Positions 1 to 64,000 of a stretch of 64,000 nucleotides of DNA are shown in pieces. Source of the stretch: a virus. Its lineage: Duplodnaviria; Caudoviricetes. Position numbers and translations under genes: made by a program. Location: positions 69,796 through 133,795 of the IMG/VR virus record IMGVR_UViG_3300020112_000918. The stretch is one strand, 5' to 3'. The notes under the pieces are model-generated. The model ran no database searches. It was not told the DNA's origin and saw nothing but the letters and a program-made list of their open reading frames with translations. The number at the start of each line of letters is the position of its first letter. The first letter of the stretch is position 1.

Positions 1-308
1 CGAATACGAATGTCAACTTCTGGGTACATTCTCTTAACAGAAGCCCAACACTTTATGAATGAGGACTCGATAAGAGAATTGTAATGGAAGTTTTTGTCCT
101 TCTCGCTTACGCTAAACGACATCATCAGGTTAAAGGTAACGTTAATTGAAGAAGGATTTTTCAAAATTACTGTTGCAGGAAATTCGTTCTTCATAGTTAC
201 ATAACGCTGGATAACGAGTTCCTCTCTCATAAATTCTAAAAGACTTTTGACTTCTACCTTTGCTTGAGGTGCAGCCATTTCTTTCAGTACCCTAGGTTTT
301 CTAATCAT
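1..308 (-). CDS. hypothetical protein (runs off the window edge)
   Basis: ATG at 308 after an AAGGAG SD; frame MIRKPRVLKEMAAPQAKVEVKSLLEF... stays open to position 1. Confidence 0.7.
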   Translation of the reverse strand, partial: MIRKPRVLKEMAAPQAKVEVKSLLEFMREELVIQRYVTMKNEFPATVILKNPSSINVTFNLMMSFSVSEKDKNFHYNSLIESSFIKCWASVKRMYPEVDIRI

Positions 309-319
309 GGTTTACTCCT

Positions 320-1027
320 TTATTGAATACTCTCTAAAAGAGAACGGGTCTCTTTTATTTTCTTAACACAGGCATTTTCTTTAAAGAAAGGATCCTTGAA
401 AAGATTTTCATTCTCTTCATAGGTTTTGATTTTCTTCTCGAGAGCTCCTTCGCAAAGAATAAGGGCTTCCTCAAAAAAGTCGTTCACAATATCTTTAATA
501 ATCTTTTCTGAGTTCTGTAAAACAGGAAAGGCAACGGAACAAGGTGAAGACTTAAGCCGGAATTCATTATCCTGATATTCATCAAACATCTTATTGGTTA
601 TTATGTCTATAAGAGGTTGTCGGTTTCCTCGAGAGAGCTTTTGAATAAAATCACTTCTAGCATAGTAAGCTACTAAGATTTCTTCAAACACGCACCCCAT
701 TGTAAAGCCCGCAAAAAAGCAGCTTACGTTCAGGGACTTAATAAAATCGTGCTTTCTACGTTTAGCACAAAATCTTAAATCGACAGCAAGATCCTGATCA
801 ATCTTATCTATAGCACTACGCAAATCTTCTTTCAGGAAAGCATCATGTCTGCTTGCGTCAAGAACTTTTTTAGAACCACCTATGGTCAGACTCTTGAATG
901 AAATACCATAACTTGCAACGAGCCAAGCTACAGTTCCAACAACAATTACCAGTAAGCATCCTAATATGATTGCTTGAGGAATAGAAAGACCAGAATACGC
1001 TGTGATTACTTTATCAGCGTTTTCCAT
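320..1027 (-). CDS. membrane-anchored hypothetical protein
   Basis: 235 aa, one N-terminal hydrophobic helix, AGGAG SD. Confidence 0.7.
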   Translation of the reverse strand: MENADKVITAYSGLSIPQAIILGCLLVIVVGTVAWLVASYGISFKSLTIGGSKKVLDASRHDAFLKEDLRSAIDKIDQDLAVDLRFCAKRRKHDFIKSLNVSCFFAGFTMGCVFEEILVAYYARSDFIQKLSRGNRQPLIDIITNKMFDEYQDNEFRLKSSPCSVAFPVLQNSEKIIKDIVNDFFEEALILCEGALEKKIKTYEENENLFKDPFFKENACVKKIKETRSLLESIQ

Positions 1028-1037
1028 TTTTGTCTCC

Positions 1038-1481
1038 TTAATTCAAACTGTTTAAATAGGTTTTTACAGTATTCAGAACCTTTGCCCAGTCTACTTGTTC
1101 TGTATAATTAGGAAGTACAGGGCAGCCTACTGCACGGTCGTCGATGTAAAGATCAGCAATCATTTTTTGAGAACCTGAGCTAAACAGCTGTATTTCTTTT
1201 CCTGACAAACTTCTACACAAGAGCTTTCCGTTTACGTCGCTCATAGGAATAAAGATTTCTGTCAGGTCGTTTGCAGCTAAAAAGTCATAAACGTAGCTCA
1301 GTTCTTTTTCTTCGTTAAGATTTCGACAAGTCCAGAGAACTAAAACAACGCTGTGGCGAATACACCAGTCATAAAACTTACCGAAGCCATATGAAAGATG
1401 AGATTCTTCTATGGGAGTTCCATAAGCTGCTGGAAGTCGAATAGTTCCGTCAAAGTCTACGGATATAACTAGGTTTCTCAT
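1038..1481 (-). CDS. HAD-superfamily hydrolase
   Basis: VDFDGT motif I, LWTCR motif II, K..ADLYIDDRA motifs III/IV. Confidence 0.85.
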   Translation of the reverse strand: MRNLVISVDFDGTIRLPAAYGTPIEESHLSYGFGKFYDWCIRHSVVLVLWTCRNLNEEKELSYVYDFLAANDLTEIFIPMSDVNGKLLCRSLSGKEIQLFSSGSQKMIADLYIDDRAVGCPVLPNYTEQVDWAKVLNTVKTYLNSLN

Positions 1482-1497
1482 AAGATCTCCTTAAAAT

Positions 1498-1575
1498 AAG
1501 AACGGGGAGGATTCGAACCTCCACAATTCAGAACAGGCTACAAGTTCTAGTGTCTACCTTTTGCACCACCGTTCC
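1498..1575 (-). tRNA. atypical tRNA with a 9-nt anticodon loop (Tyr or Leu, ambiguous)
   Basis: Acceptor GGAACGG/CCGTTCT, D arm GTG-CAAAAGGTAGA-CAC, anticodon stem AGAAC/GTTCT with loop TTGTAGCCT, T arm GGAGG-TTCGAAT-CCTCC; no encoded CCA. Confidence 0.7.
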
Positions 1576-1587
1576 TGCAGTTAGTAT

Positions 1588-1917
1588 TTACGATTTTGCT
1601 TTCTTGACGACAATCGCCCCGAAGATAATATCCAGAATAATTACAACGCCACCAATAACGGATTCAATAATAGACCCAGAAATTCCGGCTACCGTTAAAG
1701 CTGCTACACCCAAAGTCATTAGTACTACAAATACCCAGCACTTCCAGCCTTTTACCTCATCTTTCATCAAGATGTCAAAGATAGAAGTTACAGCACCTGC
1801 AATAATGAGGGCAACAGCGATGATGTCTGCTACAGGCATCTTAACAAGGTATCCTACTACGATACCTGCTACCAAAAGAATAAGACCTACAATAGTCTTC
1901 CAAGAAAATTTAGTCAT
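1588..1917 (-). CDS. small four-TM membrane protein (possible holin)
   Basis: 109 aa, four hydrophobic helices, basic C-terminal tail, AAGGAGG SD. Confidence 0.65.
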   Translation of the reverse strand: MTKFSWKTIVGLILLVAGIVVGYLVKMPVADIIAVALIIAGAVTSIFDILMKDEVKGWKCWVFVVLMTLGVAALTVAGISGSIIESVIGGVVIILDIIFGAIVVKKAKS

Positions 1918-1952
1918 TTAGACCTCCTTGCTTTTCAGCTAAGAAAATAGGA

Positions 1953-1992
1953 GAAAAACAAAAAAGACCTGAAACTTTTTGTTCCAGGTCTT
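1953..1992 (-). terminator. intrinsic terminator at the end of the RNA cluster
   Basis: AAGACCTGGAAC/GTTTCAGGTCTT stem followed by a T-run on the minus strand. Confidence 0.7.
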
Positions 1993-2143
1993 CTAATACA
2001 GAGAAAACGAGAGCCTTTGGCTTTCGAACACTACCAATAGTCTACTCACCTTAGATACTCTCTAGTCGTGTCCTACTGCAGATAAGACTTTTACGTCCGA
2101 CTCAGACGGTCAAGATTTTTGGTAAGGCTCATTGACAGCACTT

Positions 2144-2210
2144 TAGGACCAAAGAGGAATTGAACCTCTAATTTCTTTGCCAAAGGAATCCTGAGACCTT
2201 GTTAGCCCTA
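2144..2210 (-). ncRNA. tRNA-like element with no D stem or anticodon loop (resembles a tmRNA TLD)
   Basis: GGGCTAA/TTGGTCC acceptor with G3.U70; perfect T arm AGAGG-TTCAATT-CCTCT. Confidence 0.55.
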
Positions 2211-2345
2211 TCCGAGTTTACGTTTCGAAAAACGAAGAGCCTTGCACTCTTGCGGAAGTTTTAGTAGCCACGTATGCGATTCTGTGGTATTTGTGCTACC
2301 CGTTCGACTTCTAAACTAGTTGTGACAAGCGACGCAGTCACATAT

Positions 2346-2410
2346 GCGGGATATCAGGTATCGAACCTGTTAGTAACTAAGTTACTCCGTAAGCCAACTA
2401 CGGTATCCCA
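2346..2410 (-). ncRNA. degenerate tRNA-like cloverleaf
   Basis: TGGGATA/TATCCCG acceptor, CCGTA/TACGG arm, AGTAAC-TTA-GTTACT arm, CAGG-TTCGATA-CCTG T arm. Confidence 0.55.
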
Positions 2411-2527
2411 AGAAAAATGCTCAAGCAAGTGGGAGAAGAGCTTGAACGTATAAGGGATGCTCCGGAGAGCACCTCCACTACTCTGTTTGTTCTTTTCCAG
2501 AAGCTGCAAACAGAGAAAAAAGCCTAG

Positions 2528-2900
2528 TGGAGCATAGGGGAATTGAACCCCTGTCCGAGAAATAGCAACGTAACTACTTTTATACGGTCGTAAGCAACCT
2601 GTTTTAGCAGATGGCATTGTTGCGTTGCCACGATGAATAACCCTGTAATTTCTCATCAGAGTGCAGGATCTGCTTAACTCACTTACTGATGATAGACCTC
2701 TCATGTTTCGCAGGATTCCCCTTAGGAAGTCTTGAAAAGGGATCTGCACCTGAGCTCACGCAGTCTCAGGGAAAGCACTGCTTACGCAGCAGCTTTCATT
2801 GAGTAATCGTTGTCGGTTACTTTAACTTGAACTGTTAAGGACGTTCTAGCCCTGACCGATAGCTAAATTCCTGATAACCCGTCGAAACCAAGAATGCCCC
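2528..2900 (-). ncRNA. ssrA: tmRNA, tag approximately (A)DNDYSMKAAA*
   Basis: 5' GGGGCATTCTTGGTTTCGACGGG, 3' GACAGGGGTTCAATTCCCCTATGCTCCA, 373 nt, internal tag frame GAC AAC GAT TAC TCA ATG AAA GCT GCT GCG TAA. Confidence 0.95.
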
Positions 2901-2907
2901 GTAGTAT

Positions 2908-3081
2908 TTAATTAGACCTGTAAGGCTTATTTCCTTCTTCTAAAGTAAGGTTACGAGCCTTTTCTTCGAATCCTCTTGATGCATTTGCATAAAAGACCTT
3001 AAGATTTCCGTCTTTTGTTTTGAGAGCTTTTGCAACGCACTTATCTCTCTGATCCATTAAGTGTTGGTAAACTGTTTTCAT
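2908..3081 (-). CDS. 57-aa hypothetical protein (not in the ORF track)
   Basis: MKTVYQHLMDQRDKCVAKALKTK..., GGAGG SD, bipartite promoter motif upstream. Confidence 0.65.
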   Translation of the reverse strand: MKTVYQHLMDQRDKCVAKALKTKDGNLKVFYANASRGFEEKARNLTLEEGNKPYRSN

Positions 3082-3097
3082 ACCGTTCCTCCAACTA

Positions 3098-3128
3098 TTA
3101 TAATTCCCCAGAGAGATAAAAAGGTTTA
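3098..3128 (-). promoter_or_regulatory. bipartite promoter motif TAAACCTTTT-N11-GGAATTATAA
   Basis: Motif recurs upstream of several genes on both strands (see findings). Confidence 0.7.
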
Positions 3129-3311
3129 ATTTTTAGCCAAAATTCTTTCCAGATATTGTGTTCTGCAAGCAAGACAAAAAGTTACTCCGTAGGTTAAATC
3201 TTTAAAGGCTACGTCTACTCGAGGAACAATTTTCTTTTCACAGTTATCACAAATTAACTCTTTTTCAAAGAATATGTTTTTAAGAGTTAATGTAGGTTTG
3301 TTTTCTGGCAT
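3126..3311 (-). CDS. small zinc-ribbon-like protein
   Basis: CDNC...CLAC. Confidence 0.55.
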   Translation of the reverse strand: MPENKPTLTLKNIFFEKELICDNCEKKIVPRVDVAFKDLTYGVTFCLACRTQYLERILAKN

Positions 3312-3314
3312 AAA

Positions 3315-3710
3315 TTAGTATCCTATGTACTGCTGAGGATTCATGCTTGGAGGTGGAAGACCCTGAGCCTTTGCATAAGCAAGGGCTACTGGCTTGTCCA
3401 TTGGAGTTTTAGGATCCCAGTAAAGTTTTCCAGAACCTGTCCAAGTAAGCATGAAAGAACCCTTGATTCCGAACTGCTGATAAATAGTCTGAAGAACAGC
3501 TCCAGCTGTCTGCATGTCAGGAACTTCTGCGACAACATTTTTCATAGCATTGATCTTTGTTTTAAGACCCATTGCAAGACAAGTGTCGTAAATGCTGTCC
3601 TGGCGAACTACATCAGTAATTTTAGGATTTACAACAGTTCCAGCTGCTTTAACGATGGCTGGAGCATCTGCTTCATGTAATCTCTGTTTTGATTCAGTTA
3701 CTCTAATCAT
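3315..3710 (-). CDS. hypothetical protein, possible internal head protein
   Basis: N-terminus MIRVTESKQRLHEA. Confidence 0.6.
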   Translation of the reverse strand: MIRVTESKQRLHEADAPAIVKAAGTVVNPKITDVVRQDSIYDTCLAMGLKTKINAMKNVVAEVPDMQTAGAVLQTIYQQFGIKGSFMLTWTGSGKLYWDPKTPMDKPVALAYAKAQGLPPPSMNPQQYIGY

Positions 3711-3713
3711 AGA

Positions 3714-4211
3714 TTATTCTCCTTGTGTATTTTCAACTTCTGAACGTTTAGCGTAGACAGAAGTATTTTCCTTGATACGATTAGGTAGAGTAAAAGACTC
3801 TGTAAATTCTTCGTCGTAGAACCATCCTTCAAAAGTTTCTGGGTTTTCTACAGAAGGCATCTTTTCAACGTCAATAAAATCCCCACAGAAAACTTCAACA
3901 GGAGTTACAAGATCTCCGTCGTAAAAGCTAACTGTCTGCATAGGAATCTCCGTGCCAATAGAAGCCAGAGCCTTAAAAATCCAGTCAAAGTCTTTACCTG
4001 CAAATTCAATAGAACGAGATTTACAGTAGATCTTGAACGTATCTGTTTCCGGAGAGTAAGATACAAAATCGTGAGTTTCTTTCTCGACCCCGTACTTGTT
4101 CTTTTCTGTTCTATAAATCTTAACAGAAGTAGGCAAAGCCTGTTTTCCTGAGTAGATTGTATTTTCCGCAGACTGCTGCTGCGCAAGTAATAATTTTCTT
4201 TGAGTGCTCAT
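3714..4211 (-). CDS. InlB B-repeat (Flg_new)-containing protein
   Basis: C-terminal TFEGWFYDEEFT...NTSVYAK. Confidence 0.7.
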   Translation of the reverse strand: MSTQRKLLLAQQQSAENTIYSGKQALPTSVKIYRTEKNKYGVEKETHDFVSYSPETDTFKIYCKSRSIEFAGKDFDWIFKALASIGTEIPMQTVSFYDGDLVTPVEVFCGDFIDVEKMPSVENPETFEGWFYDEEFTESFTLPNRIKENTSVYAKRSEVENTQGE

Positions 4212-4217
4212 AATTCT

Positions 4218-4224
4218 AAATAGG
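4218..4224 (-). promoter_or_regulatory. CCTATTT late-type promoter motif (representative copy)
   Basis: 6 nt upstream of an SD-less ATG; about 20 copies sit upstream of gene starts in the window. Confidence 0.75.
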
Positions 4225-4228
4225 CTTT

Positions 4229-5389
4229 TTAGTCTTTGAAAGCTCTAGTCTCAAGAATAGAATCCTTGACAGGTTTTACAGAAGTTCTACACAGAACCAG
4301 TCGAGTAGAAGGACGAGAACTTTCGCCGTTCCAGTTATGATAGCTCTGTTCAATAAGCCAGTTTCCTGAATAAAACTCAGACAGCTGTTCTTCTCCTTCA
4401 GCGTTTAAGCAGTTTACCTTAAGTTCTACAACTTTCCCAGCAACACAGTCAGCGTTAAAAGGAACTATACAAAGAGCCTTATCCAGAACAAACTTCATCG
4501 AAGATGAATAAAGTCCTACGTTGAGTTTTTCGTATTCTACAGCAGGATTAAACTGGCGACCGAAATAAACGTTATGGCACATTTTATTTTCAGACAGCAG
4601 AGGAATTTTGTCTACAGCATCTGCAGCAACTGATTTATCTTCTACTACGAATTCCTGATCAGCGTTAAACACTTTTCCGGAAGTTCGCATATACGGATAT
4701 ACGGAGTTACCTCGCTCATTAAACGGAAGGAAGCCCGTTATTACAGTAGATTCATCATCCTGCTCTGAAAGATTTGCCTTTAGTTCAAAAGAAGCAACTG
4801 CAGAGCTTGTTTCAAGTTTACTTACAGAGCAGAAATGAAGCACGCCTGTAAGATCTCTAAAGAATACATAAGGATTTACTTTCCCGTTATTTGCTGCAGA
4901 AAGAAGTAAATCTTTAGTAACTGCATAAGGGTCTTCAAAAGCGTAAGTAGAGATATTTCCTTTAGTTGCTTCTACATCTAATTCTGACTCGTCTGAAAAG
5001 AGTTCAGAAACACAGTCGCTTATAGGCTTTTCGATAAAAGACAACTTAGGGTTTTCCCGATTCTTAAAATAAGATTCGTGTAAAGCGTAGATCTTTAGAA
5101 CTCCGGACAAACGAGGAGCACTTCCTGCTTCTTTTATAGAGTCTCTACCGACAGAGCACCAATTAGTTTCAAGCAGCTTGTCTGAAGTTCCAAAAACGGT
5201 TTTTAGCTTTATTCCTTCCATAAAAGAGCCATACTCAAGAGCAAGCCCTGACAAGTCTGGATAAACTAGTTCAAAGTCAGGAAAAGGAGAGAAAATAGAA
5301 TCGTGAATCGAGAACCCTATCTCTTTTCGGGATAGGAATTCTGAACTTTCTTCAATAGAAACACTTACCTTAAATTCATCATCAGCCAT
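4229..5389 (-). CDS. baseplate hub / tail protein (gp27/gpD-like)
   Basis: YVFFRDLTGVLHF and C-terminal AGKVVEL...YSGNWLIEQSYH hub-type motifs; lies in the structural module. Confidence 0.6.
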   Translation of the reverse strand: MADDEFKVSVSIEESSEFLSRKEIGFSIHDSIFSPFPDFELVYPDLSGLALEYGSFMEGIKLKTVFGTSDKLLETNWCSVGRDSIKEAGSAPRLSGVLKIYALHESYFKNRENPKLSFIEKPISDCVSELFSDESELDVEATKGNISTYAFEDPYAVTKDLLLSAANNGKVNPYVFFRDLTGVLHFCSVSKLETSSAVASFELKANLSEQDDESTVITGFLPFNERGNSVYPYMRTSGKVFNADQEFVVEDKSVAADAVDKIPLLSENKMCHNVYFGRQFNPAVEYEKLNVGLYSSSMKFVLDKALCIVPFNADCVAGKVVELKVNCLNAEGEEQLSEFYSGNWLIEQSYHNWNGESSRPSTRLVLCRTSVKPVKDSILETRAFKD

Positions 5390-5399
5390 CTAAAGCTCC

Positions 5400-5705
5400 T
5401 TAAGTACGATTCTTAACGTAGAACGAATTTAGGTCACTGTTACTAGGAACATTTAGTTCTGTTCCTGGCGCCATTTCTCTACGAGAACTAATGTTGTTTA
5501 GCCAGAGTATAATATCTTCTGAGTTGTTATTGCCCCGTAAATCTGCAAAGAACAGATCAGGACGGTAGTAATTTTCTTCACGAACTATTACCTGTTCATA
5601 AGGGTCTTTTGCTACAAACTTATCTAAAGGAAGAGAAAGACAGTCGGGGTAAACAGTTCCGTCTGCTTGAGTTTGAGTAGTCATAAAATCGTAACGAGTT
5701 ATCAT
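5400..5705 (-). CDS. baseplate wedge protein (gp53/LysM-like)
   Basis: RPDL....G.....IILWLNNI......PGTELNVP signature. Confidence 0.75.
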   Translation of the reverse strand: MITRYDFMTTQTQADGTVYPDCLSLPLDKFVAKDPYEQVIVREENYYRPDLFFADLRGNNNSEDIILWLNNISSRREMAPGTELNVPSNSDLNSFYVKNRT

Positions 5706-6499
5706 TAGTTATCCTCCCAAGCTCTATTAGAAAAAATAGCCCCTACTGTTTCTTCAATAGGAATATCTTCGTGAATCGGAATTCCTGCGTCAGCTGCAAA
5801 ATCCAGCATAACTTTTTTAGTTATCCAGTAGCGATGACGGTCTTCATTCATTATCCAAGTTCCACAAGGTAAGTCTACTGTAACGGTCTGGATCCTGTTT
5901 TTCTCAAGCCAATCTCTATCTGTAAAGTCCGCATTCATATGCGTTGTTGTAGAGCAAACAACAATGTTCTTCAAAGTCTGTTCAGTTCCGTCTTCAGCTG
6001 TAGTGTCAATGAATGATTCAAGCAGTGTTTCATTAGAATCTGTCCAAAGCATCTTGGAAGTGATATATTGCAAGTCTACGTCTTCCTGACAAACAAGAAT
6101 TGCTGTATAGTTAAAGGTTGCTGGAGTTAAGCGAACTTTACGTCCAAGCTCTTCCATCCACATTCCTTCAACGTTCAGAGCTTGATTAAACCAAGTTCTT
6201 TCGTGACTTGTAGAAGCTGAATCCTGATTAAGCCGAAAAGCACAAAAAGGAAAGTCAAGAACTCCCCCATTTTTATTCCCTTTTCCCTGCTGAACAAGAG
6301 CGTTTACCTGCTGCTGACGTTTACGAAACATAAGGTCGGGAGAAGACCAGACTACTCGAGTCAAATCTCCTCCGAAGAAAGTGTCTGCAAAAAAGCGATA
6401 CACCGCAATGTTAGTAGAGAGGATATTGTTGTAAAACGGTTTTTCAAACCATCCTTTTCCCTTCTGCTGGAAAAAGCTGTCATCTCTTTTGTCAGCCAT
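5705..6499 (-). CDS. putative tail completion/terminator protein
   Basis: Size, position and DFPFCAF...TPATFNY pattern; inferred. Confidence 0.45.
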   Translation of the reverse strand: MADKRDDSFFQQKGKGWFEKPFYNNILSTNIAVYRFFADTFFGGDLTRVVWSSPDLMFRKRQQQVNALVQQGKGNKNGGVLDFPFCAFRLNQDSASTSHERTWFNQALNVEGMWMEELGRKVRLTPATFNYTAILVCQEDVDLQYITSKMLWTDSNETLLESFIDTTAEDGTEQTLKNIVVCSTTTHMNADFTDRDWLEKNRIQTVTVDLPCGTWIMNEDRHRYWITKKVMLDFAADAGIPIHEDIPIEETVGAIFSNRAWEDN

Positions 6500-6507
6500 A
6501 GGTTCTC

Positions 6508-6846
6508 CTAGTCAGCTAAAACAAGGTCGATTAAATCTTTCTTGTTCAATTCTGATATATCTCTCTTATCGTATCCTTTGTTAATCAGATAGATTTTAAG
6601 GTCAGCTACAGTTGCTTTTTCAACAAAAGCCTGACGATCATCTGGAGCTGCTTCTTCCTGTCTTTCCATAGGAGCTACTGTTTCATAAGCCCCGTTCTTG
6701 AATTCTGATACTTCAATCTGAGGATTCTTTGAACACTGCTTAAACAGTGAAGTTGAAACAAACTCATTCCACCTGTCTGAAATGAGCTTACCATCGATAA
6801 AAACTCCTCCAGGGATAGAAGTTCTTGCTTTAAAAATTGTTTCCAT
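6508..6846 (-). CDS. protein with a C-terminal HeH/Rho-N-like motif
   Basis: TVADLKIYL...G......LNKKDLIDLV. Confidence 0.55.
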   Translation of the reverse strand: METIFKARTSIPGGVFIDGKLISDRWNEFVSTSLFKQCSKNPQIEVSEFKNGAYETVAPMERQEEAAPDDRQAFVEKATVADLKIYLINKGYDKRDISELNKKDLIDLVLAD

Positions 6847-6847
6847 T

Positions 6848-7906
6848 TTAATCTCCTTGTGTCTTGCCTTTTCCAGCAGACTTTTTTGGCGTAGTTGTAT
6901 ATTTTACAGGTGCGGAAACATTCTGTCCCTGAGCCTGTGCCTGAACTACCTTCTTAGCAGAAGCATAATTAAAGGTGAATCCTGCATCGAGAATTCCCAT
7001 AGCCTTAAGCTGTTTAGATACCTTAGAGGTCATGTTGTTCAAGAAGAAATCAATGTTCATTATCAAAGCTGTCATATGCTTAGACAAGAAGTATTCTCCT
7101 CCGTGAATTTTATTCCAGTGCTTCGGAGGAATAGTAACTTCATAAATTGAAGCATCTAACTGACTTAGATTATAGGCGAATCCTTGCCAGTAAAGAGAAG
7201 GATCGTCATCCCACATCTTTATAGCACAAGCAAGCATCGCATCTTTTAGGTCTGCTGGTGTAAAAGGCTGACCATCTGGCATAGTATCTAAAAGCCATGT
7301 AAAGAACTTTTCCATGCGAAAAGTAATTCTGTAAGTTCCTGAAGGATTACGAATAAGGTTGAATCCGTTTGAAGGATCAGTTCTATATTTGGTTGTCCCG
7401 TCAGGAGTCACCTGAGACAAAAAGTCAAACTCAGCATAGTCATTAGCTCTATCTAAGTGGGAAGAAACTAATTTAACGTATTTTATTTCGTTTCCTCCCC
7501 CAAGGAGCTTTTTACGAGCTTTACGGGTTGCCTGAACTCTGGCAGAAACAGCTGCTGCTGACTTGAAATCTTTCAGATTCATGTCTTCTACAAGAATAGA
7601 AGAACTTTCTCTTAAGAACATCTGCTGGAATCTACCTGACAAGTCAATACGAATAAACAAAGCACCAAGAGGGTCTCCGTAGAATTGTTCAATAGGAAGA
7701 ATGTTTGTTAAAGACATTCTTTTTCCATAACGGAAAGGAATTACAGAAGCAAACTCATGTCTGTGACACGCTACAGAAGTAAGAGGAATGTCTGGTTTTC
7801 TACTATCAAAGAAAACAAAGTAGATACGAGTAGGAGCTCCTATAAGACGAGCGTAATATACCTTTTCAATGTTCTCTAAGCCGAGTTCCTGTTTGAGATT
7901 ATTCAT
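6848..7906 (-). CDS. hypothetical protein with a degenerate SWIM-like region
   Basis: WDDDPSLYWQG...LSKH resembles CxCxxF...CKH with the cysteines lost. Confidence 0.5.
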   Translation of the reverse strand: MNNLKQELGLENIEKVYYARLIGAPTRIYFVFFDSRKPDIPLTSVACHRHEFASVIPFRYGKRMSLTNILPIEQFYGDPLGALFIRIDLSGRFQQMFLRESSSILVEDMNLKDFKSAAAVSARVQATRKARKKLLGGGNEIKYVKLVSSHLDRANDYAEFDFLSQVTPDGTTKYRTDPSNGFNLIRNPSGTYRITFRMEKFFTWLLDTMPDGQPFTPADLKDAMLACAIKMWDDDPSLYWQGFAYNLSQLDASIYEVTIPPKHWNKIHGGEYFLSKHMTALIMNIDFFLNNMTSKVSKQLKAMGILDAGFTFNYASAKKVVQAQAQGQNVSAPVKYTTTPKKSAGKGKTQGD

Positions 7907-8417
7907 GCTTTTCTCCTTCGCACGCTTTCTGGATAGCTTCAGCTACGCTGTCGTCTACTTCCTTGAGCGAAGTAATTGGAGCACACATAAACTTACGCCA
8001 AATAAGTTCTGATGAGAAAGAACCTTTCTGGTCAAGAACTTTAAAGATAACTGGCATCTTGTTTCCGTATTCATCTGGAGTAGTGAAAAAGAAAATGTCC
8101 CCTGTCTCGATCTTATCTTCCCACTTGAAGTAGGCTTCAGTAGGAAGAATATCGTAAAAGTAAAGTGCCGAAGTATCTACGTCTGCAGAACCGTTAAGCT
8201 CTCTAAGACGAATCAAAGGCATCTCACCAGGAGGAAAATTCAAGACTGCGTTTGTAAACAGCGAGTCAATTACTGTGTCTTGCGATCCACCCCAAACATC
8301 ATACTCCCGATGGATTCTTACGATATCCATCTGTCTACCTTGTGTGAAAACATGGTAGTCGTGAAGTTTGCGAATTGCTTTTGCTTGAGATGAGTTAAGT
8401 TTTTCGTATGCACCCAT
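7899..8417 (-). CDS. putative neck / head-closure protein
   Basis: Size, structural context, ETGDIFFF motif. Confidence 0.45.
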   Translation of the reverse strand: MGAYEKLNSSQAKAIRKLHDYHVFTQGRQMDIVRIHREYDVWGGSQDTVIDSLFTNAVLNFPPGEMPLIRLRELNGSADVDTSALYFYDILPTEAYFKWEDKIETGDIFFFTTPDEYGNKMPVIFKVLDQKGSFSSELIWRKFMCAPITSLKEVDDSVAEAIQKACEGEKHE

Positions 8418-8441
8418 GTTATAAATAGGTGCTTACGATGT

Positions 8442-8672
8442 CTACAGAACTCCTGCTTTGCGCATAGCCTGTGCTGTTGCTTTAGGGTCTGCCATACCTT
8501 TGAAGTTCGTCTTTTCTCTTTCAAGATCTCTTAAAAGGGCTTTAATGTAGTGGGCTGGTTGAGAGCAAATCTCATTCCAAGTCCACCCAAAGTTTTTAGC
8601 CAAAAGATATCTTAGATTGTTTAGCCCTGATGGATTCCACCGATACAGTAGGGAAGAAATTGTAGGTCCGAA
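8442..8672 (-). CDS. startless +1-frame extension of 8596..9630 (gp51 / tail chaperone GT-like)
   Basis: 76-codon frame ...LRYLLAKNFGWTWNEICSQPAHYIKALLRDLEREK... with no ATG near its 5' end; begins at AAGGAG-C-TTT-CCC-TTT-CGG. Confidence 0.65.
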   Translation of the reverse strand, partial: FGPTISSLLYRWNPSGLNNLRYLLAKNFGWTWNEICSQPAHYIKALLRDLEREKTNFKGMADPKATAQAMRKAGVL

Positions 8673-9630
8673 AGGGAAAGCTCCTTACGACATTCTTGCC
8701 GAGCACCTCCGAATAGAACTCTACTTCATCCTGAACTCCAAAGTTTCCTTCGTTTTTAAGGAAATCATTGTAGATCATCCAGTGCTTAACCGAAATATCA
8801 GCCCCGTCCTGAATAGCTGCAACTCTTTCTTCAAAAGTGTTTAATGGAACTCCGTTTACTTCACAGATAAGCTGTGCTCTTGTGTAGATAAGATCTTTGT
8901 CTGCCTTACGGGCAAGGTAGTCTTTGTAGAGCTCTGCTTCTTCCAGAGAAATTTCCTTACGAAGTTCTGGGTCTTTCTGCTGTTCGTTCCATTTAACAAT
9001 CTGAGCTGTCTTAAAGAAACGCTGCTCTTCATCAGCAAACTCTTTTTTCAGAAGGTCTGCTACAATCGACGAGTTGCGAATTCTTGGATAAATGAACTTA
9101 ACAGTAACCCCGTCTGCCTCAATATTGATAGGCTCTTTAATTTCTGGAGCCAAAGGCTTAATTCGCTTACCAATGTTAGCGATTGGAATTTCAGCAATAG
9201 AGATGTTCTCTTTTGCAAAGAGCTTTTCACGGTCAGTAATAGTATCATCCAAAAGGTAACGATACCCTGAGAGATTAGCTCCCCACCATTTTACGTGAAC
9301 ATTGAGAAGAACTTCTTTGGCTTCTTCTAGATGCAGAAGTCCGCAATCGAAATCTTCTACGACCATAGAGTTCAGAATGTCGATAATCAAAGGCAGGTGC
9401 TCAGTTGCATTTGGCACTTCAGCAATAGCCTGTGATGCTTTCATAGTGTAGTCACGGAAGTGAAGCACAGGGGGAGCTGAAAGTCTACCCCCTGTGCAAA
9501 AACGAACTTCACAGACAGTGTCGTCTTCTACACGGTTAGGAGAAAGGTCTGTGACCTCTTGTGGAATCTTTGCGGTCAGTTCCGGCTTTTCAGGACCGAA
9601 AAATGAGTCTGCAGTAATTTCTTCTGTCAT
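8596..9630 (-). CDS. baseplate hub / tail assembly chaperone (gp26-like)
   Basis: VKFIYPRI, C-terminal FGV...V.F....P....NFF pattern; context. Confidence 0.55.
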   Translation of the reverse strand: MTEEITADSFFGPEKPELTAKIPQEVTDLSPNRVEDDTVCEVRFCTGGRLSAPPVLHFRDYTMKASQAIAEVPNATEHLPLIIDILNSMVVEDFDCGLLHLEEAKEVLLNVHVKWWGANLSGYRYLLDDTITDREKLFAKENISIAEIPIANIGKRIKPLAPEIKEPINIEADGVTVKFIYPRIRNSSIVADLLKKEFADEEQRFFKTAQIVKWNEQQKDPELRKEISLEEAELYKDYLARKADKDLIYTRAQLICEVNGVPLNTFEERVAAIQDGADISVKHWMIYNDFLKNEGNFGVQDEVEFYSEVLGKNVVRSFPFRTYNFFPTVSVESIRAKQSKISFG

Positions 9631-9658
9631 AAATTTTATCCTCCAAATTTATATTGAA

Positions 9659-10744
9659 TTATTCAATTTCTGGTTTCTTGTAATCTACTAAAGGCAGATT
9701 AAGCGTAAAGGAAACAGCCCCTCCAGATTCATAAGAGTAGTTGTCCGCAGAATAGGACTGAAGAGCTACTCGATAAATCGAAGTTGAAGTTGTCTTTTCT
9801 GTCGACGATGCCTTTGGCAGTTTACTCAGTATCTGGTCAACTTGTTTAGCACAGTCTTTCAAAGCCTTAGCCCCGTTTGCGGAGTCAAAAACAGAACGAG
9901 TTGTTTTCTTAGCTGTATTCTGTCCAGGCTTAGTAATCTTTGTTTTAGCTCCAGGACCTCCCCTAGATATTAGATTTGGCTTAGGAGTAAAGTTAAGAGC
10001 TTCCCCTACGATTGACTTAAGATTTAAGTTCAGACTTGTAGGAACTTCCATTAAAGGAGGAGGAATTACTATAGGAACAGAAATAGCTCTTCCTAGAGGA
10101 ACTCTCGAAGTAAGCTGATTAGTTACCATTTCTCCCATCTTAAGGAGTTTATCTACTATAGGAATCTGCTGCTTGTTTGTAAGAATGATGTTTTCTTTCT
10201 TTTTAACATTTTCCTGCAAAACGTTGTTTGCAAATTCCTTGGAGATTTCAGCAATAAAATCTTCCTGCTTTAAAGATAATTTAGTCCCCTTTAAAGAATC
10301 GATAGTTGTCTTTAAAGAGTATGCTACTGCATTTGAGATATCAATGGCTGCGTGTTCAAGATGACCTTGAATAGAAGTTTCGTAAGTAAGAGTTCGGAAC
10401 ATTATCTGACGGTAAAGATATGACTCTTTTTCTACGGCTCGGAAGTTTCCTTTTTCTATATCAAAAATACCCTTTTCTCCAAAAGCCCAGTCCAATAAGT
10501 ATTTTTCAAGATCTCTCTGGCGAGTTTCATACATAGACAAAGTAAGAGCGTCAGGTAAAGCCCATCCTTCGTATCCTCTACGAGTTCCAGAAGACTGGTC
10601 GTTTACAACAAATGAGAAAGTAGGATAATTAATAGACTGAACAAGTCCTTTTGTCCAGCTAAGTGGCTGATCGTCTGCATCATAGAGAACCACGTCGAAA
10701 AAAGGCTTTAGAGCATGGTCATCTTTCTCAATTTCTTCTATCAT
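9659..10744 (-). CDS. tail-tube-fold protein (tube initiator-like) with an insertion
   Basis: VQSINYPTFSF...LTLSMYET...W and C-terminal YSYESGGAVSFTLNL, typical of the gp19/gp54 fold. Confidence 0.5.
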   Translation of the reverse strand: MIEEIEKDDHALKPFFDVVLYDADDQPLSWTKGLVQSINYPTFSFVVNDQSSGTRRGYEGWALPDALTLSMYETRQRDLEKYLLDWAFGEKGIFDIEKGNFRAVEKESYLYRQIMFRTLTYETSIQGHLEHAAIDISNAVAYSLKTTIDSLKGTKLSLKQEDFIAEISKEFANNVLQENVKKKENIILTNKQQIPIVDKLLKMGEMVTNQLTSRVPLGRAISVPIVIPPPLMEVPTSLNLNLKSIVGEALNFTPKPNLISRGGPGAKTKITKPGQNTAKKTTRSVFDSANGAKALKDCAKQVDQILSKLPKASSTEKTTSTSIYRVALQSYSADNYSYESGGAVSFTLNLPLVDYKKPEIE

Positions 10745-10817
10745 AAATTAAATAGGGAATAAAAACGCCCTCTCACTTGCGCAAGAGGGCTGGAGGATAA
10801 AAGCCTAAGAAATGCTA

Positions 10818-12362
10818 TTAAATGAATCCCTTTGGCAATTTAAGATCTGAGTTAACCTGAGTTCCACGTCCTTCTTTGAGAGAAACGCTTAAGTCCTGGT
10901 TAGAGAACTTCTGTTCTTCAAATACTTTGTGGCTCTTATTTTTAAGGAAGTAAGACTGAGCTTCGAAGAGTGTCTTCTTTCTGAGAATTGCTTCACGCAT
11001 ATCCTGAACATTTTCACCACGAGCTACAAGGTCTTCGTAGTAAGAAAGAACTTCTGGATTTGCTCCATCTACGAGTTCACGTTCACGTGCTTCCTGAATC
11101 TTACGTTCGTTACTACGACGAGCTTCAAGAACTTTTTCCTGATGCTGTTTAGCAGCAGCTTCTTCTTTCATCTGTTTGTCTACAAGAGCTGCAAGACGTT
11201 TTTCACTCAGAGCAAGAGACTTCTGAAGATTTGAGTTTTCCATCTGGAGTTTACCGATTTCAGAACGCTTTTCACCGAGAAGTGTTACAGCTCTCTCTGC
11301 GAATTCACGAAGTTTAGCGTAGTTTTCATAAGCTACTTTTTTAGAAGCATCTTCTGTGAAGCTCTTGATAAGTTCACGATACTCTTTTATAGAAGCATCT
11401 TTCTTATCAGTTTCTTCGTTCTTTGCAGCCAACTGAGATTCAAGACTAGAGATAATTCTGTCTTTTTCTGCGCATTCTGCCTGAGCAGTTCCTGCATCGA
11501 ATTCAGCATTTTCTGCTCTGCGAATAGCGTCTTCTGCTTCAACTGCTTTTTCAATTGCAGCATCGCATTCTGCTTCAGCTGCAGTTACCAAGTCTTCAAA
11601 CTCTGTTTTGAGAGTGTCACAGTCCATTCCTTCATAAAAAGAAAGTGCTTCTTTTGCTCTAGCTAATCTTTCTTTTGGATTAGCAATAGCAGAAGTTTCA
11701 GCAAATATCTTTTTCATAGAAATTTCGTATTCTCTCTTTTCTCTAAGAGTCATTTCTTTCATAAAAGTCTCCTTATTTTCGGTTTTATGATTAGCTATTG
11801 CTGTATTTGTTTTTTCTACTGATTCACCGATTTTGTCGCTCTGATGACCGTAAACTTCATAAGAAGGTTGAAGAACCCAGTCGAAATATCTTTCCAACTG
11901 GAAAGTTTCTGGGTCAACTGTAATACCATCAGACATAAAGTCACCGTAACCACTAGAAGAAAGACCGAGGTCTCCTCCTGCTTCAAGAACTCCTAAAGCA
12001 CTTCTACCGTTTTCGTTATCGATGATGTAAGCATCTGCTGTGATAACTTCACGGTCTTCTGAGTACTGAGGATTTCTTACAACAGCCCATACATCTTTAG
12101 GATTTCCGGCTCCCTCAGAAGGATGATCCATAAGAGCCAAGGTTACGAGTCCAGCTGCGATTACTCTGTCCCACAAAGCGTAAGGATAGATTCTTCCATT
12201 CAGGTTTTTCTTTCCTGGACGTGTAAACTCAAAACGGTAAACGGCAAGAGCCTTATAAGGAGTGCCGTCTACTAAAAGATTCTGTTCAGACTCAGTTAAA
12301 GGTCTGTCAACCTTGTGATAAGCACTAGCCCGAACAATAATATTTTCTGTAAGTCTCTGCAT
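10818..12362 (-). CDS. prohead protease (gp21-like) fused to a coiled-coil scaffold
   Basis: NLNGRIYP, LMDHP (His), LGLSSSGYG (Ser), DWVLQPS; long Glu/Lys-rich helical C-terminal half; adjacent to the portal. Confidence 0.9.
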   Translation of the reverse strand: MQRLTENIIVRASAYHKVDRPLTESEQNLLVDGTPYKALAVYRFEFTRPGKKNLNGRIYPYALWDRVIAAGLVTLALMDHPSEGAGNPKDVWAVVRNPQYSEDREVITADAYIIDNENGRSALGVLEAGGDLGLSSSGYGDFMSDGITVDPETFQLERYFDWVLQPSYEVYGHQSDKIGESVEKTNTAIANHKTENKETFMKEMTLREKREYEISMKKIFAETSAIANPKERLARAKEALSFYEGMDCDTLKTEFEDLVTAAEAECDAAIEKAVEAEDAIRRAENAEFDAGTAQAECAEKDRIISSLESQLAAKNEETDKKDASIKEYRELIKSFTEDASKKVAYENYAKLREFAERAVTLLGEKRSEIGKLQMENSNLQKSLALSEKRLAALVDKQMKEEAAAKQHQEKVLEARRSNERKIQEARERELVDGANPEVLSYYEDLVARGENVQDMREAILRKKTLFEAQSYFLKNKSHKVFEEQKFSNQDLSVSLKEGRGTQVNSDLKLPKGFI

Positions 12363-12416
12363 AGTATAGTTCCTTTTCTAAGTTATATTACAAATAGGTT
12401 TTCCTGGAAGGAATTT

Positions 12417-14336
12417 CTATTTCTTCTCCGAGTCCGATCTATAGATACTCTCCTGTAAAAACTTACGTTCTTCGTCTTTATCAGAAAGAGCTTCAAACAG
12501 CTTACGGCTATTAATTGTTTCTGGATTCTGCTTAAGAGAAGATCGGAAATGATCTCCTCGTCCCTGTCCTTCTGTAATACGATCTTTAGCTTTGATACGA
12601 AGTGAGCTTTCAATAAGAACGTCAGAGGTAGTAGACTCCTGCCATCGGTTAGCAGCTCTTTGATAACTTTCCTGCTTAGTAAGTTTTCTTCTGGAACGTC
12701 TTTCACCGAAAGCAGAACCTATCTTGTTCAAATCTCCGAGAGGATCTACGTCTTTATTTCCTCCGTTATTTCCCCCGAATCCAAATCCGTTATCTTCATC
12801 TTCTTCAGGTTGATTTTCGTTTGCTTTCATAAGTTTATTTACATAGTAATCGACTTTATCCTGAGGAAGAGAAGTCATAAGACCGAAAGCGTCTTTTACA
12901 ATCTCTGGAGGAACGATGTCAACACCAAGAACATCCTTGATAGATTCAATAGTATCCTTTGCAAGAGTAAGCTCTTCGGCTTTGTGTTGTGTTCTTTCAG
13001 AAGTTTCTTCAATTACAGGGAAGTCCATAAGAAGTTCAAAAGGAGTATCCCATCCATCAAACTTACCTGTGATAGCAAAGTGAAGTTTAACCTTTTCTAT
13101 AAGTCCTGCAAGGTAGTCAGACTGATGAGAGAAGACCTTACGACCGAAAGGCTTGAACTGCTGTAAAAGAGACTGTCCTGAGGTTCCCCAACCTCCCTGA
13201 TCTACGATAAGATAGCCCTTAGGAATGAAAAGCCCGATAATCAGATTGTCTCTTAAGTATTCTACGTCCGCAATCTTGTCTAAGTCAAGATTGTTGTCAA
13301 GCTGCTGGTATTCAACAAGGTCTTTTGGAACGATAAGACGACTTCCGATGGAAGGAACTTCTTTGGAACCGTCATAAAGTCCAGCGTTGTCTAACTGTTC
13401 AGCAAACTCTTCAAGAGCTTCCCACTTCTCTGTAGAAGTGCTTCCTGGTTCTGTTTCTACAGAATAGAAGTCACGAGGGAAAGAAGAAGCTCGAGCTACT
13501 TCCATAAGTCCTTCCGCTGACATTAACTGACGGAATCCAGGGAGAACGTTAATAAACTGTGAACGTCCCCAAGGAGAAAACTCACGTAGCATAGAAAAAG
13601 TGCGGTAATGAGTAACTGCCCAAGGCGATACCATCTGCCCACCCTTTAGTTCAAAGCCGAGCAGATACTTCTTAAAGTAGTTAGAAGGATTTGTTCCAGA
13701 CTTTTCTAAGTCGTTCATAAGAGTCTGGAGCTTTGCTGCAGGACTTACTCCGTCGTTGTTTGCATAGAACTTAAGATGCTCTAAAAGTTTAGAAGGGTCA
13801 AACTCTAATCTGTCACTTACATCCCAAACAGACAAAGGAGTTACGGCTCGAATACCTTCTTTTTCATCTATATCGTTTGCATCAAAACTGTCCCCAAAGG
13901 CGACCTTGTTATAGATGCATTCACGTACTGTCTGCTGATTGATACCCCACTGCTCAAAACAGTCTTCAATAGCAGCTGCTACATCTGATTTAGCATTTAC
14001 ACGAACTGGGTCTCCAGAAACGTCGCACTGAGTTGCTTCGTCTGCATAAAGATCAGCTGCTGCTTGAATAAGGGAGTTGTTTTTAATCGCAAAATCGATA
14101 TCTGTATAACGATTCATACGGTTTTTTAAGGTTTCATAAGTATCATACTGCTCTGTTAAAAAGAAATTCCAAAGCATCGACAAAGGAGTATTCTCAGGGA
14201 GCTTAAGCCCTCGAGGTCCCTTACGTTTGCTTCCTGTAAGCAGAGGATTGTCTGGAACTATACGCCCGTCAACACTTCTTGTGTTGAACAAACCGAGCAT
14301 TTTATTAATAAAGTTAGGTGTTGATGTATTTGCCAT
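12417..14336 (-). CDS. portal protein (gp20-like)
   Basis: AAADLYADEATQ, VTHYR...PWGRS, IADVEYLRDNL...IPKGYL; ATG at 14336 preferred over the TTG at 14342. Confidence 0.9.
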   Translation of the reverse strand: MANTSTPNFINKMLGLFNTRSVDGRIVPDNPLLTGSKRKGPRGLKLPENTPLSMLWNFFLTEQYDTYETLKNRMNRYTDIDFAIKNNSLIQAAADLYADEATQCDVSGDPVRVNAKSDVAAAIEDCFEQWGINQQTVRECIYNKVAFGDSFDANDIDEKEGIRAVTPLSVWDVSDRLEFDPSKLLEHLKFYANNDGVSPAAKLQTLMNDLEKSGTNPSNYFKKYLLGFELKGGQMVSPWAVTHYRTFSMLREFSPWGRSQFINVLPGFRQLMSAEGLMEVARASSFPRDFYSVETEPGSTSTEKWEALEEFAEQLDNAGLYDGSKEVPSIGSRLIVPKDLVEYQQLDNNLDLDKIADVEYLRDNLIIGLFIPKGYLIVDQGGWGTSGQSLLQQFKPFGRKVFSHQSDYLAGLIEKVKLHFAITGKFDGWDTPFELLMDFPVIEETSERTQHKAEELTLAKDTIESIKDVLGVDIVPPEIVKDAFGLMTSLPQDKVDYYVNKLMKANENQPEEDEDNGFGFGGNNGGNKDVDPLGDLNKIGSAFGERRSRRKLTKQESYQRAANRWQESTTSDVLIESSLRIKAKDRITEGQGRGDHFRSSLKQNPETINSRKLFEALSDKDEERKFLQESIYRSDSEKK

Positions 14337-14389
14337 AAACAAATAGGCTCGACCCTTTCGAGCCGAGCCTGTAAAGTTGAAAACTTATT

Positions 14390-17233
14390 TTAGATAAGAG
14401 CCTTTACTAAATGGAGCAAAGGTTTTACAACTGCCTGAGGAACAGGAAGTTTTGACTGCAAAGCAGGATCTTCAACTGAGTTAATAAGCCAACGAATGTA
14501 GTTTTTGTTACATACGAAAACTTTTGTCATAATTCCAGCTGGAGTGTCTACTTTCATCTCACCGTTAAGTCCAACAGATTTAACTTCTCCGTTAGAGAAC
14601 TTTTTGATTGCTGGCTCCATAGCCTTAACAACAGGTCCTGGGAGACCAACGAATTCTTTGTTTCCACGAACAAGCATCTTTTTAATTTCAGGAGTTACAA
14701 TACCCCAGATAGATGAGTTGCCGTGCTTAGAGCAAAGTTCCATAAAGCCTTTCATAACGGAACGGAAAGGTCCGAAAGAAGCAACAAGTTTATACATGTC
14801 GTTAGACATCTGTTTTCTTACTGCGATTCCACCTACAGGAGCATTTGGGTTATTGTCGTTAGGAGCATCACCCATAAAAGTCCAGTTATCTGCACGCCAG
14901 TCAAAAGCCGAGCGAGAGAAAGCTGCACCAGTTGCTTTTTCATAAGTATCTTTGAACTCATCAAAAAGTCTGTCCTGTTCTTCTGGAGAAAGATTTCCGT
15001 AGTAGAATTCCTGTTCTTCCAAGCTCATTTTTGAGTTAGGTCCATAAAGGAATTCGTTGAAAACTGTATTGAAGTCTAAGTCTACAGAAGCCTGCTGCTT
15101 GCCTAAGTTGTAAACGGCGAGGTCATCATCAGAGTCATCGTCGTCGCCAATAATAGCAGTAAGCTGCTGAGCAGTAAAGGCTGTATTTTTATACTTCTTA
15201 GCCAGAGTTCCTGCAGTTTTTGCAAGGTTCTTGCCAGACTTTTTAGCAGCTGCCATAAGGTCTCTGTATTCGCCTGACTTAAGAGCGTCGATAAGAGCAG
15301 GAATATCTTTCCAAACAAGGTAAGCACCCTGATCCATAAGAGTTGCTTTTCCGTTAAGAAGAATAGTTGTCTGAGCGATAACCTTAGAAGTTCCGATAGT
15401 TGCTCCTGGAATAAATTCAGCTACCCCGTTAGACCACTTACATTTTGCAGCGTCCCAAGTTCCACCGAACCATTTACCCATGAACTGTCCTTCTGTGTAG
15501 ATTCCTGCACGGAATTCTCCTTCGAACAAGTTGTTTCCTTTTACGACACCTCCGTTGATACAAACTTTATTTGTGTAGTAATCGAAACAAACAGTTCCTA
15601 CTGTCAAGCTACCTTCTTCAAGAACACATCCGTTATTGTCAGAGAAAGCGATTGTTGGAATATTTCCAAACTTAATCTTTTTCCAGAGCCAGTCGTAGTG
15701 TTCACGAATGTATTTAAACTTGTCTGCTACAGAACCAGAAGGTCCGTAAGAGTTAGAAACAACAATCTTTGCTCTGTAAGGAAGAGAGTCTTCCAAGTTT
15801 TCTGCCAAAGGTTTTGTTGGATCTACGAAGTTTTTAGTTCCACCTGGAGTTGCCTGAAGTGCGAGTTTACGCTGAACCCATGCTTCTGGTTCACAGTCGA
15901 GTGGGTAAACTTTTCCTTCATATTCAATAAAGTGGTTTGGAGAAGAAACGAACTGAGCATTTTTACCCCATACAGCTTTTGGTGAGTATTTCCAGAGACC
16001 TCCGTTAAAGATTCCTTCAAACTGTCCTTCCTGGAAAACGCCACCGTAAAGGTTTCCGGCAAAGTATCCCCCCAAGAAAGTTCCTCTGTGCCACTCAGGC
16101 ATGTAGCTCTGATTGTCCAAAGGCTTACCGATAATCTTTTCGGCTTCACCGATACAAACTCTGTCACCTCCGAAGTAGCCAGAGAAGTTGCCCTGAAGCC
16201 ACTGACCTCTGAAAATTACAGAAGGCTTTGAAGGACTCATAGGAACTGCGCATTCCAGAGCTGTAAAGCCGTTTAATGAGTTTTTGAGCCAAGGAGCAAT
16301 CTGAGGAAGAGAATCTGTAATCTTGTCTACGTTGTTAAGGTTCATTCCTTCAACGTAAAGAGTATCTACGGCACCTCTTTTTGAGATACATTTCTTTTCA
16401 GCTGCCATGTCTACGATAACGGTAGCGATATCTGCTGCAGATTTAACTCCGTCACAAGGATGCATTGGAACGATCCACTTAGATGGGTTTCCTGGATCTC
16501 CTGGATCAGAAATACCCCACATAAGAGGTTTTACTTTTGGAAGTTTGTACATAACGATAACGTTACCGTCATGGTTTCCAGAGAATACAATTCCGTTTAC
16601 TCCTCTGAACTTGTCGAAGTTTTTGTATTTGTTAGCAGTCCAAGCAGCGTGGATATAAGCGTCCACCATATCTTTGTCGATGCTCTTAAGACCTTTTGCA
16701 AGCTGTGGGATGTTTCCACCTTTCATAATTCCCTGAACGAAAATCTGATAAGCACGGTCTGCGGAGATTGTTCTGTTTCCTCCACCGAAAGAGCTTTCCA
16801 AGTCTACAGAAAGAACCTGGAAGATTTCTGGGACTTTGTTAGCCTGGAAAATTCCGTAGCGAACCAGCTGATCTTCAAGAGAATAAGCTGGCATTCCAGA
16901 TTTTCCTAAGCCTGTGCCGAAAAGCAAAGCAGAAATATTGTAGTCAAAGATCAGAACTCCCTGAACCGGAACGAGAAACTTGATAAGACCTAAACCGTAA
17001 GAACTGATGTTTGCTGGATTGAAAGAACTCTTACGGTCAGTTGTACCGTACATTCCTACTCCATACATATCTCCAGATCCTGGTTTGAATCCTGTTTTCA
17101 AGATACTGTCAATAGTTTTTTCACAGGATGCAGGATTTCGTCCTCCTGTGCGATGATAAAAGGTGAAGCCCTGTTTTGAAACACCATCGGCTCCAATAAC
17201 ACGCTCACCTAAATATTTAGATTCACGACGCAT
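14390..17233 (-). CDS. large protein with an N-terminal ADP-ribosyltransferase (PARP-like) domain and Gly-aromatic repeats
   Basis: FYHRT...SILKTGFKPGSGDMYGVGMYGT...SSYG; GxFxGxFxGG repeats. Confidence 0.6.
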   Translation of the reverse strand: MRRESKYLGERVIGADGVSKQGFTFYHRTGGRNPASCEKTIDSILKTGFKPGSGDMYGVGMYGTTDRKSSFNPANISSYGLGLIKFLVPVQGVLIFDYNISALLFGTGLGKSGMPAYSLEDQLVRYGIFQANKVPEIFQVLSVDLESSFGGGNRTISADRAYQIFVQGIMKGGNIPQLAKGLKSIDKDMVDAYIHAAWTANKYKNFDKFRGVNGIVFSGNHDGNVIVMYKLPKVKPLMWGISDPGDPGNPSKWIVPMHPCDGVKSAADIATVIVDMAAEKKCISKRGAVDTLYVEGMNLNNVDKITDSLPQIAPWLKNSLNGFTALECAVPMSPSKPSVIFRGQWLQGNFSGYFGGDRVCIGEAEKIIGKPLDNQSYMPEWHRGTFLGGYFAGNLYGGVFQEGQFEGIFNGGLWKYSPKAVWGKNAQFVSSPNHFIEYEGKVYPLDCEPEAWVQRKLALQATPGGTKNFVDPTKPLAENLEDSLPYRAKIVVSNSYGPSGSVADKFKYIREHYDWLWKKIKFGNIPTIAFSDNNGCVLEEGSLTVGTVCFDYYTNKVCINGGVVKGNNLFEGEFRAGIYTEGQFMGKWFGGTWDAAKCKWSNGVAEFIPGATIGTSKVIAQTTILLNGKATLMDQGAYLVWKDIPALIDALKSGEYRDLMAAAKKSGKNLAKTAGTLAKKYKNTAFTAQQLTAIIGDDDDSDDDLAVYNLGKQQASVDLDFNTVFNEFLYGPNSKMSLEEQEFYYGNLSPEEQDRLFDEFKDTYEKATGAAFSRSAFDWRADNWTFMGDAPNDNNPNAPVGGIAVRKQMSNDMYKLVASFGPFRSVMKGFMELCSKHGNSSIWGIVTPEIKKMLVRGNKEFVGLPGPVVKAMEPAIKKFSNGEVKSVGLNGEMKVDTPAGIMTKVFVCNKNYIRWLINSVEDPALQSKLPVPQAVVKPLLHLVKALI

Positions 17234-17246
17234 AAATTTCTCCTAA

Positions 17247-17263
17247 AGGGAGCCGAAGCTCCC
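17247..17263 (-). terminator. UUCG hairpin / terminator
   Basis: GGGAGC-TTCG-GCTCCC followed by TTT on the minus strand. Confidence 0.55.
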
Positions 17264-17268
17264 GTTAA

Positions 17269-18780
17269 TTAGATGTTACCACGAACGGCTTCACCAACAG
17301 CTGCGTAAGGGTTCTCTCCTAAGAGTTTTGCCAAACACCATGCCTGGAGACAAGCATTCATAGTACGGAAGTTTACGTTCTTAGCTACGCCCTTTTCTGT
17401 TGCAGCAGAAAGGAGGTTATAGACCTTGAGTTTGTCTGCGTCTGTAAGAATTGGGTCATCTGCCATCAAGCCATTCAAAGCGTCTTTGATAAGCATGAGC
17501 ATTTCTTCGTCTGTAAAGTCGAAGTTGATTGACTCAATACGAGACTTCCAAGCTCCGTCAAGAAGAGTAACATCTTTGTTAGTACAGAAGATGAACTTAA
17601 CTTCTGAAACATCGATTTCTGTTCCTGCAGGAATATCACGACCCTTTGGAGATTTGATTCCAGCCTGATCGATGTGAACAACACGCTGACTTGCTTTATC
17701 TGCAAGAATGTGAAGCATCCAGTTACGGTACTTATCTGTAAAGATAACGTCACAATCATCAAGAATGATGAACGACATACCGTCTTCTACAGCATCGTAA
17801 ACCTGTCCGATGAATACTTCTACGCCACCTTTAAGGTTGTCGATAGTACGGTAGTTTACTCCGTTAGACATACCTTCTGACTGAAGAGAAGTTTCAGCAT
17901 GGTGAGTTTTACCTGTACCACCTTTACCCCAAGCAACAACTCCGGCTTTTGTATATTCTGGAGCGTTAGCCATGGCTTTAATGTATTTTTTGTAACGGTT
18001 GATTTCAGCCATTGGATTTCCCTTGGCTTTTGGAGAGTCGAGGTTACCGAAGAAGTCGTTAAATCCTTTTGCGTCTCCACCCGAATATTTCTGAATAAGT
18101 TCGTCATCTGTTGGAATAGGCTTTGAAGGAGCACCTGGAACAGCTAAAGGAATAGCTACGCTCTTAGCAGCTGATTTTCCAGCAGAGCCTGAAGCACCAG
18201 AAGCAAGAGTTGCCTGAAAAGTCTTCATAGCGTATGAGATAGGACCTGGATCGCCAGGAATTCCGTTTGTCTTACAGAAGTCTTTGTAAGTCTTGAAGAA
18301 AAGAGCCTGATCCATAGTTCCAGTCTGACTGTCTTTAATCCAGTTTGGCTGTGCCTGAAGGAACTGAGCCATAACATCGTTCCATTTTCCTTCGTGAAGG
18401 GCTACACTTTCTTTGAAGCCATTTGCAGTAAGTGCTTTTCCGTTTCCTCTCATCCAGTCAAGAACACAGTTGTAGATCTGAACGATGTTGTATCCTTCAA
18501 AGCTCAATGTTTCCTGAGGAGTAATACGTTTCTTGTCTCCCTTAGCAAACATATCAAGGCTTACTACTTCTTCAGAGCTTGCGTTTACGATGAAGTTAGC
18601 ACGATAAACTTTTCCTGTGTTGGAAACAACAAAGTATCCTACAAACTTTCCATACTTGTTCTGGTAGATTGTCGGAATATGACAAATCTGATAAGTTTCG
18701 CCTGTTCTTTTAGACAAAACTTTGAAAAGGCGATCCATCATTACAATGCCTTTGCCTTTAGACCATTCTTGTAATTTCAT
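17269..18780 (-). CDS. AAA+ ATPase with a long N-terminal region
   Basis: Walker A GKGGTGKT, Walker B IILDDCD, IFCTN sensor, AWKSR arginine finger. Confidence 0.85.
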   Translation of the reverse strand: MKLQEWSKGKGIVMMDRLFKVLSKRTGETYQICHIPTIYQNKYGKFVGYFVVSNTGKVYRANFIVNASSEEVVSLDMFAKGDKKRITPQETLSFEGYNIVQIYNCVLDWMRGNGKALTANGFKESVALHEGKWNDVMAQFLQAQPNWIKDSQTGTMDQALFFKTYKDFCKTNGIPGDPGPISYAMKTFQATLASGASGSAGKSAAKSVAIPLAVPGAPSKPIPTDDELIQKYSGGDAKGFNDFFGNLDSPKAKGNPMAEINRYKKYIKAMANAPEYTKAGVVAWGKGGTGKTHHAETSLQSEGMSNGVNYRTIDNLKGGVEVFIGQVYDAVEDGMSFIILDDCDVIFTDKYRNWMLHILADKASQRVVHIDQAGIKSPKGRDIPAGTEIDVSEVKFIFCTNKDVTLLDGAWKSRIESINFDFTDEEMLMLIKDALNGLMADDPILTDADKLKVYNLLSAATEKGVAKNVNFRTMNACLQAWCLAKLLGENPYAAVGEAVRGNI

Positions 18781-18850
18781 TTTATTCTCCTTAAGGAATG
18801 AATTTCATAAGATAAAACAAATAGGCTCGTAACGAGCCTTATTTTCCGAT

Positions 18851-19600
18851 TTAGTGCATTACAACCAGAGGTTTACGTGCTTTCCATTTATCTTTTAAGA
18901 TGTCCTGATCTATCTGATCAGCTCTTGAGATAAATGCTGAGCCGTCGGCTGTAACTCCTGTATTTGGGTCTGTCTGATTTCGGATTCCTCCGATAAAACG
19001 TAAAGCGTACATCTTTGCTATGTCAATTACGTCAGATTCATGCTCAAAACGAACCTTACTCCAATCTCTTGAGAACTTAGCCCAGTTGATTACTAAGTTT
19101 CCCTGGATGTTCGAGTATCCCCAGAATCTTCGGTTTTCAATGTCAATGTTAAAGTTTCCAGCTTTCGATAAGTTTATGTAACTCTGACTTTCAGCGTATT
19201 CTGAAATTCGTAAAGCTGTTGTCTGATAAGGATCTCTACCATAGGGAGTTCTTCCATAAGAACGAGAAGAACTAAACTTGCGAGTAATTGTTTCATTTAT
19301 AAACGGATTTTTGCCGAGTTTAGTCCCGTTCTGTAACGTAGCCACACGTGCCATAGCAACGTTGAAAACGTCATCATCAGGGAACTCAATGTCTACGTTT
19401 CCTACGATAGGATATTCTTTTTTGAGAATAAGAGGATAGTAGCCCCAGTAAAGTCTAAGTGCTGGGACTAACGCAAGATTAATGAGTCTTTCTTTAGAAA
19501 GACCCAAATCTTCTAATTCAAGGATAGGCACACCCAAGTCGGATGCTACCTGATCCACAATAATGTCTGGAATATTAAATTCGCCTACTGAAAAGTTCAT
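18851..19600 (-). CDS. neck protein (gp13-like)
   Basis: LGVPILELE, ALRLY, C-terminal IGGIR...G.T.DG....A pattern. Confidence 0.6.
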   Translation of the reverse strand: MNFSVGEFNIPDIIVDQVASDLGVPILELEDLGLSKERLINLALVPALRLYWGYYPLILKKEYPIVGNVDIEFPDDDVFNVAMARVATLQNGTKLGKNPFINETITRKFSSSRSYGRTPYGRDPYQTTALRISEYAESQSYINLSKAGNFNIDIENRRFWGYSNIQGNLVINWAKFSRDWSKVRFEHESDVIDIAKMYALRFIGGIRNQTDPNTGVTADGSAFISRADQIDQDILKDKWKARKPLVVMH

Positions 19601-19624
19601 AAAGAAATAGGTAGGCGAACAGGG

Positions 19625-21499
19625 TTATTTTCCAGCAAGAATTTTTCGGCATTCTTCCAGAGACAGAGGAGAGTCCAGATCGGCTGTGTCTTCTGGTTTG
19701 ACTTTTTCCATCCACACTTTGGAGTTAAAGTCAAGACGCTTGTTTAATTCCGTATCTTGTTCTTCTTCAAGGGAACCTACGAAAATAAGAGGATTTACCA
19801 CAACCTTTTCTGTCTGTCCTAAACGGTGAGAACGCTTAAGAGACTGTGCAAAAGTTTCAGCATCCCAAATTCTATCCCAGTAGATCTGACGAGGAGCTTC
19901 AACAATGTTTACTGAAGTTTTCAAGCAAGAATAGTTAGCAATTAGAAGCCAACTATCTTTACTTGCCTTGAAAGATTCTACTACAGCATCGTTACGGGCT
20001 GCTACGGATTCACCTTTGTTGATCACAACTCCTGCGTGCAGCTTAAACGGATGATACTTCTCGAACTCGATAGCCAAAGCGTCAATAATAGCAGGATGTC
20101 CTGACCAGAGAATTGTTTTCTTTCCTTCGGCAACGTTCTTTTCTATTATACTCTTTGCTACATCGAACTTTCCGTTTTCTGTGATTTTCCACTTTTTCAG
20201 GTTTGCTACAAGTTCGGCAGAAGAGTATTCTTCGTCAAGATGTCCTTCTTTGATAACAGTAGGGTCGTGCAAAGCAAGAGCCAAATAACTGTATTTATTC
20301 TGAAGAGCACGCTTGGTAACCTTTCCTTGTTCTTCTTTAATTACAGAAACGACTTTAGTCACAATGTTCTGATAAAGAGTCTGCTGAAGAGGTGGCATCT
20401 TACAGTAAACAGGCTTGATTAAAAGTTCCGGCAATTCTACCCCTGAGCTCTCAACAGTTTCTCTATCTACTAAGTAGCTAACTCCATCCAAGAAATTCTG
20501 AACTTTGTCTTGGTAATAGTAGTTTATTGCTGACTGCGAAAATCTATTACCAATGTTAGCAATCATTCTTAAGAATGTCAAGAATTCTGTCGGAACGCTT
20601 GACTGCTGCAGAAAACGGAACTGTGCCCACAAGTCTTCTGAATACTTTGGAGCTGGAGTCCCTGTTAGTATGTAACGGTATTCAAAAAACTTTTTAGACT
20701 TATCTACGATCTTAAAAGTCTTTCCTGTAGGATTTTTAATTGCTGGACTTTCATCGAGAATTAAAGCAAGGTTTTTTCCGAGCTTGTCCCAAGGAATATA
20801 GTTCTTCATAACTCGGGAAGTTGCTTTCTTTCCCTGAGCTTTTTTATAAAAATCATCGTGAAGCATGATTACATTTCTGTAAGTCATAACGATAACTTTC
20901 TTAGAAGCTGCCTCTTCAGAGAAGGGATTACGGTTTATAGTATCCACAAAGTAAATATCATCCCATGTAAGCCCGAAAGTATTAAACTTCACACATTCAC
21001 GAGCAATGTTCATAATTCCTTCTGGAGGAGAAACAATGACGTATTTGTCTACTTTGCCCCATGCAACTAAATGATTCAAGATTGTCTGGATTTCAAAAGA
21101 TTTTCCCAGTCCCATTTCGTGAAAAAGAGCAAGCCTGTTCTGACTGATACCTTTCTGAACGGCTCTACGCTGATAGTCGCCCCGAAAAGTTCCCTTTACA
21201 AGTTTAGGGTCGATACAGGCTCTAAACTTTTTAAACTCGGCATCTTTTTCCGGAGTTGCAGCTACAACGAATTCTGGAATTACCGTGTGTGGCTCAATTC
21301 TCAAAAATGCTTCAGACAATCCAGGACCTACTAAAGCATCAAACTCCCAAACCTTAAGAAGAGGATTGCCTTCGCTGTCGTAGGCTGAATTATTGAATTT
21401 TCCCCCGAAGTCTTTACATACATGTAAAAGTTGAGTAAAGTTTTCTCCTAATATGGAAACTAAAATCTTGTTTCCTTCGCCTTCATAAAATTTAATCAT
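19625..21499 (-). CDS. SNF2-family helicase
   Basis: EMGLGKS, ILDES, LTGTP, DLWAQFRFL, QSLKRSHRLGQ. Confidence 0.9.
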   Translation of the reverse strand: MIKFYEGEGNKILVSILGENFTQLLHVCKDFGGKFNNSAYDSEGNPLLKVWEFDALVGPGLSEAFLRIEPHTVIPEFVVAATPEKDAEFKKFRACIDPKLVKGTFRGDYQRRAVQKGISQNRLALFHEMGLGKSFEIQTILNHLVAWGKVDKYVIVSPPEGIMNIARECVKFNTFGLTWDDIYFVDTINRNPFSEEAASKKVIVMTYRNVIMLHDDFYKKAQGKKATSRVMKNYIPWDKLGKNLALILDESPAIKNPTGKTFKIVDKSKKFFEYRYILTGTPAPKYSEDLWAQFRFLQQSSVPTEFLTFLRMIANIGNRFSQSAINYYYQDKVQNFLDGVSYLVDRETVESSGVELPELLIKPVYCKMPPLQQTLYQNIVTKVVSVIKEEQGKVTKRALQNKYSYLALALHDPTVIKEGHLDEEYSSAELVANLKKWKITENGKFDVAKSIIEKNVAEGKKTILWSGHPAIIDALAIEFEKYHPFKLHAGVVINKGESVAARNDAVVESFKASKDSWLLIANYSCLKTSVNIVEAPRQIYWDRIWDAETFAQSLKRSHRLGQTEKVVVNPLIFVGSLEEEQDTELNKRLDFNSKVWMEKVKPEDTADLDSPLSLEECRKILAGK

Positions 21500-22462
21500 T
21501 TACGCTCTCGGAAATTTTTCTGCACCGAAGAAGTCTTCTGTCTTGACTTCTTCTACTTTAGGAACAAATCTGGAATCCAGCTTTTCTGCATTGAACTTCA
21601 AAGTTCTATAAAGCATGCCAAGAACCTTTTTGTTGAAGACAGTAACTTCTGTAAATTCACGAGTTTCAGAAACAGTAAGCTCCTGAAAAGAAACAAGCTG
21701 ATAGTTAAGGAGAACACGTCCCTTGTTTTCTTCAAAAGCCTGTTTCCACTTGTCTGACAAATCTAATTCCGCAAGATGGATATAAAGGTTTTCTACAGAC
21801 TGTGCCTGTCGGATAATGCCAAGCACGGTTTCAGTTTTAAGGTTCTTTACGCCTACAGGGATATTGTCGGAGTCATCTCCCTTAATTGCTTTAAACAAGC
21901 AGACAGTATCGTTGGAAGGAACGAATCCGAATTTCTCTTTGTATGTTTCCCGAGTGTAGATAACGTCTTTTTTGGTTGCGTGATCTCGAATCATCCAGTG
22001 AACCTTTTCTGACATAGAACGACTCCAGTCAAGGTCGTTGCTTATCAAAAGAACGTTATAGCCCTTATCTCCAAAAGACTTGAGCACAGGGTAAACAAGG
22101 TCGTCTGCTTCAGAACCTGGACGACGAATAAGCCTGTCTCCATCGTTTAGAACCTGAAGAACAAGATAAAGGTAGTCAAGCCCTCTGTAGAAAACTGGGT
22201 CTTGCTTAGCTCTGTTTGCTTTGTATTCCGGATCAATTTCTTTACGACGCTGATCGCTTGAAGTAGCGTTGTCAAACAGATAGAAGATTCTTCCATTTTC
22301 AGCAAGATAGGTTTCTCTAATTCTCTTAAACATCTTGAGAACAGTGTAGATACCTCCTGTAGACATAAGTTCTCCGTCTACTTCTGCTGTCAAGTTCTGA
22401 GATACAGAAAATGCTCTGTAATACATGTTTGAAACGTCAATTAAGATTCTATCATACTTCAT
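21500..22462 (-). CDS. 5'-3' exonuclease / flap endonuclease (T4 RNase H-like)
   Basis: LIDVSNMYYRAF, RKEIDPEYKANR, EADD, SNDLD, GDDSDNIP. Confidence 0.92.
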   Translation of the reverse strand: MKYDRILIDVSNMYYRAFSVSQNLTAEVDGELMSTGGIYTVLKMFKRIRETYLAENGRIFYLFDNATSSDQRRKEIDPEYKANRAKQDPVFYRGLDYLYLVLQVLNDGDRLIRRPGSEADDLVYPVLKSFGDKGYNVLLISNDLDWSRSMSEKVHWMIRDHATKKDVIYTRETYKEKFGFVPSNDTVCLFKAIKGDDSDNIPVGVKNLKTETVLGIIRQAQSVENLYIHLAELDLSDKWKQAFEENKGRVLLNYQLVSFQELTVSETREFTEVTVFNKKVLGMLYRTLKFNAEKLDSRFVPKVEEVKTEDFFGAEKFPRA

Positions 22463-23027
22463 GGGTTATTTCCTTTATAGTGCTTTTTGCTGTAATGTAT
22501 TCATATCGCTCTGCGGGAGTCATTTCGTTTAAAGTGCTAAGCACCCTCATCAAAGGCTGCTTAAACTGTGCTAAATACGTTTCCCCACTTTCACGCTTGA
22601 TAATCATAGTCATCGAAGGAATAGAAATTCGGGCTATGTAAAGTGTAGATACTTTAAGGTAAGTTGCCCTGTTCTCTATTTCCTCCAGGGATAGTCCCTG
22701 TATTAGATACTGCTTTCTCTCTTCAATAGAAAGCGTTCTGCTTGAGACCGTAGTTTTTTCCAGCGTAGGATAAATCGAAGTCTCGCACAGAACAGCTAAA
22801 TCGTGAATATTGTCTTTTACACTCTTGTCAGACTGTAAAAAGTATTCAACCTCTTTAAAAGTTGTGGGAACCTTAATTAGAACAGAATCTGCTTTAATAA
22901 CAAGGTCTACTTTTACAGGAGCTGAGTCCATAAAGTAATGTCTCAACTTCCTTTGAAAATCAGCGTGATCGAATTCTACATTAAGGTTTCCCAACATTTT
23001 ATTTACTTCCTTCGGAAGCCTGTTCAA
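22452..23027 (-). CDS. hypothetical protein
   Basis: 191-aa ORF overlapping both neighbours in the operon; start may be 22997. Confidence 0.6.
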   Translation of the reverse strand: MNRLPKEVNKMLGNLNVEFDHADFQRKLRHYFMDSAPVKVDLVIKADSVLIKVPTTFKEVEYFLQSDKSVKDNIHDLAVLCETSIYPTLEKTTVSSRTLSIEERKQYLIQGLSLEEIENRATYLKVSTLYIARISIPSMTMIIKRESGETYLAQFKQPLMRVLSTLNEMTPAERYEYITAKSTIKEITHEV

Positions 23028-23217
23028 AGGCTTTCATTTCTTTTCTCATACGAAGTCTTTCTTTTTTAGAAAGTCTTACACGAGGAACAACGTTCCCCGT
23101 TGCTGGATTTATACGAACCATAGTTCCTTTAGAAGTATGTCCGTACTGACGACCGTCCTGAGCAAAGTTTCCAATGCGTCTAGGAACAATCTTGTTTTCT
23201 TTTTTCTTCTCGTTCAT
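22999..23217 (-). CDS. small basic hypothetical protein
   Basis: 72 aa, TAATG-coupled to the clamp gene. Confidence 0.6.
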   Translation of the reverse strand: MNEKKKENKIVPRRIGNFAQDGRQYGHTSKGTMVRINPATGNVVPRVRLSKKERLRMRKEMKAFEQASEGSK

Positions 23218-24290
23218 TAAACTACCTCTGAAAGTTTTGAATAAACAATGTGAAGACTTGGTTTTTCTTCTGTGAAGAAGTTAAGAGCAGCTGATGCAGG
23301 ATCTACCTGGATTGTAACTGTTTCCCCATCAAGTGAAGAAAGAATTGTCTTAATCCAGTCATTGCTTACCCAGATCTTTTCACCGTTGAATACACCTGCT
23401 GAAGCATCTTCAAGAGTAATTTTGCGGGAAATACGCTGTCCGTTGTCTTCTGTTTTAAGTTCAAGTTCATCGTTTGTGATAATCATCTGCATACGAGTAG
23501 CTGCTGCTGATGATACAAAAGGAGCCATAAAGGAAACAATCTGAGAGAAAGCTCCCTTGTTCACTTTTACAAAAGTTGGATGGTTGTATTTTTCAATAAA
23601 GCGTGGATCCATGATCGGTGGGTTCTTAAGCACAGAAGAAGTTGCAAACTGAATTGTAATTTCATCTCCGTTAGCAATAAAGAACTTGTCTGCTGAAGTA
23701 TTGTCGATTGTAAGGTTGTCACCGAGAACTTCAAGAGCCATTGTTTCCCAAACAGGACGTGGGAGGTTAAGGTCTACGCCTACGAGTTCCGGAATCTTTT
23801 CTTCACAGAGACGAGACTTGTTTGTTCCAGCTACAGAACCGTTAATAATGAATACTCCGTTTAACGAAGCATTTCCGTCAGGGTCTGTGTAAAGTCCTGC
23901 ACGTTTGATAGCTGCGATAATTTCTTTAGAGCAGCTGAAAGGCTTTGTAGAGATTGTGTCAAACGAAGGATATTCGAAATCATCGTCAAGGTGAGCAATT
24001 TCGAATTCATTGTTTGAACCACTTTTGAAAGTATAGCCGTCCAGTTCCAAAACAGGGAATTCACTTACAATAGCAAGCAAAGCCGACAAGTTTACCAGGA
24101 AAGGTTTCTGACTTCCGTCATATCCTGTAACTGGCATTTTGATAGTTCCGAAGCCTTTCTGTGAACCGAAGATTGCTCTCTGGTTGGCAAAGTCGAGCTT
24201 GATGGAATCGAAAACAGGCTGATTAGTGTCCTTCAGTCTGTCGCAGATTTTTGTGTACTTTCGGATGAAAGTGCAGTCTACTGTCATCAT
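23217..24290 (-). CDS. dnaN: DNA polymerase III beta-type sliding clamp
   Basis: 357 aa; DFEYPSF, SLNGVFI, VAGTNKSRL beta-clamp motifs. Confidence 0.8.
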   Translation of the reverse strand: MMTVDCTFIRKYTKICDRLKDTNQPVFDSIKLDFANQRAIFGSQKGFGTIKMPVTGYDGSQKPFLVNLSALLAIVSEFPVLELDGYTFKSGSNNEFEIAHLDDDFEYPSFDTISTKPFSCSKEIIAAIKRAGLYTDPDGNASLNGVFIINGSVAGTNKSRLCEEKIPELVGVDLNLPRPVWETMALEVLGDNLTIDNTSADKFFIANGDEITIQFATSSVLKNPPIMDPRFIEKYNHPTFVKVNKGAFSQIVSFMAPFVSSAAATRMQMIITNDELELKTEDNGQRISRKITLEDASAGVFNGEKIWVSNDWIKTILSSLDGETVTIQVDPASAALNFFTEEKPSLHIVYSKLSEVV

Positions 24291-24315
24291 AGTATTTTCT
24301 CCTATAAATTAAGTT

Positions 24316-25431
24316 CTATTTAGTTGGTGCAAAAGTTGGTCTTGTTCTGGGAGCTGGAGTTACTGAAGCTGCAGGCTTTGTAAGGAAGTCTGTTAAGCGA
24401 ACTCTGCAGTAGGAGTCCTTAAAGTAAGCACCCATTTTCAAGTCAATATCTGCATACAGATAATATAATTCCGCAACTTCTTTAGAAAGGCTACGCAAAC
24501 TTTCATACTGGTTCTTTTTCCACTCTGCGCTGCAAAGCCCCGTACGTAAATAAACCAAGCAGTCAGCCAGAAGTTTATTTGACTGGTAGAAAAAGTCTTT
24601 CAAGTCAAAATCCTGAATCATCTTAAAGGCTTCTGGCTTTCTGCCTAGAAGAGTTGTAACTACGTTCAAGAGATTGTCAGAACTGATGTATCCAAATTCC
24701 TGCTGAATCTGTTCTGGAGTCCAGAGCTCTGCTGTAAGACAACGTTCAAGGGTCTGAACTGCCATACGAACTGAGCCTTCACAGTTTTCAGCAACTGTAA
24801 AAATTCCCTTTTCAATAAAGTCATCAGGCACGTCTACATTTTCTTTTTCGATCAAAGAAAAAAGGTAGGCAGCGATGTCTGAAGAGCTAGGAGACTTAAA
24901 CTGATAATACTGACCTCTACCTCTGATAGACTTGTCAAAAACTTCAGGATTCATTGTGCACAAAATGATGCAAACGTCTTCTCTCTTCTTCTCAAGGAGC
25001 TTAAGAGTTGCTCCTTTTGAATGACGGGAAAGCTCCTGTGCCTCATCGATGATAATGACTTTCTTACCACCGAACAAAGAACGTGTTCCTACTACATCTT
25101 CAAGAGCCAGAACATCTTCTTTACCCATTTTAGAAGCATCATAAAAGCATACGTTTCTATTGTATGCTTCCGAGTAAACAGCCTTGTACTCAGGGCTGTC
25201 TGGATTTGGGTCGCAGTAGCCATCCCTTTTAAGAGGGTTTGGATCATTCATCAAAGCCCCTAAAATAAGAGCCATGGTTGTCTTACCTGTTCCAGAATCA
25301 CCACCGAAAATCATAACGGATGGGAATTCCATAGTAAGTGAACGTTTCTTCATCTCTGCAACAATTGTCTTCTGTCCGCACATTTCATCTAATGACTTCG
25401 GACGCAAACTTAAAGCAAAATCTGTTGTCAA
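24316..25431 (-). CDS. dnaX: clamp loader, DNA polymerase III gamma/tau-like
   Basis: LRPKSLDEMCGQ, GDSGTGKTT, IIDEAQEL, LLKLLE-like, EGSVRMA; probable TTG start after GGAGG. Confidence 0.88.
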   Translation of the reverse strand: MTTDFALSLRPKSLDEMCGQKTIVAEMKKRSLTMEFPSVMIFGGDSGTGKTTMALILGALMNDPNPLKRDGYCDPNPDSPEYKAVYSEAYNRNVCFYDASKMGKEDVLALEDVVGTRSLFGGKKVIIIDEAQELSRHSKGATLKLLEKKREDVCIILCTMNPEVFDKSIRGRGQYYQFKSPSSSDIAAYLFSLIEKENVDVPDDFIEKGIFTVAENCEGSVRMAVQTLERCLTAELWTPEQIQQEFGYISSDNLLNVVTTLLGRKPEAFKMIQDFDLKDFFYQSNKLLADCLVYLRTGLCSAEWKKNQYESLRSLSKEVAELYYLYADIDLKMGAYFKDSYCRVRLTDFLTKPAASVTPAPRTRPTFAPTK

Positions 25432-25466
25432 TTTTATCCTCCACAGTTTATAATTCCCTTGAAAAA

Positions 25467-25497
25467 ACAAAAAGCGACTCTTTTAAAGAGTCGCCTT
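25467..25497 (-). terminator. intrinsic terminator
   Basis: GCGACTCTTT/AAAGAGTCGC stem plus T-run. Confidence 0.65.
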
Positions 25498-25521
25498 AAA
25501 TTTCATTTCCAAGCAAATCGC

Positions 25522-26181
25522 TTATTCTTCAATAGTATAAGCAGCTTCAAGCACAGCAGAATTTGTCATGCCTTCTTTAATAGCAATAGCCTTGATAGTT
25601 ACAGCTTCAGAAACAACGATAGCTTCTGTGAACTTTGTTGATTCTGCAGTAGGCTCTGTTCCATCTGATGTGTAGAAGATTTCAGCACCTTCTGTTTCCG
25701 TAGTCAACATTACTTCTGTGTTAGCAGCAATTTCACCCGCAGCAGGAGTAGCTACAGGAGTAGCTACAACCTCTGGCTCCGGAGTAGGTTCGTCACTTGG
25801 AGTCCATTTTGCATAAAGCGTAATGTTTGCTGTAACTTCTGAATTTGCTGTAAATTCCTGAGTGAAGTCACGATCTTTGAACCATCCTTCAAAAGTGAAG
25901 CCATCAGCTGTCATTTCTGGAAGAGTAATTTTAGCATTTGCCAAAACATTTCTTACAGGCTGAGGAACTGTACCATGTTCCATTCTGTCGAACAGAACTG
26001 TAAATCCTCCATGTGGTTTTTCAACAGCACCGGAAACAGTAAGAATCAAAGTACCGTTCTTTACTGCTTGGTCAAAAGAAGGATTTCTCTGGTTCTTAAC
26101 GATAGAGCCTTCTGGTTTAATGAAGACATCTCCAATCCATACTCCTTCTTGTTTAGAAGGATTTGTGTAAGTGAAAGTCAT
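25522..26181 (-). CDS. virion surface-type protein with an InlB B-repeat and an Fn3-associated/chitobiase-C Ig-like domain
   Basis: GFTFEGWFKD...NITLYAKW; TEGAEIFYTSDGTEPT...TIKAIAIKEG. Confidence 0.8.
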   Translation of the reverse strand: MTFTYTNPSKQEGVWIGDVFIKPEGSIVKNQRNPSFDQAVKNGTLILTVSGAVEKPHGGFTVLFDRMEHGTVPQPVRNVLANAKITLPEMTADGFTFEGWFKDRDFTQEFTANSEVTANITLYAKWTPSDEPTPEPEVVATPVATPAAGEIAANTEVMLTTETEGAEIFYTSDGTEPTAESTKFTEAIVVSEAVTIKAIAIKEGMTNSAVLEAAYTIEE

Positions 26182-26207
26182 TTTATACCTCCAATTTATT
26201 TAAATCC

Positions 26208-26738
26208 CTAAAGTTCGTCGGGATTATTTTCATCGACTTGTTTTTCTGCCTCTATGGTCTGTGCAGCTTTCTGAACGCTTGCTTCCTGGATAACACGAAT
26301 TGTGTGCATAGTCTTTTCGATAGCCTGAAGCTCTTCAGAAGAGTAGTTGGCAAAGGCTTTTGCAATGTCATTAGACTCTCCAGCAGGACGAACAATTTCT
26401 GTAAGAGTTGACTGTCCGTTAGCAGTAGGTCGGAACATAGAAATAATCGAATCAGCAGAGTCGTTTGAACCGTTATCCAATCGGGCAAGAACCATCATCA
26501 ACTGATCAAATTCAAGTTCGCCCCCTTGAATCTTAGATTCAAGCTGATTGTATACAAGTTCCTTTACAGCTTCAGAACGTTTAATAGCTGCAATCTTTGT
26601 CTTAAAGAAGCTCAAGACTTCTTTCTTAAGCTCTTCCATAGGGTCTTCATTCTGAATACGAGATACCTGACTCTGGAGAGTAGGATTATCCATCTTCTTC
26701 AGCATCATGCTTGCCTGTGTTTTCATATCCTCATTCAT
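26208..26738 (-). CDS. hypothetical helical protein
   Basis: 176 aa, ATGA-coupled. Confidence 0.6.
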   Translation of the reverse strand: MNEDMKTQASMMLKKMDNPTLQSQVSRIQNEDPMEELKKEVLSFFKTKIAAIKRSEAVKELVYNQLESKIQGGELEFDQLMMVLARLDNGSNDSADSIISMFRPTANGQSTLTEIVRPAGESNDIAKAFANYSSEELQAIEKTMHTIRVIQEASVQKAAQTIEAEKQVDENNPDEL

Positions 26739-27169
26739 TTTTTATCCTCCTGAGGTTTTTCCTGCATAAAGTTTTTAAGTTCCTGTCGCATAGCTGCGTT
26801 CAGAGATTTGATTTTGTAAGAAATTGAAATTGAATTAAAGCTGTAAGGAACAAGGTCGTGAATTTCTTGCCAGTCTTTGTTTTCTATTTCTCTGTAGTAA
26901 AAACAAAGAGCTAAAATAATCGCATCCTTAAGCTCTGTAGAAGTTGGAAAACGAACGGTGCGTCCGTCTAGAAGTGAGATCAGCTTAATAAAGTTATCCA
27001 AGCCCAGCAGTTTGTAGATGTCGTGTAAATCAGTAATCTTCGAATTATGATAGAATACTAATGACAGAATCGAAAACAGAGAGGTCTGTTCCTTGTTTTC
27101 TGTTGGCTTGAAAATATCCCGTAGCTGCTGCTCAAACACTGAACTGCTTTCATCAAAAAGATTTGTCAC
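26735..27169 (-). CDS. hypothetical protein (Mor-like activator pattern)
   Basis: LGLDNFIKLISLLDGRTVRFP resembles the Mor-family N-terminus. Confidence 0.45.
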   Translation of the reverse strand: MTNLFDESSSVFEQQLRDIFKPTENKEQTSLFSILSLVFYHNSKITDLHDIYKLLGLDNFIKLISLLDGRTVRFPTSTELKDAIILALCFYYREIENKDWQEIHDLVPYSFNSISISYKIKSLNAAMRQELKNFMQEKPQEDKK

Positions 27170-27181
27170 AATATCCCCTTT

Positions 27182-28087
27182 TTACTGCACTAAGTTCTTA
27201 AGATAACTATAAACCACAAGTTCTCCCTTTTCAACGAACTTCTTAGTCTGCGCCCCCGCAACACTATAGAAGTCGATCAAGGCTTTTTCGTCTTTAGACT
27301 TAAACTTCAGGTTCATACCTAATAAAAATAGGAGTGGCTCTTCTGGGCGAAGAGTGTTAGACCAGATAGCGTCGGATGACTTGGCTACAAGGTCTGTGAG
27401 CTTTTCTGGCAAATCTTCTTGTTCATCAAGATTGAGTTCGTTAGTGTTGTTAAATCGAATCTCTCCGGAACTTTCAGAACTTTTAGAAGCTACGTCTACC
27501 CCTCCTGTCTGAGACTCAACAACAATTGTATCCCCGAACTCTCGTTCTCCATCACCTAAAATTGCATTAAGTGAATAAGTTTGATCGTGGTCTTTTGACC
27601 CGTAAGTAACAGATTTACACAAGCGTTTAAGATACTCCCCGAAAGACCATTTCATCGAGTGATTAGAATCTTTCAAAATTACTTCTATCAGCATAGTAGC
27701 TGCGTCGTTGGCTTTTTCATCTAGATCATCTGAGTCTAGAGTAGTATTTCCCTTGATAAGTCCCTGAATAAGATTCTTAGCGTAGTCAAGAATAAGAGGA
27801 AACATTTTCTCGCCTAAACGAGAAGTATCTGGCCATTCCTTCACAAACTGATCTTGCTCTACAAATAAAAAATGTTCCAAAGCTGGTTTCTGCCAATGAG
27901 TATTTCCACAGTGAGGACACGTTTTCGGAGCCTGACCCCATCCCCACTCAACAGGTTTTCGACAGCAAGCAGTTTTTTCTATGTAGTACATCTTTCCTGC
28001 GGGAGTGTCTTTTTTCTGAGTAAGAGTGCTGGCAACAAATGCCTGTTTGTCTTCTTTGGGCAACGCTAAAAATTCGTGACCTGTCAT
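27182..28087 (-). CDS. putative phage sigma-factor-like protein with an N-terminal Zn ribbon
   Basis: CC...CPHCG; DDLDEKANDA..., SFGEYL (region 2-like), YSLNAIL...FGDTI (region 3-like). Confidence 0.5.
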   Translation of the reverse strand: MTGHEFLALPKEDKQAFVASTLTQKKDTPAGKMYYIEKTACCRKPVEWGWGQAPKTCPHCGNTHWQKPALEHFLFVEQDQFVKEWPDTSRLGEKMFPLILDYAKNLIQGLIKGNTTLDSDDLDEKANDAATMLIEVILKDSNHSMKWSFGEYLKRLCKSVTYGSKDHDQTYSLNAILGDGEREFGDTIVVESQTGGVDVASKSSESSGEIRFNNTNELNLDEQEDLPEKLTDLVAKSSDAIWSNTLRPEEPLLFLLGMNLKFKSKDEKALIDFYSVAGAQTKKFVEKGELVVYSYLKNLVQ

Positions 28088-28572
28088 ACTTTCTCCTCTG
28101 GCAAAAAGTCTATTCGCTTTTCTAAGAGGAGCTCAGGAGTAAAAGGCTGTTTCCATCGGGTGTCAATTGTGTACCCGTTGTCTCTGTACCACTGAAGTTC
28201 CTTTCCAAGAATAGACTTTCTCGTACTTTTTAGATTAAATAGAAAAAGTGGGTCAAAGACAAAAAAGTAGTAATCCTTTCTAGGAATCCAAAATCCCAGA
28301 AGGACAGCAGTGTTGGCACCAAGCTCTTTAAGTTGCAGAAGATTTTCATACTGATGGTCTTCTACTCGGCTTAAAGAAAAGGCTTGAAGTTTGTGCTTAT
28401 CTAGTTTAGATTCAAAATAGAAATTGCCAAATTCCTTGAAGTAAGCAAGTCCATCAAAGGGACGTTTACTACTAGAAACGGCTGCTTCCTGAGAAGGATC
28501 TGGAATTTTATAAGCCCACCCTGCAGTTTTGAACAAAGCCACTAAATCATGATTTAACTCTTTTTCTAGCAT
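28084..28572 (-). CDS. RecU-like Holliday junction resolvase
   Basis: AYKIPD, RPFD, FESK, VEDHQYENL PD-(D/E)XK motifs; ATG start MLEKELN. Confidence 0.75.
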   Translation of the reverse strand: MLEKELNHDLVALFKTAGWAYKIPDPSQEAAVSSSKRPFDGLAYFKEFGNFYFESKLDKHKLQAFSLSRVEDHQYENLLQLKELGANTAVLLGFWIPRKDYYFFVFDPLFLFNLKSTRKSILGKELQWYRDNGYTIDTRWKQPFTPELLLEKRIDFLPEEKV

Positions 28573-28699
28573 GAAGTACCTCTTTAAAATAAAAAGGGGC
28601 AACCTCCTAAAAATTAAAATTCCGCAACTTCTCTAGGAAGCTACGGAATCTTAAAAAGAGTTACTATAATGGCTTAAATAAATAGGTTTAATTTCTTAA

Positions 28700-29238
28700 T
28701 TAAATAGCCTTGATGCTGATTGACATAGAGTCAAAGATCGGAAGTGGCTGCTCAGAGTCATCAGATCTTTCGTCATCAGCATGTTTCATTTTAAGCAGGA
28801 TAGCAAGAAAATCGGTTTCCCCTCTTAGAGTGCGAACATGAGAGTAGGTAAAGTCTACTACATCTGTTGCTTCTGAGTAGAGTGCCCAGTCTCCTGGGTA
28901 TTTTGGTGTCTGGTTTGCGTAAGCAAATATCCAGTCTTTCTTGAAAGCGATGTTAACAGTTTCTTTTCCTACTGTGAATGAAATTACGGGGCAAGGTTCT
29001 CCCCCACGAACGGAAGCTACTCCCAAAGTAGCCTTAACATTGTTAAAGCTAAATGGAGTATTTTAATGCAGTTCATTCCTTCATCGTCCCAGAGCATAAA
29101 ACAGCCCTTTCCGGAAACGAGAATTTCGTATCTTTTTGAAGGAAGACTTAAAATCTTCTTGATGTCATCAAGACATCCTGAGTTAATAAGGTTAACAGCT
29201 TCTTTTAGACTGTTTTTAGATTCTCTGATGGTGATCAT
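28700..29238 (-). pseudogene. probably one gene broken by a -1 frameshift near 29062
   Basis: MITIRES...MNCIK would continue as NTPFSFNNVKATLGVASVR... if the A4 run were A5. Confidence 0.5.
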
Positions 29239-29297
29239 TTAATTCTCCTAAGTATTTTTGCCAGGGATAATTCCCTGGCTTTTTATAAATAGGAGTC

Positions 29298-30251
29298 TTA
29301 CTCTCCACAAACTGTTTTCTTAAGCTGTGTAAGAGTTTTACAAGCGTTGATCTCTTTTCCTGCAGCGTGAGCTTTTCCGAAAAGAAGTCTTGCAGCGAAC
29401 TTGCGCAAAGCGTTTTTCTGATTCTTAGGCAGCCCCGTAATGTCTTCTGGAATGTTTCTTTCTTTTACATAAGCATCAAACTTTCCGGCTTTGTCGAGCT
29501 CTGCAACAATTCCCTTTGCTTTGTTAAGTTTAGTTGACTTCTTTTTCTTTGTTTTTGCGACAGCTAAAGGCTTAATATTTTCTCCGTTTTCAGGTTCAAT
29601 AATTCCGATAACTGTGTAACGACAAACACGCATTTTTGCGTTGTGATAGTCTACAGGAACGGCTACTACGTCTTTAGGATTTACTTTTACAACTACTGTG
29701 TTCTCTCCGTGGAAAGAAGCAAGATAGCTTCTTGAACAAACGTGAAGCCCTGTGCTGCAAGTATTGTAACGACTTGGATCAACGTCTTTGCGATCCATAG
29801 TAACTGTCTGACCTACAGAGTTATCCATTTTTCCTGTGCGACAGTCTTTAAAGTGCTCGTTTACACGCTTGTAAGCTAAGAAGCAGCCATCTTCAGTGAT
29901 AGGCAAGTCACATGCTTCCAAAAATCCATAAAGATCTTTCTTAGAGTCTTCCGAAGGATTTTCCTCCAGATTCTTGATAAAACGGTTTATCGATGTAAGT
30001 GGTAAGCCGTTTTCTTTAAGGAACTCGATACGCTTTGCGAGAGCAGAAGAAAGATTGCTATCAGTTTTTTCTTCTGGAACTTCAGTTTGAATGTCTTTGT
30101 AGTCAAGCAAATCCTGAATGTCCTCGTCAGAAGCTCTATCACGCAGAGCCTTTGCGATCTTGTCAAAGCGTTCATCCTCTTTTACAATAGTTACAGGCTT
30201 TCCTGTAACAAACAACGAAATTCGGTCCTCGTTAATGATATAAGGGATCAT
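29298..30251 (-). CDS. rIIB: rIIB-like protein
   Basis: NLEENPS, LYGFL...LPITEDGCFLAYK.V, CSTGLHV, VKVNPKDVVAVPVDY. Confidence 0.92.
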   Translation of the reverse strand: MIPYIINEDRISLFVTGKPVTIVKEDERFDKIAKALRDRASDEDIQDLLDYKDIQTEVPEEKTDSNLSSALAKRIEFLKENGLPLTSINRFIKNLEENPSEDSKKDLYGFLEACDLPITEDGCFLAYKRVNEHFKDCRTGKMDNSVGQTVTMDRKDVDPSRYNTCSTGLHVCSRSYLASFHGENTVVVKVNPKDVVAVPVDYHNAKMRVCRYTVIGIIEPENGENIKPLAVAKTKKKKSTKLNKAKGIVAELDKAGKFDAYVKERNIPEDITGLPKNQKNALRKFAARLLFGKAHAAGKEINACKTLTQLKKTVCGE

Positions 30252-32551
30252 GCCGATTTCTCCTCGCTACTTTCTTCTGTAGCAGCTTTTGATAGTTTTA
30301 ATTCCAGATATTCAATAAGGTCGCTGATAATACCAGAATCTCTTCTAGCTGAGTAGCTTTCCACTAAAAGTTTTACCAAAGGGTATTTTTTATAAAGTGG
30401 ATAAACTATAGAACTTTCCAGCTCAATGCTATAAGCATTTGTGGAAGTGCTCTGTAAAATAGACTGAACCTTTGCTTGATAAGCAGCATCCAGTTTAATG
30501 TGATCCATGCTTACAAATGGTCTGAGTCGTTTTCCTACCTTGAAGTTCGATTTAGACCAAGCTGTAAGACGGTCAAGAGTTTCCTGTTCAAGCCCTATGC
30601 GAGTTATCAAGTTAGCTGCAAAAAGCTCTTTGATGAAAGGAATATACTGCTCACTAGAATAGTCTGTGTTCCACTCCAAGTGGGCTTCATAAGAATCGAT
30701 GTAAGCCTTTGCTCCTTCTACGATAATGTCTTCAAACTTAGGAAGAATATTTCTGTAAGGATGCTTTTCTGGCAGGAGAAGAACTCTTGCTGTTCCATAA
30801 AAAGACTCGTTTGTTTCTTCAACGTGCTTAGAAACATATCTTTCTACAACAAGCCCGTAACGATCCGCAAACTGAGAACGTCCTTTCTTGTATTCAAAGT
30901 CATAAAGCTGTCCTTCAAACTCAACTTTATAGGCTTTGTCTGCTGGAATCCAGAAAGTATAGTCCAATTCACTCTGAGTCGGGTTATTTGTGTCATCAAA
31001 GATTCTTGATGTTCTCTGAACTCCCCCTCCTGGAAGAGAGATTGTTGTCAAAGCAGAAGTAGAAACAGCTGCGTTGGACTTCCAGCGTGTTTGCACTCCT
31101 ACGGAACTCTTTGGCAAATCGTTTACATTCTTTATGGCTTTTAAGTCCTCTTCTGAAAGAAAGGCTGTTGAATCTCGGAACAAGATGTATGCTACAGGTC
31201 CTATCTGGATTGGTGCTCCTAAGTTCTCAAGAATACGGCACTTCTTTTCGAAAGAAAGATAAGCCCCGTCCCAGTAAGAGAAAATCGGGAAATTGTTAGA
31301 AATAATAGCAGCTACTGTTGTTTCCTTAATCAAGACCACAGATGCCTGACTGCAGTGATTTGCTATTTTTACGCAGCGAACGTTCTTTACAAGAGATTTT
31401 GCCCAGTCCTTAAAAGCAAGGTGGTTCAAATACCCCTTGAAATGCAGATTGTCAAACTTGGAGTGGTTCTTGATAATCGTTGGTGCTGATACCCAGAGGT
31501 TGTAGAGTTTCAAATAAGAATTCTGAGCCTGACGGAACATGTCATTGATAGAGTCAACTACTTTGTGACGATATGTAAGACACAAAATAGAACCGAGCTT
31601 TTCCTTAGTTTCTGACGTAAATGAAAGTCGTTCACGAGATGGCTGAGGCATAAAAGTTCCGTTTGGAACTTTGATAAATCCTTCAAAGCAAACATTACGG
31701 GGCAGATTTTCCTTTACTTTAAAAGAGCCGGAATCTTCTTTTTCAATAAAAGATTCAAAGGCTTCTTTACATTCATCCTGAGAGATTGTATAAAGCACGT
31801 TTCCTTGAACTACTTTAAGGTCACTTCCCCAAGACTTGTCAGAAACAGTCAGGTCTATTTCTCCGAAGTTCTGTCCAAGATAGTCAGCTGTAGACCAGTC
31901 TGTGTTTGAGTTTTCAAGGTCGCTAAGCCAGTAAGACTCTGCGTTCAGAACTTCAACACGGTCTTTCATCCACTTGAGAATGCGTAAACTTTTTGAACGG
32001 AATTCGTCTATGTCAGAAAGTTTTACAGCATAGAAAACTTCAAGACCACTTGGTTCGTCTGTTTCACATTCAGTTAAGAGAGTTTTGCGAGGTTTACCGT
32101 TTTCTACAAACATTGTGTAGTAGTAAGCCTTTCCCTCATAGTAAGAAGTTACATTAAAGGTGTTTGTGTATGCGAAAGGAGATTTAGCTCCAATACCAAA
32201 AGCTCCGATGTAAGCGTTACTTCCTTCTTTAGAAGAATACCCGTAAGTAGTATACATAGTCATCTGATCAGGAGCAAGTCCTTTTCCAAAATCTCTTACT
32301 CTGAATTCAGGTTTTTCATGAGACGGGATTGTTACCTGGAACTTACGTGTCTGTCCTGCTTCTACGTGAGCATCAAATGCGTTACAAGTTATTTCACGAA
32401 TTCCAGCTGCAGTTTTATCTGCGTAAACACTATCAGACAAAAGCATAAATAGCTTTTCATCTGCCTTTATCTGGAACTCATCAGAAGTTCCGACTGAATT
32501 TTCGACATGTGTGCCTTTCTCTGTATTAAAAACCATATGTGGTTCCTCCAA
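30248..32551 (-). CDS. rIIA: rIIA-like protein (GHKL ATPase N-terminus)
   Basis: IREITCNAFDAH, VRDFGKGL, GAFGIGAKSPFAY; adjacent to rIIB. Confidence 0.92.
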   Translation of the reverse strand: MEEPHMVFNTEKGTHVENSVGTSDEFQIKADEKLFMLLSDSVYADKTAAGIREITCNAFDAHVEAGQTRKFQVTIPSHEKPEFRVRDFGKGLAPDQMTMYTTYGYSSKEGSNAYIGAFGIGAKSPFAYTNTFNVTSYYEGKAYYYTMFVENGKPRKTLLTECETDEPSGLEVFYAVKLSDIDEFRSKSLRILKWMKDRVEVLNAESYWLSDLENSNTDWSTADYLGQNFGEIDLTVSDKSWGSDLKVVQGNVLYTISQDECKEAFESFIEKEDSGSFKVKENLPRNVCFEGFIKVPNGTFMPQPSRERLSFTSETKEKLGSILCLTYRHKVVDSINDMFRQAQNSYLKLYNLWVSAPTIIKNHSKFDNLHFKGYLNHLAFKDWAKSLVKNVRCVKIANHCSQASVVLIKETTVAAIISNNFPIFSYWDGAYLSFEKKCRILENLGAPIQIGPVAYILFRDSTAFLSEEDLKAIKNVNDLPKSSVGVQTRWKSNAAVSTSALTTISLPGGGVQRTSRIFDDTNNPTQSELDYTFWIPADKAYKVEFEGQLYDFEYKKGRSQFADRYGLVVERYVSKHVEETNESFYGTARVLLLPEKHPYRNILPKFEDIIVEGAKAYIDSYEAHLEWNTDYSSEQYIPFIKELFAANLITRIGLEQETLDRLTAWSKSNFKVGKRLRPFVSMDHIKLDAAYQAKVQSILQSTSTNAYSIELESSIVYPLYKKYPLVKLLVESYSARRDSGIISDLIEYLELKLSKAATEESSEEKSA

Positions 32552-32593
32552 AAATTAAAATTCCGGAGGAAACCAAAAAGGTTTAATTTATTT

Positions 32594-34852
32594 TTAAGAA
32601 AAACTCTTTACAGTTAATCCAAGTTTAGCTAAGTTCTTTTCCATAGACTTCTTGAAGGCTTCGTCGTAGTCGTCTCCCTTAGGGCTTTCTACAATAAGAC
32701 CTTCTCCCAGATAGTTATTCTCAAAAGGAACATCCAGTTCACGATTATAAATGTACCGAGGAACAGTAAGCTCTTCGTGAACAAGAGTGTATACGTTTTC
32801 TGCACAAACGTCTCCAACGTCCTTTGCGTTGGTTCCCATCATCGACAGCTCCCAGTCATTAGTATCAAGAACATTAACTACCTTACCGATTGTATGATCA
32901 ATCTTTTTACGCCCCTTTTCTGTAGAAGATTCCTGAATACACTTTAAGTTGTTTTTCAAGAAAATATTTCTTCCGGCTTTTACGTTTCCGATGTTAATCA
33001 GAGCTACGTAAGTAAGGTAAACATTTATTTCAGTATCAGCAGAAAGGTTAGCTACATTAAAGTTCTTTTCCTTTAGATAAGCAATAGTTGCGTGAGACTG
33101 GAAATTATCGAATGTAATCTTGAAAAGATTAATAGAACCCTTATCTCTCAGATCTTCAGGGAAAGTTCGGATGGCATCCAAATTGATACGCCCCTTTCCT
33201 GGAGAAATAGCGATAGTAAAATCGTGAACAGCAACTTTTTCATTATTTACTGCATCCCATTCCCAGTGAGACATACCAATACCGAGAACGTCTCCTGTTT
33301 CCGCAAGGTCGAATGAAAGAACTCGAAGAGCTTTTGGTGCACGGTAAAACTCGTAACGTTCCCCTACCTTTATAAAGAACTTATCACGAATCTGATTCCA
33401 GATAAGCTCGGCTGCTGGCTTAGTAGAAGGAGCCATGATATAAGTAGGAATATTCTTAAGCTGCGGAGTAAAGATATCTTCAATAAGCTGACGCTCACGA
33501 ATAAGTTTATCGAGAGAACCACTTGGCCAACCACCTGTGTTCTTAACAGCACGAGTAGTCGATTCCATGTATTCTCGTTTAAGGTCGATTGGAACCCAAA
33601 TAACTTCTTCTTTAGGATAAAGAGCAAGATTGTCTTCGTTGAGAACTTCTGCAGGAGAGGATGCTGATCCTCGGAATACTGGAAACTTTTCGCCAGTTTC
33701 AGCGTAAATCGGATAAAGTTCCCGCACACGCTTTCTGCTCGGATCTCGCTCATACATTTCCCACTGACTTCCTGTGCTGACGAAGTTTTCAGGGTCTTTC
33801 TGAGCCTGCCCCGTAAATATGTATTTATCGATAGGACTGACATCAAGGTCGTTAGGAGAAGAGTCAAGAACCGTTCCGCACAAATACTTATTACCGAAAC
33901 GAGACTTAATACGTTCCTTAGAATCCATGTAAATACGCCAGATATAATCAGTAGAGAACCCACGATCGATAAAGAAAGAAATTTCTGACATAGTTGACTG
34001 AATCATGTTCAAACCGAGCAACTGATGAGGTCCGGAAGCAACAATGTAGTGAATGTCATTAGGGAACTGCAAAACACCGATGCGGGATGCTGTTGTCCAA
34101 CAAATCTTGTCTGGGTATTTTTTCTGATGATTTTCAAGCTGCTCTTCTACTTTTACACGATGGAATTTCGGAGCAGTTGTCAATATCTGAATAAATGGCT
34201 GGAGCAAAAGCTGCTTAGCCTTATCTTGAGAGAACGAAATAAATGCTTGAACTATCGAAGTAGAAGCTGCCAAGCCAAAGTACTTCTTCGGATTGCGCAT
34301 CAAGAACAGGTTAATAGTAACAAACAGGTTGTGCATTGCTGAGATAGTCGAATTGTGTGTAATAAGTCCATTGTTTGTAAAATATAGTCCGTCTTTTGAG
34401 TCTACAGAAATGCAAGAGGTTTCTTCCTGATAAAGAGCTTTTCTTATGCAAAGAATAGTAACTCCTTCATCTTCTGCTGTTAAGAGTTCATCAGAATCTG
34501 AAATCGCAGGGTCTTTTACATAAGCATCGTAGCAGTGTTCATTTTCTGGATAAGAAGTCATCCAAATAAATTTTAGAAAAGGAACTCTTTCCCTCAGCCA
34601 CTCAGTAGTAACGCTTTCCCAGAATAACTGCCCATTAAGTTTTCTAAAAGAAACGACATTTATGTGGTCTTTATGAGTTCTTAGAACTCTTCCATCAGAG
34701 AGAAAAATATTATATACGTCTGTCAAGCCTTGAGGAAAAATAGCTTTTATGGGACGTTTACCTTTAGGAGTTAGAACTTCATCTCCTATAGCCAAGTCCC
34801 CATTACGCTTATAGACAAAACGCTTAGATTCTTTTACGGAAGATATTTTCAT
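32594..34852 (-). CDS. terL: terminase large subunit, C-terminal part, preceded by most of a split intein
   Basis: Intein blocks up to ITHN, then ST completing Walker A; nuclease motifs SFDLAETGD, ITFDNFQS, KDVGD. Confidence 0.88.
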   Translation of the reverse strand: MKISSVKESKRFVYKRNGDLAIGDEVLTPKGKRPIKAIFPQGLTDVYNIFLSDGRVLRTHKDHINVVSFRKLNGQLFWESVTTEWLRERVPFLKFIWMTSYPENEHCYDAYVKDPAISDSDELLTAEDEGVTILCIRKALYQEETSCISVDSKDGLYFTNNGLITHNSTISAMHNLFVTINLFLMRNPKKYFGLAASTSIVQAFISFSQDKAKQLLLQPFIQILTTAPKFHRVKVEEQLENHQKKYPDKICWTTASRIGVLQFPNDIHYIVASGPHQLLGLNMIQSTMSEISFFIDRGFSTDYIWRIYMDSKERIKSRFGNKYLCGTVLDSSPNDLDVSPIDKYIFTGQAQKDPENFVSTGSQWEMYERDPSRKRVRELYPIYAETGEKFPVFRGSASSPAEVLNEDNLALYPKEEVIWVPIDLKREYMESTTRAVKNTGGWPSGSLDKLIRERQLIEDIFTPQLKNIPTYIMAPSTKPAAELIWNQIRDKFFIKVGERYEFYRAPKALRVLSFDLAETGDVLGIGMSHWEWDAVNNEKVAVHDFTIAISPGKGRINLDAIRTFPEDLRDKGSINLFKITFDNFQSHATIAYLKEKNFNVANLSADTEINVYLTYVALINIGNVKAGRNIFLKNNLKCIQESSTEKGRKKIDHTIGKVVNVLDTNDWELSMMGTNAKDVGDVCAENVYTLVHEELTVPRYIYNRELDVPFENNYLGEGLIVESPKGDDYDEAFKKSMEKNLAKLGLTVKSFS

Positions 34853-36171
34853 TTAATCCTCTTGACAGTCCAGCCTACTCTAAATCCTTCAGGGACAGGT
34901 TCATCTTTTCGTATATAAGTGTTTATAGTGCCATTCGTTATACCAATTTTTCCTTTATTTTGAGAAGATTGTCCTTTGTGGGAGTCAGAAAGTTTTTTCT
35001 TATATTCAGGCTGCTGGTATAAGGCTTTCATAGTTTCGCTAGATTTTCGTTTAGCTTCTTGGTTTGGAAGTCTCCCTGCCTGAAAACCTTCTGGACAAAT
35101 TTCACAAAGAATTTCTGTTTCTCCATCTGTAAACCAATGGTATCTATCTAGGTTAGATTCCTTCCACTTCCAAGACTGCCCAGCAACTGTTTTACTAGCA
35201 GAGCCTAGTTCCCAGCCTTCTTTAAGAAATTCTTCTACTTGTTCGATTTTAACACATTTTCTTTCTGAACCTTTATGCATCCACTTAGTTCCTAAGGTAG
35301 AATGAACTACTCTTGTTTTCATAGATTTTCTAAAAATGTCAGAAACATACATCCCTAAAGAGTACCCTGCTTCTAAGTATGAATTAATTTCATTAGGATA
35401 AACATAGATATTCTTTGTCCCCTTATGCATCCACTTCTTACCAGTAGGGTCTGAAAAAACTCTGCCCTTTTTCCAACCAGCTTTTTTGTAAAATTCCCAT
35501 TCATCTATAAAAATCTTTTTAGATTTCTCTCCTTTCTTAGAAACGAAAAACATCTCTTTTTGTAGAGAATTACTTAATTCAAAAGACTCCATAGCTATAT
35601 CCAAATTCGCATAAAATTCTGTATCGCTTTTCAGAGAATCTAAATTATCAAACTCTACTAGACCAGAAGTTCTGTAAGCTGCTAGATAGTTACAGTAAGC
35701 GTATCTTAATTGTCCTTGTTTATGTTGTTCCTTAGCTCTAAGATAGTGAGCCTTAATGTGAAAATACAGGGGCAAAGAAATAATATTCTCTTTTAAATCC
35801 TGCCCTCCTTCACATCTAGGAATTATATGATGTCTATTAATAAAGATTTCGTTTTCTCTATAGAAGTCTTCTGAAAACTGCTTAAAAAAGGAAATCAGTT
35901 CTTCATAGTTCTCAATCTCAAAAGCCTTTTTAAACTCGCTAAAATGGTTTGCCCGATATTTCATCATACATAAATAGGCTATTTCATAAGGAAAGTCTAT
36001 AGTGTCTAATTCCCTATTCCTAATTTCTCTTGCCCTGATTACCTGCCACTCAGAGTTTTCCTGAATAAGAATCTTTTCTTCTGGGCGGAAAATAAGACTT
36101 TCGCAATTTTCGAAATTGAACTCTAAAACGTCTTCTTCATCTACTGCTACGGGTGTAGATACAGGGAGAGC
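34352..36171 (-). mobile_element. split Ala1 (class-3-like) intein with an HNH endonuclease, inserted in the TerL Walker A
   Basis: GIGK|ALPVSTPV ... GDLAIGDEVL ... THKDH ... SCISVDSKDGLY ... ITHN|ST. Confidence 0.85.
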
Positions 36172-36555
36172 TTTTCCAATACCAATAGCGTTAGCAAGAA
36201 CTAGATGACGGTAAGGAGAGTCATAGTTCCAGAACGCTTCAAGAATCTCTCTTGCATGAACGAACAAACTTTCTGCCTGAGGACCGAGCCACTCTTCTGA
36301 AAGAAATTCATGGATTGTTGGTGGCTTAGACTTGTAGTTGATCCTCCAAGAGTCCAAGAGTAAAAGTTCTTTCATATTGCTAGAAAGCATAGGATTATTC
36401 AATATAAGCTGCAAGCCTTTCTGGATCTCAGGGTCGGATAAACGTTGAAAGTCCTGTCTATCAGCGACAGAATCGTCTCCCTGGATCAAGTCTTTTATGA
36501 GAAAAGGATTGTCATTTGGATTTTCATAGTCTGTCTTAGGTACAATTATTTCCAT
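34849..36555 (-). CDS. terL: terminase large subunit N-terminal part + intein N-fragment + HNH endonuclease with NUMOD-like repeats
   Basis: PPTIHEFL...LVLANAIGIGK; RHHIIPRCEGG...NIISL...HIKAH; repeated KWMHKG/WFTDG/ITNG units. Confidence 0.85.
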   Translation of the reverse strand: MEIIVPKTDYENPNDNPFLIKDLIQGDDSVADRQDFQRLSDPEIQKGLQLILNNPMLSSNMKELLLLDSWRINYKSKPPTIHEFLSEEWLGPQAESLFVHAREILEAFWNYDSPYRHLVLANAIGIGKALPVSTPVAVDEEDVLEFNFENCESLIFRPEEKILIQENSEWQVIRAREIRNRELDTIDFPYEIAYLCMMKYRANHFSEFKKAFEIENYEELISFFKQFSEDFYRENEIFINRHHIIPRCEGGQDLKENIISLPLYFHIKAHYLRAKEQHKQGQLRYAYCNYLAAYRTSGLVEFDNLDSLKSDTEFYANLDIAMESFELSNSLQKEMFFVSKKGEKSKKIFIDEWEFYKKAGWKKGRVFSDPTGKKWMHKGTKNIYVYPNEINSYLEAGYSLGMYVSDIFRKSMKTRVVHSTLGTKWMHKGSERKCVKIEQVEEFLKEGWELGSASKTVAGQSWKWKESNLDRYHWFTDGETEILCEICPEGFQAGRLPNQEAKRKSSETMKALYQQPEYKKKLSDSHKGQSSQNKGKIGITNGTINTYIRKDEPVPEGFRVGWTVKRIK

Positions 36556-36571
36556 AAACTAAATAGGAAAA

Positions 36572-36596
36572 CAAAAAAGCCCTCCGAAGAGGGCTT
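36572..36596 (-). terminator. intrinsic terminator
   Basis: AAGCCCTC-TTCG-GAGGGCTT plus T-run. Confidence 0.8.
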
Positions 36597-36605
36597 GCAA
36601 TTTCT

Positions 36606-37523
36606 TTAAAAGTTATTAGTAAATTTTTGTCTACAATAACCTCGTTTGTATTTATGGAATTCGCACAACCAGTGCTCAACATCTAACATAAGAGGATGTG
36701 AAACTAGTAAGATTAAATCCTGGCACCCTTCTTGTTTGCATAAATGTGAAATCTGTTCTCTAGAAATACCTGTAGAGTTTTCTATAGTTTTTAAAATGTA
36801 TTCTGAGTTTTCATTCCAAATTTCTCTAAGCTCTTTAATCAAAGGTACATAGTTTTTAGAACTTACTTTAAGGTCAGGATAGACATCTTTTAATCCTCTA
36901 AAAGCTCCTGGACCGTAGCTTGTCCAAGTTAGTAGGTCTGAAAACTTGTCAGGGTCTGAATAAATCCAGTCACTAACTATGCAGTAAGCTGTAAAATCAC
37001 CTATAGCTGCCTCTTTTGACTTCAAAGCGGAAACTGCAGCTTGCGTACTAGTTATATCTCCTGAAAGGACTTTGCTCCATACGAGTTTTACCTGAGAATA
37101 AATTTTCTGCATTTGATGTAAATCATCTTTTTGTCTTCTGTTTACTATAAAAGACCCTGTAGCTAAATTAAACTTTTTATTTTCTGGGCGAGAATTTTCA
37201 AATAGAAATTGAATAAAGGCATTAGGATTTCCTTTATCTGCTTTTTTCAAAAGTTTTTGAGCTAAAGGGTTGCTCTTTAAGTAAGACAAAAGACTAAAGG
37301 AAGAAGACCACCTAAGAAGTCCGATAAGAGCTTTATTCGACAAATTTAAAGACTGAATAAGAAAATAAGTCTTGTCTAAGCATCTGTGCACGTTACAGAA
37401 CTTGTAAGTTGCTAATACAGGGTCGTCTGTAAAAGGAGCCAGAGTTTTCAAAAGGCTTTTTTTTACAAAAATGCTTTCTCTTTCAGAAACTAAGTCTAAA
37501 AATTTCTTTTCTTCATCTGTCAT
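36606..37523 (-). CDS. alpha-glutamyl/putrescinyl thymine pyrophosphorylase-like (aGPT-Pplase1 / amino acid:DNA transferase)
   Basis: ERESI...PFTDDPVLATYKFCNVHR.LD, IGDFTAY.IVSD, GPGA.RGL, DVEHWLCEF.KY. Confidence 0.82.
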   Translation of the reverse strand: MTDEEKKFLDLVSERESIFVKKSLLKTLAPFTDDPVLATYKFCNVHRCLDKTYFLIQSLNLSNKALIGLLRWSSSFSLLSYLKSNPLAQKLLKKADKGNPNAFIQFLFENSRPENKKFNLATGSFIVNRRQKDDLHQMQKIYSQVKLVWSKVLSGDITSTQAAVSALKSKEAAIGDFTAYCIVSDWIYSDPDKFSDLLTWTSYGPGAFRGLKDVYPDLKVSSKNYVPLIKELREIWNENSEYILKTIENSTGISREQISHLCKQEGCQDLILLVSHPLMLDVEHWLCEFHKYKRGYCRQKFTNNF

Positions 37524-38191
37524 TACATAAAGTCCTTTGTGCTTAAGTACATTTCCGAATAAGCATAAGCCTTCGGATAAGTTTTATACATATACTCTTG
37601 TATCTGTCCAGGTGTAAAATTCGGTTTTACTTTGTTAAAAAGCAAGTTCAAGTCAATCGAAGGTGTTGAAAATTTTTCTTCTGACAAAGCAATAAGTTTA
37701 ATGTACTTACTGAAAGGGTCGTCTTTTCCTTCTACTTCGATTTTCCAACCTGCTGTCATCCAGTTTTTAGCCATGGACTTAGTAAAGGCTACCTGTTCAA
37801 GAAGTTTAAAGTCATAGCTTTCCCAATCATCTCCAAGACCGGAGTAGCTGTCAAAAAGTTCTTTTTCAATTTTGTCCTGTTTAGGAGAAGCTGGAGCAAG
37901 GTCTGCAAAGCAATCATAAAAGTCTGCTGAACAGACGTCAAAGTAGCCTTTAACGTTTTTAGGTAAAGCCCCCTTTGCCACAAGAGCTTTGTACTTCGCT
38001 TCAATTACAGACTTTTCTCCGATTTCAAGAAAGCTGTACCCCAGTGTGTCTTCGAAGCAAGGAATTTTCAAACTCTGAAAAATGTTTGCGTGCAATCCTG
38101 CCATAGCATCCGCAGGAGCCATAGGCTCTCCACCTAAGGTAAAAGGCACATAAAGTCGATATTTTGTTGTTTCTTCTCGCAATATAGTCAT
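37523..38191 (-). CDS. hypothetical protein, possible internal head protein
   Basis: N-terminus MTILREE; AAGGAG SD; CCTATTT upstream. Confidence 0.6.
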   Translation of the reverse strand: MTILREETTKYRLYVPFTLGGEPMAPADAMAGLHANIFQSLKIPCFEDTLGYSFLEIGEKSVIEAKYKALVAKGALPKNVKGYFDVCSADFYDCFADLAPASPKQDKIEKELFDSYSGLGDDWESYDFKLLEQVAFTKSMAKNWMTAGWKIEVEGKDDPFSKYIKLIALSEEKFSTPSIDLNLLFNKVKPNFTPGQIQEYMYKTYPKAYAYSEMYLSTKDFM

Positions 38192-38222
38192 AGAATTCTC
38201 CTTCTAATAAATAGGCTTGGCA

Positions 38223-38858
38223 TTACGATAATCGGAGAATCGCTAGGTTGTTCATCACACAAGGAACATAATCCTGAGCCGTGCTTGTAGGAATCTCCCT
38301 TGAGAAAACTCTTCCTGCTCCACAGTTGTAGGCAGCTGCGATGTTTTCATATGCTGTTATTCCAAAAGTTCTGGTCAAATCATCGATAAGCCGAACAGCT
38401 ACGTAAGAATTGTGTTTCCAGTTCATCGGATCAAAGTCTGGAAAATCTGCTGGCCAGAACATCTCAAGAAAGCCCCCTTTCTGAAACAAGCAACGATCAT
38501 TTAACTGAAACAAGCCTAGATCTACTGTTCCATTTTTATTTGGCTTTCCTACTACGTCGGATATCAAAGTAGGATTTTCTTTCATTAAAATGGCTACTAC
38601 TAGATCACTGTTAACGGAAAAATCTTCACAAAGTCCTACAATAAACTGGGCTTTTTCATCGTCCAAGAAAAAAGAATACTTGTTCTCGAAGTTTTCCACT
38701 TCTACAGGTTCTTCATACACTGTTAGAAATTTGTCTGACACAAGTCCAATTTCTCGTAAGGTTGCTTGACGAGTATAGAAGCTACTCAAAATCATTGAAA
38801 GCCCTATAGCCAGTAAAAAGTTTCCGGCAATGATACAAACTTTTTGCCACGTTTTCAT
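38223..38858 (-). CDS. SLT-family lytic transglycosylase with an N-terminal membrane anchor
   Basis: AILMKENP (catalytic Glu), DLGLFQLN, AAYNCG. Confidence 0.85.
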   Translation of the reverse strand: MKTWQKVCIIAGNFLLAIGLSMILSSFYTRQATLREIGLVSDKFLTVYEEPVEVENFENKYSFFLDDEKAQFIVGLCEDFSVNSDLVVAILMKENPTLISDVVGKPNKNGTVDLGLFQLNDRCLFQKGGFLEMFWPADFPDFDPMNWKHNSYVAVRLIDDLTRTFGITAYENIAAAYNCGAGRVFSREIPTSTAQDYVPCVMNNLAILRLS

Positions 38859-38877
38859 TCTTCCCTCCCCTAAAGGT

Positions 38878-39102
38878 TTAGTTATCTTTCTTTTTATTTC
38901 TTTGCAAGATCATACGATCTGCTATGCAATAAGAAATAGCTGCGATATTGTCATAAGACATTTCTCCATCTTTTGTCTGAAGTAAAGTCTGCATTGCAGC
39001 CATAGCGAACTTATCCCTCGCAGAAAGCTCACATTCATTCTTAAAAAATCTGATAGCTCCTGCTATCGCCTGTTCTTCATCTCTTCTTAGAGCGTGTGGC
39101 AT
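38878..39102 (-). CDS. hypothetical protein
   Basis: LSARDKFAMAAMQ...SY.IADRM pattern; ATG after GAGGAGG. Confidence 0.6.
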   Translation of the reverse strand: MPHALRRDEEQAIAGAIRFFKNECELSARDKFAMAAMQTLLQTKDGEMSYDNIAAISYCIADRMILQRNKKKDN

Positions 39103-39466
39103 GTTTCTCCTCCTCAAAAGACTTAATGCTGTCCCAAGTAGTTCCGTAGCGTGACATTATACGAAGTCTTAAAAGACGTTCGAGCTCATTGTCCTTAAAG
39201 GCTTTAGTCTTGTAGTAGCTACTAAACGGGTTGATCCCTAAAAGGTCGCCTGGAGCTGAAGCAAAAACAACTCTTGGTAATGTCCAATTTCTAAAATAAA
39301 ACTTCCGTTTTTCTTTTTGAACTTCTTCAGAGAAGTCTCCTAAGAATTCAACGGAATCACAAAGCACAACAAAGCTCATATTCTGTAAACTTAGAGCTCT
39401 GGATTTCTTAAGTTTCTTATACTCTTTTTTAACTGACTTCAGAAACTTGTGCACACTTCTTGACAC
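39077..39466 (-). CDS. hypothetical protein
   Basis: GTG start after GGAGG. Confidence 0.5.
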   Translation of the reverse strand: MSRSVHKFLKSVKKEYKKLKKSRALSLQNMSFVVLCDSVEFLGDFSEEVQKEKRKFYFRNWTLPRVVFASAPGDLLGINPFSSYYKTKAFKDNELERLLRLRIMSRYGTTWDSIKSFEEEKHATRSKKR

Positions 39467-39641
39467 TGTTCACCTCCGCAGCGTATTCATTCAAGGTTTC
39501 TGCGAATATCTTACACAAGTCTTCATAAAAGTAGCCTTTAGAAAGGCAAACTTTTATAGCTGTTTTAAAGTCTTCTTTAGCTTGCTTTTTAGTAATCTTC
39601 GTCGATGCATTCATCGGCTTCTGTGTAGTATTCTCCATCAT
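39429..39641 (-). CDS. hypothetical protein (uncertain)
   Basis: Small ORF in an overlapping chain. Confidence 0.4.
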   Translation of the reverse strand: MMENTTQKPMNASTKITKKQAKEDFKTAIKVCLSKGYFYEDLCKIFAETLNEYAAEVNSVKKCAQVSEVS

Positions 39642-39777
39642 AGCCTTTCTCCATAAGTTTGTCGTAGCAGTCTGCGCAAACTAAACGAAAAAGAATTCCG
39701 TGGCAGTCGTAAGTAAAGCTCATTGAACTACGTGGGAATTCTTTTTCACAGTGAGCGCATTGTCTTGTGTCGCCCAT
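39589..39777 (-). CDS. small Zn-binding protein
   Basis: CAHC...CADC; ATG after AGGAG. Confidence 0.55.
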   Translation of the reverse strand: MGDTRQCAHCEKEFPRSSMSFTYDCHGILFRLVCADCYDKLMEKGYDGEYYTEADECIDEDY

Positions 39778-39785
39778 ACATTCTC

Positions 39786-40166
39786 CTACTGATTGAACCA
39801 CTGACCAGAATGCTGCATCCAGTACCAGCTGTTACCGTTTTCTTCTCTATCAGGAACTGACGGAGACAGGTTGATACCTACGTTTTCCTGAAGATAGATT
39901 TTGTCTTCTTCAGAAAGAGTAAGCCCCGTAATGTATTCACAGTAGGTTTCAAGATACTCTTTGAAAGCGTCTTTAACCCGTGTTACGATTTTTGTTCCTT
40001 CTTCATCAGTAGGGTATGTTTCCTTGTTTAACAAGTTCATAACCTCTCCCGTAGAAGAAGAATCGTAAACGAAGTTAGTGAAAACTTTCATAAAGTTGTT
40101 CATAATGTTTTTGCAGTCTAACTTTGTAGCTGCGCAGTCTATGTAAAGATTTACGACCATACGCAT
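39786..40166 (-). CDS. hypothetical protein
   Basis: GGAGG SD; bipartite promoter upstream. Confidence 0.65.
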   Translation of the reverse strand: MRMVVNLYIDCAATKLDCKNIMNNFMKVFTNFVYDSSSTGEVMNLLNKETYPTDEEGTKIVTRVKDAFKEYLETYCEYITGLTLSEEDKIYLQENVGINLSPSVPDREENGNSWYWMQHSGQWFNQ

Positions 40167-40205
40167 ACCTCCACTTATTCTAATTCCGACGAATTTCTAA
40201 AAGGT

Positions 40206-40358
40206 TTATTTTAATTTATAGTCGTATTGAACAAAATTTAGGGCAAAGCCTGTAGGAGTTATTTCCAACTCTTTCCAGTCGCTCTGACCTTTGTGAGCTA
40301 CAAGAATCTTCTTTCCAGATTCAATACTCTTTACAGTTTCTATCGGTGTAAGTAGCAT
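40206..40358 (-). CDS. 50-aa hypothetical protein (not in the ORF track)
   Basis: MLLTPIETVKSIESGKKILVAHKG..., AGGAGG SD. Confidence 0.55.
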   Translation of the reverse strand: MLLTPIETVKSIESGKKILVAHKGQSDWKELEITPTGFALNFVQYDYKLK

Positions 40359-40360
40359 GA

Positions 40361-40819
40361 CTAATAGTCCTCCTGATTTACTTCTATGTGAGCTTCATTA
40401 AGCAGCTCAAGCCCGTCTGAGTTTTTATAAGGTTCGCTATAAACAACCCGAGCAATTCCTGCAGCAATGATCAACTTAGCACAGGCTGAACAAGGAGCAG
40501 TTGTTGAATAAAGGGTGCAGTCTTTTGTAGCAACTCCATTTTTGGCAGCAAAAGCCAGACAATTCTGCTCTGCGTGGATTTCGTATTTCTCAGAAAACTC
40601 ATGGTGTGAAATAGTTTTTCGATTTAGAATTGCTGTTAAAGTTCTAGACGCAAAAATATCTGAACAATTGCAAAACCCCTTAGGAGTTCCGTTGTATCCT
40701 GTGCTCAGAATTCTTAAGTCCTTAACTAAAACGGCTCCAACCTTTCGTTTTGAGCAGCTTGATCTTCCAGCAAAAAGATCAGCTACCTGCAAAAAAGTTT
40801 TATCCCAGTCTTCCTTCAT
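40361..40819 (-). CDS. dCMP deaminase
   Basis: RSSC.KRKVGAVLV, STGYNG, HAEQN, PC..CAKLI. Confidence 0.93.
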   Translation of the reverse strand: MKEDWDKTFLQVADLFAGRSSCSKRKVGAVLVKDLRILSTGYNGTPKGFCNCSDIFASRTLTAILNRKTISHHEFSEKYEIHAEQNCLAFAAKNGVATKDCTLYSTTAPCSACAKLIIAAGIARVVYSEPYKNSDGLELLNEAHIEVNQEDY

Positions 40820-41001
40820 TAGTTATCTCCCTGAAACAATTCATCTACATGCCAGTAGCGAATTCCTTTGGGGATGCTTGTTCCGTCTTCGATGTGCTGT
40901 TTAATTTCTTCTGCAGAAAGTCCAAAAAACTTTTCTGCTTCTTCCAGGGAAAGACGCTTACCCTCGAACTCGTTCCATGCTACAATCATAAAATTCTCCA
41001 T
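40819..41001 (-). CDS. hypothetical protein
   Basis: 60 aa, TAATG-coupled to the deaminase gene. Confidence 0.5.
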   Translation of the reverse strand: MENFMIVAWNEFEGKRLSLEEAEKFFGLSAEEIKQHIEDGTSIPKGIRYWHVDELFQGDN

Positions 41002-41488
41002 TTCGTTTTTTATAAATCTTCTGATTAGATGACCCTCTGAGCTTCAAGGAAGAACTGCATAGATCTTTCTGAAAAGGACCATCTATAAGAACATCGGTCA
41101 GCTTAAGAATCTCGGTTATAAAAAGTTTGTCTTTTCTTCTGTGAGTTAATTCCTCAAGCTGGAATCCTGTCCACAAATAGACCTTAGTATCCGGAAGTTT
41201 AAACTTAATATAGGTTAATAAAGAGTGAACCAGAGATATGTTCTGTTCACACATCGGTTCACCCCCTAAAATAGAAAGATTTCTTTTAATTCCATCTTTA
41301 TTCAAGGCTGCCAAAATCTGTTCCTTAAAGTCTGGAGGAAGTTTCTTACCTCCGTTGTAGTCCCAAGTTTGTGGATTATGGCAACCCGGACAACGGAATG
41401 GGCATCCCTGTACCCAGAATGATACAGAGATTCCATCGTCGCTGTCTACAAAATCATTTTCAATAATTCCAGCGTAGCGGTTATTCAT
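40958..41488 (-). CDS. nrdG: anaerobic ribonucleotide reductase activase
   Basis: GCPFRCPGCHNPQTW, LGGEP, DVLIDGPF, RGSSNQ. Confidence 0.95.
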   Translation of the reverse strand: MNNRYAGIIENDFVDSDDGISVSFWVQGCPFRCPGCHNPQTWDYNGGKKLPPDFKEQILAALNKDGIKRNLSILGGEPMCEQNISLVHSLLTYIKFKLPDTKVYLWTGFQLEELTHRRKDKLFITEILKLTDVLIDGPFQKDLCSSSLKLRGSSNQKIYKKRNGEFYDCSMERVRG

Positions 41489-42080
41489 TGTTATATCCTT
41501 CAGTCTTCCACCCCGTCAATTCATCTGAGTGCTTATGACGATCGTTAGACTCCTTACGTTTTCCTTCATTAAAATACTGAAGGAAGGAACCTGTTAAGTA
41601 TCCTGTTACACGACGAAGTCTTTCAATAAATCCTGTAAGGACACGCTTAATCACATTTCCCTTTTCGTCCTTTTCTTCAGTAAACTCTTTTGCTCCGCAG
41701 TTAGGACAAGTATCTCCTTCAATTACTCCTTGATAACCGCAGTTCATACAAGTATCAATAGGAACATTGATAGCAAAATAAGGAATATCGTGAGCCATAG
41801 CGTAGTCAACTATCTGCTGAACAGCTTTTACATTATGGCGAGCATTTTCATCCAGCTCTACATAAGTGATACACCCCGCAGATGAAAAGCCTGTAAGTTT
41901 ACTTTCAATATCGATTTTCTGGAAGGGACTTAGTTCCTTCCAAACAGGAACGTGCATTGAGTTTGTAAAGTAACCTCTTTCTACGAGTTTTCCTTTCTCG
42001 TTACGATAAGCTGTTACGTTCTCAATAAGACCATACTTAGCTACGAACTTTTTGTAAGCTGTGAAACAAAGATTCTCTGC
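41481..42080 (-). CDS. nrdD: NrdD C-terminal fragment, exon 2 (glycyl-radical domain)
   Basis: AENLC, YFTNSMHVPV, CMNC...CPNC, RRVTGYL. Confidence 0.92.
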   Translation of the reverse strand, partial: AENLCFTAYKKFVAKYGLIENVTAYRNEKGKLVERGYFTNSMHVPVWKELSPFQKIDIESKLTGFSSAGCITYVELDENARHNVKAVQQIVDYAMAHDIPYFAINVPIDTCMNCGYQGVIEGDTCPNCGAKEFTEEKDEKGNVIKRVLTGFIERLRRVTGYLTGSFLQYFNEGKRKESNDRHKHSDELTGWKTEGYNNE

Positions 42081-42372
42081 CAAAACTCCACTGATTTTCA
42101 CCAGCAGTCAGACTATATTTTCAACTTCTATTTCTGTCACCAAAATAAAAGTGCCTCTCATTTCCAGCTGTTAAGCTGTACTCTACTCATTTATTCACTC
42201 AAGTCTTTCTCTTGAGCTATACTTTCGATAGTCGTTAGAGACATCCTCAATGAGGACTTCCTACGGGGTTAGCTTGCCTTTCAGTTTAGCCTTTCTTATC
42301 AGATTATTACTCTTCGCCCGTTTAGAGAGGGATTTTCATTTACTGTCACCAGTAAAGCACCCACTAGAATCT
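42081..42372 (-). mobile_element. group I intron (292 nt, no ORF)
   Basis: 5' exon ends ACACCU and pairs with intron GGGUG (U.G); R element CTAACGACTATC; S element AAATATAGTCTGAC; terminal G; splicing restores YYTP|AENLC in frame. Confidence 0.9.
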
Positions 42373-42465
42373 AGGTGTGTAATATACGCCAAAATTTAAT
42401 CGATGTGCGGATTTTTCTCGTAGCTTCTTATAAGCTAAGTCGTACTCCTTCTTTAAGTTCTCCAT
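42373..42465 (-). CDS. nrdD: NrdD C-terminal fragment, exon 1 (31 codons; not in the ORF track)
   Basis: AAGGAGG SD, then MENLKKEYDLAYKKLREKSAHRLNFGVYYTP. Confidence 0.85.
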
Positions 42466-43324
42466 TTAGTATTATCCTCCTTAGAGTTTCTTTTATAGAG
42501 TCTTGATTTGCTAACCAAGAGCTCTCTTTTATCCGAATAAGAAAAATTCCTTTTTCTTCACAGATTTTATCCTTTTCTTTATCTCGTTCTAAAGATTCTG
42601 GCAAATTATGCCAGTAGTCCCCATCATATTCCACTGCTATTTTTAATTCCGGTAAATATAAATCAAGCTCCATCGGAAAAATTGCAGCATGATCTGTGTG
42701 TTTAACAGAAGAGTAAAAAGATTTCACATACTCGTAAACCTCTATTTCCCCTTTAGAAAAATGAAAAGGTTCCACCAAATGACAAGGAGCATCTACTCCA
42801 TATCGTTGTTTTAAAGTTTTCATGGCTTTTTCCCTTACTGTCTTATTCTGAAAAGGATTTTCTACTCCATACTTCTCTAGATTTACTTGTTTAATCTTTT
42901 CTTTAATAGCACTGCTTTGAAAAGGATTCTCCACACCGTACTTCTTTAAGCAAGTTTCCTTAAATTTCTGAATTCCCCTTTCACTTAAAGCTCCATTTGC
43001 CACACCATATCTCTTCAAATTTGTGCTCTCATTTTTTAATCTCACAGAAGAATCTAGTTGAGTACATCGACAAGAACAGTGTAAATTATAGCCTTTTCTT
43101 GCATTAATAAAAGACTTTATAGGTCCTTTACAGATCGGACACTCAGGATAGTCTTTTAAATTGAATTTTAACCAATAAACTTTTTCTGCTAAAGTTGCTG
43201 GATTTTCAGGAAATTCTTTTTCTAAAGCCTTGATTAAATTCTCTTTACAAGATAAGCGTGCCTGCCACCCAAACGTAGAGGACTCAAATATACTAAGAAT
43301 ATCAGTTTTCACAGTGTTTTCCAT
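42428..43324 (-). CDS. free-standing homing endonuclease (Vsr/DUF559-like PD-(D/E)XK domain, KYGVENP repeats)
   Basis: CPIC...CSCRC, about four KYGVENPFQ-type repeats, ELDLYLPELKIAVEYDGDYWH. Confidence 0.85.
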   Translation of the reverse strand: MENTVKTDILSIFESSTFGWQARLSCKENLIKALEKEFPENPATLAEKVYWLKFNLKDYPECPICKGPIKSFINARKGYNLHCSCRCTQLDSSVRLKNESTNLKRYGVANGALSERGIQKFKETCLKKYGVENPFQSSAIKEKIKQVNLEKYGVENPFQNKTVREKAMKTLKQRYGVDAPCHLVEPFHFSKGEIEVYEYVKSFYSSVKHTDHAAIFPMELDLYLPELKIAVEYDGDYWHNLPESLERDKEKDKICEEKGIFLIRIKESSWLANQDSIKETLRRIILNGELKEGVRLSL

Positions 43325-43340
43325 ACAGAAATAGGGGTAC

Positions 43341-46300
43341 TTAAATTCTCTGCTGGGGTACAGAGTTTACATAATTCTGAATCTCAGTAAGTTCATTATC
43401 TGATAGTGGTCTCCGATACTTTTCTTCTAAAGAAAGACGCATTTCTTTTATAATGGCTTCCTTCGTCGGCTCAGCATAATGAACTTGTTCTTTGTAAGCA
43501 TCACACTTTTCTTTAAAAAGAGTTTCTATACGAATAGCAAGATTCATACCCTTTTCTTCTGTATGGTCACATCCTATAAGGATCTGAAGACACTCTGCTA
43601 AGCCTAACTGTCCAATAGCTAAAGTTCCGTGCTTAAGGGCTGAACGAATTCCTTCTTCTGGAACATAACCTTTCATAGTATTGTTCTGATACATAAACTT
43701 TGCAGAGTTTGGACTCTGAGAAGCAATCCACTCAAAGCGTTCAATAAGAGCGTCTTTTGTTTCGTCTATGTATTTTTCAAGCAGCTTCATAAACACGTCT
43801 ACTACAGCATCTGGATCAGATTTACTCTTCTTCTTAGCAAGCATAGCTACTGTTGGAAGAATGATGGTCTGCGGAGCAATATTTCCTCTTCCATCTCTCT
43901 GCATTGCTGAGCAAAGATAACTATCAGGAACGTCGCCTGTTTCCAGAATCTTTGTAAGCAAATCCAAAAAGTATTCTTTAGAAAAGTTGATATCGTAACC
44001 GTTATTTGTACGGCAATTATGCATAATGATATCAGAGCCAATGAAAGTTCCTGTCTCGGTTCCAATATCATAAGAGTCTACTGGCTCCCAGTGCCAGCTA
44101 ATATCCTCTACTTTTAGACGCAAACCATCTGCTCTGGATAGGAAATCTCCTACTTTTAGGTCTGCTGCTTTAGTAAAAGTCTCTCCCGTCCAAAGAGGGT
44201 GGTCTTCTGTACAAGAAAGACAATAGTGTTTTCCTTGTTCTTCGTAATAGATATGCATCATAAGCGGAGTGTTCAGCTTATCATTTTTGAAAACGTGGCG
44301 TACTTTAACCCATCGATTTTCTCTATCTAAAACTTTTATGTCTTCAGAAGATAAGTCAATTAAGTCCTGAGCAACTGAAGTATCGTGCTGAAATTGAGGA
44401 CGTTTATAAACTTTCTGTCCCTTAACAGTAATAGTCTTAAAGTATTTCTGAGAAGTGCCCTTAAAATTTACGTTAGGAATAGTTTCAATAAACCGTTTTT
44501 CTTCTGCTTCATAGTCTTCTGTATAAAGAAGAACTTCGAATATGTAGTGGGATAAATCTGAGTCACCGAAAGAAATTCCTGCGTCTAAACTTCCTTTAGT
44601 GCGAATATTTCCCCTATGCTCTGTAAGTCTTCGATTTACGTCTTTGCTACTTCCGATATAAGTTACATCTTCAGGAAGATAAGTAATTGCGTAGACTCCT
44701 GCTCCTACTTTTATCCCAGATTTGTGCTGTACCTTTTTATTTCCTGGAATTCTTAACTCTTCTTTATTGAAGAAAACCTTACAAGGTCGTGCTCTTAAAA
44801 CTCCAGTTTTACAGTATTCGTAAAAATCTTTTATAGAGATATCGTAAATACCTTGAGGAAGTTTTACGTACAGATGTTCTTTTCCGTCCAAAGCTCCCAT
44901 TGTAGAAAAGTCTTCTGTTGGCTGAACCTTTTCAGTAACAATAAGTTCCTCATTGTTTACTTCTACGTTAATCTTTTGTCCGATATCAGGATGCTTTTTG
45001 AAAATCTTTACAAGACCTTCGTAGTTTTCTGGAGAAAGGGTTCTGATAACTTCTTTCTTCAAAGCACGATCTTTTTTAATTCCCTCTGACTGAACTGACC
45101 AGTTACAGTTTGCATAGTTCGGATAAAGACGACGAACTGTAGAGTTAAGAGCCTTTTGATAAAATTCGTAATTAGGAGTTCCTTCCTTACCGTTCACATA
45201 TTTATCATACTGAAAAATCTGACAAGGGAAAATAGAAGTTCTTCCATATTTTCCTATACCAAGAATTGATGCACGATAAAAAGTCTCATTAAGAAGTTTT
45301 CCCTCTGGAGAAGTGTTTTTACCAAAGTTAATAGAAGAGAAAGGCAACTGATCCCCACTTCTTGAGAGTAGAGTGTTCAGATTGTGGTAAAGACCTTCGG
45401 CAGCCTGTTTTGTTTCAATGATAGTATCCAGCAAAGCACTCTGATACCATTTGCGACTAATTTTCTGAATTGTTCTACTTCCGAAATAGAAGTCGTCAAA
45501 AGACACATTCCAGTTTTTGAGGAATACCTCTTTATTATCCTGGAGCCACTCTTCAAAGGCATTTCTTACAATGCCGAAATCATCGACATAATCGTCAAGC
45601 ACAAGCTGTAAAAGGTTGAGACTTTTGAAGCTCTTTGAATCTTTAAGGGAAGCAATAATAAAATGCTTCATAAACGATTTTCTTACATAAATCTCAAGAG
45701 TGAAGTCCAGATGAGTGCAAGATACGCCCCCAAACTGCTGTAAAGACTGTGTCTGAACAAGAACTTGAATAAGCTGTTCTGCAGAAGAAATACTTCCAGC
45801 TGGACGGCAGTCTGAATTCTTTACAGTGAATCCGTTTGCTAAAGACTGATCTACAGGAAGACTTAAACAGTTATGTTCTCCAACACACCACTCAGACAAG
45901 TCATGCTCATAGGAAATATTGTCTCTGTGATTTTTTGCTGCCTTAGGTGATATGTAGTAATTCAGAGCAATTTCTTTATTAAGGGAGGAAGCTGCTTCAT
46001 TGTTTCTTCCCCCAAAAGATTCCTCATCTACATTCGCATTCTGGCGTTCATTTTTCTTCGCATCCAGCTTTTCACGATAGTTAGTAATCTCGTCTGTTGC
46101 TCCAAGACGTTCCCGATCTCTACGAGAACGGAATTCAATGTAGCTGCGAGCTACGTCATGCAGTTCTGCTCCCATAAGAGCGTTTTCCACGATTTTGTGA
46201 ATACCTGCAATTTTTATAGGCTTTGTGTCAGACCTTCTGTCTTCTAAACCAAGCCAAACCAATTTCATTACTCTCGCAACGTCTTCGTCGGAAAGTTTAC

Positions 46301-46397
46301 TCTCTGGAACTGTAGAACTTGCTGCTTTCTTGATTGCATTTACAATCTTCGCTTCATCAAAATCCACAATTCGTCCATCTCTTTTCTTTATAGTCAT
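43341..46397 (-). CDS. nrdD: NrdD N-terminal fragment (ATP cone) containing an intein
   Basis: IKKRDGRIVDFD ATP cone, HNCL, QFGG, PFSSINFG, TSIFP, MG|CRT, GRGNI, GQLGLAECL. Confidence 0.93.
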   Translation of the reverse strand: MTIKKRDGRIVDFDEAKIVNAIKKAASSTVPESKLSDEDVARVMKLVWLGLEDRRSDTKPIKIAGIHKIVENALMGAELHDVARSYIEFRSRRDRERLGATDEITNYREKLDAKKNERQNANVDEESFGGRNNEAASSLNKEIALNYYISPKAAKNHRDNISYEHDLSEWCVGEHNCLSLPVDQSLANGFTVKNSDCRPAGSISSAEQLIQVLVQTQSLQQFGGVSCTHLDFTLEIYVRKSFMKHFIIASLKDSKSFKSLNLLQLVLDDYVDDFGIVRNAFEEWLQDNKEVFLKNWNVSFDDFYFGSRTIQKISRKWYQSALLDTIIETKQAAEGLYHNLNTLLSRSGDQLPFSSINFGKNTSPEGKLLNETFYRASILGIGKYGRTSIFPCQIFQYDKYVNGKEGTPNYEFYQKALNSTVRRLYPNYANCNWSVQSEGIKKDRALKKEVIRTLSPENYEGLVKIFKKHPDIGQKINVEVNNEELIVTEKVQPTEDFSTMGALDGKEHLYVKLPQGIYDISIKDFYEYCKTGVLRARPCKVFFNKEELRIPGNKKVQHKSGIKVGAGVYAITYLPEDVTYIGSSKDVNRRLTEHRGNIRTKGSLDAGISFGDSDLSHYIFEVLLYTEDYEAEEKRFIETIPNVNFKGTSQKYFKTITVKGQKVYKRPQFQHDTSVAQDLIDLSSEDIKVLDRENRWVKVRHVFKNDKLNTPLMMHIYYEEQGKHYCLSCTEDHPLWTGETFTKAADLKVGDFLSRADGLRLKVEDISWHWEPVDSYDIGTETGTFIGSDIIMHNCRTNNGYDINFSKEYFLDLLTKILETGDVPDSYLCSAMQRDGRGNIAPQTIILPTVAMLAKKKSKSDPDAVVDVFMKLLEKYIDETKDALIERFEWIASQSPNSAKFMYQNNTMKGYVPEEGIRSALKHGTLAIGQLGLAECLQILIGCDHTEEKGMNLAIRIETLFKEKCDAYKEQVHYAEPTKEAIIKEMRLSLEEKYRRPLSDNELTEIQNYVNSVPQQRI
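44016..44894 (-). mobile_element. Ala1 intein with a GIY-YIG endonuclease (293 aa)
   Basis: MG|ALDGKE...GVYAITY...YIGSSKDVNRRLTEH...CTEDHPL...SYDIGT...MHN|CRT. Confidence 0.9.
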
Positions 46398-46505
46398 TAT
46401 TTCCCTCTTTGTATAAGCTACACTAAAATAGGATTTTTACAAGAGTCCCTTACTTCATATAATTCCGAAAAAAGTAGAAAAGGGTATACTTACTCCTATT
46501 TTTGT

Positions 46506-46934
46506 ATGGAAGAAAACTCAATCACTGTAATAATTGTAAATCCTCGTAACGACCGTCTTTATAATTACTGGATAAATGGCTCTCTTGAAAAGCGTTGTAT
46601 GTTAAAAGAACGAATGAGAGAGTTCTGTCTAAATTTGTGCCCTTCGAAAGCCCGTGACATAAATCGTTGTATTGACGACATTCTTCCTTTCGTAGTTTAT
46701 GTAGAACAGGGATTCTTTCAGGAGCTAGAAGAAGAAGCCCCTCCTCCTACTCCGAAAGCTACTCGTCTGTTCCCTATGAGAAAAGCAATCTACTCAGGAA
46801 AAAATGTTTCTGTAGAAAAAGAAAAAACCCTTGCAGAAAAGCAAGGGCATAAGTTTAATATCTGGGAAAAATATAATATTCAGCTGGATAATCGTAAAAC
46901 CAAAGAAAGCGTCTTTAAAGAGCGAAAACTCTAG
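46506..46934 (+). CDS. hypothetical protein
   Basis: 142 aa; CCTATTT 4 nt upstream of the ATG. Confidence 0.65.
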   Translation: MEENSITVIIVNPRNDRLYNYWINGSLEKRCMLKERMREFCLNLCPSKARDINRCIDDILPFVVYVEQGFFQELEEEAPPPTPKATRLFPMRKAIYSGKNVSVEKEKTLAEKQGHKFNIWEKYNIQLDNRKTKESVFKERKL

Positions 46935-47187
46935 TAAAGAGCTCTTTGTCTTTCGAATCTCTCAGTTTGTCATAGTAAGACTTCATCAGATCCATAAAAG
47001 CCTTTCTGTCCAGATGCTGGATTTCCTGATAGGTGTAATCCCAAAGGTCTAGAACGCAAGAAATCTGATGAACGAGCTTTCCTACTTCAAGGTCATCTGC
47101 CTCAGGTTTCTTATACTTCTTCACAAACACAATGAGTCCAAGCTCTATGAGACGCTGATTTGTTTTTCCTTCTTCAAGTCTTACCAT
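46915..47187 (-). CDS. hypothetical protein
   Basis: MVRLEEG; GAGG SD. Confidence 0.55.
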   Translation of the reverse strand: MVRLEEGKTNQRLIELGLIVFVKKYKKPEADDLEVGKLVHQISCVLDLWDYTYQEIQHLDRKAFMDLMKSYYDKLRDSKDKELFTRVFAL

Positions 47188-47189
47188 GT

Positions 47190-47387
47190 CTATCCTCTGT
47201 TCTTAACCTTGTCCAAGTCAGAAATGTAATAAGTATCTGTTCTTCCTGGAAGTCTTTCTAATGCAGGGAATTCAACTGTTGCTACGTCGCCCCGTAATTT
47301 TGTGATAGTTCCTATACGGCAGTTTTTATCAAACTTTCGAACAACCTCATCACCTACAGAAAGAGAACTTTCGTGAATAATCGTCAT
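47190..47387 (-). CDS. small SH3/KOW-like protein
   Basis: MTIIHESSLSVGDEVV...GTI......ATVEF; GGAG SD. Confidence 0.55.
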   Translation of the reverse strand: MTIIHESSLSVGDEVVRKFDKNCRIGTITKLRGDVATVEFPALERLPGRTDTYYISDLDKVKNRG

Positions 47388-47469
47388 ACTTTCTCCAAAA
47401 AGAAAGGGACTTATCCTCGTCAGAGTCAAAGTCCCTAAGAATTCGAGTTAACTAAATAGGCTAACTGTA

Positions 47470-48963
47470 TTAGTTGATTTCTGGCATAGGTGCTACCATG
47501 TCAGGAGGGAAGCAAGTTCCGTCAAACGGATCTACGTGAGCACAAGCTGGAGAAGGGAATCCAGAAGATGCACCTTCATAAGTTTCTCCGGCACGTTCGT
47601 CCCAGATAAATTCACCTGTTTCCATGTTTACGTCAAGGACAAGAGCCTTTTCTTCTGGAGTCATAAGTTTGACACCTTCGTAAACTCTTCCTGTAAGGGA
47701 TCCGTCCATAAGACCGTTCCATTTTTCTTCTGTCATTTTAGACAAAGGATTTGAAACAGCTTTTGGTTCTTCTTTAGCTGGAGCGAAAGAAGGACGTGTT
47801 TTTGGTGCAGCCTGAGTAGGAGCTTCTGGTTCAGGAGCTGCCTGAGGTTCTGGCTGTGTAACTGGCTGTGAATAAGGATCGAGATTGTCTTCTGGGTCAG
47901 GAGCATAAGCTGCTTCTTCTTCTGGAACAGGAGTATCAGCAAGAGTTGGTTTTGCAGGAACAGCAGTTGCAGGAGCATTTTCTGCTCTACGTTTTGCTTT
48001 TTCTGCTTCTTCAACTTCTACAAGTTCACACAGTTCTTCATACCAAGGCTTACCGAAAATCTTGCCAACCTGCTGAACGAAGATTCCCAGATGGTCTTTG
48101 ATACGTTTGTATTCTGTATCACGGAAGAGCTGATCCAGGTTCCAAGGTTCCCAAGAGCGTTCTTCATCTGTGAGAGGTCCTGCTACTACAAGTTTCTTTG
48201 CTTCTTCAGAAATGCGTTTAGCATCATCAAGACCGTGATAAACCTTATACCAAGGGTCATCAGAAAGTTTCTTGATAACGATATCGTAGTCATTCCAGTC
48301 TGTGTTGCCGTCCATTGAAAGAATGTCGTCAACAATAAGGTTGTATACAGTTGGAGGAACCCCGTAGTCGAACCAGACCTTTCCTTTTGAGTCAGGAGCT
48401 CCAGCTTTCTTTGAGAGTAAGCGAAGTTTCTTCTGATCTCGGTGCCAGTCCATTGCGCCACGGTCAATTACGTTCCAAATAATAGAAGGAGAGAATTTCC
48501 ATCCGTCTTCGTAAGGATTGCTTACGTTGTTGTTTTTGAGAACACGGTTAAATACATCAGGATGTGATTTAGCGTGATGATAAATACGAACACCTTTGCG
48601 TCCGTCTGGTCCAATTCCATCTGGATCCCAGTCATAAGAAAGAACTTCTTTCATAATCTTGTGAAGAATCCAGTTTTTCTGCTCTTTTGGATCCGGAGCA
48701 AATACACGGAACTTTTTGTCGTCATCGCCAAGAATCATTGCTGTAAAGATTTTCTTAGCGTCTGTTGGTTCACGTCCTTCAATACAAGGACCACCGATCA
48801 AACGGATAACTTTTTCTCCGTTTGGAACAAGAGCTGACCAAGGAAGTTCTGGGTAACTTCCACCCCCATTACCACCGTTTGCTTTACGTGCTGCTTCTTC
48901 TGCCTTTTCTGCATTACGGGCAGCCATTGCTCTAGCAAACTTGCTTTGTGATTCGTTAGACAT
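47470..48963 (-). CDS. single-stranded DNA-binding protein (gp32-like)
   Basis: VIRLIG, NVIDR, YDIVIKK OB-fold pattern; Pro/Ala/Glu-rich tail. Confidence 0.6.
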   Translation of the reverse strand: MSNESQSKFARAMAARNAEKAEEAARKANGGNGGGSYPELPWSALVPNGEKVIRLIGGPCIEGREPTDAKKIFTAMILGDDDKKFRVFAPDPKEQKNWILHKIMKEVLSYDWDPDGIGPDGRKGVRIYHHAKSHPDVFNRVLKNNNVSNPYEDGWKFSPSIIWNVIDRGAMDWHRDQKKLRLLSKKAGAPDSKGKVWFDYGVPPTVYNLIVDDILSMDGNTDWNDYDIVIKKLSDDPWYKVYHGLDDAKRISEEAKKLVVAGPLTDEERSWEPWNLDQLFRDTEYKRIKDHLGIFVQQVGKIFGKPWYEELCELVEVEEAEKAKRRAENAPATAVPAKPTLADTPVPEEEAAYAPDPEDNLDPYSQPVTQPEPQAAPEPEAPTQAAPKTRPSFAPAKEEPKAVSNPLSKMTEEKWNGLMDGSLTGRVYEGVKLMTPEEKALVLDVNMETGEFIWDERAGETYEGASSGFPSPACAHVDPFDGTCFPPDMVAPMPEIN

Positions 48964-49103
48964 GTTTTTCTCCTTTGCAACTTTTTCATTGCTTACCGTC
49001 GTGTAAGCTCGTCGTGTTGCTTGTTTTGTCTATGAGATATAATTCCCAACAAAAATAGGAAAGTGGGAGAGAAGCAAAAATTTTAGTAAGCCTTTTTGTT
49101 TTA

Positions 49104-49556
49104 ATGAAAGAACGAGTTTTATTCTTTAATCCAATTCTTCTGAGAGAAGACTTTGTTAAGGGTGTGAAAAAGCGACTTACATACGACAAGAGCAAGGTCA
49201 TTCTATTGAAAGAACTTTTGGCTAAAACAAAATCGCAGTTAGTCCTCATCTGGTTCTCCCTTCAGGATGAAAGGGATCTAGAGCTAATCCCTTTTCTTCA
49301 GGAACAGGGAATAGTTCCTATAGACTACATCTCTTCAGACGAGTATCTCTACCTTAAATACAAAGATAAAACTCCTTCAGAATTCAACCTAGAGAAACAG
49401 AAACATCAGGAAGCCGTTCGAAATTATCCTAAAGAAAATCTAGACTTTTTCATAGTAGATACTGTTCTTACAGGATGCGGAGAGCGTTCGGCTGTTTTAG
49501 GTAGAAATTACTTTACTCAGGAATCTTTTAGGACTATAGTTTCTCGATTCCGATAA
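49104..49556 (+). CDS. hypothetical protein, degenerate HAD-like
   Basis: 150-aa ORF followed by a hairpin terminator at 49556-49580. Confidence 0.5.
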   Translation: MKERVLFFNPILLREDFVKGVKKRLTYDKSKVILLKELLAKTKSQLVLIWFSLQDERDLELIPFLQEQGIVPIDYISSDEYLYLKYKDKTPSEFNLEKQKHQEAVRNYPKENLDFFIVDTVLTGCGERSAVLGRNYFTQESFRTIVSRFR

Positions 49557-49584
49557 CTATACTTTCGTATAGTATTTTTCTCGT

Positions 49585-49690
49585 TCGAATCTATCTCTAG
49601 ACCTATCTCTTATTCGAATCTCTTTATCTCTATCTCTCTTTCCTATCTCTTTTTCTCTAAATCTTATTCTTAAGTCTTTATCTCTAAGGG
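49585..49690. repeat. pyrimidine-rich tract of imperfect TATCTCT repeats
   Basis: About six TATCTCT copies in roughly 100 bp. Confidence 0.7.
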
Positions 49691-50230
49691 TGGTGGAATC
49701 GGAAGGACACAACCCTGCCCTCGAGTCGATAGAGAAAAATCTCTAACTAAGCACTGATGATGCTTAGCAAACTCGAGAACTGGTGTGTCCTGTTTTAAGG
49801 GAATTTAAACCCCTAAGTAATGGAGCCAACCATCAGGACAGTGAAATCGGCAAGTCGTTTCACCTCTGTATCCTTTCTCTAAACTTCACGGGTAGGAGGT
49901 ACTTATTTCCTAAGTTCAATGTCAGTCCTAAGCAGCTTTTCAGCACGCCAGTCCTATCCCCGTTATTCCTTCCGGAATCTTGCGTTGTAGCTCACAGGCG
50001 ATATCATTCACCTCACCTGTCCTCAGCATTTCTAATGAAGGAAAAGCGTTTTCTTTCATTAGAACGCCCTCAATCGTACAAGTACCATCACGGCTTGTCG
50101 TCTGCACGATGTCTTGGGTAAGAGTTGCTAACTCTTGTCTGTTGGTCTTTTGAGCAGCCCCCATGTAGACCAGGATTCGCAAAAACTCGCCCATGGTGTC
50201 AGATTGTATTCTGCGTCATTCGAGTTTTTA
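49690..50230. ncRNA. putative large structured RNA or origin region
   Basis: GC-richer than its flanks, many nested helices, no convincing ORF. Confidence 0.45.
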
Positions 50231-50252
50231 AGTTTCAAAGTTCTATAGAAAG

Positions 50253-50336
50253 AAAAAGCTCCTTTATCAAGAACTGAAAAACTTTGCACCCACGGGAATA
50301 AATGCATCGTTAGACAGCCCTTGATAAAAGAGCCTT
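50253..50336 (-). ncRNA. small hairpin RNA with loops complementary to upstream sites (c4/CI-antisense-like)
   Basis: GCTCTTTTATCAAGGGCTG/CAGTTCTTGATAAAGGAGC stem; loop TTCCCGTG complements upstream TACGGGAA. Confidence 0.45.
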
Positions 50337-50743
50337 AACAATAAAAATAGGGTTCCCGTAGTATGTAGCTCAAAATCTAAATCGTTATCTTATCTAGACT
50401 CTGGCGAAGGATTACTCCCTCGACTTAAGCAGTTCGAAGCGATTTGCTGTTTCTCATTTCGTTCTTCGTTCTACCCGAAAGATTTTTGATTTTTCCATTA
50501 TAAACCGTTTTGCTGAAAAAGGCAAGTGGTTTACAGAAAAAACTTCTTAACACATAAATAGGGGATAAAAATCCACTAACTCGTGTCTTTCCCTCATTAT
50601 AATTCCGTCAAGTAAAAATAAAGTTAGGGAAAGTTCAAACCTTTTTCTAAACTCACGGAATTAAATTAAATAGACACAAGAAAGTAGACTTGTTCAATCT
50701 AACAAGCACTTTGATCAGTATTATTAACTTTGAGGAGACCCCT

Positions 50744-52480
50744 ATGAAAACTTTAAGGGACTATCAGGAAGAAATTGTAAGCAAAGTAGTTGCATCAGAC
50801 AAGGATCAGATTATTTGTCTGCCTACAGGAGCCGGAAAAACAGTTATAGCATCAGCCATTATGGAACGGCTTCCTCAGAGAGTTGTTTTTGTTGTTCCTC
50901 GGCTTGAACTTATTAAACAAGCTCGGGAAGAGTTTGGTGACGTAGATATTATTTGGTCTGACAAGACAGAAATCACAGGAAAGAAAATTGTTGTAGCTTC
51001 GAAGGACTCTCTTCGAACTCAGCACGAGCTTGTTTCTCAGAACGTAGTTCTCATCTTTGATGAAGTTCACGTAAGCCTGGAATCGACCTACAAGCTCGTT
51101 CAGTTGATCAAGCCTGTGCGTGTTCTAGGTCTTACAGCTACTCCGGAAAGAATGGACGGTCAGGCTTTGCTCAAGGGAACAGACTCTATTCATAAGTTCG
51201 GCTGCTTTGATGAACTTATTCAACAGGAAACAGTTCCTTCTCTTATAGAGAAAGGCTACCTTACAAAGCTCCGTTACTACACTCGTCCGATTGAGGGAAT
51301 CACAGAAATTAAATCAACCTCTACAGGTGAAGAACTTTCTGACGAGCAGATGACAGAAATCTTCGATCAGAACGCTGTTTGGGGAGATTTGGTTAGCTCT
51401 TATGAACAATACGGCAAGGGTCGTCCAGCTCTTGGATTCACAAATACTATCGCAATGGGTGAAAAAGTAGTAGCCCTTTTCAAAAACGCTGGATACGATT
51501 TCCGTATAATCCACGGTGATATGTCTATCCGTGAACGTGAATCTCTTATTGAAATGCTCCGCACACACAAAGTAGACGGGCTTGTGAACGCAGCTTTACT
51601 TACTTACGGATTTGACTGTCCTCCTGTTAGCTACGCTTTCAGCTGCCGTCATATAAAATCTCGTCCTCTTTGGTTCCAGATAGTAGGAAGAATTCTTCGC
51701 TTGTCCCCTGGAAAAGAAGACACAATCTTTGTGGATCATGGTGACAGTATCTCTGAATTTGCTGAGCCAACTTGTTCTTTACCTATTCTTGATCCTTTTA
51801 TCCAGTGGCGTGTAGATGGAGAAAACAAAGAGCAGAAGAAAGCCCGTAAAGTTGAGCTTAAGAGAGTTCAGGAAACAATGGCTCTTCTCCAGGAGCTTGA
51901 TCCACTTCCAGTAAACATGGTTGAAGTAACTCCTGATAATACATGGGACAGACTTATTAAACTTCTTCAGAAATTCCAGAAAGAAAATGGTCAGTTAGCA
52001 CAGCTTGTTCAGAATCTGAACGCTGCTAACCAGAAGCTCTCCCATGAAAAAGAAGAGATGAAAGAAAAGCTCAAGACAGCTGGAGCTGAAAAGTTCATCG
52101 ACTCACAGGCTACTTTTGACTGGTGTCGTAAGAACTATCCATACATTCGTGGTATGATTCATGACGAGATGAAGATGAGCAAAGGCTACTGGCAGATGAC
52201 TCCGGAAGCCCGTGTTGAAGCAGAGCATGAGAGAGTAATTCAGGCTCTTAGAGAAAAGACCGACAAGCTCAAGTTCCTTATTGATGAGCATACTTTTCAG
52301 AACTCTACTAAGTGGTGGAAGGAACACTGGCAGCCCCGTAATGATGGTCCTGTAAGTAGTTCTTTTGCTCCTACAAAAACTCAGGATACTAAGACAGGAA
52401 TTAGAGAACTGTTTGCAAAAACAGCTCCTACTATGAGTAAAATCTTAAGCGATGCACGTCAGGGCAGCTTGCCCTTCTAA
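50744..52480 (+). CDS. SF2 DEAD/DEAH-box helicase
   Basis: LRDYQ, LPTGAGKT, DEVH, GLTATP, QIVGRILR; ATG at 50744 after GAGGAG. Confidence 0.92.
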   Translation: MKTLRDYQEEIVSKVVASDKDQIICLPTGAGKTVIASAIMERLPQRVVFVVPRLELIKQAREEFGDVDIIWSDKTEITGKKIVVASKDSLRTQHELVSQNVVLIFDEVHVSLESTYKLVQLIKPVRVLGLTATPERMDGQALLKGTDSIHKFGCFDELIQQETVPSLIEKGYLTKLRYYTRPIEGITEIKSTSTGEELSDEQMTEIFDQNAVWGDLVSSYEQYGKGRPALGFTNTIAMGEKVVALFKNAGYDFRIIHGDMSIRERESLIEMLRTHKVDGLVNAALLTYGFDCPPVSYAFSCRHIKSRPLWFQIVGRILRLSPGKEDTIFVDHGDSISEFAEPTCSLPILDPFIQWRVDGENKEQKKARKVELKRVQETMALLQELDPLPVNMVEVTPDNTWDRLIKLLQKFQKENGQLAQLVQNLNAANQKLSHEKEEMKEKLKTAGAEKFIDSQATFDWCRKNYPYIRGMIHDEMKMSKGYWQMTPEARVEAEHERVIQALREKTDKLKFLIDEHTFQNSTKWWKEHWQPRNDGPVSSSFAPTKTQDTKTGIRELFAKTAPTMSKILSDARQGSLPF

Positions 52481-52489
52481 GGAGAACTT

Positions 52490-52873
52490 ATGAAACTGAA
52501 TTTTAGATGTTTCCGGATTGAAGGAGTTTCCAGAGGTAACTTTTTCAACGTAGTTTGCAAAAATGTTACACCCCTCTTGGAAATAGCAGAGATGGCTGTA
52601 GTTTTCGGAACTCAGGATGCAGAACCTACTACAGAATCTGTTTGGGAATTTGCAGGAAATAAATTTCGCTATGATGCAAGCAATGACCTTACAAAGCTGG
52701 AAGAACTTTACAAAGAGGACTTCACAAAGTTCTGCCACCCTGTAGACATTAAAAAGGTGTCTCCCGTTAATTGCTTTTCTTGCGCAGAATACGGTAATGC
52801 AAAAATCCATAAAAAGATTATGTGTGACTGGTTGACCGTTTGTTCTAACGGTTCTCATTTCAAAAGAATATAG
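52490..52873 (+). CDS. hypothetical protein
   Basis: AAGGAG SD; Cys-rich C-terminus. Confidence 0.6.
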   Translation: MKLNFRCFRIEGVSRGNFFNVVCKNVTPLLEIAEMAVVFGTQDAEPTTESVWEFAGNKFRYDASNDLTKLEELYKEDFTKFCHPVDIKKVSPVNCFSCAEYGNAKIHKKIMCDWLTVCSNGSHFKRI

Positions 52874-52882
52874 GAGAAAAAT

Positions 52883-53275
52883 ATGAATTTTTATGAAGTT
52901 TTAGAAAAGACTGACTCAGCAGATTTTGACGTGTGTGATAACGTGTATGACATTCTCTACACTTTCTGCTGGGACAAAGAAATGTTTAGCACGGTTGAAG
53001 AATACAATACTTTCTGCAAGGAGCTTTTTAAGAGAACGGAAGTAGAAAAATTTATTTCTTCTAACCACGTATGTCTTAAGCTCACAGATATGATTAAGGC
53101 TAACGTAGGCTTGTTCAAACAATACATGATAGACCACTGGCGTTTTCAGTATGATGACGAATCAGATTTTGAATACGAATGGTGCAAGGAACTTCTTTTA
53201 TTTACCTGTGGTTACGGCTCTGAAGGACAGTATCGTTCTCTCAGGGAAGAAGTTCTTGAAAAGATAAGTGTTTAG
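52883..53275 (+). CDS. hypothetical protein
   Basis: AGGAG SD. Confidence 0.6.
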   Translation: MNFYEVLEKTDSADFDVCDNVYDILYTFCWDKEMFSTVEEYNTFCKELFKRTEVEKFISSNHVCLKLTDMIKANVGLFKQYMIDHWRFQYDDESDFEYEWCKELLLFTCGYGSEGQYRSLREEVLEKISV

Positions 53276-53370
53276 ATGGGAGAAGGGAGAATGAAAGAAG
53301 TAACAGTCTGGGATAATAGACCACGTTGGATGTGGTGCTGGGAACTCTCCCGAGTTTGAGGAGTAAAAAG

Positions 53371-53571
53371 ATGATATTTCCTGAAGAACCTACATGCAGA
53401 TGTGGAATCTATTATGAAGAACAAATTACCTATAGAGCAATAGATGACCTGCCTCCTGCTATGTTATATCCTCCACGATGCACTAAATGCGGAGGGTTAA
53501 TTACCCCGTATCAAGCAGAGGAGAGGGCAAAGCACATGGGTAGAGCTTTGGAGATTTTGAATGTTAGATGA
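53371..53571 (+). CDS. small Zn-ribbon protein
   Basis: CRCG...CTKCG; ATG after GAGGAG. Confidence 0.5.
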   Translation: MIFPEEPTCRCGIYYEEQITYRAIDDLPPAMLYPPRCTKCGGLITPYQAEERAKHMGRALEILNVR

Positions 53572-53962
53572 AGAAAAAATAAAGAAAGCAAGAGGCATAT
53601 TATGTCACAATTGCAGATGGAATGAATGTGATAATGATTCTTGCCCTACGCTACTAGAAACAGTAAAAGCAATAGAACTAGGACTTGCAGAAGGAAGAAA
53701 GGAAGGGTACGAGCAAGGCTATGAAGCCTGCAGACACTATGCTCACGACTATTATAAACCTAAGTGGCACGAAATTAAGTGTTGCTCTCAAGACTTACCG
53801 TCAAGAAGTAAAGACAATTATTTACACTCTGTTATTGTATCAAATGAATACGGAGAGCCGATTTATTACAATTACAATACTGATGAATGGTGCGATATGG
53901 AAGGTGACGTAGTAAGTGATAGCTACAAGTATTGGTGCGAACTTCCAACATATAAGGAGTAA
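53561..53962 (+). CDS. hypothetical protein (DUF551-like C-terminus)
   Basis: KWH....DLP...YWCELP. Confidence 0.55.
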   Translation: MLDEEKIKKARGILCHNCRWNECDNDSCPTLLETVKAIELGLAEGRKEGYEQGYEACRHYAHDYYKPKWHEIKCCSQDLPSRSKDNYLHSVIVSNEYGEPIYYNYNTDEWCDMEGDVVSDSYKYWCELPTYKE

Positions 53963-54108
53963 GAGAAAAATATGAAAACAATACACATCAAAAATGCAGA
54001 TGACTTTTTCATTACAGTTTCCTAAATTAAATAAATGTTTGGAAAAATTAGTGTGAAAGAAGAATTTAAGGGTCGTTGAAAAACGACCTTTTTACTTGGA
54101 GGATAACT

Positions 54109-54315
54109 ATGGCTAAAGCAAAGACTGTTGCTAAGATTGTTTATGTAACGAATAAAGAATATACAATCTCATTTTCTATTGGAGGGAATGAAGTTCTTGA
54201 TAAAGAAGCCCTTAAACAAACTCTTGCTAAAAAAGAATTAGAACTGCGAAATAATTATGGAAAGAAATTAAAAAGCCTTGAAGTAATTTATACAGAAGGA
54301 GTTGAGAATGTTTAA
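54109..54315 (+). CDS. hypothetical protein
   Basis: GGAGG SD before MAKAKT; terminator-like hairpin at 54068-54093 upstream. Confidence 0.55.
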   Translation: MAKAKTVAKIVYVTNKEYTISFSIGGNEVLDKEALKQTLAKKELELRNNYGKKLKSLEVIYTEGVENV

Positions 54316-55216
54316 GCAGACTTTTTTAACTACAAGAAAGCGCGGACCAAAAATTCTTGTATTAAGTGGCATTCACGGAGATGAAACTCAGGCAGTAAAA
54401 ACTGTTCTGAAATTCGCAGAAGAAATCAGTAAATCTGTTAATTCTCCTGCTTCTGCTTTGAGCAAGGTAACTTCTTATACTTTCTTACACGGAGTAAACG
54501 ACTATGGTCTTTTAACTCATCAGCGAGAAAATACTTTTCAAAAAGAAACTGTTCCTTCTCAAAATTTAAATCGTCTTTTTACTCCTACTTACCAGACTCC
54601 TCAAGAAGTAAAAGATTTGATTACTCCGGAAATTGAAGCAGCAGATATTGTGATCGACGTGCACAATTCTCCTGTTTGTAAAAATTGCTTTTTAGTGGAC
54701 TATGATTCATACGCTGAAAAATGTCTTTCTCTTACAAAGAAAACAGCTTTGACTCCGTTGCTCAGGGTTGCTAATGTAAGTGCAGGAACTGTAAAAAGCA
54801 AGGCTCTTTCTCTTGGGAAGATTGGTTTTACAGTAGAATTAAATGGAATGGGATTCTTAGGAAGTGACCCAGATCGAGGAGCAACTTTGCTTCAAGACTT
54901 CTTAATTTCTATTATTGATTCCTATGAAAAACCCGTAACTCCTCTAGACAGACTAGAAGATTATCTTTCTGTTTTCTTATTTTCTAAGATATCTGGAATC
55001 TTGGAGTGGAATTGTTTAGACCCTTTTATGAAAAAATATAGTAAAGGAGAAATAATTTGTACAGTGACTTCTTTAGACGGAAAAGAAGTACAAGAAATTA
55101 AAGCTCCTTTTTCAGGTGGATTTGTTTACGATATCCCCGATTCTCTTTACATAAGTAAAGGTGAGCCGTTTATCGAATACGCTAAGAACCCACAAGAACT
55201 TTTTAATAAAGTCTAA
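54308..55216 (+). CDS. succinylglutamate desuccinylase/aspartoacylase-family (M14) metallohydrolase
   Basis: GIHGDE, NLNR.F, IDVH, FTVEL, C-terminal IKAPFSG. Confidence 0.85.
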   Translation: MFKQTFLTTRKRGPKILVLSGIHGDETQAVKTVLKFAEEISKSVNSPASALSKVTSYTFLHGVNDYGLLTHQRENTFQKETVPSQNLNRLFTPTYQTPQEVKDLITPEIEAADIVIDVHNSPVCKNCFLVDYDSYAEKCLSLTKKTALTPLLRVANVSAGTVKSKALSLGKIGFTVELNGMGFLGSDPDRGATLLQDFLISIIDSYEKPVTPLDRLEDYLSVFLFSKISGILEWNCLDPFMKKYSKGEIICTVTSLDGKEVQEIKAPFSGGFVYDIPDSLYISKGEPFIEYAKNPQELFNKV

Positions 55217-55248
55217 CTTTTAGAGTTCTGTTCGGAATTATAAAAGAC

Positions 55249-57432
55249 ATGAGTGATGAATTTGATGATTTCTTTGGGGAAGAAGCCCCTAAAGTAAAAA
55301 ATGCAGAAGTAAAGGAAATCGTAGAGAATCCGATTCTATTTGATGAGCCTGACGCTAATGTTAATGTTCTTTTAGCAGACAAGCTGTCAGACCATCAGAT
55401 AGCTTACCTTGTAAAACTTGCTCACCAGAGCGACGCAAAGGTTCGAGTTATCTACTGTTTTCCTTTTGTAGCTAATGAAAAACACATGGTTAAGGGTATG
55501 GCACGTTTCTTCGTAGAAAATGTTCGTTCAGACCTTAAAAACTTTATTATGCGCAATCATCCTGTAGTGACTGTGGGACGTGCGATTTATGCAACCACCT
55601 TTGATACAGATGTTCAGATTGACGCATTTTATGATTCTATTTTTAATCATACGTATTTTTATTCTCCTTTTGTAGACAATCGTGTTTATCCGATTGACAA
55701 TGCTTTCCGTATTTGTGGATTCGGTCAGCCTGACCCAAAGTCTGGGGAGCCTATCTACTTTTGGGACCGTTTTGAAACAGCTTTTGCTAGGGAACAGTTT
55801 AAACGTGCAGCAAAAGCCGGAAACTGTTCTCTCATGCGTAAACGAAGTATTTCTATTAAAGAAATTGAAAACTGCAATGAATGGCTTCTGGCTCATTCTG
55901 AAAATATTCCTGAGCATGAGCTTTGGGTAGCTGTCGACTCAGAAACAGGTGGTTTCAAGAAACTGGAAAATCGTATTGGAAATATTTCTCTTGCGTTTAA
56001 CGGGTATGAAGCTCTTTACTTGGACTGGAAAAATATCAACCCTAGAATTTTTTCGAAGTTCTTAAATGCTCATAAACTTATTTTCGCAAACGGTAAATTC
56101 GATATTCTGTTCTTCGCTTATCACGGTTGTGACTTACACAAGCTCGATTGGGATACAATGGTTGCTGGACACTTCTTAAATGAGATGCGTTCTAATTCAT
56201 TGAAGACCCACGCTTTCTGGTATACCAATTACGGTGGATATGATCTTGACCTTGAACGTTATAAGTGGAAGTATCCAGGAATGATTGACTACACCAAGAT
56301 TCCTAAGTCTATCCGTATGCCTTACGCAGGAATGGATGCTGCGATTACTTATCAGGTTTGGCAGCGTGAAAAAGAAGACATGATGAAGGAGCCAGAGCTT
56401 TATGAATACTACATTGAGACAGCTGTTCCTATGATTAACGTGTTTGCTAAAGCAGAGTATAAGGGCTTCTGCATTAACTGGGCTGCTATTTCTAAAACAG
56501 GTGACGAGCTTCAGGAAAAACTTAAGGTATGTAAAAAAGCCGTTAGGGATGCTTACAATGAACCTGACCTTGATGTAAACTCAAAACAAGCCGTAGGCGA
56601 TATGCTTCAGGCTCACGGATATCCTGCAATCGATATCGGAAAAACAGGACATTACAAAGTGTCTAAAGTTGAACTTAATGAGTGGAAAAAGCTCGGATAC
56701 AAAGAAGTTGATACTTTGCTTGAACTGTCTAAATGGACTGCTCTTTGGCAGACCTTCATCGGAGAAGATGCTTCTTCAGAAGAAGATCTTACTTCCGAAA
56801 ACGAAGCTGAAGAGTCAGATTCATTCTTTAATGAAAGCTCGACTACTGCTGACAAGTTTAATAATGACTCAACAGGCTTGTGGAAATACAAAGCTCCTGA
56901 CGGATGCGTTCATACAACTTTCCATCCGTTCATGGCTCAGTCTCACAGACATCGCTCAAGTGACCCTAACCTTCAGAATATTCCTAAAAAGAATTATGAA
57001 GCAACCCGTCTTGTGCGAACTGCCTACACAACTCCGGACACAATTCCTTGTAAGCCTGAAGAAGCAGATAAGATTAATCTTCTTTGTAAGGACAGTGGCT
57101 ACGTTTCACTCTACTCAGGAGAGATGATCAATATCGGTGGAAATGTTTGCATGGGAAGGGATATTCCGTCGCTCGACCTTGACTCCCTCGGAATTAGAGC
57201 TGAATATGAGAAGTTTTATAATTCCGACTTCGCAAAAGGAACAGAAAGCTATCTTGAGATTCAGGACTCAGTACGGGGCAAGCTCATACTCCCTATCTAC
57301 GAAGATTCAGCAAAGAAGAAGTTTGTTGAAATCTTCGTTAAGCGTAATGGTTCTGTTCAGAAAGTTTTCACAAAAGACTTACAGGAAGGAGACGAGCTTG
57401 TAGAAACTGATGCAGTTAAAACAGCTTGCTAG
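55249..57432 (+). CDS. polA: family A DNA polymerase, part 1 (3'-5' exonuclease and thumb)
   Basis: VDSET, NGKFD, DTMV, YAGMDA, SSDPNLQNIP. Confidence 0.9.
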   Translation: MSDEFDDFFGEEAPKVKNAEVKEIVENPILFDEPDANVNVLLADKLSDHQIAYLVKLAHQSDAKVRVIYCFPFVANEKHMVKGMARFFVENVRSDLKNFIMRNHPVVTVGRAIYATTFDTDVQIDAFYDSIFNHTYFYSPFVDNRVYPIDNAFRICGFGQPDPKSGEPIYFWDRFETAFAREQFKRAAKAGNCSLMRKRSISIKEIENCNEWLLAHSENIPEHELWVAVDSETGGFKKLENRIGNISLAFNGYEALYLDWKNINPRIFSKFLNAHKLIFANGKFDILFFAYHGCDLHKLDWDTMVAGHFLNEMRSNSLKTHAFWYTNYGGYDLDLERYKWKYPGMIDYTKIPKSIRMPYAGMDAAITYQVWQREKEDMMKEPELYEYYIETAVPMINVFAKAEYKGFCINWAAISKTGDELQEKLKVCKKAVRDAYNEPDLDVNSKQAVGDMLQAHGYPAIDIGKTGHYKVSKVELNEWKKLGYKEVDTLLELSKWTALWQTFIGEDASSEEDLTSENEAEESDSFFNESSTTADKFNNDSTGLWKYKAPDGCVHTTFHPFMAQSHRHRSSDPNLQNIPKKNYEATRLVRTAYTTPDTIPCKPEEADKINLLCKDSGYVSLYSGEMINIGGNVCMGRDIPSLDLDSLGIRAEYEKFYNSDFAKGTESYLEIQDSVRGKLILPIYEDSAKKKFVEIFVKRNGSVQKVFTKDLQEGDELVETDAVKTAC

Positions 57433-57442
57433 GGAGAAATCG

Positions 57443-58210
57443 ATGATAACATCTATAAAAACAATTACAACCATGCCAGCATACAACATTCTTGAGTGTG
57501 ATGGTGAAAACTTACAGGCTCATATTGCTGCGTCTATGTCGCTTGATCCTGCTCTGTGTAAATTGTTCTTGGGTGGAGGAGACTTTCACTCAAATAATGC
57601 GTATTCTATTATGGCTAAGTATCAGTTGTTTACTCCGTTCGAAGTAACTTTCGAAGACGGCAGTAAAGAAGAAATAATGGAGTGGAAGTCGTTTGACTTG
57701 CCTCGTGGAAAACACATAGCCATAAAAGACATCCAGGAAGGAGATGAAATACACGGTAAAAAAGTTTCTTCTATTAAGTTCCTTCCTGCCCGTAAAATCT
57801 CTTACGAAGAATATTATGCTGATGCCAAGCAAGGTCGTCTAAAAGAACTGCGAACAACGGCTAAACTTTGTTTCGCAAGAGGAACAGAAATTTTTACAAC
57901 AAAAGGTTGGCTTCCTATTGAAACAATAGCCGAAAACTCTATAAAAGATTTTGGTCTTTTGTACGAGGGAGACTTAAAAGTCATAGGAAGAGATGGAAAG
58001 CCAAAAGAAATTTATGGCACGATTAATAATAATCCGTCTCCTATGCTGGAATTTGAACTAGAGGACGGAACTTTACTAAAAGTAACGGAGGATCACGAGC
58101 TTTTAGTAAAACGGGATGGAAAGGAAATAAGAATTCTTGCAAAAGACGCTCAAGAAGATGACGACATCCTTGATTTTGAGCATCCTAAAATAAAACCTTC
58201 TGTATTTTAA
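57443..58210 (+). CDS. polA: family A DNA polymerase, part 2 (motif A, DFH, start of motif B) + N-intein
   Basis: ILECDGENLQAHIAASMSLDPAL, GGDFHS, RTTAKL|CFARGT; AGGGAG SD before ATG 57443. Confidence 0.88.
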   Translation: MITSIKTITTMPAYNILECDGENLQAHIAASMSLDPALCKLFLGGGDFHSNNAYSIMAKYQLFTPFEVTFEDGSKEEIMEWKSFDLPRGKHIAIKDIQEGDEIHGKKVSSIKFLPARKISYEEYYADAKQGRLKELRTTAKLCFARGTEIFTTKGWLPIETIAENSIKDFGLLYEGDLKVIGRDGKPKEIYGTINNNPSPMLEFELEDGTLLKVTEDHELLVKRDGKEIRILAKDAQEDDDILDFEHPKIKPSVF

Positions 58211-58430
58211 GAGACCCTGTAAACGTAGTTAAGTTTTCTTCAGTGAAAATTTTGTCTGGAAAAGGTGCTGCCTTTACAGTACTCATGGAATTAAAACTAA
58301 GGGAGCTAGGAATAGAAGTATGAAAATTAAAAAGATTAGAAAAATAGAAGATCAGGAGTCTTTCTGCCTGAATGTTGAAGACCATCTGCTTGTAGTGAAA
58401 ACTAAAACTACACCCGTTGTCGTGCCGAAC
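57869..58430 (+). mobile_element. naturally split intein in PolA motif B
   Basis: IntN CFARGT...VTEDH (113 aa), stop; IntC MKIKKIRKI...VVPN|C (37 aa). Confidence 0.88.
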
Positions 58431-59144
58431 TGCGGATTCGGATTTTTGTTTGGAATGTCTGCCCTTACTTTTGCTTCGTCAACTCTTCGTATGGAATGGT
58501 CTGCAAGTAAGTGTAAAGACTTCATTGTGGAATATCACCTTGAACGTTTGGAAGCTAAACTTAAAGCACAGTATCGTAAGCAGACCGATGATGAGATTGC
58601 TTACCTTACAGTTGCTACGTTCTTCCGTGATGAGTTCTTCAAGATGTATCCTGTTCTTGAAAAATGGATTCTTCAGCAAGGTGCTTTGGCTGCTAAGCAA
58701 GGCTACGTAAGATCTCCTTGGGGAGCAAGACGTCTTCTTCCGCAGCTTACCTATCAGGGACGTCACTCTGACTCTAAGGTAATAAAGAATCTTTCCAACA
58801 TTGCCGTAAACTCACCTGTTCAGAACTATGAAGCAGTGTACATGGCAAAAGCGATGGTAGGAACTGCTAGAGACATGGAAGCTAACGGATTCCACTCTTA
58901 CATTGCGGGAACGGTTCACGACTCTATTGTTCCTTTTACTTTTGTAGAAGAACAGGATGAAGTTCTTAAAATTATGCTTACTTACTTCGCTACAGATTAT
59001 CCTGCTGCTAAGGGAATTCCTTATGCTGGAGAGTGTAACGTAGCTGTTGTCAACGAAGGAGAAATCTGGGGATATGGTTCTTCAGAATGGCACTTAAAAG
59101 AAGTTGCTGATGTTCAGATTAAGCCCCGTAATTATTTTGCTTAG
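58320..59144 (+). CDS. polA: C-intein + family A DNA polymerase, part 3
   Basis: CGFGFLFG, GYVRSPWGARR, AVNSPVQ, TVHDS (motif C). Confidence 0.9.
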   Translation: MKIKKIRKIEDQESFCLNVEDHLLVVKTKTTPVVVPNCGFGFLFGMSALTFASSTLRMEWSASKCKDFIVEYHLERLEAKLKAQYRKQTDDEIAYLTVATFFRDEFFKMYPVLEKWILQQGALAAKQGYVRSPWGARRLLPQLTYQGRHSDSKVIKNLSNIAVNSPVQNYEAVYMAKAMVGTARDMEANGFHSYIAGTVHDSIVPFTFVEEQDEVLKIMLTYFATDYPAAKGIPYAGECNVAVVNEGEIWGYGSSEWHLKEVADVQIKPRNYFA

Positions 59145-59180
59145 TTAACGCTTTTTACAATTTTTTCGGAATTATAAAGC

Positions 59181-59612
59181 GTGAGGGAAATACTTACAGG
59201 AGTTGGAATTATGGACATTATTCGTGAAAAAATCTTGAAAAACTGGATGGACTTTCTAGCAGAGTCTACCAAAGCTCGAGAAAAACTTATGCGTGATTTT
59301 GATAAAGCCATAAGTAAACTCGACAATACTGTAGCTGAGCAACGTCAGGCTACGATCCTTCTTCTTAAGAAAGCTCTTAATCTTAAGGACGGGGATGAAA
59401 TCAGACTTTATAGTAATGGAAACTATGAAATTATCAGGAGGAATTCTATGGAAGACAACAAAACAGAAGTAACAGAAGAAAAAGTTACACTGAATGGACG
59501 TGAAGTATCTCAGGAAGAACTTCAGCGACAGAAAGAAGCAGCTGCTGCCCAGAAAGGTGCTAAACTCGAAGAAGTTAGCAAGGGCAACTACCGCATGAAG
59601 CTCGAGGGATAA
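59181..59612 (+). CDS. hypothetical protein (possibly two genes; internal SD and ATG at 59448)
   Basis: AGGAGG precedes MEDNKTEV. Confidence 0.55.
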   Translation: MREILTGVGIMDIIREKILKNWMDFLAESTKAREKLMRDFDKAISKLDNTVAEQRQATILLLKKALNLKDGDEIRLYSNGNYEIIRRNSMEDNKTEVTEEKVTLNGREVSQEELQRQKEAAAAQKGAKLEEVSKGNYRMKLEG

Positions 59613-59615
59613 GCC

Positions 59616-59957
59616 ATGACATCAGCCACAGAAAGAAAAGCAATCAACGATACTCGTCTTCTTTTCGGAAAGTCATCGACTGAAACTAAAGAATTTTTTG
59701 AGTCTATCGGAATTTCTGCTGTTCTGGCTTATATGAAAGGAGAGTCTATAGAAATTCCTTACGTAGGAACTATAGACATCCTTTATGAAGGAGATCAGGT
59801 AACTTCTAAGGGACGCACAGCAAATCTTAAAGCTACTTTTACTCCTGCTGAGTTTTTGGTTCGTAATATCGGACAGGTTGAAGATGAAACCAAAACAGAT
59901 GCAGAAGAAATCCTTTTAAGCCGTCTTAAACAGATTTTTAAAAATAAGATAAGTTAG
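59616..59957 (+). CDS. HU/IHF-like DNA-binding protein
   Basis: GESIEIPYVGT...GR......FTPAEFL. Confidence 0.55.
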   Translation: MTSATERKAINDTRLLFGKSSTETKEFFESIGISAVLAYMKGESIEIPYVGTIDILYEGDQVTSKGRTANLKATFTPAEFLVRNIGQVEDETKTDAEEILLSRLKQIFKNKIS

Positions 59958-59982
59958 CTTGTCTTAGGAATTCGAGGATTTT

Positions 59983-60765
59983 ATGTCAACAGAAGAAATT
60001 ATTAAATACGGCACTCCCATTGAGAGTGCTGTTGGCTCTTTTAAGCCACAAGACGTTTTTGTCTGGGGAGGTCGTCAGCTCCCTAAGTTCAAATACTACG
60101 AGTACCAGGGAGAAGACTATGCTGTTCCTACTAAAGAATACAAGGCTTATCTCAAGGAAAAAGAAGACGCTCGTCTTGCTAAGGTCGAAGGAGAGTTCAA
60201 GAGGACTCTTGATGACTATTTAGGTAAAGACGTTGCCGGAAACATTCCTAAACTTCGTAGATACGTTCAGGAATTTGAAACAAAGTATTTCAAACATTCC
60301 CTGTATATCTGGTCAAGATTTAATTCTACTCAGAAGACTACAACAGCCCGAGCTGTCTTAAAAGGACTTAAAGATACTTACGGCGAAAAGTTTTCTTGTT
60401 CGTTTGTTTTAGCAAACACTTTAATGAACAACTTAAAGAATTACGACTTCAGTGATGAAGCTAAACAGAAAGTGGAGTTTTACAAGGACGTAGACTACCT
60501 CATTATCGATGACGCTTTTACAGGGGACAAAGTAACCAAGTACAGCTCTGGCTATCAGACTTCTTTCTTGGATACCTTTTTAAGAGAACGCCTTGAAGTT
60601 AAGCGTCGAGCAACTTGTTTTACTTCTAATATTCCTATAGAAGAAATTGGTAAATACTGGGGACCATCTATTGAAGCTCTGGTTAAGCGAACTTCTTTTG
60701 CTATGGAGTTTAATGATGTGCTAGGTAAAGAAACAGACTTTGACATCAATCATATTTTTGACTAA
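59983..60765 (+). CDS. DnaC/IstB-like helicase loader
   Basis: SLYIWS..STQKT (atypical Walker A), VDYLIIDD, TCFTSN; directly upstream of DnaB. Confidence 0.75.
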   Translation: MSTEEIIKYGTPIESAVGSFKPQDVFVWGGRQLPKFKYYEYQGEDYAVPTKEYKAYLKEKEDARLAKVEGEFKRTLDDYLGKDVAGNIPKLRRYVQEFETKYFKHSLYIWSRFNSTQKTTTARAVLKGLKDTYGEKFSCSFVLANTLMNNLKNYDFSDEAKQKVEFYKDVDYLIIDDAFTGDKVTKYSSGYQTSFLDTFLRERLEVKRRATCFTSNIPIEEIGKYWGPSIEALVKRTSFAMEFNDVLGKETDFDINHIFD

Positions 60766-60776
60766 AGAGGATAAAG

Positions 60777-62198
60777 ATGGCATCACCACTTTCATCAATT
60801 ACTAACGAACTTCAGATACTTCATTTCTTGTTAGATGAGCCTGAAAGAGTTGTCGCTATAAAAGATAACTACTTTATTTCATCTGACGGGCATGACTTGT
60901 ATGAAGTTCTTTTCGACTTATACCAGAAAGGTGTTAAGCCAACTAAAGAAAACCTTATAGGAGCAGGAAACTGTGTAAATGAAAAGATTACTCCGGAGCT
61001 GATCGATAAGATTAATTCTGTTGAATACGATCCAATGGCATTTGATCATTATCGCTATTTGCTTCAGGAAGCATACTCTCAGGACCGTATTCAGTCTTAC
61101 ATTCTTAAAGAATGTTCTAAGTCTGTGACAACTAAGGGTCGTCTTGACGTTGAACGGATGGAAGATCTTGTAAGCGATCTGCAGGAGTGTATCAGCTTAG
61201 CAAAACATACAGACAGCGAGCTTAAGTTTTCTGACGCTTTGTTTACTACTTACGAAAAGACTATTGAGCAGCGTGTTGAAGGAGAAAAGTTTTATACCAC
61301 GGGCTGCTCTAAGCTGGATGCTGTTCTTCCAACGGGCTTTGCTCCAAAAGAGATGACTACTATTTTCGGTTCTACGGGTGTTGGTAAATCTACTTTTAAA
61401 ATGTACCTCAAGAATCGTCTCGTAAATCGTGATGTTCCTTGTTTGGATGTTACTCTTGAAATGTCGGAAACAGCAGAAATGGACAGATGGATGGCATCTC
61501 GTCTTCGTATTCCTATGAGCAGCTTAGTAGGAACTCCAACGGAGCCTGTTGATGACTGCGTTCTTCAGATGATTCATAATGAAAAAGAAAAGCTGCTTAA
61601 ACGTAAAAGATATGCTATGCTCGATAGCTCTAAGCTGTCAATACCGGAATTAGAGAAAACGATCATTCAGTTTAAGCTAAAAGCCAAAGTAGACTACGCA
61701 GTTGTTTTAGTAGACTTGGCAACTATGCTGGAAGAGTTCGGTTCCGGAGAGGCAAAGGACTATGAAAAAGCTGTAAACCTTTTGCACCCTGTAGCTAAGA
61801 GAACAAATACACATATAGTTCTTGTAGTTCAGGCAGTTCAGAAGTCTCTGGAAAACCATAGACCAACAACTTTGCAGGGAATTAATCTTTTCAGACCTTC
61901 CCTTGCTTCTATTAAGAACTCTTCTGCGATTGCTGAACGTAGTAGAACTGTTTTGTCTGTATTTCGTGCGAAATACTACGCAACTCGTTTCTTCCCAGAT
62001 GATCCAACAGTTGATGACCTGGAAGACGTTGTTGAAGTTCAGGTTCTTAAGTCTAGTAACGGTGCAGTAGGACAGCGAGTTCAGTATCTGCACGATGAAG
62101 GAATGTTCCGTCTTTTCGCTATTCCGGAAGAATACATTCCTAAAACAATATCGAATTTAGCATCGTTTGCCTCTGGCGATGACGATGATGAATTATAA
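60777..62198 (+). CDS. dnaB: DnaB-like replicative helicase
   Basis: TGCSKLD, GSTGVGKS, TLEMS, VLVD, VLVVQ, IKNSSAIAE. Confidence 0.9.
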   Translation: MASPLSSITNELQILHFLLDEPERVVAIKDNYFISSDGHDLYEVLFDLYQKGVKPTKENLIGAGNCVNEKITPELIDKINSVEYDPMAFDHYRYLLQEAYSQDRIQSYILKECSKSVTTKGRLDVERMEDLVSDLQECISLAKHTDSELKFSDALFTTYEKTIEQRVEGEKFYTTGCSKLDAVLPTGFAPKEMTTIFGSTGVGKSTFKMYLKNRLVNRDVPCLDVTLEMSETAEMDRWMASRLRIPMSSLVGTPTEPVDDCVLQMIHNEKEKLLKRKRYAMLDSSKLSIPELEKTIIQFKLKAKVDYAVVLVDLATMLEEFGSGEAKDYEKAVNLLHPVAKRTNTHIVLVVQAVQKSLENHRPTTLQGINLFRPSLASIKNSSAIAERSRTVLSVFRAKYYATRFFPDDPTVDDLEDVVEVQVLKSSNGAVGQRVQYLHDEGMFRLFAIPEEYIPKTISNLASFASGDDDDEL

Positions 62199-62222
62199 AT
62201 AATCTTTTTGGAGGATAAAAAG

Positions 62223-62330
62223 ATGCCTAAATCACATCACACAAGAAAGGGAGTTACAAGAACTCACACAAGACACAATGCGGGAAGAATTTCTCGCAGT
62301 CGTACAAAATGTCATGGAGGTAAAAAATAA
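62223..62330 (+). CDS. 35-aa highly basic peptide (not in the ORF track)
   Basis: GGAGG SD; MPKSHHTRKGVTRTHTRHNAGRISRSRTKCHGGKK; TAATG-coupled to dut. Confidence 0.65.
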   Translation: MPKSHHTRKGVTRTHTRHNAGRISRSRTKCHGGKK

Positions 62331-62800
62331 TGGAAGAAGTAAAAACAAAATCAGCCAAGACTACCTCTAAAAAATTGGTAGTTCCTTACACATCAGAAAA
62401 CAAGGGCTTCATTCCTACTTACGCTACAAAGGGATCAGCTGGATTTGATGTTTACGCTAATGAATCTTTCTGGCTTGCTCCTGGAAGTTGGAAACCTGTA
62501 AAGACTGGATGGAAGTTTGCTTTGCCAGAAGGATATGCTTTCTTGTCTTGCTCACGTTCCGGAAACTCTGTAAAGCGTGGTCTTATTTCTCACATTGCAC
62601 CTGGAATTCTTGATGCTGACTATCGTGGAGAATGTTTCGCCTGTGTTCGTAATGTTTCACGCTGGTGGAAAAAAGTAAACAAGGGTGACAGAATTCTTCA
62701 GTTCGTAATCGTAAAAGTAGAACAGCCTACTTTTGAATTGGTAGACAGTCTTTCGACTACTGAACGTGGTTCAGGTGGATTTGGTTCAACAGGGAAGTAA
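62330..62800 (+). CDS. dut: trimeric dUTPase
   Basis: SAGFD, RSG, GILDADYRGE, GDRILQ, RGSGGFGSTG. Confidence 0.95.
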   Translation: MEEVKTKSAKTTSKKLVVPYTSENKGFIPTYATKGSAGFDVYANESFWLAPGSWKPVKTGWKFALPEGYAFLSCSRSGNSVKRGLISHIAPGILDADYRGECFACVRNVSRWWKKVNKGDRILQFVIVKVEQPTFELVDSLSTTERGSGGFGSTGK

Positions 62801-62810
62801 GGAGACCTTT

Positions 62811-63362
62811 ATGACAGAAAAAAGAGAAGCAATTTTTGAGGACAAAGAAGAAGTTTGCATGGAAGAAGCCTGTGACGTAGAAGAAGCTATCGAGCAGTTC
62901 GATGAAAAAGCCTTTTACGAAAAGAAAAAGGAATACTTTAAGAAAATCTTTGAAAGAGAAGAACTTCGTGAAAAGCAGCGTGAACTGACTAAAAAGGCTC
63001 GTGAAGAAGTTTTGAAAGAACTTGGTAAAGAAGTCGTAGAAGATGATTCTCCTATTCGGTATGAATGCTGCTCTAAAACTTCGGAAGTAAGCGATGAATA
63101 CTACAAGCAGCTTGTAGAGGACATAAGTCGTCTGACTGCTCGTAATGTTCAGATAATTGCTATCTTTACAGACAAGAAAGCAATTAAGGACGCAGCTGAA
63201 AATGGATTGTCAGGAACTATGGTAGAAGAATACCTTAATAATGAAGCAACTTTGCACACTCTTCTTGACCGTATTCAGTCGATCAATATCGATATTCACA
63301 TCGGTGAAAACTTCAGGAACTCAGTATTCGGTTCCGTAAGTAAGAGAATGTCAGACCGTTAA
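62811..63362 (+). CDS. acidic coiled-coil hypothetical protein
   Basis: AAGGAG SD before ATG 62811. Confidence 0.6.
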   Translation: MTEKREAIFEDKEEVCMEEACDVEEAIEQFDEKAFYEKKKEYFKKIFEREELREKQRELTKKAREEVLKELGKEVVEDDSPIRYECCSKTSEVSDEYYKQLVEDISRLTARNVQIIAIFTDKKAIKDAAENGLSGTMVEEYLNNEATLHTLLDRIQSINIDIHIGENFRNSVFGSVSKRMSDR

Positions 63363-63376
63363 AAAAGAAGGATTCT

Positions 63377-63802
63377 ATGGAAAGAAATTTAGATTTAGAA
63401 GCTCAGGGTATTTTCCCTGAAGGAGATGTCAAGATGGCTACAGAAGAAAAGCCTATTGAAGAAAAAGTTCGTTACGAAGTTATCCAGACTCATTCTGGAC
63501 AGATATTCGTAATTCGTGGTGGTTGGAAATCGTCAGGAAACAAAGTTACTGATATCTATTCATTAACTCCTATTCCTGCAAAAGACGGCAGCGTAACAAT
63601 TACAATTACAAGACTTGATCAGGCAACTCTTTTGTCCGATTCTGACGGAATAGTTCGCATCAAAGAACACGTAATTGATATGTGCTACTACCTTAAGGAT
63701 GATGCCCAGCTTATCTGTAAAGTAGGTGAAGCAGATAAAATCGCTGGAGCTAAGAACTCAGGAATTATTCTTCCGGAAGACACTCCAGGAGTGATCAGAT
63801 GA
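63377..63802 (+). CDS. hypothetical protein (possible Sm-like fold)
   Basis: Beta-rich, ends SGIILP. Confidence 0.5.
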   Translation: MERNLDLEAQGIFPEGDVKMATEEKPIEEKVRYEVIQTHSGQIFVIRGGWKSSGNKVTDIYSLTPIPAKDGSVTITITRLDQATLLSDSDGIVRIKEHVIDMCYYLKDDAQLICKVGEADKIAGAKNSGIILPEDTPGVIR

Positions 63803-63993
63803 CAAATCCAGCCTTACCGACTTATGTAAGGCTTGTTCACGATCGATTTATCTACCGATGGCGAAAAGTTCCTTTTAATAAGAATCTTTTCGTCTTGGCT
63901 TACAACCAGAAAACAGCTTTGGTTGCTTCCCGAGAAAACGGTAGAACTTGGGTCGTAAAGTGGAAAGACCTTAGAGTAACACAGTTCGATTAG
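63799..63993 (+). CDS. hypothetical protein
   Basis: ATGA-coupled. Confidence 0.45.
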   Translation: MTNPALPTYVRLVHDRFIYRWRKVPFNKNLFVLAYNQKTALVASRENGRTWVVKWKDLRVTQFD

Positions 63994-64000
63994 TCTCAAA

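Follow-up and report, generated by a model that had tools for sequence, protein, structure and literature searches.

An S1-type split engineered into the Ssp DnaB mini-intein leaves an N piece of 11 residues and places the break at the turn between strands 1 and 2, in an artificial system of class 1 (Cys1). AceL-TerL is an atypically split class 1 intein of the group that also includes GOS-TerL, PolB16 OarG and VidaL. The latter three (VidaL: PDB 6vgv) come from phage or metagenome sources, break early, carry Ser1 or Cys1 and have N pieces that end soon after the break. In GOS-TerL, a terminase carries an intein whose break lies close to the intein's own N-terminus, so that only block N1 is missing from the C piece (Dassa et al. 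2009, PMC2677866); PolB16 OarG is naturally split into 15 + 168 aa, its 15-aa N piece being functional (PMC10189870). In fractured genes, a split intein divides the host gene and a homing endonuclease lies between the halves (Dassa et al. 2009, PMC2677866): the N piece stops, a spacer of 27-51 nt follows and the nuclease, a gene in its own right of the GIY-YIG or Vsr-like type, overlaps with its 3' end the start of the intein C piece by 6-69 bp. In MIJ3, the nuclease is a free-standing HNH between the halves of the PolB intein (PMC6892783).

The canonical class 3 P-loop inteins MP-Be DnaB, Msm DnaBi1 (6bs8) and MchDnaB-1 (6rix) are inserted after G-x-GK (PMC2807308, PMC7664689), are contiguous, start with A-Q/L-P-x-S/D-S, carry Trp at B:12 and Cys at F:4 and end in T-H-N before Ser/Thr+1; where canonical class 3 inteins have a nuclease domain, it occupies a conserved position after block B and before block F (PMC6801210). 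AceL NrdHF (Hoffmann et al. 2020; PDB 6zgq) interrupts an RNR subunit, is probably of phage origin and was reported to be the first class 3 intein that is split in nature (PMC7891396). Its halves, of 98 and 48 aa, result from a break at the canonical site, and a free-standing GIY-YIG gene lies between them. The ingredients of the locus analysed here, in a 64,000-nt stretch of phage DNA (the window, to which all positions refer unless stated otherwise), are already known; we found no description of their combination in the literature. We consider it likely that the P-loop of a TerL terminase was invaded by a class-3-type mini-intein, itself invaded by an HNH gene, and that the terminase would be restored by trans-splicing from two proteins.

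Gene layout and uninterrupted relatives

The locus comprises two minus-strand ORFs, 34849..36555(-) encoding 568 aa (N gene) and 32594..34852(-) encoding 752 aa (C gene), with the N-gene stop and the C-gene start overlapping as ATGA at 34849-34852. A Shine-Dalgarno (SD) sequence (34857-34862) lies 5 nt upstream of the C-gene ATG, the C frame has a TAA just before this ATG, and the N-gene frame stays open from the extein to the end of the HNH part. A first-pass annotation of this DNA had named the two ORFs, their overlap and the SD, all of which are present (the SD being read as AGAGGA), along with the motifs ALPVSTPVAV after GIGK, GDLAIGDEV, THKDH, SCISVD and ITHN/S (slashes mark junctions), every one of which we found. 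The features are as follows:

36561..36567, minus strand: CCTATTT promoter-like motif, 5 nt upstream of the N-gene ATG
36172..36555, minus strand: N-extein, TerL residues 1-128, ending ..AIGIGK in the P-loop (comparison with L001)
36136..36171, minus strand: intein N piece, N-gene residues 129-140, ALPVSTPVAVDE (block A/N1, Hint strand 1)
35972..35978, minus strand: internal CCTATTT motif, 4 nt upstream of Met197
35968..36135, minus strand: small predicted beta domain, N-gene residues 141-196 (AF2)
34849..35967, minus strand: HNH homing-endonuclease part, N-gene residues 197-568 plus stop (profile matches)
35746..35832, minus strand: HNH core motif, residues 242-270, within the HNH part
34849..34862, minus strand: junction, SD plus ATGA
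34352..34852, minus strand: intein C piece, C-gene residues 1-167 (AF2, structural alignment and invariant residues)
34664-34666, minus strand: block B His63 of the C piece, with Asn65 at B:12
34412-34414, minus strand: block F Cys147 of the C piece
34352-34360, minus strand: Thr165-His166-Asn167, the end of the C piece
32594..34351, minus strand: C-extein, C-gene residues 168-752 plus stop, first residue Ser168 (+1) (TerL comparison)

A terminator-like hairpin (36577-36596) lies just upstream of the CCTATTT motif at 36561..36567.

As in fractured genes, a split intein divides the host gene, the two genes lie on one strand with an endonuclease between the intein halves, and the 3' end of the nuclease overlaps the start of the C piece, here by 4 bp. 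By contrast with those genes, neither a stop nor a spacer sets the endonuclease apart, and the N gene reads straight into HNH.

Two IMG/VR phages (L001, 5638-7779; L002, 3018-5159 of their own sequences) encode an uninterrupted TerL of 713 aa, 93% identical, that reads ..GVGK/STIS.. at this site. Comparison with the uninterrupted TerL places an element of 1820 nt (34352..36171) between GIGK and STIS of the P-loop. The extein boundaries, set by this comparison and not by motif reading, are exact, and the predicted spliced product is therefore 128 + 585 = 713 aa, so that the 128-aa extein and the product length proposed in the first-pass annotation stand, as does its reading of a Walker A motif interrupted by an intein at GIGK/ST. 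The N-extein is 90% identical to residues 1-130 of the L001 TerL and the C-extein 93% identical to residues 122-712 of uninterrupted TerL, the latter extein also matching annotated phage terminases and PHROG 17415. A second lineage repeats this pattern: P0022, which has no intein, shares 97.6% identity with the C-extein of P0002, a split form, and 95% with the N-extein of P0040. The insertion is in frame, at a conserved host site and absent from close homologues.

The intein pieces and the nuclease

The N piece (ALPVSTPVAV..) comprises about 11-12 residues after GIGK and starts with the non-nucleophilic Ala129. The pattern A-x-P-x-S/T-S-x-V-x-V is kept in 10 N-gene clusters, with Ala as residue 1 in all ten; in relatives this residue is Asp (P0071 and P0118) or Pro (L008). 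Mean pairwise identity is higher in the N piece (54%) than in the N-extein (45%). In four contiguous relatives (P0071, P0118, P0055 and P0065), an A/D-x-P-x-S-S-x-V-x-V strand is linked by a loop of 4-20 residues to the same downstream sequence, and because these relatives join strand 1 to the rest at the same site, strand 1 belongs to the split intein. On their own, residues 111-140 of the N protein are disordered in the AF2 model. The C-piece model (AF2, pLDDT 84) is a Hint fold that lacks strand 1 only; its residues 11-167 align to residues 11/12 to the end of Msm DnaBi1 (Z 13.4, rmsd 2.1 A), and they align in the same way to gp41-1, Npu DnaE, AceL NrdHF (Z 11.2) and essentially all other solved inteins (Z 10-14 overall). 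The top structural match was the Prp8 intein (Z 14.3, Foldseek and VIA), and all those listed of about 77 chains at Z>=8 are inteins or Hint domains. The break precedes block N2/B and the C piece contains every block except N1, judged by alignment to solved inteins. A break after only about 10 intein residues, as initially proposed, agrees with both the alignment of model residue 11 to intein residue 11-12 and the contiguous relatives.

In its early break and phage or metagenome source the locus resembles the atypically split class 1 inteins, its C piece of 167 aa nearly equalling the 168 aa of PolB16 OarG. It differs from them in having Ala1, in carrying the initiating nucleophile on the C piece and in an N piece that does not end after the break but runs on into a nuclease, with some 430 more residues (beta domain plus HNH). 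With AceL NrdHF it shares Ala1, Cys at F:4, Thr at G:5, Ser+1, a residue other than Trp at B:12 (Met in AceL NrdHF, Asn in this locus), probable phage origin and a fractured gene with a homing endonuclease; the break after about 11 residues, an HNH nuclease that continues the N piece in frame and the TerL P-loop as host set it apart.

The HNH nuclease that the first-pass annotation had placed on the N half is present and conserved in ten N-gene clusters. It matches the PHROG 655 'homing endonuclease' family (E=6.6e-6), and its match to Pfam HNH is below threshold (E=0.014; 16 bits versus a cut-off of 21.4 bits). The HNH motif HHIIPRCEGG..N..H..H, a beta-beta-alpha-metal motif, is invariant (A1) and aligns with the HNH motifs of PDB chains, and 12 close variants all retain His242, His243, Asn257, His266 and His270. 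Towards its C-terminus the nuclease carries repeats of the W-x-x-K-G / CPEGF..GR type; their earlier description as NUMOD-like finds a NUMOD3 match, but at a sub-threshold level only (E=0.068). The 'Hint-like segment' that had been read after ALPVSTPVAV did not hold up: hhalign gave residues 139-197 a probability of 1.8% against the Hint part, although AF2 predicts a small beta domain there (strands 144-174, pLDDT about 80), which is conserved in the intein-fused family and absent from the free-standing HNH homologues P0049 and P0050. Free-standing nuclease homologues begin at the position matching Met197, and a 372-aa HNH protein may also be made from its own start at Met197, after the phage's promoter-like CCTATTT motif.

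Class 3 affinity and alternative readings

His63, Cys147, Thr165, His166 and Asn167 are invariant, and the +1 residue is Ser or Thr, across 15 diverse members (A2); the same catalytic residues are invariant in 14 close variants, in which variable columns make up 7.8% of the intein versus 10.8% of the extein. Thus, besides the Hint fold, the locus has the block B His, the C-terminal His-Asn and the +1 nucleophile of inteins; block B reads T-H-K-D-H, the usual Thr-x-x-His spacing being altered. Cys147 aligns with the F:4 Cys in the RCVEV(D) motif of the class 3 inteins Msm DnaBi1 (6bs8) and 6rix, and a PDB profile search aligned the family pattern rC..l..GLY..THN with RCVEVDNPEHLY..THN of the same two inteins. 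Among the 137 best scored library homologues, 120 are W-C-T class 3 P-loop inteins with Thr or Ser at +1, mostly inserted directly after G-x-GK. The likeness to canonical class 3 P-loop inteins extends from the start motif through Cys F:4 to the T-H-N end and Ser/Thr+1, and includes the best structural and profile matches. The class-3-like chemistry proposed in the first-pass annotation is consistent with these homologues and with the markers present (no nucleophile at residue 1, which is Ala; Cys F:4; Thr G:5; Ser+1), and the replacement of Trp by Asn at B:12 that it had suspected is indeed seen (Asn65). The TerL subfamily carries N, T, S or H at this position. Deviations at B:12 occur in 6.1% of class 3 inteins, and AceL NrdHF, a split class 3 intein with Met there (MCT triplet), is active and splices efficiently (PMC7891396). 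In MP-Be DnaB, none of the substitutions tested for the B:12 Trp allowed splicing at 30 C, and an Asn substitution spliced at 15 C (PMC2807308).

The missing Trp, together with the unusual spacing of block B, might instead speak for trans-splicing by a route outside class 3, in which the N-junction would be attacked by Ser168 (+1) itself (class 2/KlbA-like), or the reaction would begin at some other residue, and Cys147 would be structural only; the class of AceL NrdHF, too, was uncertain from sequence alone before experiments (PMC7891396). We regard such a route as unlikely, given that Cys147 is invariant and occupies the F:4 position of Msm DnaBi1, that homologues are overwhelmingly W-C-T and that characterised class 2 (KlbA) inteins attack with Cys+1 (PMC2807308) where Ser or Thr stands here. 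It is quite improbable that the terminase pieces work without being covalently joined, the intein halves acting as a non-covalent clasp in the manner of the fragmented NrdA of phage Aeh1: phage genes in pieces whose products assemble without splicing do exist (PMC3045599), but here the break lies inside the P-loop, between a Lys and a Ser/Thr that must be contiguous to bind nucleotide, and a mere clasp would not need His63, Cys147, Thr-His-Asn and Ser+1 to be invariant over deep divergence.

One extra A in AAATGA would fuse the two frames, and the same genome has another intein, in one piece, that carries a nuclease insertion close to its N-terminus, so that a sequencing error, a programmed frameshift or readthrough at the A-rich ATGA junction could in principle yield a single cis-splicing precursor of 1320 aa with the HNH as an inserted domain. 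This appears highly improbable, since dozens of independent assemblies show the 568-aa and 752-aa forms again: clustering at 90% identity groups 72 distinct C-gene sequences and 93 distinct N-gene sequences, drawn from JGI, ENA and Logan assemblies, with 752 aa in 14 of the 15 C-gene members listed and 568 aa in 12 of the 15 N-gene members listed. A few shorter cluster entries may be contig-end fragments. The TAA before the C-gene ATG likewise argues against fusion, as does the junction in two distant phages, which retain a stop/start overlap of ATGA behind an AGGAGG SD (L008) or of 10 nt, also with an SD (L007), that is, overlaps that differ, each with its own SD and no common slippery site. 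No fused protein >994 aa was found, which is weak evidence. Ten N-gene clusters, with identities down to about 38%, share GK/A-x-P-x-S-S-x-V-x-V followed by HNH, and at least nine C-gene representatives begin with M-[QK]-I. As judged from these sequences, the split is not an assembly error. Least probable of all is that the element is decaying and the terminase dead, the phage being defective or using another packaging ATPase. No other TerL was detectable in the 134-kb phage record; because this record is 79% complete (CheckV), a second terminase could lie elsewhere. However, the exteins share 93% identity with intact relatives in protein but only 82% in DNA, which points to purifying selection, neither half has a frameshift or internal stop among the close variants listed, and the design persists across lineages about 38% identical.

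Proposed pathway and meaning

In the trans-splicing reading that we favour, an HNH gene would have entered the intein coding sequence at the turn between Hint strands 1 and 2. The N protein would consist of TerL(1-128), about 11-12 intein residues, the beta domain and the HNH nuclease, and the C protein, made by translational coupling at the ATGA overlap, of 167 intein residues and TerL(129-713). We infer that strand 1, unpaired in the N protein, docks into the Hint fold that the C protein leaves open, whereupon Cys147 (F:4), assisted by His63, would attack the Lys128-Ala129 peptide bond, the acyl group would pass to Ser168 (+1), and cyclisation of Asn167 and an O-to-N shift would release the 713-aa terminase. 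Every catalytic residue would thus reside on the C protein, with the N protein giving only the scissile bond and the docking strand. A tail of some 430 residues on a docking strand of about 11 is without characterised precedent and could hinder assembly. The nuclease would stay tethered to the intein N piece, possibly being made also alone from Met197, and presumably cuts intein-less terminase alleles, such that the 1820-nt element would home as a unit.

More tentatively, and with considerable doubt, we raise the possibility that the reconstituted intein serves as the DNA-recognition module of its own HNH enzyme and that a trans-splicing tag needs no more than the first 11-12 residues. If so, HNH and the 167-aa C piece would make up a two-chain, PI-SceI-like intein-endonuclease, after splicing or even before, that forms only when both terminase halves are made, and the tag would be one without a catalytic residue and without a requirement for Cys or Ser; no natural intein N piece would be shorter, and it would be the first to lack a nucleophile.

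Two terminase genes and their empty site

In the window the terminase (TerL) is divided between two genes that share an ATGA overlap at their junction:

34849..36555, minus strand, TerL N gene (568-aa ORF)
32594..34852, minus strand, TerL C gene (752-aa ORF)

An AGAGGA lies 5 nt ahead of the C-gene ATG and, in the C frame, a TAA stands directly upstream of this start. The terminase is neighboured by a rIIA-like gene downstream and a transglycosylase-like gene upstream, a synteny common to relatives. When the source IMG/VR virus record (133,795 bp, 79% complete according to CheckV) was searched with the TerL of an intact relative, no match was found beyond the N and C gene pieces.

Two other IMG/VR contigs, L001 and L002, encode an uninterrupted TerL of 713 aa that reads GVGK/STIS (the slash marking the insertion point) and that shares 93% protein identity and 82% DNA identity with the two extein parts of the window. 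Because both are uninterrupted at this site, the inserted element can be delimited to 34352..36171 (1820 nt), with N-gene Lys128 on one side and C-gene Ser168 on the other, and its exact excision restores 128 + 585 = 713 aa. A second lineage includes P0022, a 713-aa terminase free of the intein, which shares 97.6% identity with the C-extein of P0002, a split terminase, and 95% with the N-extein of P0040. Terminases that are nearly identical thus either have the whole element or lack it, as expected of a homing element. We also looked for a co-conversion tract: compared with L001 and L002, nucleotide identity falls to 0.67-0.72 near the junction versus 0.82 overall, with similar dips elsewhere, even between L001 and L002. 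The interval between the terminase and the transglycosylase-like gene is a variable region: its two ORFs in the window, 36606-37523 (minus strand, 305 aa, PHROG 2396, function not known) and 37523-38191 (minus strand, 222 aa, without any match), are both missing from L001, and only the second occurs in L002.

The first-pass annotation had described the terminase as fractured into two genes. This break is genuine and old: the 90%-identity clusters (JGI, ENA, Logan) contain 72 different sequences of the C gene and 93 of the N gene. Among the 15 members listed per cluster, 14 C-gene products have 752 aa and 12 N-gene products 568 aa, and several contigs of equal size recur in both clusters. Ten N-gene clusters, 38-57% identical to the window, share the N-extein, the sequence GK/A-x-P-x-[ST]-S-x-V-x-V, a conserved beta segment and the HNH, which upholds the proposal that the endonuclease is carried on the N half; at least nine C-gene representatives start with M-[QK]-I followed by the intein. 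The ATGA junction also reappears in a distant phage with the split design (L008, with an AGGAGG), and in another (L007) the overlap is 10 nt long with an SD of its own. Judged by these junctions, the conserved feature is coupled termination/initiation, not a slippery site. A search for fused long forms revealed no protein >994 aa, which is weak evidence by the search tool's own caveat. In a poorly resolved tree of the C piece, 0 bootstrap trees unite all split forms, and the well-supported branches need no more than one change.

Position of the break and affinity of the intein

An AF2 model of C-gene residues 1-172 (pLDDT 84, residues 1-10 low) retrieved inteins as the sole matches in a fold search. 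Residues 11-167 of this model align with residues 11/12 to the end of Msm DnaBi1 (Z 13.4, rmsd 2.1 Å, 114 residues aligned), and the same pairing was obtained by structural alignment with MchDnaB-1, gp41-1, Npu DnaE, Ssp DnaB, AceL NrdHF and others, so that the C protein lacks strand 1 only. Contiguous relatives with an intein at the same P-loop site (P0071, P0118, P0055 and P0065) read GK/[AD]-Q-P-x-S-S-x-V-x-[VT], then a loop of 4-20 residues, then KYK.L.D..[IV]GD, as after the C-gene start of the window. On the basis of these relatives and of the structural alignment, the break falls in the turn between strands 1 and 2, after ~11-12 intein residues, in agreement with the earlier estimate of about 10. 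On the other hand, the Hint-like segment that had been assigned to the N gene was not recovered: residues 139-197 matched the Hint part with an hhalign probability of 1.8% and had no usable match in the ESM Atlas, and a fold search with the whole N-gene model gave generic helical matches only (Z<8, covering residues 205-350). In that model residues 111-140 are disordered alone and are followed by a small beta domain (strands within 144-174, pLDDT ~80). The stretch of 56 residues that separates strand 1 from Met197 is conserved and is predicted to fold, with no Hint likeness detected.

The C gene matched no family in the local Pfam copy; PF27249 is listed for its protein in the collection. The family profile matches gp41-1 and the class 3 DnaB inteins 6bs8, 6rix and 6riy in the PDB, the family Cys pairing with that of RCVEVD (block F:4) and the T-H-N end with theirs. 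A search of 1.84 billion representatives returned 1246 matches at E<=1e-3. Of the best 150 homologues, 137 allowed both blocks to be placed; W-C-T occurs in 120 of these, and the +1 residue is Thr (96) or Ser (40). Most of these 137 insert directly after G-x-GK of assorted ATPases and start with A-Q-P-L. From the profile matches and the W-C-T homologues we conclude that the intein is homologous to the class 3 inteins found in P-loops (PMC2807308). The nearest homologues lie directly after G-x-GK in terminases, ClpB-like (FTGSTGTGK), helicase-like or AAA-like proteins, which suggests that one class 3 intein family has widely switched exteins among P-loops.

His63 (block B), Cys147, Thr165, His166 and Asn167 are invariant in 15 diverse members, with Ser or Thr at +1, and these catalytic residues are also invariant in 14 close variants. 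Since a metagenome scan for DNA of close intein-bearing relatives (for dN/dS) found none, selection on the intein was judged from protein-level variation: in the 14 close variants, 7.8% of columns are variable in the intein part versus 10.8% in the extein. The intein falls under the working definition of class 3 by Hoffmann, in which residue 1 is not Cys and a Cys occupies C2:4 (PMC7891396). The description of the intein as class-3-like therefore holds for its homology, the F:4 Cys, the T-H-N end and the Ser/Thr at +1 and fails at one classical mark, the Trp at B:12, which is Asn here, as had been noted at first, and N, T, S or H throughout the TerL subfamily. In the AceL NrdHF intein, which is active, B:12 is Met (PMC7891396).

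The nuclease and its possible own start

N-gene residues ~197-568 contain an HNH motif that does not vary across the family and match PHROG 655 ('homing endonuclease'). The HNH motif of the earlier description is present, and its NUMOD-like repeats rest on a NUMOD3 match that, like that to Pfam HNH, is sub-threshold. The free-standing homologues P0049 and P0050 (328 aa) start at Met197-Met198 of the window, and CCTATTT is found 4 nt upstream of Met197. The window contains 22 copies of this heptamer versus 11 expected, 21 of them on the coding (minus) strand. In eight cases, including that of the terminase N gene (36561-36567), a long ORF that has no SD starts with its ATG 4-6 nt after the motif; the others lie 17-63 nt before SD-led starts. 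Examples of the minus-strand sites are:

43329-43335, minus strand, CCTATTT
36561-36567, minus strand, CCTATTT
35972-35978, minus strand, CCTATTT (upstream of Met197)
19605-19611, minus strand, CCTATTT
14341-14347, minus strand, CCTATTT
10750-10756, minus strand, CCTATTT
8423-8429, minus strand, CCTATTT
4218-4224, minus strand, CCTATTT

CCTATTT looks like a phage promoter element, often giving leaderless or very short-leader mRNAs, and from the position of the motif the nuclease may have retained a start signal of its own, from which it may additionally be produced as a separate protein.

The insertion site of nucleases in inteins is otherwise highly conserved, between blocks B and F (PMC6801210), whereas the nuclease of the window lies outside it, in frame with the N piece. 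The NrdD ORF of the window (43341-46397, minus strand) holds a contiguous Ala1 intein (STMG/ALDGKEH to IIMHN/C) whose GIY-YIG-like segment follows soon after block A and not in the interval from block B to block F, which makes it the second intein of this genome with a nuclease close to the N-terminus.

Probable splicing in trans and its implications

The best reading of these sequences is trans-splicing in the class 3 order of events. Cys147 would attack the Lys128-Ala129 bond, the acyl group would then pass to Ser168, and Asn167 would cyclise before an O-to-N shift, every catalytic group being on the C protein. Each step is plausible in light of published split-intein work, including a naturally split class 3 intein that has no Trp in its triplet and splices within minutes (PMC7891396) and a class 1 intein for which a natural N piece of 15 residues is sufficient (PMC10189870). 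Non-covalent assembly of the terminase pieces without splicing fares worse, being at odds with a break inside the P-loop, as does a decaying element, which the invariant splicing residues contradict. A read-through precursor conflicts with the recurrence of the two-gene form and with the differing junction geometries, and an RNA intron finds no support: Rfam (E-value mode, 32000-37500), queried for a group I intron with an HNH ORF, gave only sub-threshold noise, outside the element.

Compared to known systems, trans-splicing here would combine familiar parts. Class 3 P-loop inteins are already known in terminases (PMC2807308; bioRxiv 10.1101/2025.01.02.630785), as are class 1 inteins with an atypical split, among them one from a terminase, whose C piece lacks block N1 only (PMC2677866; PMC10189870), and fractured genes with a nuclease gene overlapping the downstream start (PMC2677866). 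The one known split class 3 intein (PMC7891396), reported in 2020, shares the class 3 affinity in a natural split and is broken at the canonical site, whereas the element of the window is broken after strand 1. A full-text literature search found no description of a class-3-type intein that is broken after strand 1 and has an HNH fused in frame to its N piece.

Related loci extend these observations. In L007 (IMGVR_UViG_3300012983_000095, 3755-8282) the terminase lies in three genes. The first break has the strand-1/HNH design of the window. The second intein begins in the middle gene (AQPLDSKI..HLW) and is completed in the third (QQCIEV..VTHN/S), across a spacer of 161 nt and without a nuclease gene. 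It is of the W-C-T class 3 type, is broken naturally at the canonical site and is thus a further natural split class 3 intein. Many relatives (P0101, 754 aa; P0054, P0055, P0058, P0060, P0065) bear another class 3 intein farther downstream in TerL, and their sequences stop within it, past block B. The N piece of this second intein in P0101 has a long tail ending in CPEGF..GR repeats like those of the window nuclease, and it seems that intein N pieces are fused to nucleases at the canonical break site as well.

The element unites three rarities, probable class 3 chemistry in a natural split, a break after strand 1 and an in-frame nuclease outside the usual site, and its interest lies chiefly in intein mechanism and engineering. 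An N partner would need only a nucleophile-free tag of ~11 residues after any Lys, with all nucleophiles on the C piece, which would suit semisynthetic labelling, provided that the short strand is enough. The element recurs in many uncultured phage lineages beside contiguous and intein-free alleles, which together form a natural series for tracing how an intein becomes fractured by a nuclease gene and how it stays broken. Packaging would hinge on a post-translational ligation within the ATP-binding loop.

Follow-up and report, generated by a model that had tools for sequence, protein, structure and literature searches.

Splicing-dead, Hint-derived modules in the split polymerase and terminase genes of a Caudoviricetes virus

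How can the pieces of a fractured phage enzyme be brought back together? The question is raised by a window of 64,000 nucleotides from a virus of the Caudoviricetes (positions 69,796 to 133,795 of IMG/VR record IMGVR_UViG_3300020112_000918), in which the DNA polymerase PolA is encoded in three parts and the terminase TerL in two. A sequence-only reading had singled out three copies of a module: one intact within PolA part 2 (a), one split across PolA parts 1 and 2 (b) and one split across the TerL halves and nested in an intein (c). It had proposed that they are intein-derived, do not splice and allow the pieces to reassemble non-covalently. The coordinates and sequences that it gave for the three are correct. 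Module (a) occupies PolA2 residues 64-116. The figure of about 50 residues falls short of insertion (b), which comprises 131+11 residues.

Fold and kinship of the three modules

An unbiased fold search of 48,161 solved chains, run independently with predicted models of (a) and (b), the latter of low confidence, returned Hint domains at ranks 1-22 (Z 7.1-4.0, about 7 being in the middling range on the scale of the fold-comparison tool), and the same sub-region of the Hint domain was matched every time. The model of (a) (AF2 pLDDT 66-90) superimposes on residues 41-105 of the gp41-1 intein with Z 7.1 and an rmsd of 2.5 Å over 59 residues (24% identity), equally well by Z on residues 45-114 of a class-3 DnaB intein (7.1), and in structural alignment covers residues 52-114 of Npu DnaE; the matched stretch runs from block B to the first C-intein strand. 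Module (b) was modelled as an artificial read-through fusion of PolA1 and PolA2 from a seven-row alignment (mean pLDDT 57.5). Its Hint matches range from Z 6.9 to 4.7, the best of them pairing model residues 76-153, which include the MITSIK strand, with residues 73-138 of the Pho PolII mini-intein; in this fusion the strand itself (residues 144-152) reaches a pLDDT of only 33-47. The model of (c) has four strands (pLDDT 44-61), and the hits of its fold search went to the helical and HNH part of the chain; what supports the Hint assignment of (c) is profile similarity.

Comparison with the true intein that resides in PolA points the same way. Module (b) matches it with a Smith-Waterman z of 8.2 and hhalign P values of 4e-8 to 6e-9. 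For (c) the single-sequence comparison is marginal (z 2.9), and the family profile gives a significant hhalign match (93-94%, P 3e-7 to 9e-8). The profile alignments of (b) and (c) extend through the C strands. When the genome is searched with the intein HMM, the best non-self matches are (b), the head of TerL-C, (c) and (a); compared directly, (c) matches neither (a) nor (b).

The resemblance might be convergent, the modules being generic small beta-hairpin or SH3-like inserts in which KD-x-Q-E-G-D-E and I-x-x-I-K match by chance. Such a reading would explain why the Pfam Hint and intein models match none of the three (they give weak hits for the true PolA IntN only), why a profile of (b) retrieved no intein among 1.84 billion representative proteins, and why a GroES-like protein of the same phage also weakly matches K-D-L-x-x-G-D; it can likewise point to Z values that do not exceed 7.1 on models whose confidence is moderate or low. 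We nevertheless consider it improbable, given the unbroken run of Hint domains at the head of the search, the 24-26% identity to the gp41-1 and Cat inteins over 54-60 residues, and hhalign P values of 1e-7 to 6e-9 against an intein of the same gene.

None of the three modules has a position-1 nucleophile or Ala1, the TxxH of block B, block F or block G, or an Asn at its end with Cys, Ser or Thr next to it. The TerL intein that houses (c) and the PolA intein in motif B have all of these. Without blocks A, F and G and the Thr and His of block B, the modules cannot splice. The conclusion that (a), (b) and (c) are Hint-derived and unable to splice is supported, and on this the sequence-only reading, which had remarked on the missing TxxH and terminal HN, was borne out. 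It was equally right that both split copies break at the canonical intein split site: aligned to the split PolA intein, (b) and (c), each taken with its strand, are interrupted after block N4 and ahead of the first C-terminal strand. Among 177 ORFs, the N-terminal strand motif occurs only at the two breaks.

The three-part polymerase gene

The host portion of PolA part 1 (residues 1-596; 55249..57036, plus strand) is recognised by Pfam DNA_pol_A_exo1 and DNA_pol_A and by PHROG 17, and contains the N-terminal domain, the 3'-5' exonuclease, the thumb and the start of the palm. The PHROG 17 match runs to residue 596 (profile position 1003) and resumes at PolA2 residue 12 (position 1004); since these positions flank insertion (b), its boundaries are exact. 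Matches to phage PolA in tblastn also stop near residue 597. The N part of the insertion (PolA1 residues 597-727; 57037..57429, plus strand) is absent from PolA profiles and is kept in five relatives, with a variable tail. It begins with a beta-rich subdomain (residues 597-662) that gave no clear fold match, followed by the half-Hint strands (residues 663-718; 57235-57402, plus strand) located by the Hint fold matches and hhalign. A TAG stop, an AGGGAG Shine-Dalgarno sequence and the ATG of part 2, read directly from the DNA, form the junction (57430..57445, plus strand). The C part is the 11-residue strand MITSIKTITTM that opens part 2 (57443..57475, plus strand); it is delimited by the PHROG 17 boundary, is modelled as a strand and aligns to the IntC start of the true PolA intein. 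The motif A strand follows the insertion at a distance of five to six residues.

That the breaks are assembly or sequencing artefacts, arising from single-base frameshifts, can be set aside with near certainty. Both come with a stop, a Shine-Dalgarno sequence and an ATG of their own, and independent assemblies that are 57-92% identical show them again: the stop, AGGGAG, ATG layout of PolA in L001, L003, L004 and P0001, and the TerL break, an ATGA overlap, in L009, L010, L012 and L014. Because the layout recurs identically in independent contigs, a frameshift artefact was rejected for both genes, and the single-base error that the earlier reading had named as fatal to its proposal does not apply.

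The PolA 1/2 break is fixed across all relatives found; among proteins of 399-1273 aa only split forms were seen. No nuclease is present at this break in the window or in the relatives L001, L003 and L004, and in L004 an unrelated 129-aa ORF occupies the gap. Insertion (b) and its strand show a pN far lower than pS, and the break is under purifying selection. Conservation of the strand stands at 67-92%, and it is among the best conserved parts. The two sides of (b) are weakly complementary in charge (-1 to -5 against +1 to +3).

The conserved Cys residues in the N part, together with a break at the canonical split site, could be taken to mean that (b) remains active as a non-canonical split intein and splices PolA1 to PolA2. 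We regard this as highly improbable: the C part has only 11 residues, with neither block F/G nor a terminal Asn and nucleophile, block B has neither Thr nor His, and Pro-Ala follows directly after the insertion.

Module (a) (57632..57790, plus strand) is an intact half-Hint in the fingers, inserted between motifs A and B and found in 4/4 relatives. It adjoins no gene break, and the module is therefore not intrinsically a clasp. Further downstream, in motif B, lies the N fragment of the true split intein (57869..58207, plus strand), with Cys1, a TEDH block B and weak matches to Pfam Intein_splicing and Hint_2. Its C fragment of 37 aa (58320..58430, plus strand) ends in PN with Cys at +1, and PolA part 3 continues from there up to 59144 on the same strand. 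This intein is contiguous in L001, split in L003 and absent in L004; in the split form its N tail has a charge of -8 to -10, in the contiguous form one of 0.

The terminase element

All features of TerL lie on the minus strand. The N-extein (residues 1-128; 36172..36555) is collinear with the intact TerL of L005 and ends in the Walker A sequence GIGK. It is followed by intein block N1, some 10-13 residues beginning with Ala1 (36133..36171), in which A-x-P-x-S-x-x-V is conserved in six family members, and by the acidic N part of (c) (TerL-N residues 142-178; 36022..36132), assigned by hhalign, charge and its four predicted strands. The remainder of TerL-N (34852..36021), in frame with the intein N fragment, comprises a helical linker, an HNH nuclease (motif at 35737-35832) and NUMOD-like repeats; this nuclease part matches the homing endonucleases of PHROG 655 (E 7e-6) and, weakly, Pfam HNH, and is modelled with pLDDT 78-93. 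The TGA stop of TerL-N overlaps the ATG of TerL-C (ATGA). TerL-C opens with the C part of (c), the basic strand MKISSVKES (34826..34852), which in alignment pairs with the start of IntC in the PolA intein. The catalytic body of the intein (TerL-C residues 10-167; 34352..34825), defined by phmmer hits to gp41-1 and class-3 DnaB inteins and by an alignment of four family members, carries N2, a block B reading RTHKDH, Cys147 in block F and THN with Ser at +1. The C-extein (32594..34351) starts with STIS and shares 93% identity with the TerL of L005 and L006, which is intact.

Alignment to the gp41-1 and DnaB inteins places the start of TerL-C at about intein position 10, its residue 16 corresponding to gp41-1 residue 19. 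IntN consists of block N1 alone and IntC of N2 to G, which matches the pattern of atypically split TerL inteins; the alignment of blocks F and G and the reconstituted junction given below fit it as well. Class 3 inteins are defined by a non-nucleophilic residue 1 and a W-C-T triplet (Trp B12, Cys F4, Thr G5). Here Ala1, Cys147 of block F and the Thr before HN align to Mch DnaB-1, and the block B Trp was not identified; judged by alignment to the Mch and Msm DnaB inteins, the TerL intein is class-3-like. The element is, on this reading of its sequence, a putative class-3-like intein split after about 10 residues, with (c) and an in-frame HNH at the split. Five clusters plus L014 have the fused TerL-N architecture, protein clusters P0006-P0010 being TerL N halves of equal length, and no contiguous form was found. 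The N part of (c) has a net charge of -5 to -10 across the family and the head of TerL-C one of +4 to +5 in all four relatives, an opposition kept between members only 40% identical.

The insert is missing from L005 and L006, and joining the exteins reconstitutes GIGK-STIS, the sequence of the intact relative. The TerL of a 93%-identical relative is intact, which makes the element a recent mobile insertion. As the intein appears splicing-competent and recently inserted, TerL is probably still spliced. The idea that the TerL halves reassemble non-covalently is accordingly unlikely to hold for this gene, where covalent rejoining is probable; module (c) would at most add affinity to an intein whose catalytic N fragment has about 10 residues.

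A possible joining role and its precedents

Taken together, we think it reasonably probable that the modules are dead descendants of the centre of the Hint domain, beginning at the block B hairpin and ending with the first C-intein strand: fossils in PolA, of which (b) would tether the chains non-covalently, and an aid to capture in a spliced TerL. Sequence anatomy, charge pattern, conservation, differences among relatives and, for (a) and (b), the predicted fold are what the analysis shows; binding, splicing and the order of events we infer. In PolA, (a) and (b) would be remnants of old inteins that lost splicing and kept the reading frame, (a) as an intact loop domain and (b) already split at the canonical site, with PolA since produced as two chains. 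The 11-residue strand of PolA2 would then complete a small sheet with the 131 residues inserted in PolA1, and the true split intein would join PolA2 to PolA3. In TerL, (c) would be part of the mobile element, a class-3-like intein with Ala1, a block F Cys and THN before the Ser at +1. Some 10 residues into this intein comes a cassette that opens with the acidic dead half-Hint, continues in frame with the HNH nuclease, stops and restarts, and closes with the basic strand. Its acidic and basic ends may capture each other in the manner of canonical split inteins, giving affinity to an otherwise very short IntN, whereupon the intein would splice TerL back to GIGK-STIS.

The principal alternative grants the Hint ancestry and denies the modules any part in assembly: PolA would come together through its native palm interface and TerL through the catalytic intein alone, the modules persisting because precise deletion is hard or because they do another job, such as binding DNA for the HNH. 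Module (a), at no break, demonstrates that the module can exist without a joining role. Both (a) (51-58% identity) and (b) (48-88%) evolve faster than the catalytic core (71-94%), and in this phage an endonuclease ORF also divides NrdD, with no such module there. In Aeh1, moreover, the tails are dispensable for heterodimer formation (PMC3045599), and engineered S1-type split inteins function with an IntN of about 11 residues (PMC11766414). It is difficult to reconcile this alternative with the low pN relative to pS in (b) and its strand, with the high conservation of that strand, with the persistence of opposite charges in (c), or with the position of both breaks exactly at the module's canonical split point, and we hold it to be unlikely, if less so than convergence.

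The earlier statement that no description of such a system exists was too strong, as assembly tails are not a new concept. In the Aeh1 NrdA-a/mobE/NrdA-b system, tails derived from mobE are essential for the fragmented ribonucleotide reductase, and a degenerate split intein was suggested as their origin (Crona et al. 2010, PMC3045599). There too, an essential phage enzyme is broken at its active site without splicing, and C- and N-terminal extensions, oppositely charged and absent from unsplit homologs, come from a mobile endonuclease element. Extensions of this kind at a break are found in (b) and in the TerL insert, and an endonuclease accompanies them in (c), as the in-frame HNH, and not in (b). 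The Aeh1 tails differ in having no assigned fold, whereas the extensions here are predicted to be Hint-like, and in promoting the dimerisation of heterodimers, that is, higher-order assembly only, rather than the binding of fragment to fragment. Furthermore, the PolA break no longer carries an endonuclease, and the TerL copy lies inside a putatively working intein.

A second precedent is T4 topoisomerase II gp39/gp60 (MobA), whose insertion has been termed an assembly bracket (PMC11461880); MobA cassettes bear such extensions (10.1101/2022.08.31.505936). Two consecutive chains contribute to this insertion of about 70 aa, the first its end and the second its start; an HNH cassette brought it in, and it is retained in 'hit and run' forms that are fused, as module (a) is retained here. 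It is not described as Hint, and the translational bypass of T4 is absent here; residues 475-525 of 8yo3_C give a weak structural match (Z 3.8) to the non-Hint N-terminal subdomain of (b). With canonical split inteins and fractured genes (Npu DnaE, gp41-1; Dassa et al. 2009, PMC2677866) the modules share the fold segment, the break between N4 and the first C strand, an acidic N side and basic C side, and an IntC-like I-x-x-I-K start; they differ in the splicing blocks that they have lost, and the TerL nuclease is fused in frame rather than free-standing. The atypical TerL inteins (GOS-TerL, AceL-TerL, Cat; PMC2677866, PMC11766414) have the same host protein, an IntN equal to block N1 and a long IntC with the remaining blocks. 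Those are class 1; the intein here is class-3-like, with Ser at +1, its IntN adds a dead half-Hint and a 390-aa HNH module, and its IntC adds a basic leader strand.

Against this background, the modules probably help protein pieces to dock, as a Hint-based variant of the Aeh1 and T4 'assembly tails'. It is tempting to speculate further, and this we put forward tentatively, that they represent a distinct class of selfish cassette, in which a homing endonuclease within a splicing-dead split half-Hint cuts an essential gene yet supplies a non-covalent joint. Module (b) would then have lost its nuclease, (a) would have been re-fused, and (c) would be live, placed within the S1 loop of a class-3 intein and lending canonical capture affinity to a 10-residue IntN.

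If the half-Hint is truly a joint, it would give the 'assembly tails' of endonuclease-fractured essential phage genes a structural identity and an origin in dead split inteins, a possibility raised by Crona et al. (2010) and never demonstrated there. TerL, likewise, would show how nature can strengthen a very short IntN with a capture module that has no catalytic part, which is of direct interest for the engineering of atypical split inteins used in protein labelling. For annotation, the lesson would be that polymerases in three pieces and terminases in two, such as these, are to be read as functional genes rather than pseudogenes.

Breaks in the PolA and TerL genes

An uncultivated virus record of 133.8 kb ends in the 64-kb window studied here. 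By ORF reading, PolA is encoded in three parts on the plus strand (PolA1, 55249-57432; PolA2, 57443-58210; PolA3, 58320-59144) and TerL in two on the minus strand (TerL-N, 34849-36555; TerL-C, 32594-34852). Read directly, the junction between PolA1 and PolA2 consists of TAG, AGGGAG, six bases and ATG, in that order, and the TerL halves meet in an ATGA overlap preceded by an AAGAGGA site. Both are therefore genuine two-cistron layouts. The sequence-only reading had allowed that its junctions might turn out to be single-base sequencing errors, and this is not so: junction anatomy and relatives together led us to reject frameshift or sequencing error at the breaks, as well as the ideas that the PolA break is bridged by programmed recoding and that module (b), the copy divided between PolA1 and PolA2, is spliced.

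The first part of PolA has four independent relatives (57-89% identity), all of approximately 720 aa and sharing a common end point, and proteins of 399-1273 aa included no fused form of it. In one related locus (L001), parts 2 and 3 are fused and motif B holds a contiguous mini-intein; in a second (L003), PolA is in three pieces, as in the window; in a third (L004), motif B lacks an intein, and PolA1 and PolA2 are separated by an unrelated ORF of 129 aa. From these layouts, the first break is old and fixed, and the motif-B intein is polymorphic, being absent, contiguous or split. The 129-aa ORF (L004:2390-2779) contains hydrophobic segments, sits exactly in the break and has no Pfam or PHROG match. 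The motif-B intein (window 57869-58430; L001:8197-9771; L003), absent from L004 (L004:2790-3926), ends in Pro-Asn and not His-Asn. Among close relatives, its N tail is charged at -8 to -10 only where the intein is split and at 0 where it is contiguous.

The PHROG 17 match runs through PolA1 residue 596, at profile position 1003, and restarts at PolA2 residue 12, at position 1004. Because these positions flank it, insertion (b) is exactly PolA1 597-727 plus PolA2 1-11, placed immediately before the motif A strand. Although synonymous sites are saturated, pN stays at 0.11-0.38 across (b), at 0.04-0.16 across its strand and at 0.29-0.40 across module (a), the intact copy within PolA2. Both modules are under purifying selection, with (a) under looser constraint than the catalytic core.

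Hint likeness of the modules

The end of PolA1 and the start of PolA2 were joined in an artificial read-through (262 residues, with TGCT read as one four-letter step), which was folded using the relatives' pieces as alignment rows, giving a model with a mean pLDDT of 57.5. Within it, pLDDT was 66-90 for (a) and 67-78 for the core of (b); MITSIK, which opens PolA2 and forms the C part of (b), was modelled as a strand, but at only 33-47. In a Foldseek search, a check proposed with the sequence-only reading, almost every top match was an intein, a Hedgehog domain or a BIL domain, although no match in BFVD or the PDB reached E <= 0.001. In an unbiased VIA search of 48,161 chains, ranks 1-22 were Hint domains only. 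For (a), the matches covered residues 41-105 of gp41-1 (Z 7.1, rmsd 2.5 A, 24% identity), residues 58-111 of the Cat intein and residues 45-119 of Mch DnaB-1; (b), taken with its strand, matched residues 73-138 of the Pho PolII mini-intein (Z 6.9), KlbA (Z 5.4), Prp8 (Z 5.0) and Hedgehog (Z 4.7). Re-scoring of the Foldseek matches by VIA placed (a) against residues 45-114 of the Msm class-3 DnaB intein (Z 7.1) and residues 52-114 of Npu DnaE (Z 5.2). In these models, the matched Hint segment is beta7 to beta12 in Npu DnaE numbering, block B through the first strand of the C-intein, which is the span first proposed for the module and is borne out by the structural alignments of predicted (a) and (b).

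The first 65 residues of (b) yielded no convincing fold match. This N-terminal subdomain (PolA1 597-662, window 57037-57234) is beta-rich and 67-83% conserved, and its best match was residues 475-525 of the T4 topoisomerase II chain 8yo3_C (Z 3.8), a stretch that we take to include the gp39/gp60 split-site insertion.

Smith-Waterman z-scores against shuffled controls were 6.0 for (a) with (b) and, with the PolA intein N fragment, 8.2 for (b), 4.7 for (a) and 2.9 for (c), the TerL copy, taken as a single sequence. With family profiles, hhalign matched the PolA intein to (b) (probability 95%, P 4e-8) and to (c) (93%, P 3e-7), and (a) to (b) at a probability of about 50% (P 1.6e-4); in the same test, the two genuine inteins of the phage gave no significant match to each other. 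When N part and C strand were joined in silico, alignments extended through the strand with slightly better P values (5.6e-9 for (b), 9e-8 for (c)). Across the genome, the best non-self matches of the intein HMM were (b), the TerL-C head, (c) and (a). Scans of viral and metagenome sequences turned up nothing beyond near relatives. No fourth copy emerged from HMM scans of the whole genome; one weak match that kept recurring proved to be a GroES-like gene. A GroES-like and GroEL-like gene pair lies upstream of the window (C1:20526-22529). The (b) profile retrieved its own family only from 1.84 billion representatives and nothing significant from PDB sequences, and an ESM Atlas search gave sub-threshold leads only. 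An N-terminal motif of the I-x-x-I-K kind opens just 2 of 177 ORFs, PolA3 and TerL-C.

The TerL element and other interrupted genes

In one relative, whose exteins are 93% identical, TerL is intact (713 aa) and reads G-K-S-T-I-S across the insertion site, so the whole TerL insert appears to have been acquired recently as a mobile element. Five protein clusters and a further locus, L014, share the N-half architecture (40-92% identity), in the order extein, Ala1 block N1, acidic beta segment, helical linker, HNH and NUMOD-like repeats. Wherever the contig is long enough (L009, L010, L012/L013, L014), an overlapping C half comes next. Our search found no longer, contiguous proteins of this element, which is weak evidence.

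TerL-C residues 16-65 align with gp41-1 residues 19-68 and with class-3 DnaB inteins, and the block F Cys and THN align with Mch DnaB-1. By these alignments, the catalytic TerL Hint lacks block N1 only and is split at an S1-like site. Dassa et al. (PMC2677866) had reported this type of break in a terminase, and it is also known from GOS-TerL and AceL-TerL (PMC11766414). The leader of TerL-C (nine residues, MKISSVKES) and module (c) both come on top of this Hint; in every family member, the N part of (c) has a net charge of -5 to -10 and the leader +4 to +5. The model of (c) has four strands at pLDDT 44-61, and the fold search with the TerL-N model was dominated by its helical part. In L014 (L014:2386-6463), TerL is cut twice, into three parts; the N1/HNH element recurs at the first break, and the second takes the form of a canonical class-3-like split intein with a C fragment that begins MPIKIKSIKY.

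NrdD is also interrupted. Its large ORF (window 43341-46397, minus strand, 1018 aa) holds a contiguous intein with Ala as its first residue, after T-M-G, and HN as its last two, before Cys; a GIY-YIG domain (residues 567-636) lies only about 30 residues into the intein, an atypical site and not the canonical endonuclease site, with the Hint body at about 700-800. The gene is cut again before the glycyl-radical domain (window 41481-43324, minus strand) by a 298-aa nuclease-like ORF with DUF7487 and an MTES_1575 REase domain. No Hint-like module was seen at this second break, and the MKISGV that opens the C piece bears only superficial likeness to the strand motif.

Proposed fossil and live states of the module

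Extensions at gene breaks have precedents. The split NrdA of Aeh1 requires the extensions that the mobE insertion created, and Crona et al. (2010) proposed that these may be a degenerate split intein pairing electrostatically (PMC3045599). The T4 gp39/gp60 insertion has a solved structure and has been named an assembly bracket (PMC11461880), and MobA cassettes always bring along C- and N-terminal extensions (10.1101/2022.08.31.505936). The new elements here are the predicted Hint identity of break-site extensions, the co-occurrence of three module states in a single phage, and the nesting of one copy, together with its in-frame HNH, inside an atypically split class-3-like intein.

None of the three modules can splice, and all are Hint-derived, (c) on profile similarity. 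We read insertion (b) most readily as a fossil split intein close to the active site, retained, and perhaps working, as a putative non-covalent link from PolA1 to PolA2, and (a) as a fossil of that kind in a loop that is not split. The TerL copy, (c), belongs to a live intein-HNH element, presumably active both in splicing and as a nuclease, in which it probably supplies capture affinity for the 10-residue IntN, the N fragment of the split intein. TerL itself is most likely still spliced.

Follow-up and report, generated by a model that had tools for sequence, protein, structure and literature searches.

How can a phage make a ribonucleotide reductase (RNR) from a gene that is interrupted by another gene? 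In the window, a 64,000-nt stretch of phage DNA, two same-strand open reading frames (ORFs) with an endonuclease ORF between them amount in sum to one contiguous NrdD homologue. We know of few cases in which a homing endonuclease splits an essential gene without an intron or intein. How the split pieces find each other is an open structure-function question according to a review of T4 mobile elements (PMC2988022). The locus described here, from a gut or rumen phage, encodes a two-piece anaerobic RNR, its gene being split by a putative homing-endonuclease gene. The break lies at a surface loop, and each NrdD piece bears a small conserved add-on predicted to be helical. The best overall explanation, to which we assign a probability of about 0.7, is that the class III RNR catalytic subunit consists of two polypeptides that assemble non-covalently, with the tail of the first and the leader of the second acting as a clasp. 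The features on which the argument draws are the following.

43341..46397, minus strand: nrdD N-fragment ORF, 1018-aa precursor with ATP-cone, barrel part with catalytic Cys loop, intein, tail and stop
44016..44894, minus strand: 293-aa intein at MG/CRT with a GIY-YIG domain inside, away from the break
43479..43550, minus strand: final native NrdD helix on the N fragment, with KEQVH at its end, equivalent to T4 NrdD as far as about residue 435
43344..43478, minus strand: 45-aa tail, predicted helix-turn-helix, foreign to contiguous NrdD; stop at 43343-43341
43329..43335, minus strand: CCTATTT motif, candidate promoter or leaderless-start signal, 5 nt upstream of the endonuclease ATG
42428..43324, minus strand: free-standing putative homing endonuclease gene, 298 aa, with DUF7487 repeats and a Vsr-like/MTES_1575 nuclease domain (EYDGDYWH)
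42476..42482, minus strand: Shine-Dalgarno sequence AAGGAGG of the C fragment, lying inside the endonuclease ORF at its 3' end
42400..42465, minus strand: ATG and 22-aa leader of the C fragment, preceding LNFGVYYTP and resembling the native helix before LNFG
42373..42399, minus strand: native strand LNFGVYYTP, end of a 31-codon exon
42081..42372, minus strand: ORF-less group I intron of 292 nt at TP/AE, its 5' splice site marked by a U.G pair and its last base a G
41481..42080, minus strand: last nrdD exon, 199 codons and stop, with barrel strand, zinc ribbon and glycyl-radical motif RVTGY
40958..41488, minus strand: nrdG activase gene, with an 8-nt overlap with the nrdD stop

Pfam searches identified ATP-cone and NRDD domains in the N-fragment ORF, with PF13597 scoring 225.6 bits for the N fragment and 137.1 bits for the last exon, and a fold comparison gives P. 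copri and T4 NrdD as matches (Z 22-24). By sequence, the alignment with solved NrdD proteins ends at ...KEQVH(Y), at P. copri residue 575, the final native His codon occupying 43481-43479 of the minus strand; by fold, homology ends at T4 residue 435, or P. copri 570-571. The C fragment starts at ATG 42465, 9 nt downstream of AAGGAGG and within the endonuclease ORF. Its frame ends directly after LNFGVYYTP and resumes (AENLC...) only past the group I intron, and the C fragment therefore comprises 31 + 199 codons. It contributes two barrel strands, a zinc ribbon (CxxC...CxxC) and the glycyl-radical loop, the latter two within the last exon, which PF01228 also matches. Modelled alone, the C fragment folds poorly (pLDDT 51), with a predicted helical leader, as expected of a piece that needs its partner. 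The sequence-only reading had NrdD homology stopping near KEQ, followed by a tail with a stop at 43341, a complete endonuclease gene, and a restart at ATG 42465 with AAGGAGG inside the endonuclease 3' end and a leader of ~20 aa, so that the active-site Cys and the glycyl-radical loop would lie on separate polypeptides. This anatomy was borne out in every part: the native sequence ends exactly at KEQVH, the tail counts 45 aa and the leader 22 aa, the endonuclease gene is a 298-aa ORF (43324-42428), and the Cys loop, whose catalytic residue is the Cys of MG/CRT, lies on the N fragment, with RVTGY on the C fragment.

Both pieces carry a further mobile element. The intein junctions in the N fragment read MG/A...HN/CRT, with Ala as first residue, HN as last residues and Cys at +1; the intein is missing from the relatives L001 and L084, and a shorter one occupies the same site in L085. 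The intron in the C fragment gives a full-length RF00028 match of 34.6 bits, which is under the gathering score of 50, and its pairings show compensatory changes in 22 of 75 pairs. The endonuclease matches PF24308 above cut-off (63.4 bits), PF18741 just under it (37.9 bits, cut-off 38.2) and phrog_3339, 'homing endonuclease', at 1e-35; its only PDB sequence match is I-Bth0305I (3R3P), at E 0.02. Its tblastn matches carry a Hef-like annotation, and EYDGDYWH is unchanged across three endonuclease homologues. Most genes of this phage use Shine-Dalgarno sites, and none was found ahead of the endonuclease ATG; of the CCTATTT copies, 21 of 22 lie on the coding strand, several of them 5-6 nt ahead of ATGs that have no Shine-Dalgarno sequence.

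At the break site, nrdD is contiguous in all of the 80 closest viral relatives. The closest one, L001, is 84% identical to the window and does without the whole arrangement; the split is therefore not required for function. L084, L085, L140-142, L143 and L145 are split in the same way and carry a homologous endonuclease, with L084 having neither intein nor intron in its split nrdD. L144 is split without any endonuclease, which it has lost, and retains stop, a 39-nt spacer, restart, tail and leader. Altogether, at least a dozen phage lineages share the two-piece design, one of them lacking the endonuclease. Insertions at the break loop are also tolerated in L035 and in P0002, P0003, P0008, P0010 and P0029.

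The added peptides are conserved across this family. A profile search recovered the same tail on the N fragments of 13 further sequences (clusters below 50% identity), and the 14 aligned tails share a pattern of hydrophobic and capping residues, T-x3-I-x3-M ... R-x-L ... E-I-x2-I-x2-Y. The likeness emerges only via the family profile, pairwise similarity between the tails of the window and of L085 not being significant. In the model of the L084 N fragment, which adopts the NrdD fold, the tail forms two helices (residues 651-680, block-mean pLDDT 73-85). Each of the seven lineages read keeps the leader and the restart, a Shine-Dalgarno-like motif standing 7-14 nt upstream of an in-frame ATG, and GGAGG is retained where the overlapping endonuclease residues change (RR versus EE). 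The best local match of the L085 leader is the native helix preceding LNFG in 27 of 53 relatives.

A continuous NrdD could still be produced if the break were mended in RNA or protein. In the first case, a second intron, of group I or another type, would house the endonuclease, and splicing of the mRNA would join ~43479 to ~42399. The last base of the His codon is indeed U, Vsr-like endonucleases are known within group I introns (PMC2677866), T4 nrdD carries an intron with an endonuclease (PMC2988022), and covariance models can miss introns that hold large ORF insertions. However, the base just before LNFG is A, whereas a group I intron requires a terminal G, and no RF00028 match was detected by covariance model in 43530-42374 at E values up to 10, although the same tool finds the 292-nt intron 93 nt downstream. 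The 5' 135 nt of the supposed intron code for the tail and its 3' end for the leader; because the interval holds no group I signal, both peptides are conserved as protein in many diverged lineages, Shine-Dalgarno sequence and in-frame ATG are kept in seven of them, and the endonuclease-less relative stays split with only 39 nt from stop to restart, splicing across the endonuclease gene is very unlikely, in support of the sequence-only reading. In the second case, tail and leader would act as a split intein, degenerate or atypical, and ligate the pieces by protein trans-splicing, in keeping with the usual location of Vsr-like endonucleases between split-intein halves (PMC2677866). The chance of this is close to nil. 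The sequence-only reading saw no intein at the break, and both an intein motif and a junction nucleophile are absent there: the residue after the leader (+1) is Leu rather than Cys, Ser or Thr, a terminal Asn or His-Asn is absent, and lineages differ in the residue that opens the tail (Tyr, Lys, Cys, Ser, Thr, Ala, Gln, Val). The sole Hint-type Pfam match on the N fragment, a sub-cut-off PT-HINT hit at residues 714-778, falls within the intein, far from the tail, and a PHROGs search with the tail yielded no match. The 45- and 22-aa pieces around the endonuclease gene are predicted to be fully helical, in contrast to the beta-rich Hint fold, and do not qualify as split-intein halves. That the break itself is an intron or an intein is thus very unlikely.

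Two other explanations accept the break as real. The split nrdD could be a decaying, non-functional gene that merely houses selfish elements, of which it contains three (intein, endonuclease and intron), and degenerating RNR genes have been reported in some phages (PMC3653736). This is improbable, as the ORFs are all intact with Cys loop, zinc ribbon and RVTGY preserved, nrdG is still present and overlaps the nrdD stop, the intron pairings are maintained by compensatory changes, and the two-piece design persists in many diverged lineages, one of them without the endonuclease. Alternatively, the native barrel interface alone might join the fragments, the tail being endonuclease-borne read-through and the leader a leftover helix duplicate that supplies a start. 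The likeness of the leader to the native helix speaks for this, as do the Aeh1 NrdA pieces, which assemble and for which PMC2988022 describes no docking add-on. Substitutions in the tail between close relatives likewise show no clear synonymous excess, with 2-3 synonymous and 4-7 replacement codon changes, numbers too small to interpret. We nevertheless consider an accessory-free assembly rather unlikely, since 14 sequences share the specific hydrophobic and capping tail pattern across clusters below 50% identity, the structure model shows an ordered helix-turn-helix for the tail, and L144 keeps tail and leader despite the loss of its endonuclease.

We therefore favor the two-polypeptide enzyme with a helical clasp, which would work as follows. 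The endonuclease gene interrupts a surface loop that links the last N-part helix to strand LNFGVYYTP, at about T4 NrdD residues 435/436. Upstream translation would pass the native end by 45 codons, adding the conserved helix-turn-helix tail before the stop, and the Shine-Dalgarno sequence and ATG in the endonuclease 3' end would restart translation with the 22-aa helical leader. During maturation, the intein would leave the N fragment by protein splicing, the 292-nt group I intron would be spliced out of the C-fragment RNA, and the 230-aa C fragment would then dock onto the roughly 725-aa N fragment, which provides the ATP-cone, most of the barrel and the Cys loop. NrdG, translationally coupled to the C fragment, would then install the radical. 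Expression of both NrdD pieces, their non-covalent association and enzyme activity are presumed in this scheme, with indirect backing from the conserved restart signals and from the persistence of the split after endonuclease loss. Tail and leader emerge from the same loop; most likely they pack against each other, or against the enzyme body, as a small helical clasp that stabilizes the complex. More tentatively, tail, stop, endonuclease, ribosome-binding site, start and leader may form one self-contained mobile cassette. Such a cassette would be a third lifestyle for a homing endonuclease in an essential gene, besides introns and inteins, in which its own stop and restart and a pair of docking helices replace RNA or protein rejoining. 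It is also possible, by analogy with YfiD and pyruvate formate-lyase (PFL), that the radical-bearing C fragment is a replaceable cartridge after oxygen damage, since it is co-translated with NrdG and maybe also transcribed from the CCTATTT signal.

The split comes with an add-on peptide pair conserved family-wide and with natural controls, namely the intact L001, L084 split without intein or intron, and L144 split without an endonuclease. How the pieces come together can thereby be tested directly. Should activity be confirmed, the system would be a glycyl-radical enzyme with its radical-storing Gly and thiyl Cys on different chains by design. No encoded two-piece glycyl-radical case of that kind was found in the literature searched, the closest being the repair of cleaved PFL by YfiD. 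Gene callers and annotation pipelines will list such nrdD genes as fragments or pseudogenes.

YfiD/GrcA is a 'spare part' that acts on PFL in trans (PMC8683613): there, too, a small polypeptide of its own carries the glycyl-radical domain, binds the enzyme body and supports catalysis, as we infer here, and it duplicates a structural element still present in the large piece. In contrast to YfiD, which repairs an oxygen-cleaved one-piece enzyme, the two-piece state is the encoded default here, and the C fragment additionally bears barrel strands and the zinc ribbon. In Jug gut phages, nrdD is in several pieces through introns, inteins and endonuclease genes, and one junction without evidence of RNA splicing is mentioned only in a figure legend, its position, added peptides and conservation not being analyzed there (PMC12880540). 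The predicted hosts of Jug phages are Bacteroides or Phocaeicola, whereas the phage described here uses Shine-Dalgarno sites throughout.

The analogy with Aeromonas phage Aeh1 drawn in the sequence-only reading holds. There, nrdA-a, mobE and nrdA-b make up a class I RNR locus of the genes-in-pieces kind (Friedrich et al. 2007, via PMC2988022 and PMC2677866): as here, a free-standing endonuclease gene divides the catalytic RNR subunit between two ORFs of one operon, the break contains neither intron nor intein, and function comes from non-covalent assembly, which is presumed in our case. Unlike Aeh1, the RNR here is of class III (glycyl-radical), the endonuclease is Vsr-like/Hef-like rather than HNH, both pieces carry conserved extra peptides, radical site and thiyl Cys lie on separate chains, and the arrangement spans many lineages and outlives endonuclease loss. 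The fractured genes with split inteins (Dassa et al. 2009) share the order of N part, endonuclease and C part, the phage setting and the endonuclease family, but here the split-intein halves are absent and covalent rejoining is thus not expected. Even closer is an SbcD-like gene that a Vsr-like endonuclease has fractured without any intein; its tail measures 25 aa and its leader 9 aa (Dassa et al. 2009, PMC2677866). In both, the same endonuclease family lies between halves that lack a split intein, and the break is flanked by extra residues not present in contiguous homologues. The SbcD-like case concerns another host gene at a single metagenomic locus without conservation data, whereas the extras here are longer (45 and 22 aa) and form a conserved family, with a leader resembling a duplicate of a native helix. 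The two-piece nrdD thus adds to precedents already known, the Aeh1 NrdA/mobE system and the SbcD-like gene split by a Vsr-like endonuclease.

The class III ribonucleotide reductase gene nrdD is split by an endonuclease gene, at a site that we term the break, after KEQVH and before LNFGVYYTP. The region is laid out as follows:

46397-43341, minus strand: nrdD N-fragment ORF, 1018 aa, with ATP-cone and NRDD domains (Pfam).
44894-44016, minus strand: intein of 293 aa at MG/CRT, source of the N fragment's GIY-YIG domain and of a weak Hint signal.
43478-43344, minus strand: tail, 45 codons without NrdD counterpart, then a stop.
43324-42428, minus strand: endonuclease ORF, 298 aa, starting 16 bases after the N-fragment stop.
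Inside the 3' end of the endonuclease ORF, minus strand: AAGGAGG, nine bases, then ATG 42465.
From ATG 42465, minus strand: 31-codon frame, a 22-aa leader followed by LNFGVYYTP.

The last residue aligned before the break is P. copri NrdD residue 575 (phmmer), and an AF2 model built for the N fragment of a relative can be superposed on T4 NrdD up to residue 435 and on P. copri NrdD up to residues 570-571 (Z 22-24). The 31-codon frame, hereafter mini-exon, meets a stop at once; NrdD sequence (AENLC...) picks up 292 nt on, at 42080, and the next gene, nrdG, overlaps the nrdD stop. The sequence-only reading had described two nrdD halves separated by an endonuclease gene, a tail of about 45 aa with a stop past the NrdD homology, and a restart at ATG 42465 behind an AAGGAGG in the endonuclease 3' end, with a leader of about 20 aa; all of these read as claimed. 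It had further placed the active-site cysteines and the glycyl-radical loop on different polypeptides, and indeed the Cys loop falls on the N fragment and the glycyl-radical loop on the C fragment.

The endonuclease ORF matches DUF7487 and the Vsr-like MTES_1575 domain (Pfam), a PHROG with the annotation 'homing endonuclease', and genes of T4-like phages recorded as 'Hef-like homing endonuclease'; its sole sequence match in the PDB is I-Bth0305I (E 0.02). A distant paralogue, 29-38% identical over parts, lies outside the window in a 528-aa open frame of the same phage (G000:C1:47923-48570). The related viral contig L145 carries a 299-aa endonuclease copy within its split nrdD and, directly upstream of that gene, a 605-aa protein with the same two domains (L145:20-1837). 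The heptamer CCTATTT occurs 22 times in the window, compared with 11 expected, with 21 copies on the coding (minus) strand (for example at 43329-43335, 36561-36567, 46426-46432 and 47454-47460). In several genes it stands 5-6 nt before an ATG that lacks a Shine-Dalgarno sequence (endonuclease, 43324; terminase piece, 36555; ORFs at 19600, 14336, 10744, 8417 and 4211); most other genes of the window have a clear Shine-Dalgarno. This pattern suggests that CCTATTT marks a second class of starts, perhaps as a promoter giving leaderless mRNAs.

An intron spanning the break was considered and rejected. The covariance search applied to the downstream intron described below returned no group I signal (RF00028) at 43530-42374, even at E 10, and the base preceding LNFG is A, not G. 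An intein at this position had been denied by the sequence-only reading, rightly so: the first tail residue varies, a Leu follows the leader at the +1 position, and both add-ons are short and predicted to be helical. No Hint domain was found at the tail, the sole Pfam Hint-type match (PT-HINT, residues 714-778, below cut-off) lying inside the MG/CRT intein. Comparative data are stronger evidence against an intron or intein than the covariance search and the terminal base, and the related contig L144 is decisive. It has no endonuclease; its N fragment stops after the tail, and a leader-bearing mini-exon restarts 39 nt later, an interval that rules out an intron. We conclude that the endonuclease-bearing interval is neither intron nor intein, and that in L144 the split persists after loss of the endonuclease gene, its presumed cause.

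Elements for RNA splicing and protein splicing nevertheless lie elsewhere in the gene. Searched alone, the 292-nt element gives a full-length match to RF00028 that scores 34.6 bits, under the gathering score of 50, with E 2e-7 in a search of this small size; Rfam over the whole 12-kb region missed this intron, which was found only when a 381-nt stretch was searched by itself. Its 5' exon ends in a U paired with G in P1, and its last base is G. L085, L140 and L144 harbor homologous introns at the same TP/AE site, 87% identical by column with far more diverged flanking exons, and compensatory double changes affect 22 of 75 predicted intron pairs. The 292 nt are thus a genuine group I intron, and the C fragment consequently needs RNA splicing. 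A 973-nt insertion at the same site in L020 (L020:2901-3873) probably represents a larger version of the intron that contains an ORF. The MG/CRT intein starts with Ala and contains a GIY-YIG domain (PF01541, 26.4 bits); at this site L085 has a shorter intein without that domain, and L001 and L084 lack an intein.

All 80 closest viral relatives are contiguous at the break (...K-x-x-Y-(K/H) LNFGVYYTP AENLC), among them L001, which is 84% identical to the window and lacks intein, endonuclease and intron. An endonuclease-based search identified homologues (44-46% identity) at exactly the same nrdD position in L084 and L085, both with homologous tails and leaders. Of 1.84 billion representative proteins searched with a profile of the last native helix plus tail, about a dozen matched through the tail, and 12 of 12 inspected were N fragments or pieces ending in the same tail. 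The tail-bearing contigs, from pig gut and other metagenomes, run from the N fragment through a DUF7487/MTES_1575 endonuclease to a mini-exon of 33-39 codons, followed in L140-142, where the contig reaches far enough, by intron and last exon. A search for short C-terminal NrdD fragments yielded 4,884 proteins; among the matches listed, most are cut elsewhere or by contig ends, and only P0001 (of the L084 type) shares the leader. Neither megablast of the region nor tblastn of the helix-plus-tail piece matched any GenBank phage. Thomasclavelia phage TR-TP1, the nearest relative in culture, is contiguous at this break and interrupted by an HNH gene at another site; the GenBank phages and TR-TP1 gave no cultured example of this split, the split relatives being all metagenomic. 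Shine-Dalgarno usage and this nearest cultured relative hint at a Firmicutes host. A quick tree of the N-terminal part, with relatives picked by similarity, groups the 36 contiguous relatives in a single clade and places the split forms on long branches outside it; the window has L001 as its sister, and two changes of state are enough. We use it solely to conclude that the split is old and the cassette (tail, stop, endonuclease gene, restart signals and leader) polymorphic between close relatives.

Two further observations concern phage nrdD generally. Many C-terminal fragments of phage NrdD (P0002, P0003, P0009, P0015, P0023, P0044, P0077, P0080) start at QLGLAE or shortly before it, roughly 45 residues upstream of the break, and some are preceded by read-through sequence; interruption is thus frequent at a second site in phage nrdD. 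In three related contigs (L034:3789-3803, L044:5692-5706, L058:759-773) an in-frame TAG replaces the Glu codon of PAENLC, the remaining translated downstream stretch being open to the gene end. As P0014 and P0037 have Gln there, these phages may read TAG as Gln.

The tails share T-x3-I-x3-M, then R-x-L, then E-I-x2-I-x2-Y, a pattern that suggests two amphipathic helices plus a capping turn; the N-fragment AF2 model likewise has two helices (pLDDT 73-85). An origin of the tail as a degenerate copy of the NrdD segment past the break was not supported, its best local matches being scattered over the protein, and neither local-match scan nor fold comparison detected a source within NrdD. Synonymous and replacement changes against the short close relatives L146 and L147 were too few to interpret. 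In all seven lineages read, an in-frame ATG with a related leader follows a Shine-Dalgarno-like motif at a distance of 7-14 nt, and most genes of this phage use such sites. GGAGG is kept despite differing overlapping endonuclease residues (Arg-Arg in two lineages, Glu-Glu in a third), which suggests that the RNA signal is under selection. Leaders align with the native helix before LNFG, whose conserved Met coincides with the start codon. The L085 leader finds its best local match on this helix in 27 of 53 contiguous NrdDs, and for the other two leaders the helix is the commonest best-match position; permutation p values differ by pair, from below 0.001 up to 0.95. We see moderate support for the C fragment carrying a diverged copy of a helix that the N fragment also keeps.

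Two polypeptides would be made from the split gene. The N fragment, about 725 aa after intein removal, would provide ATP-cone, most of the ten-stranded barrel and the Cys loop; the 230-aa C fragment, translationally coupled to NrdG, would add two barrel strands, zinc ribbon and glycyl-radical loop. As other phages tolerate insertions in the loop that contains the break, the two ends should be adjacent in the fold, and the two tail helices and one leader helix would exit side by side, probably forming a small clasp. Modelled by itself in AF2, the C fragment reaches only low confidence (pLDDT 51), which fits obligate complementation; the model shows the leader as 'helix' and little more. We infer expression, assembly and activity of the fragments, and the clasp role, from sequence comparison and single-chain models.

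Fracture of genes by homing endonucleases without inteins or introns is already known, as in Aeh1 nrdA/mobE, phage 25 gene 43, and an SbcD-like gene whose halves are separated by a Vsr-like endonuclease and carry 25 and 9 extra residues (PMC2677866). Phage nrdD genes have also been reported as split, mostly with introns or inteins as the stated cause (PMC3653736), and a Jug-phage study noted, without analysing it, an nrdD junction lacking RNA-splicing evidence (PMC12880540). New here are a split class III enzyme in which radical glycine and thiyl cysteine sit on separate chains, a recognisable family of conserved add-on peptides, persistence of the split after endonuclease loss, and a single gene that needs protein splicing, RNA splicing and, as we propose, fragment assembly. 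Aeh1 NrdA offers a precedent for an enzyme working in pieces (PMC2988022), and YfiD one for a glycyl-radical domain supplied in trans, to PFL; YfiD likewise duplicates an element that the large piece, PFL, retains (PMC8683613).
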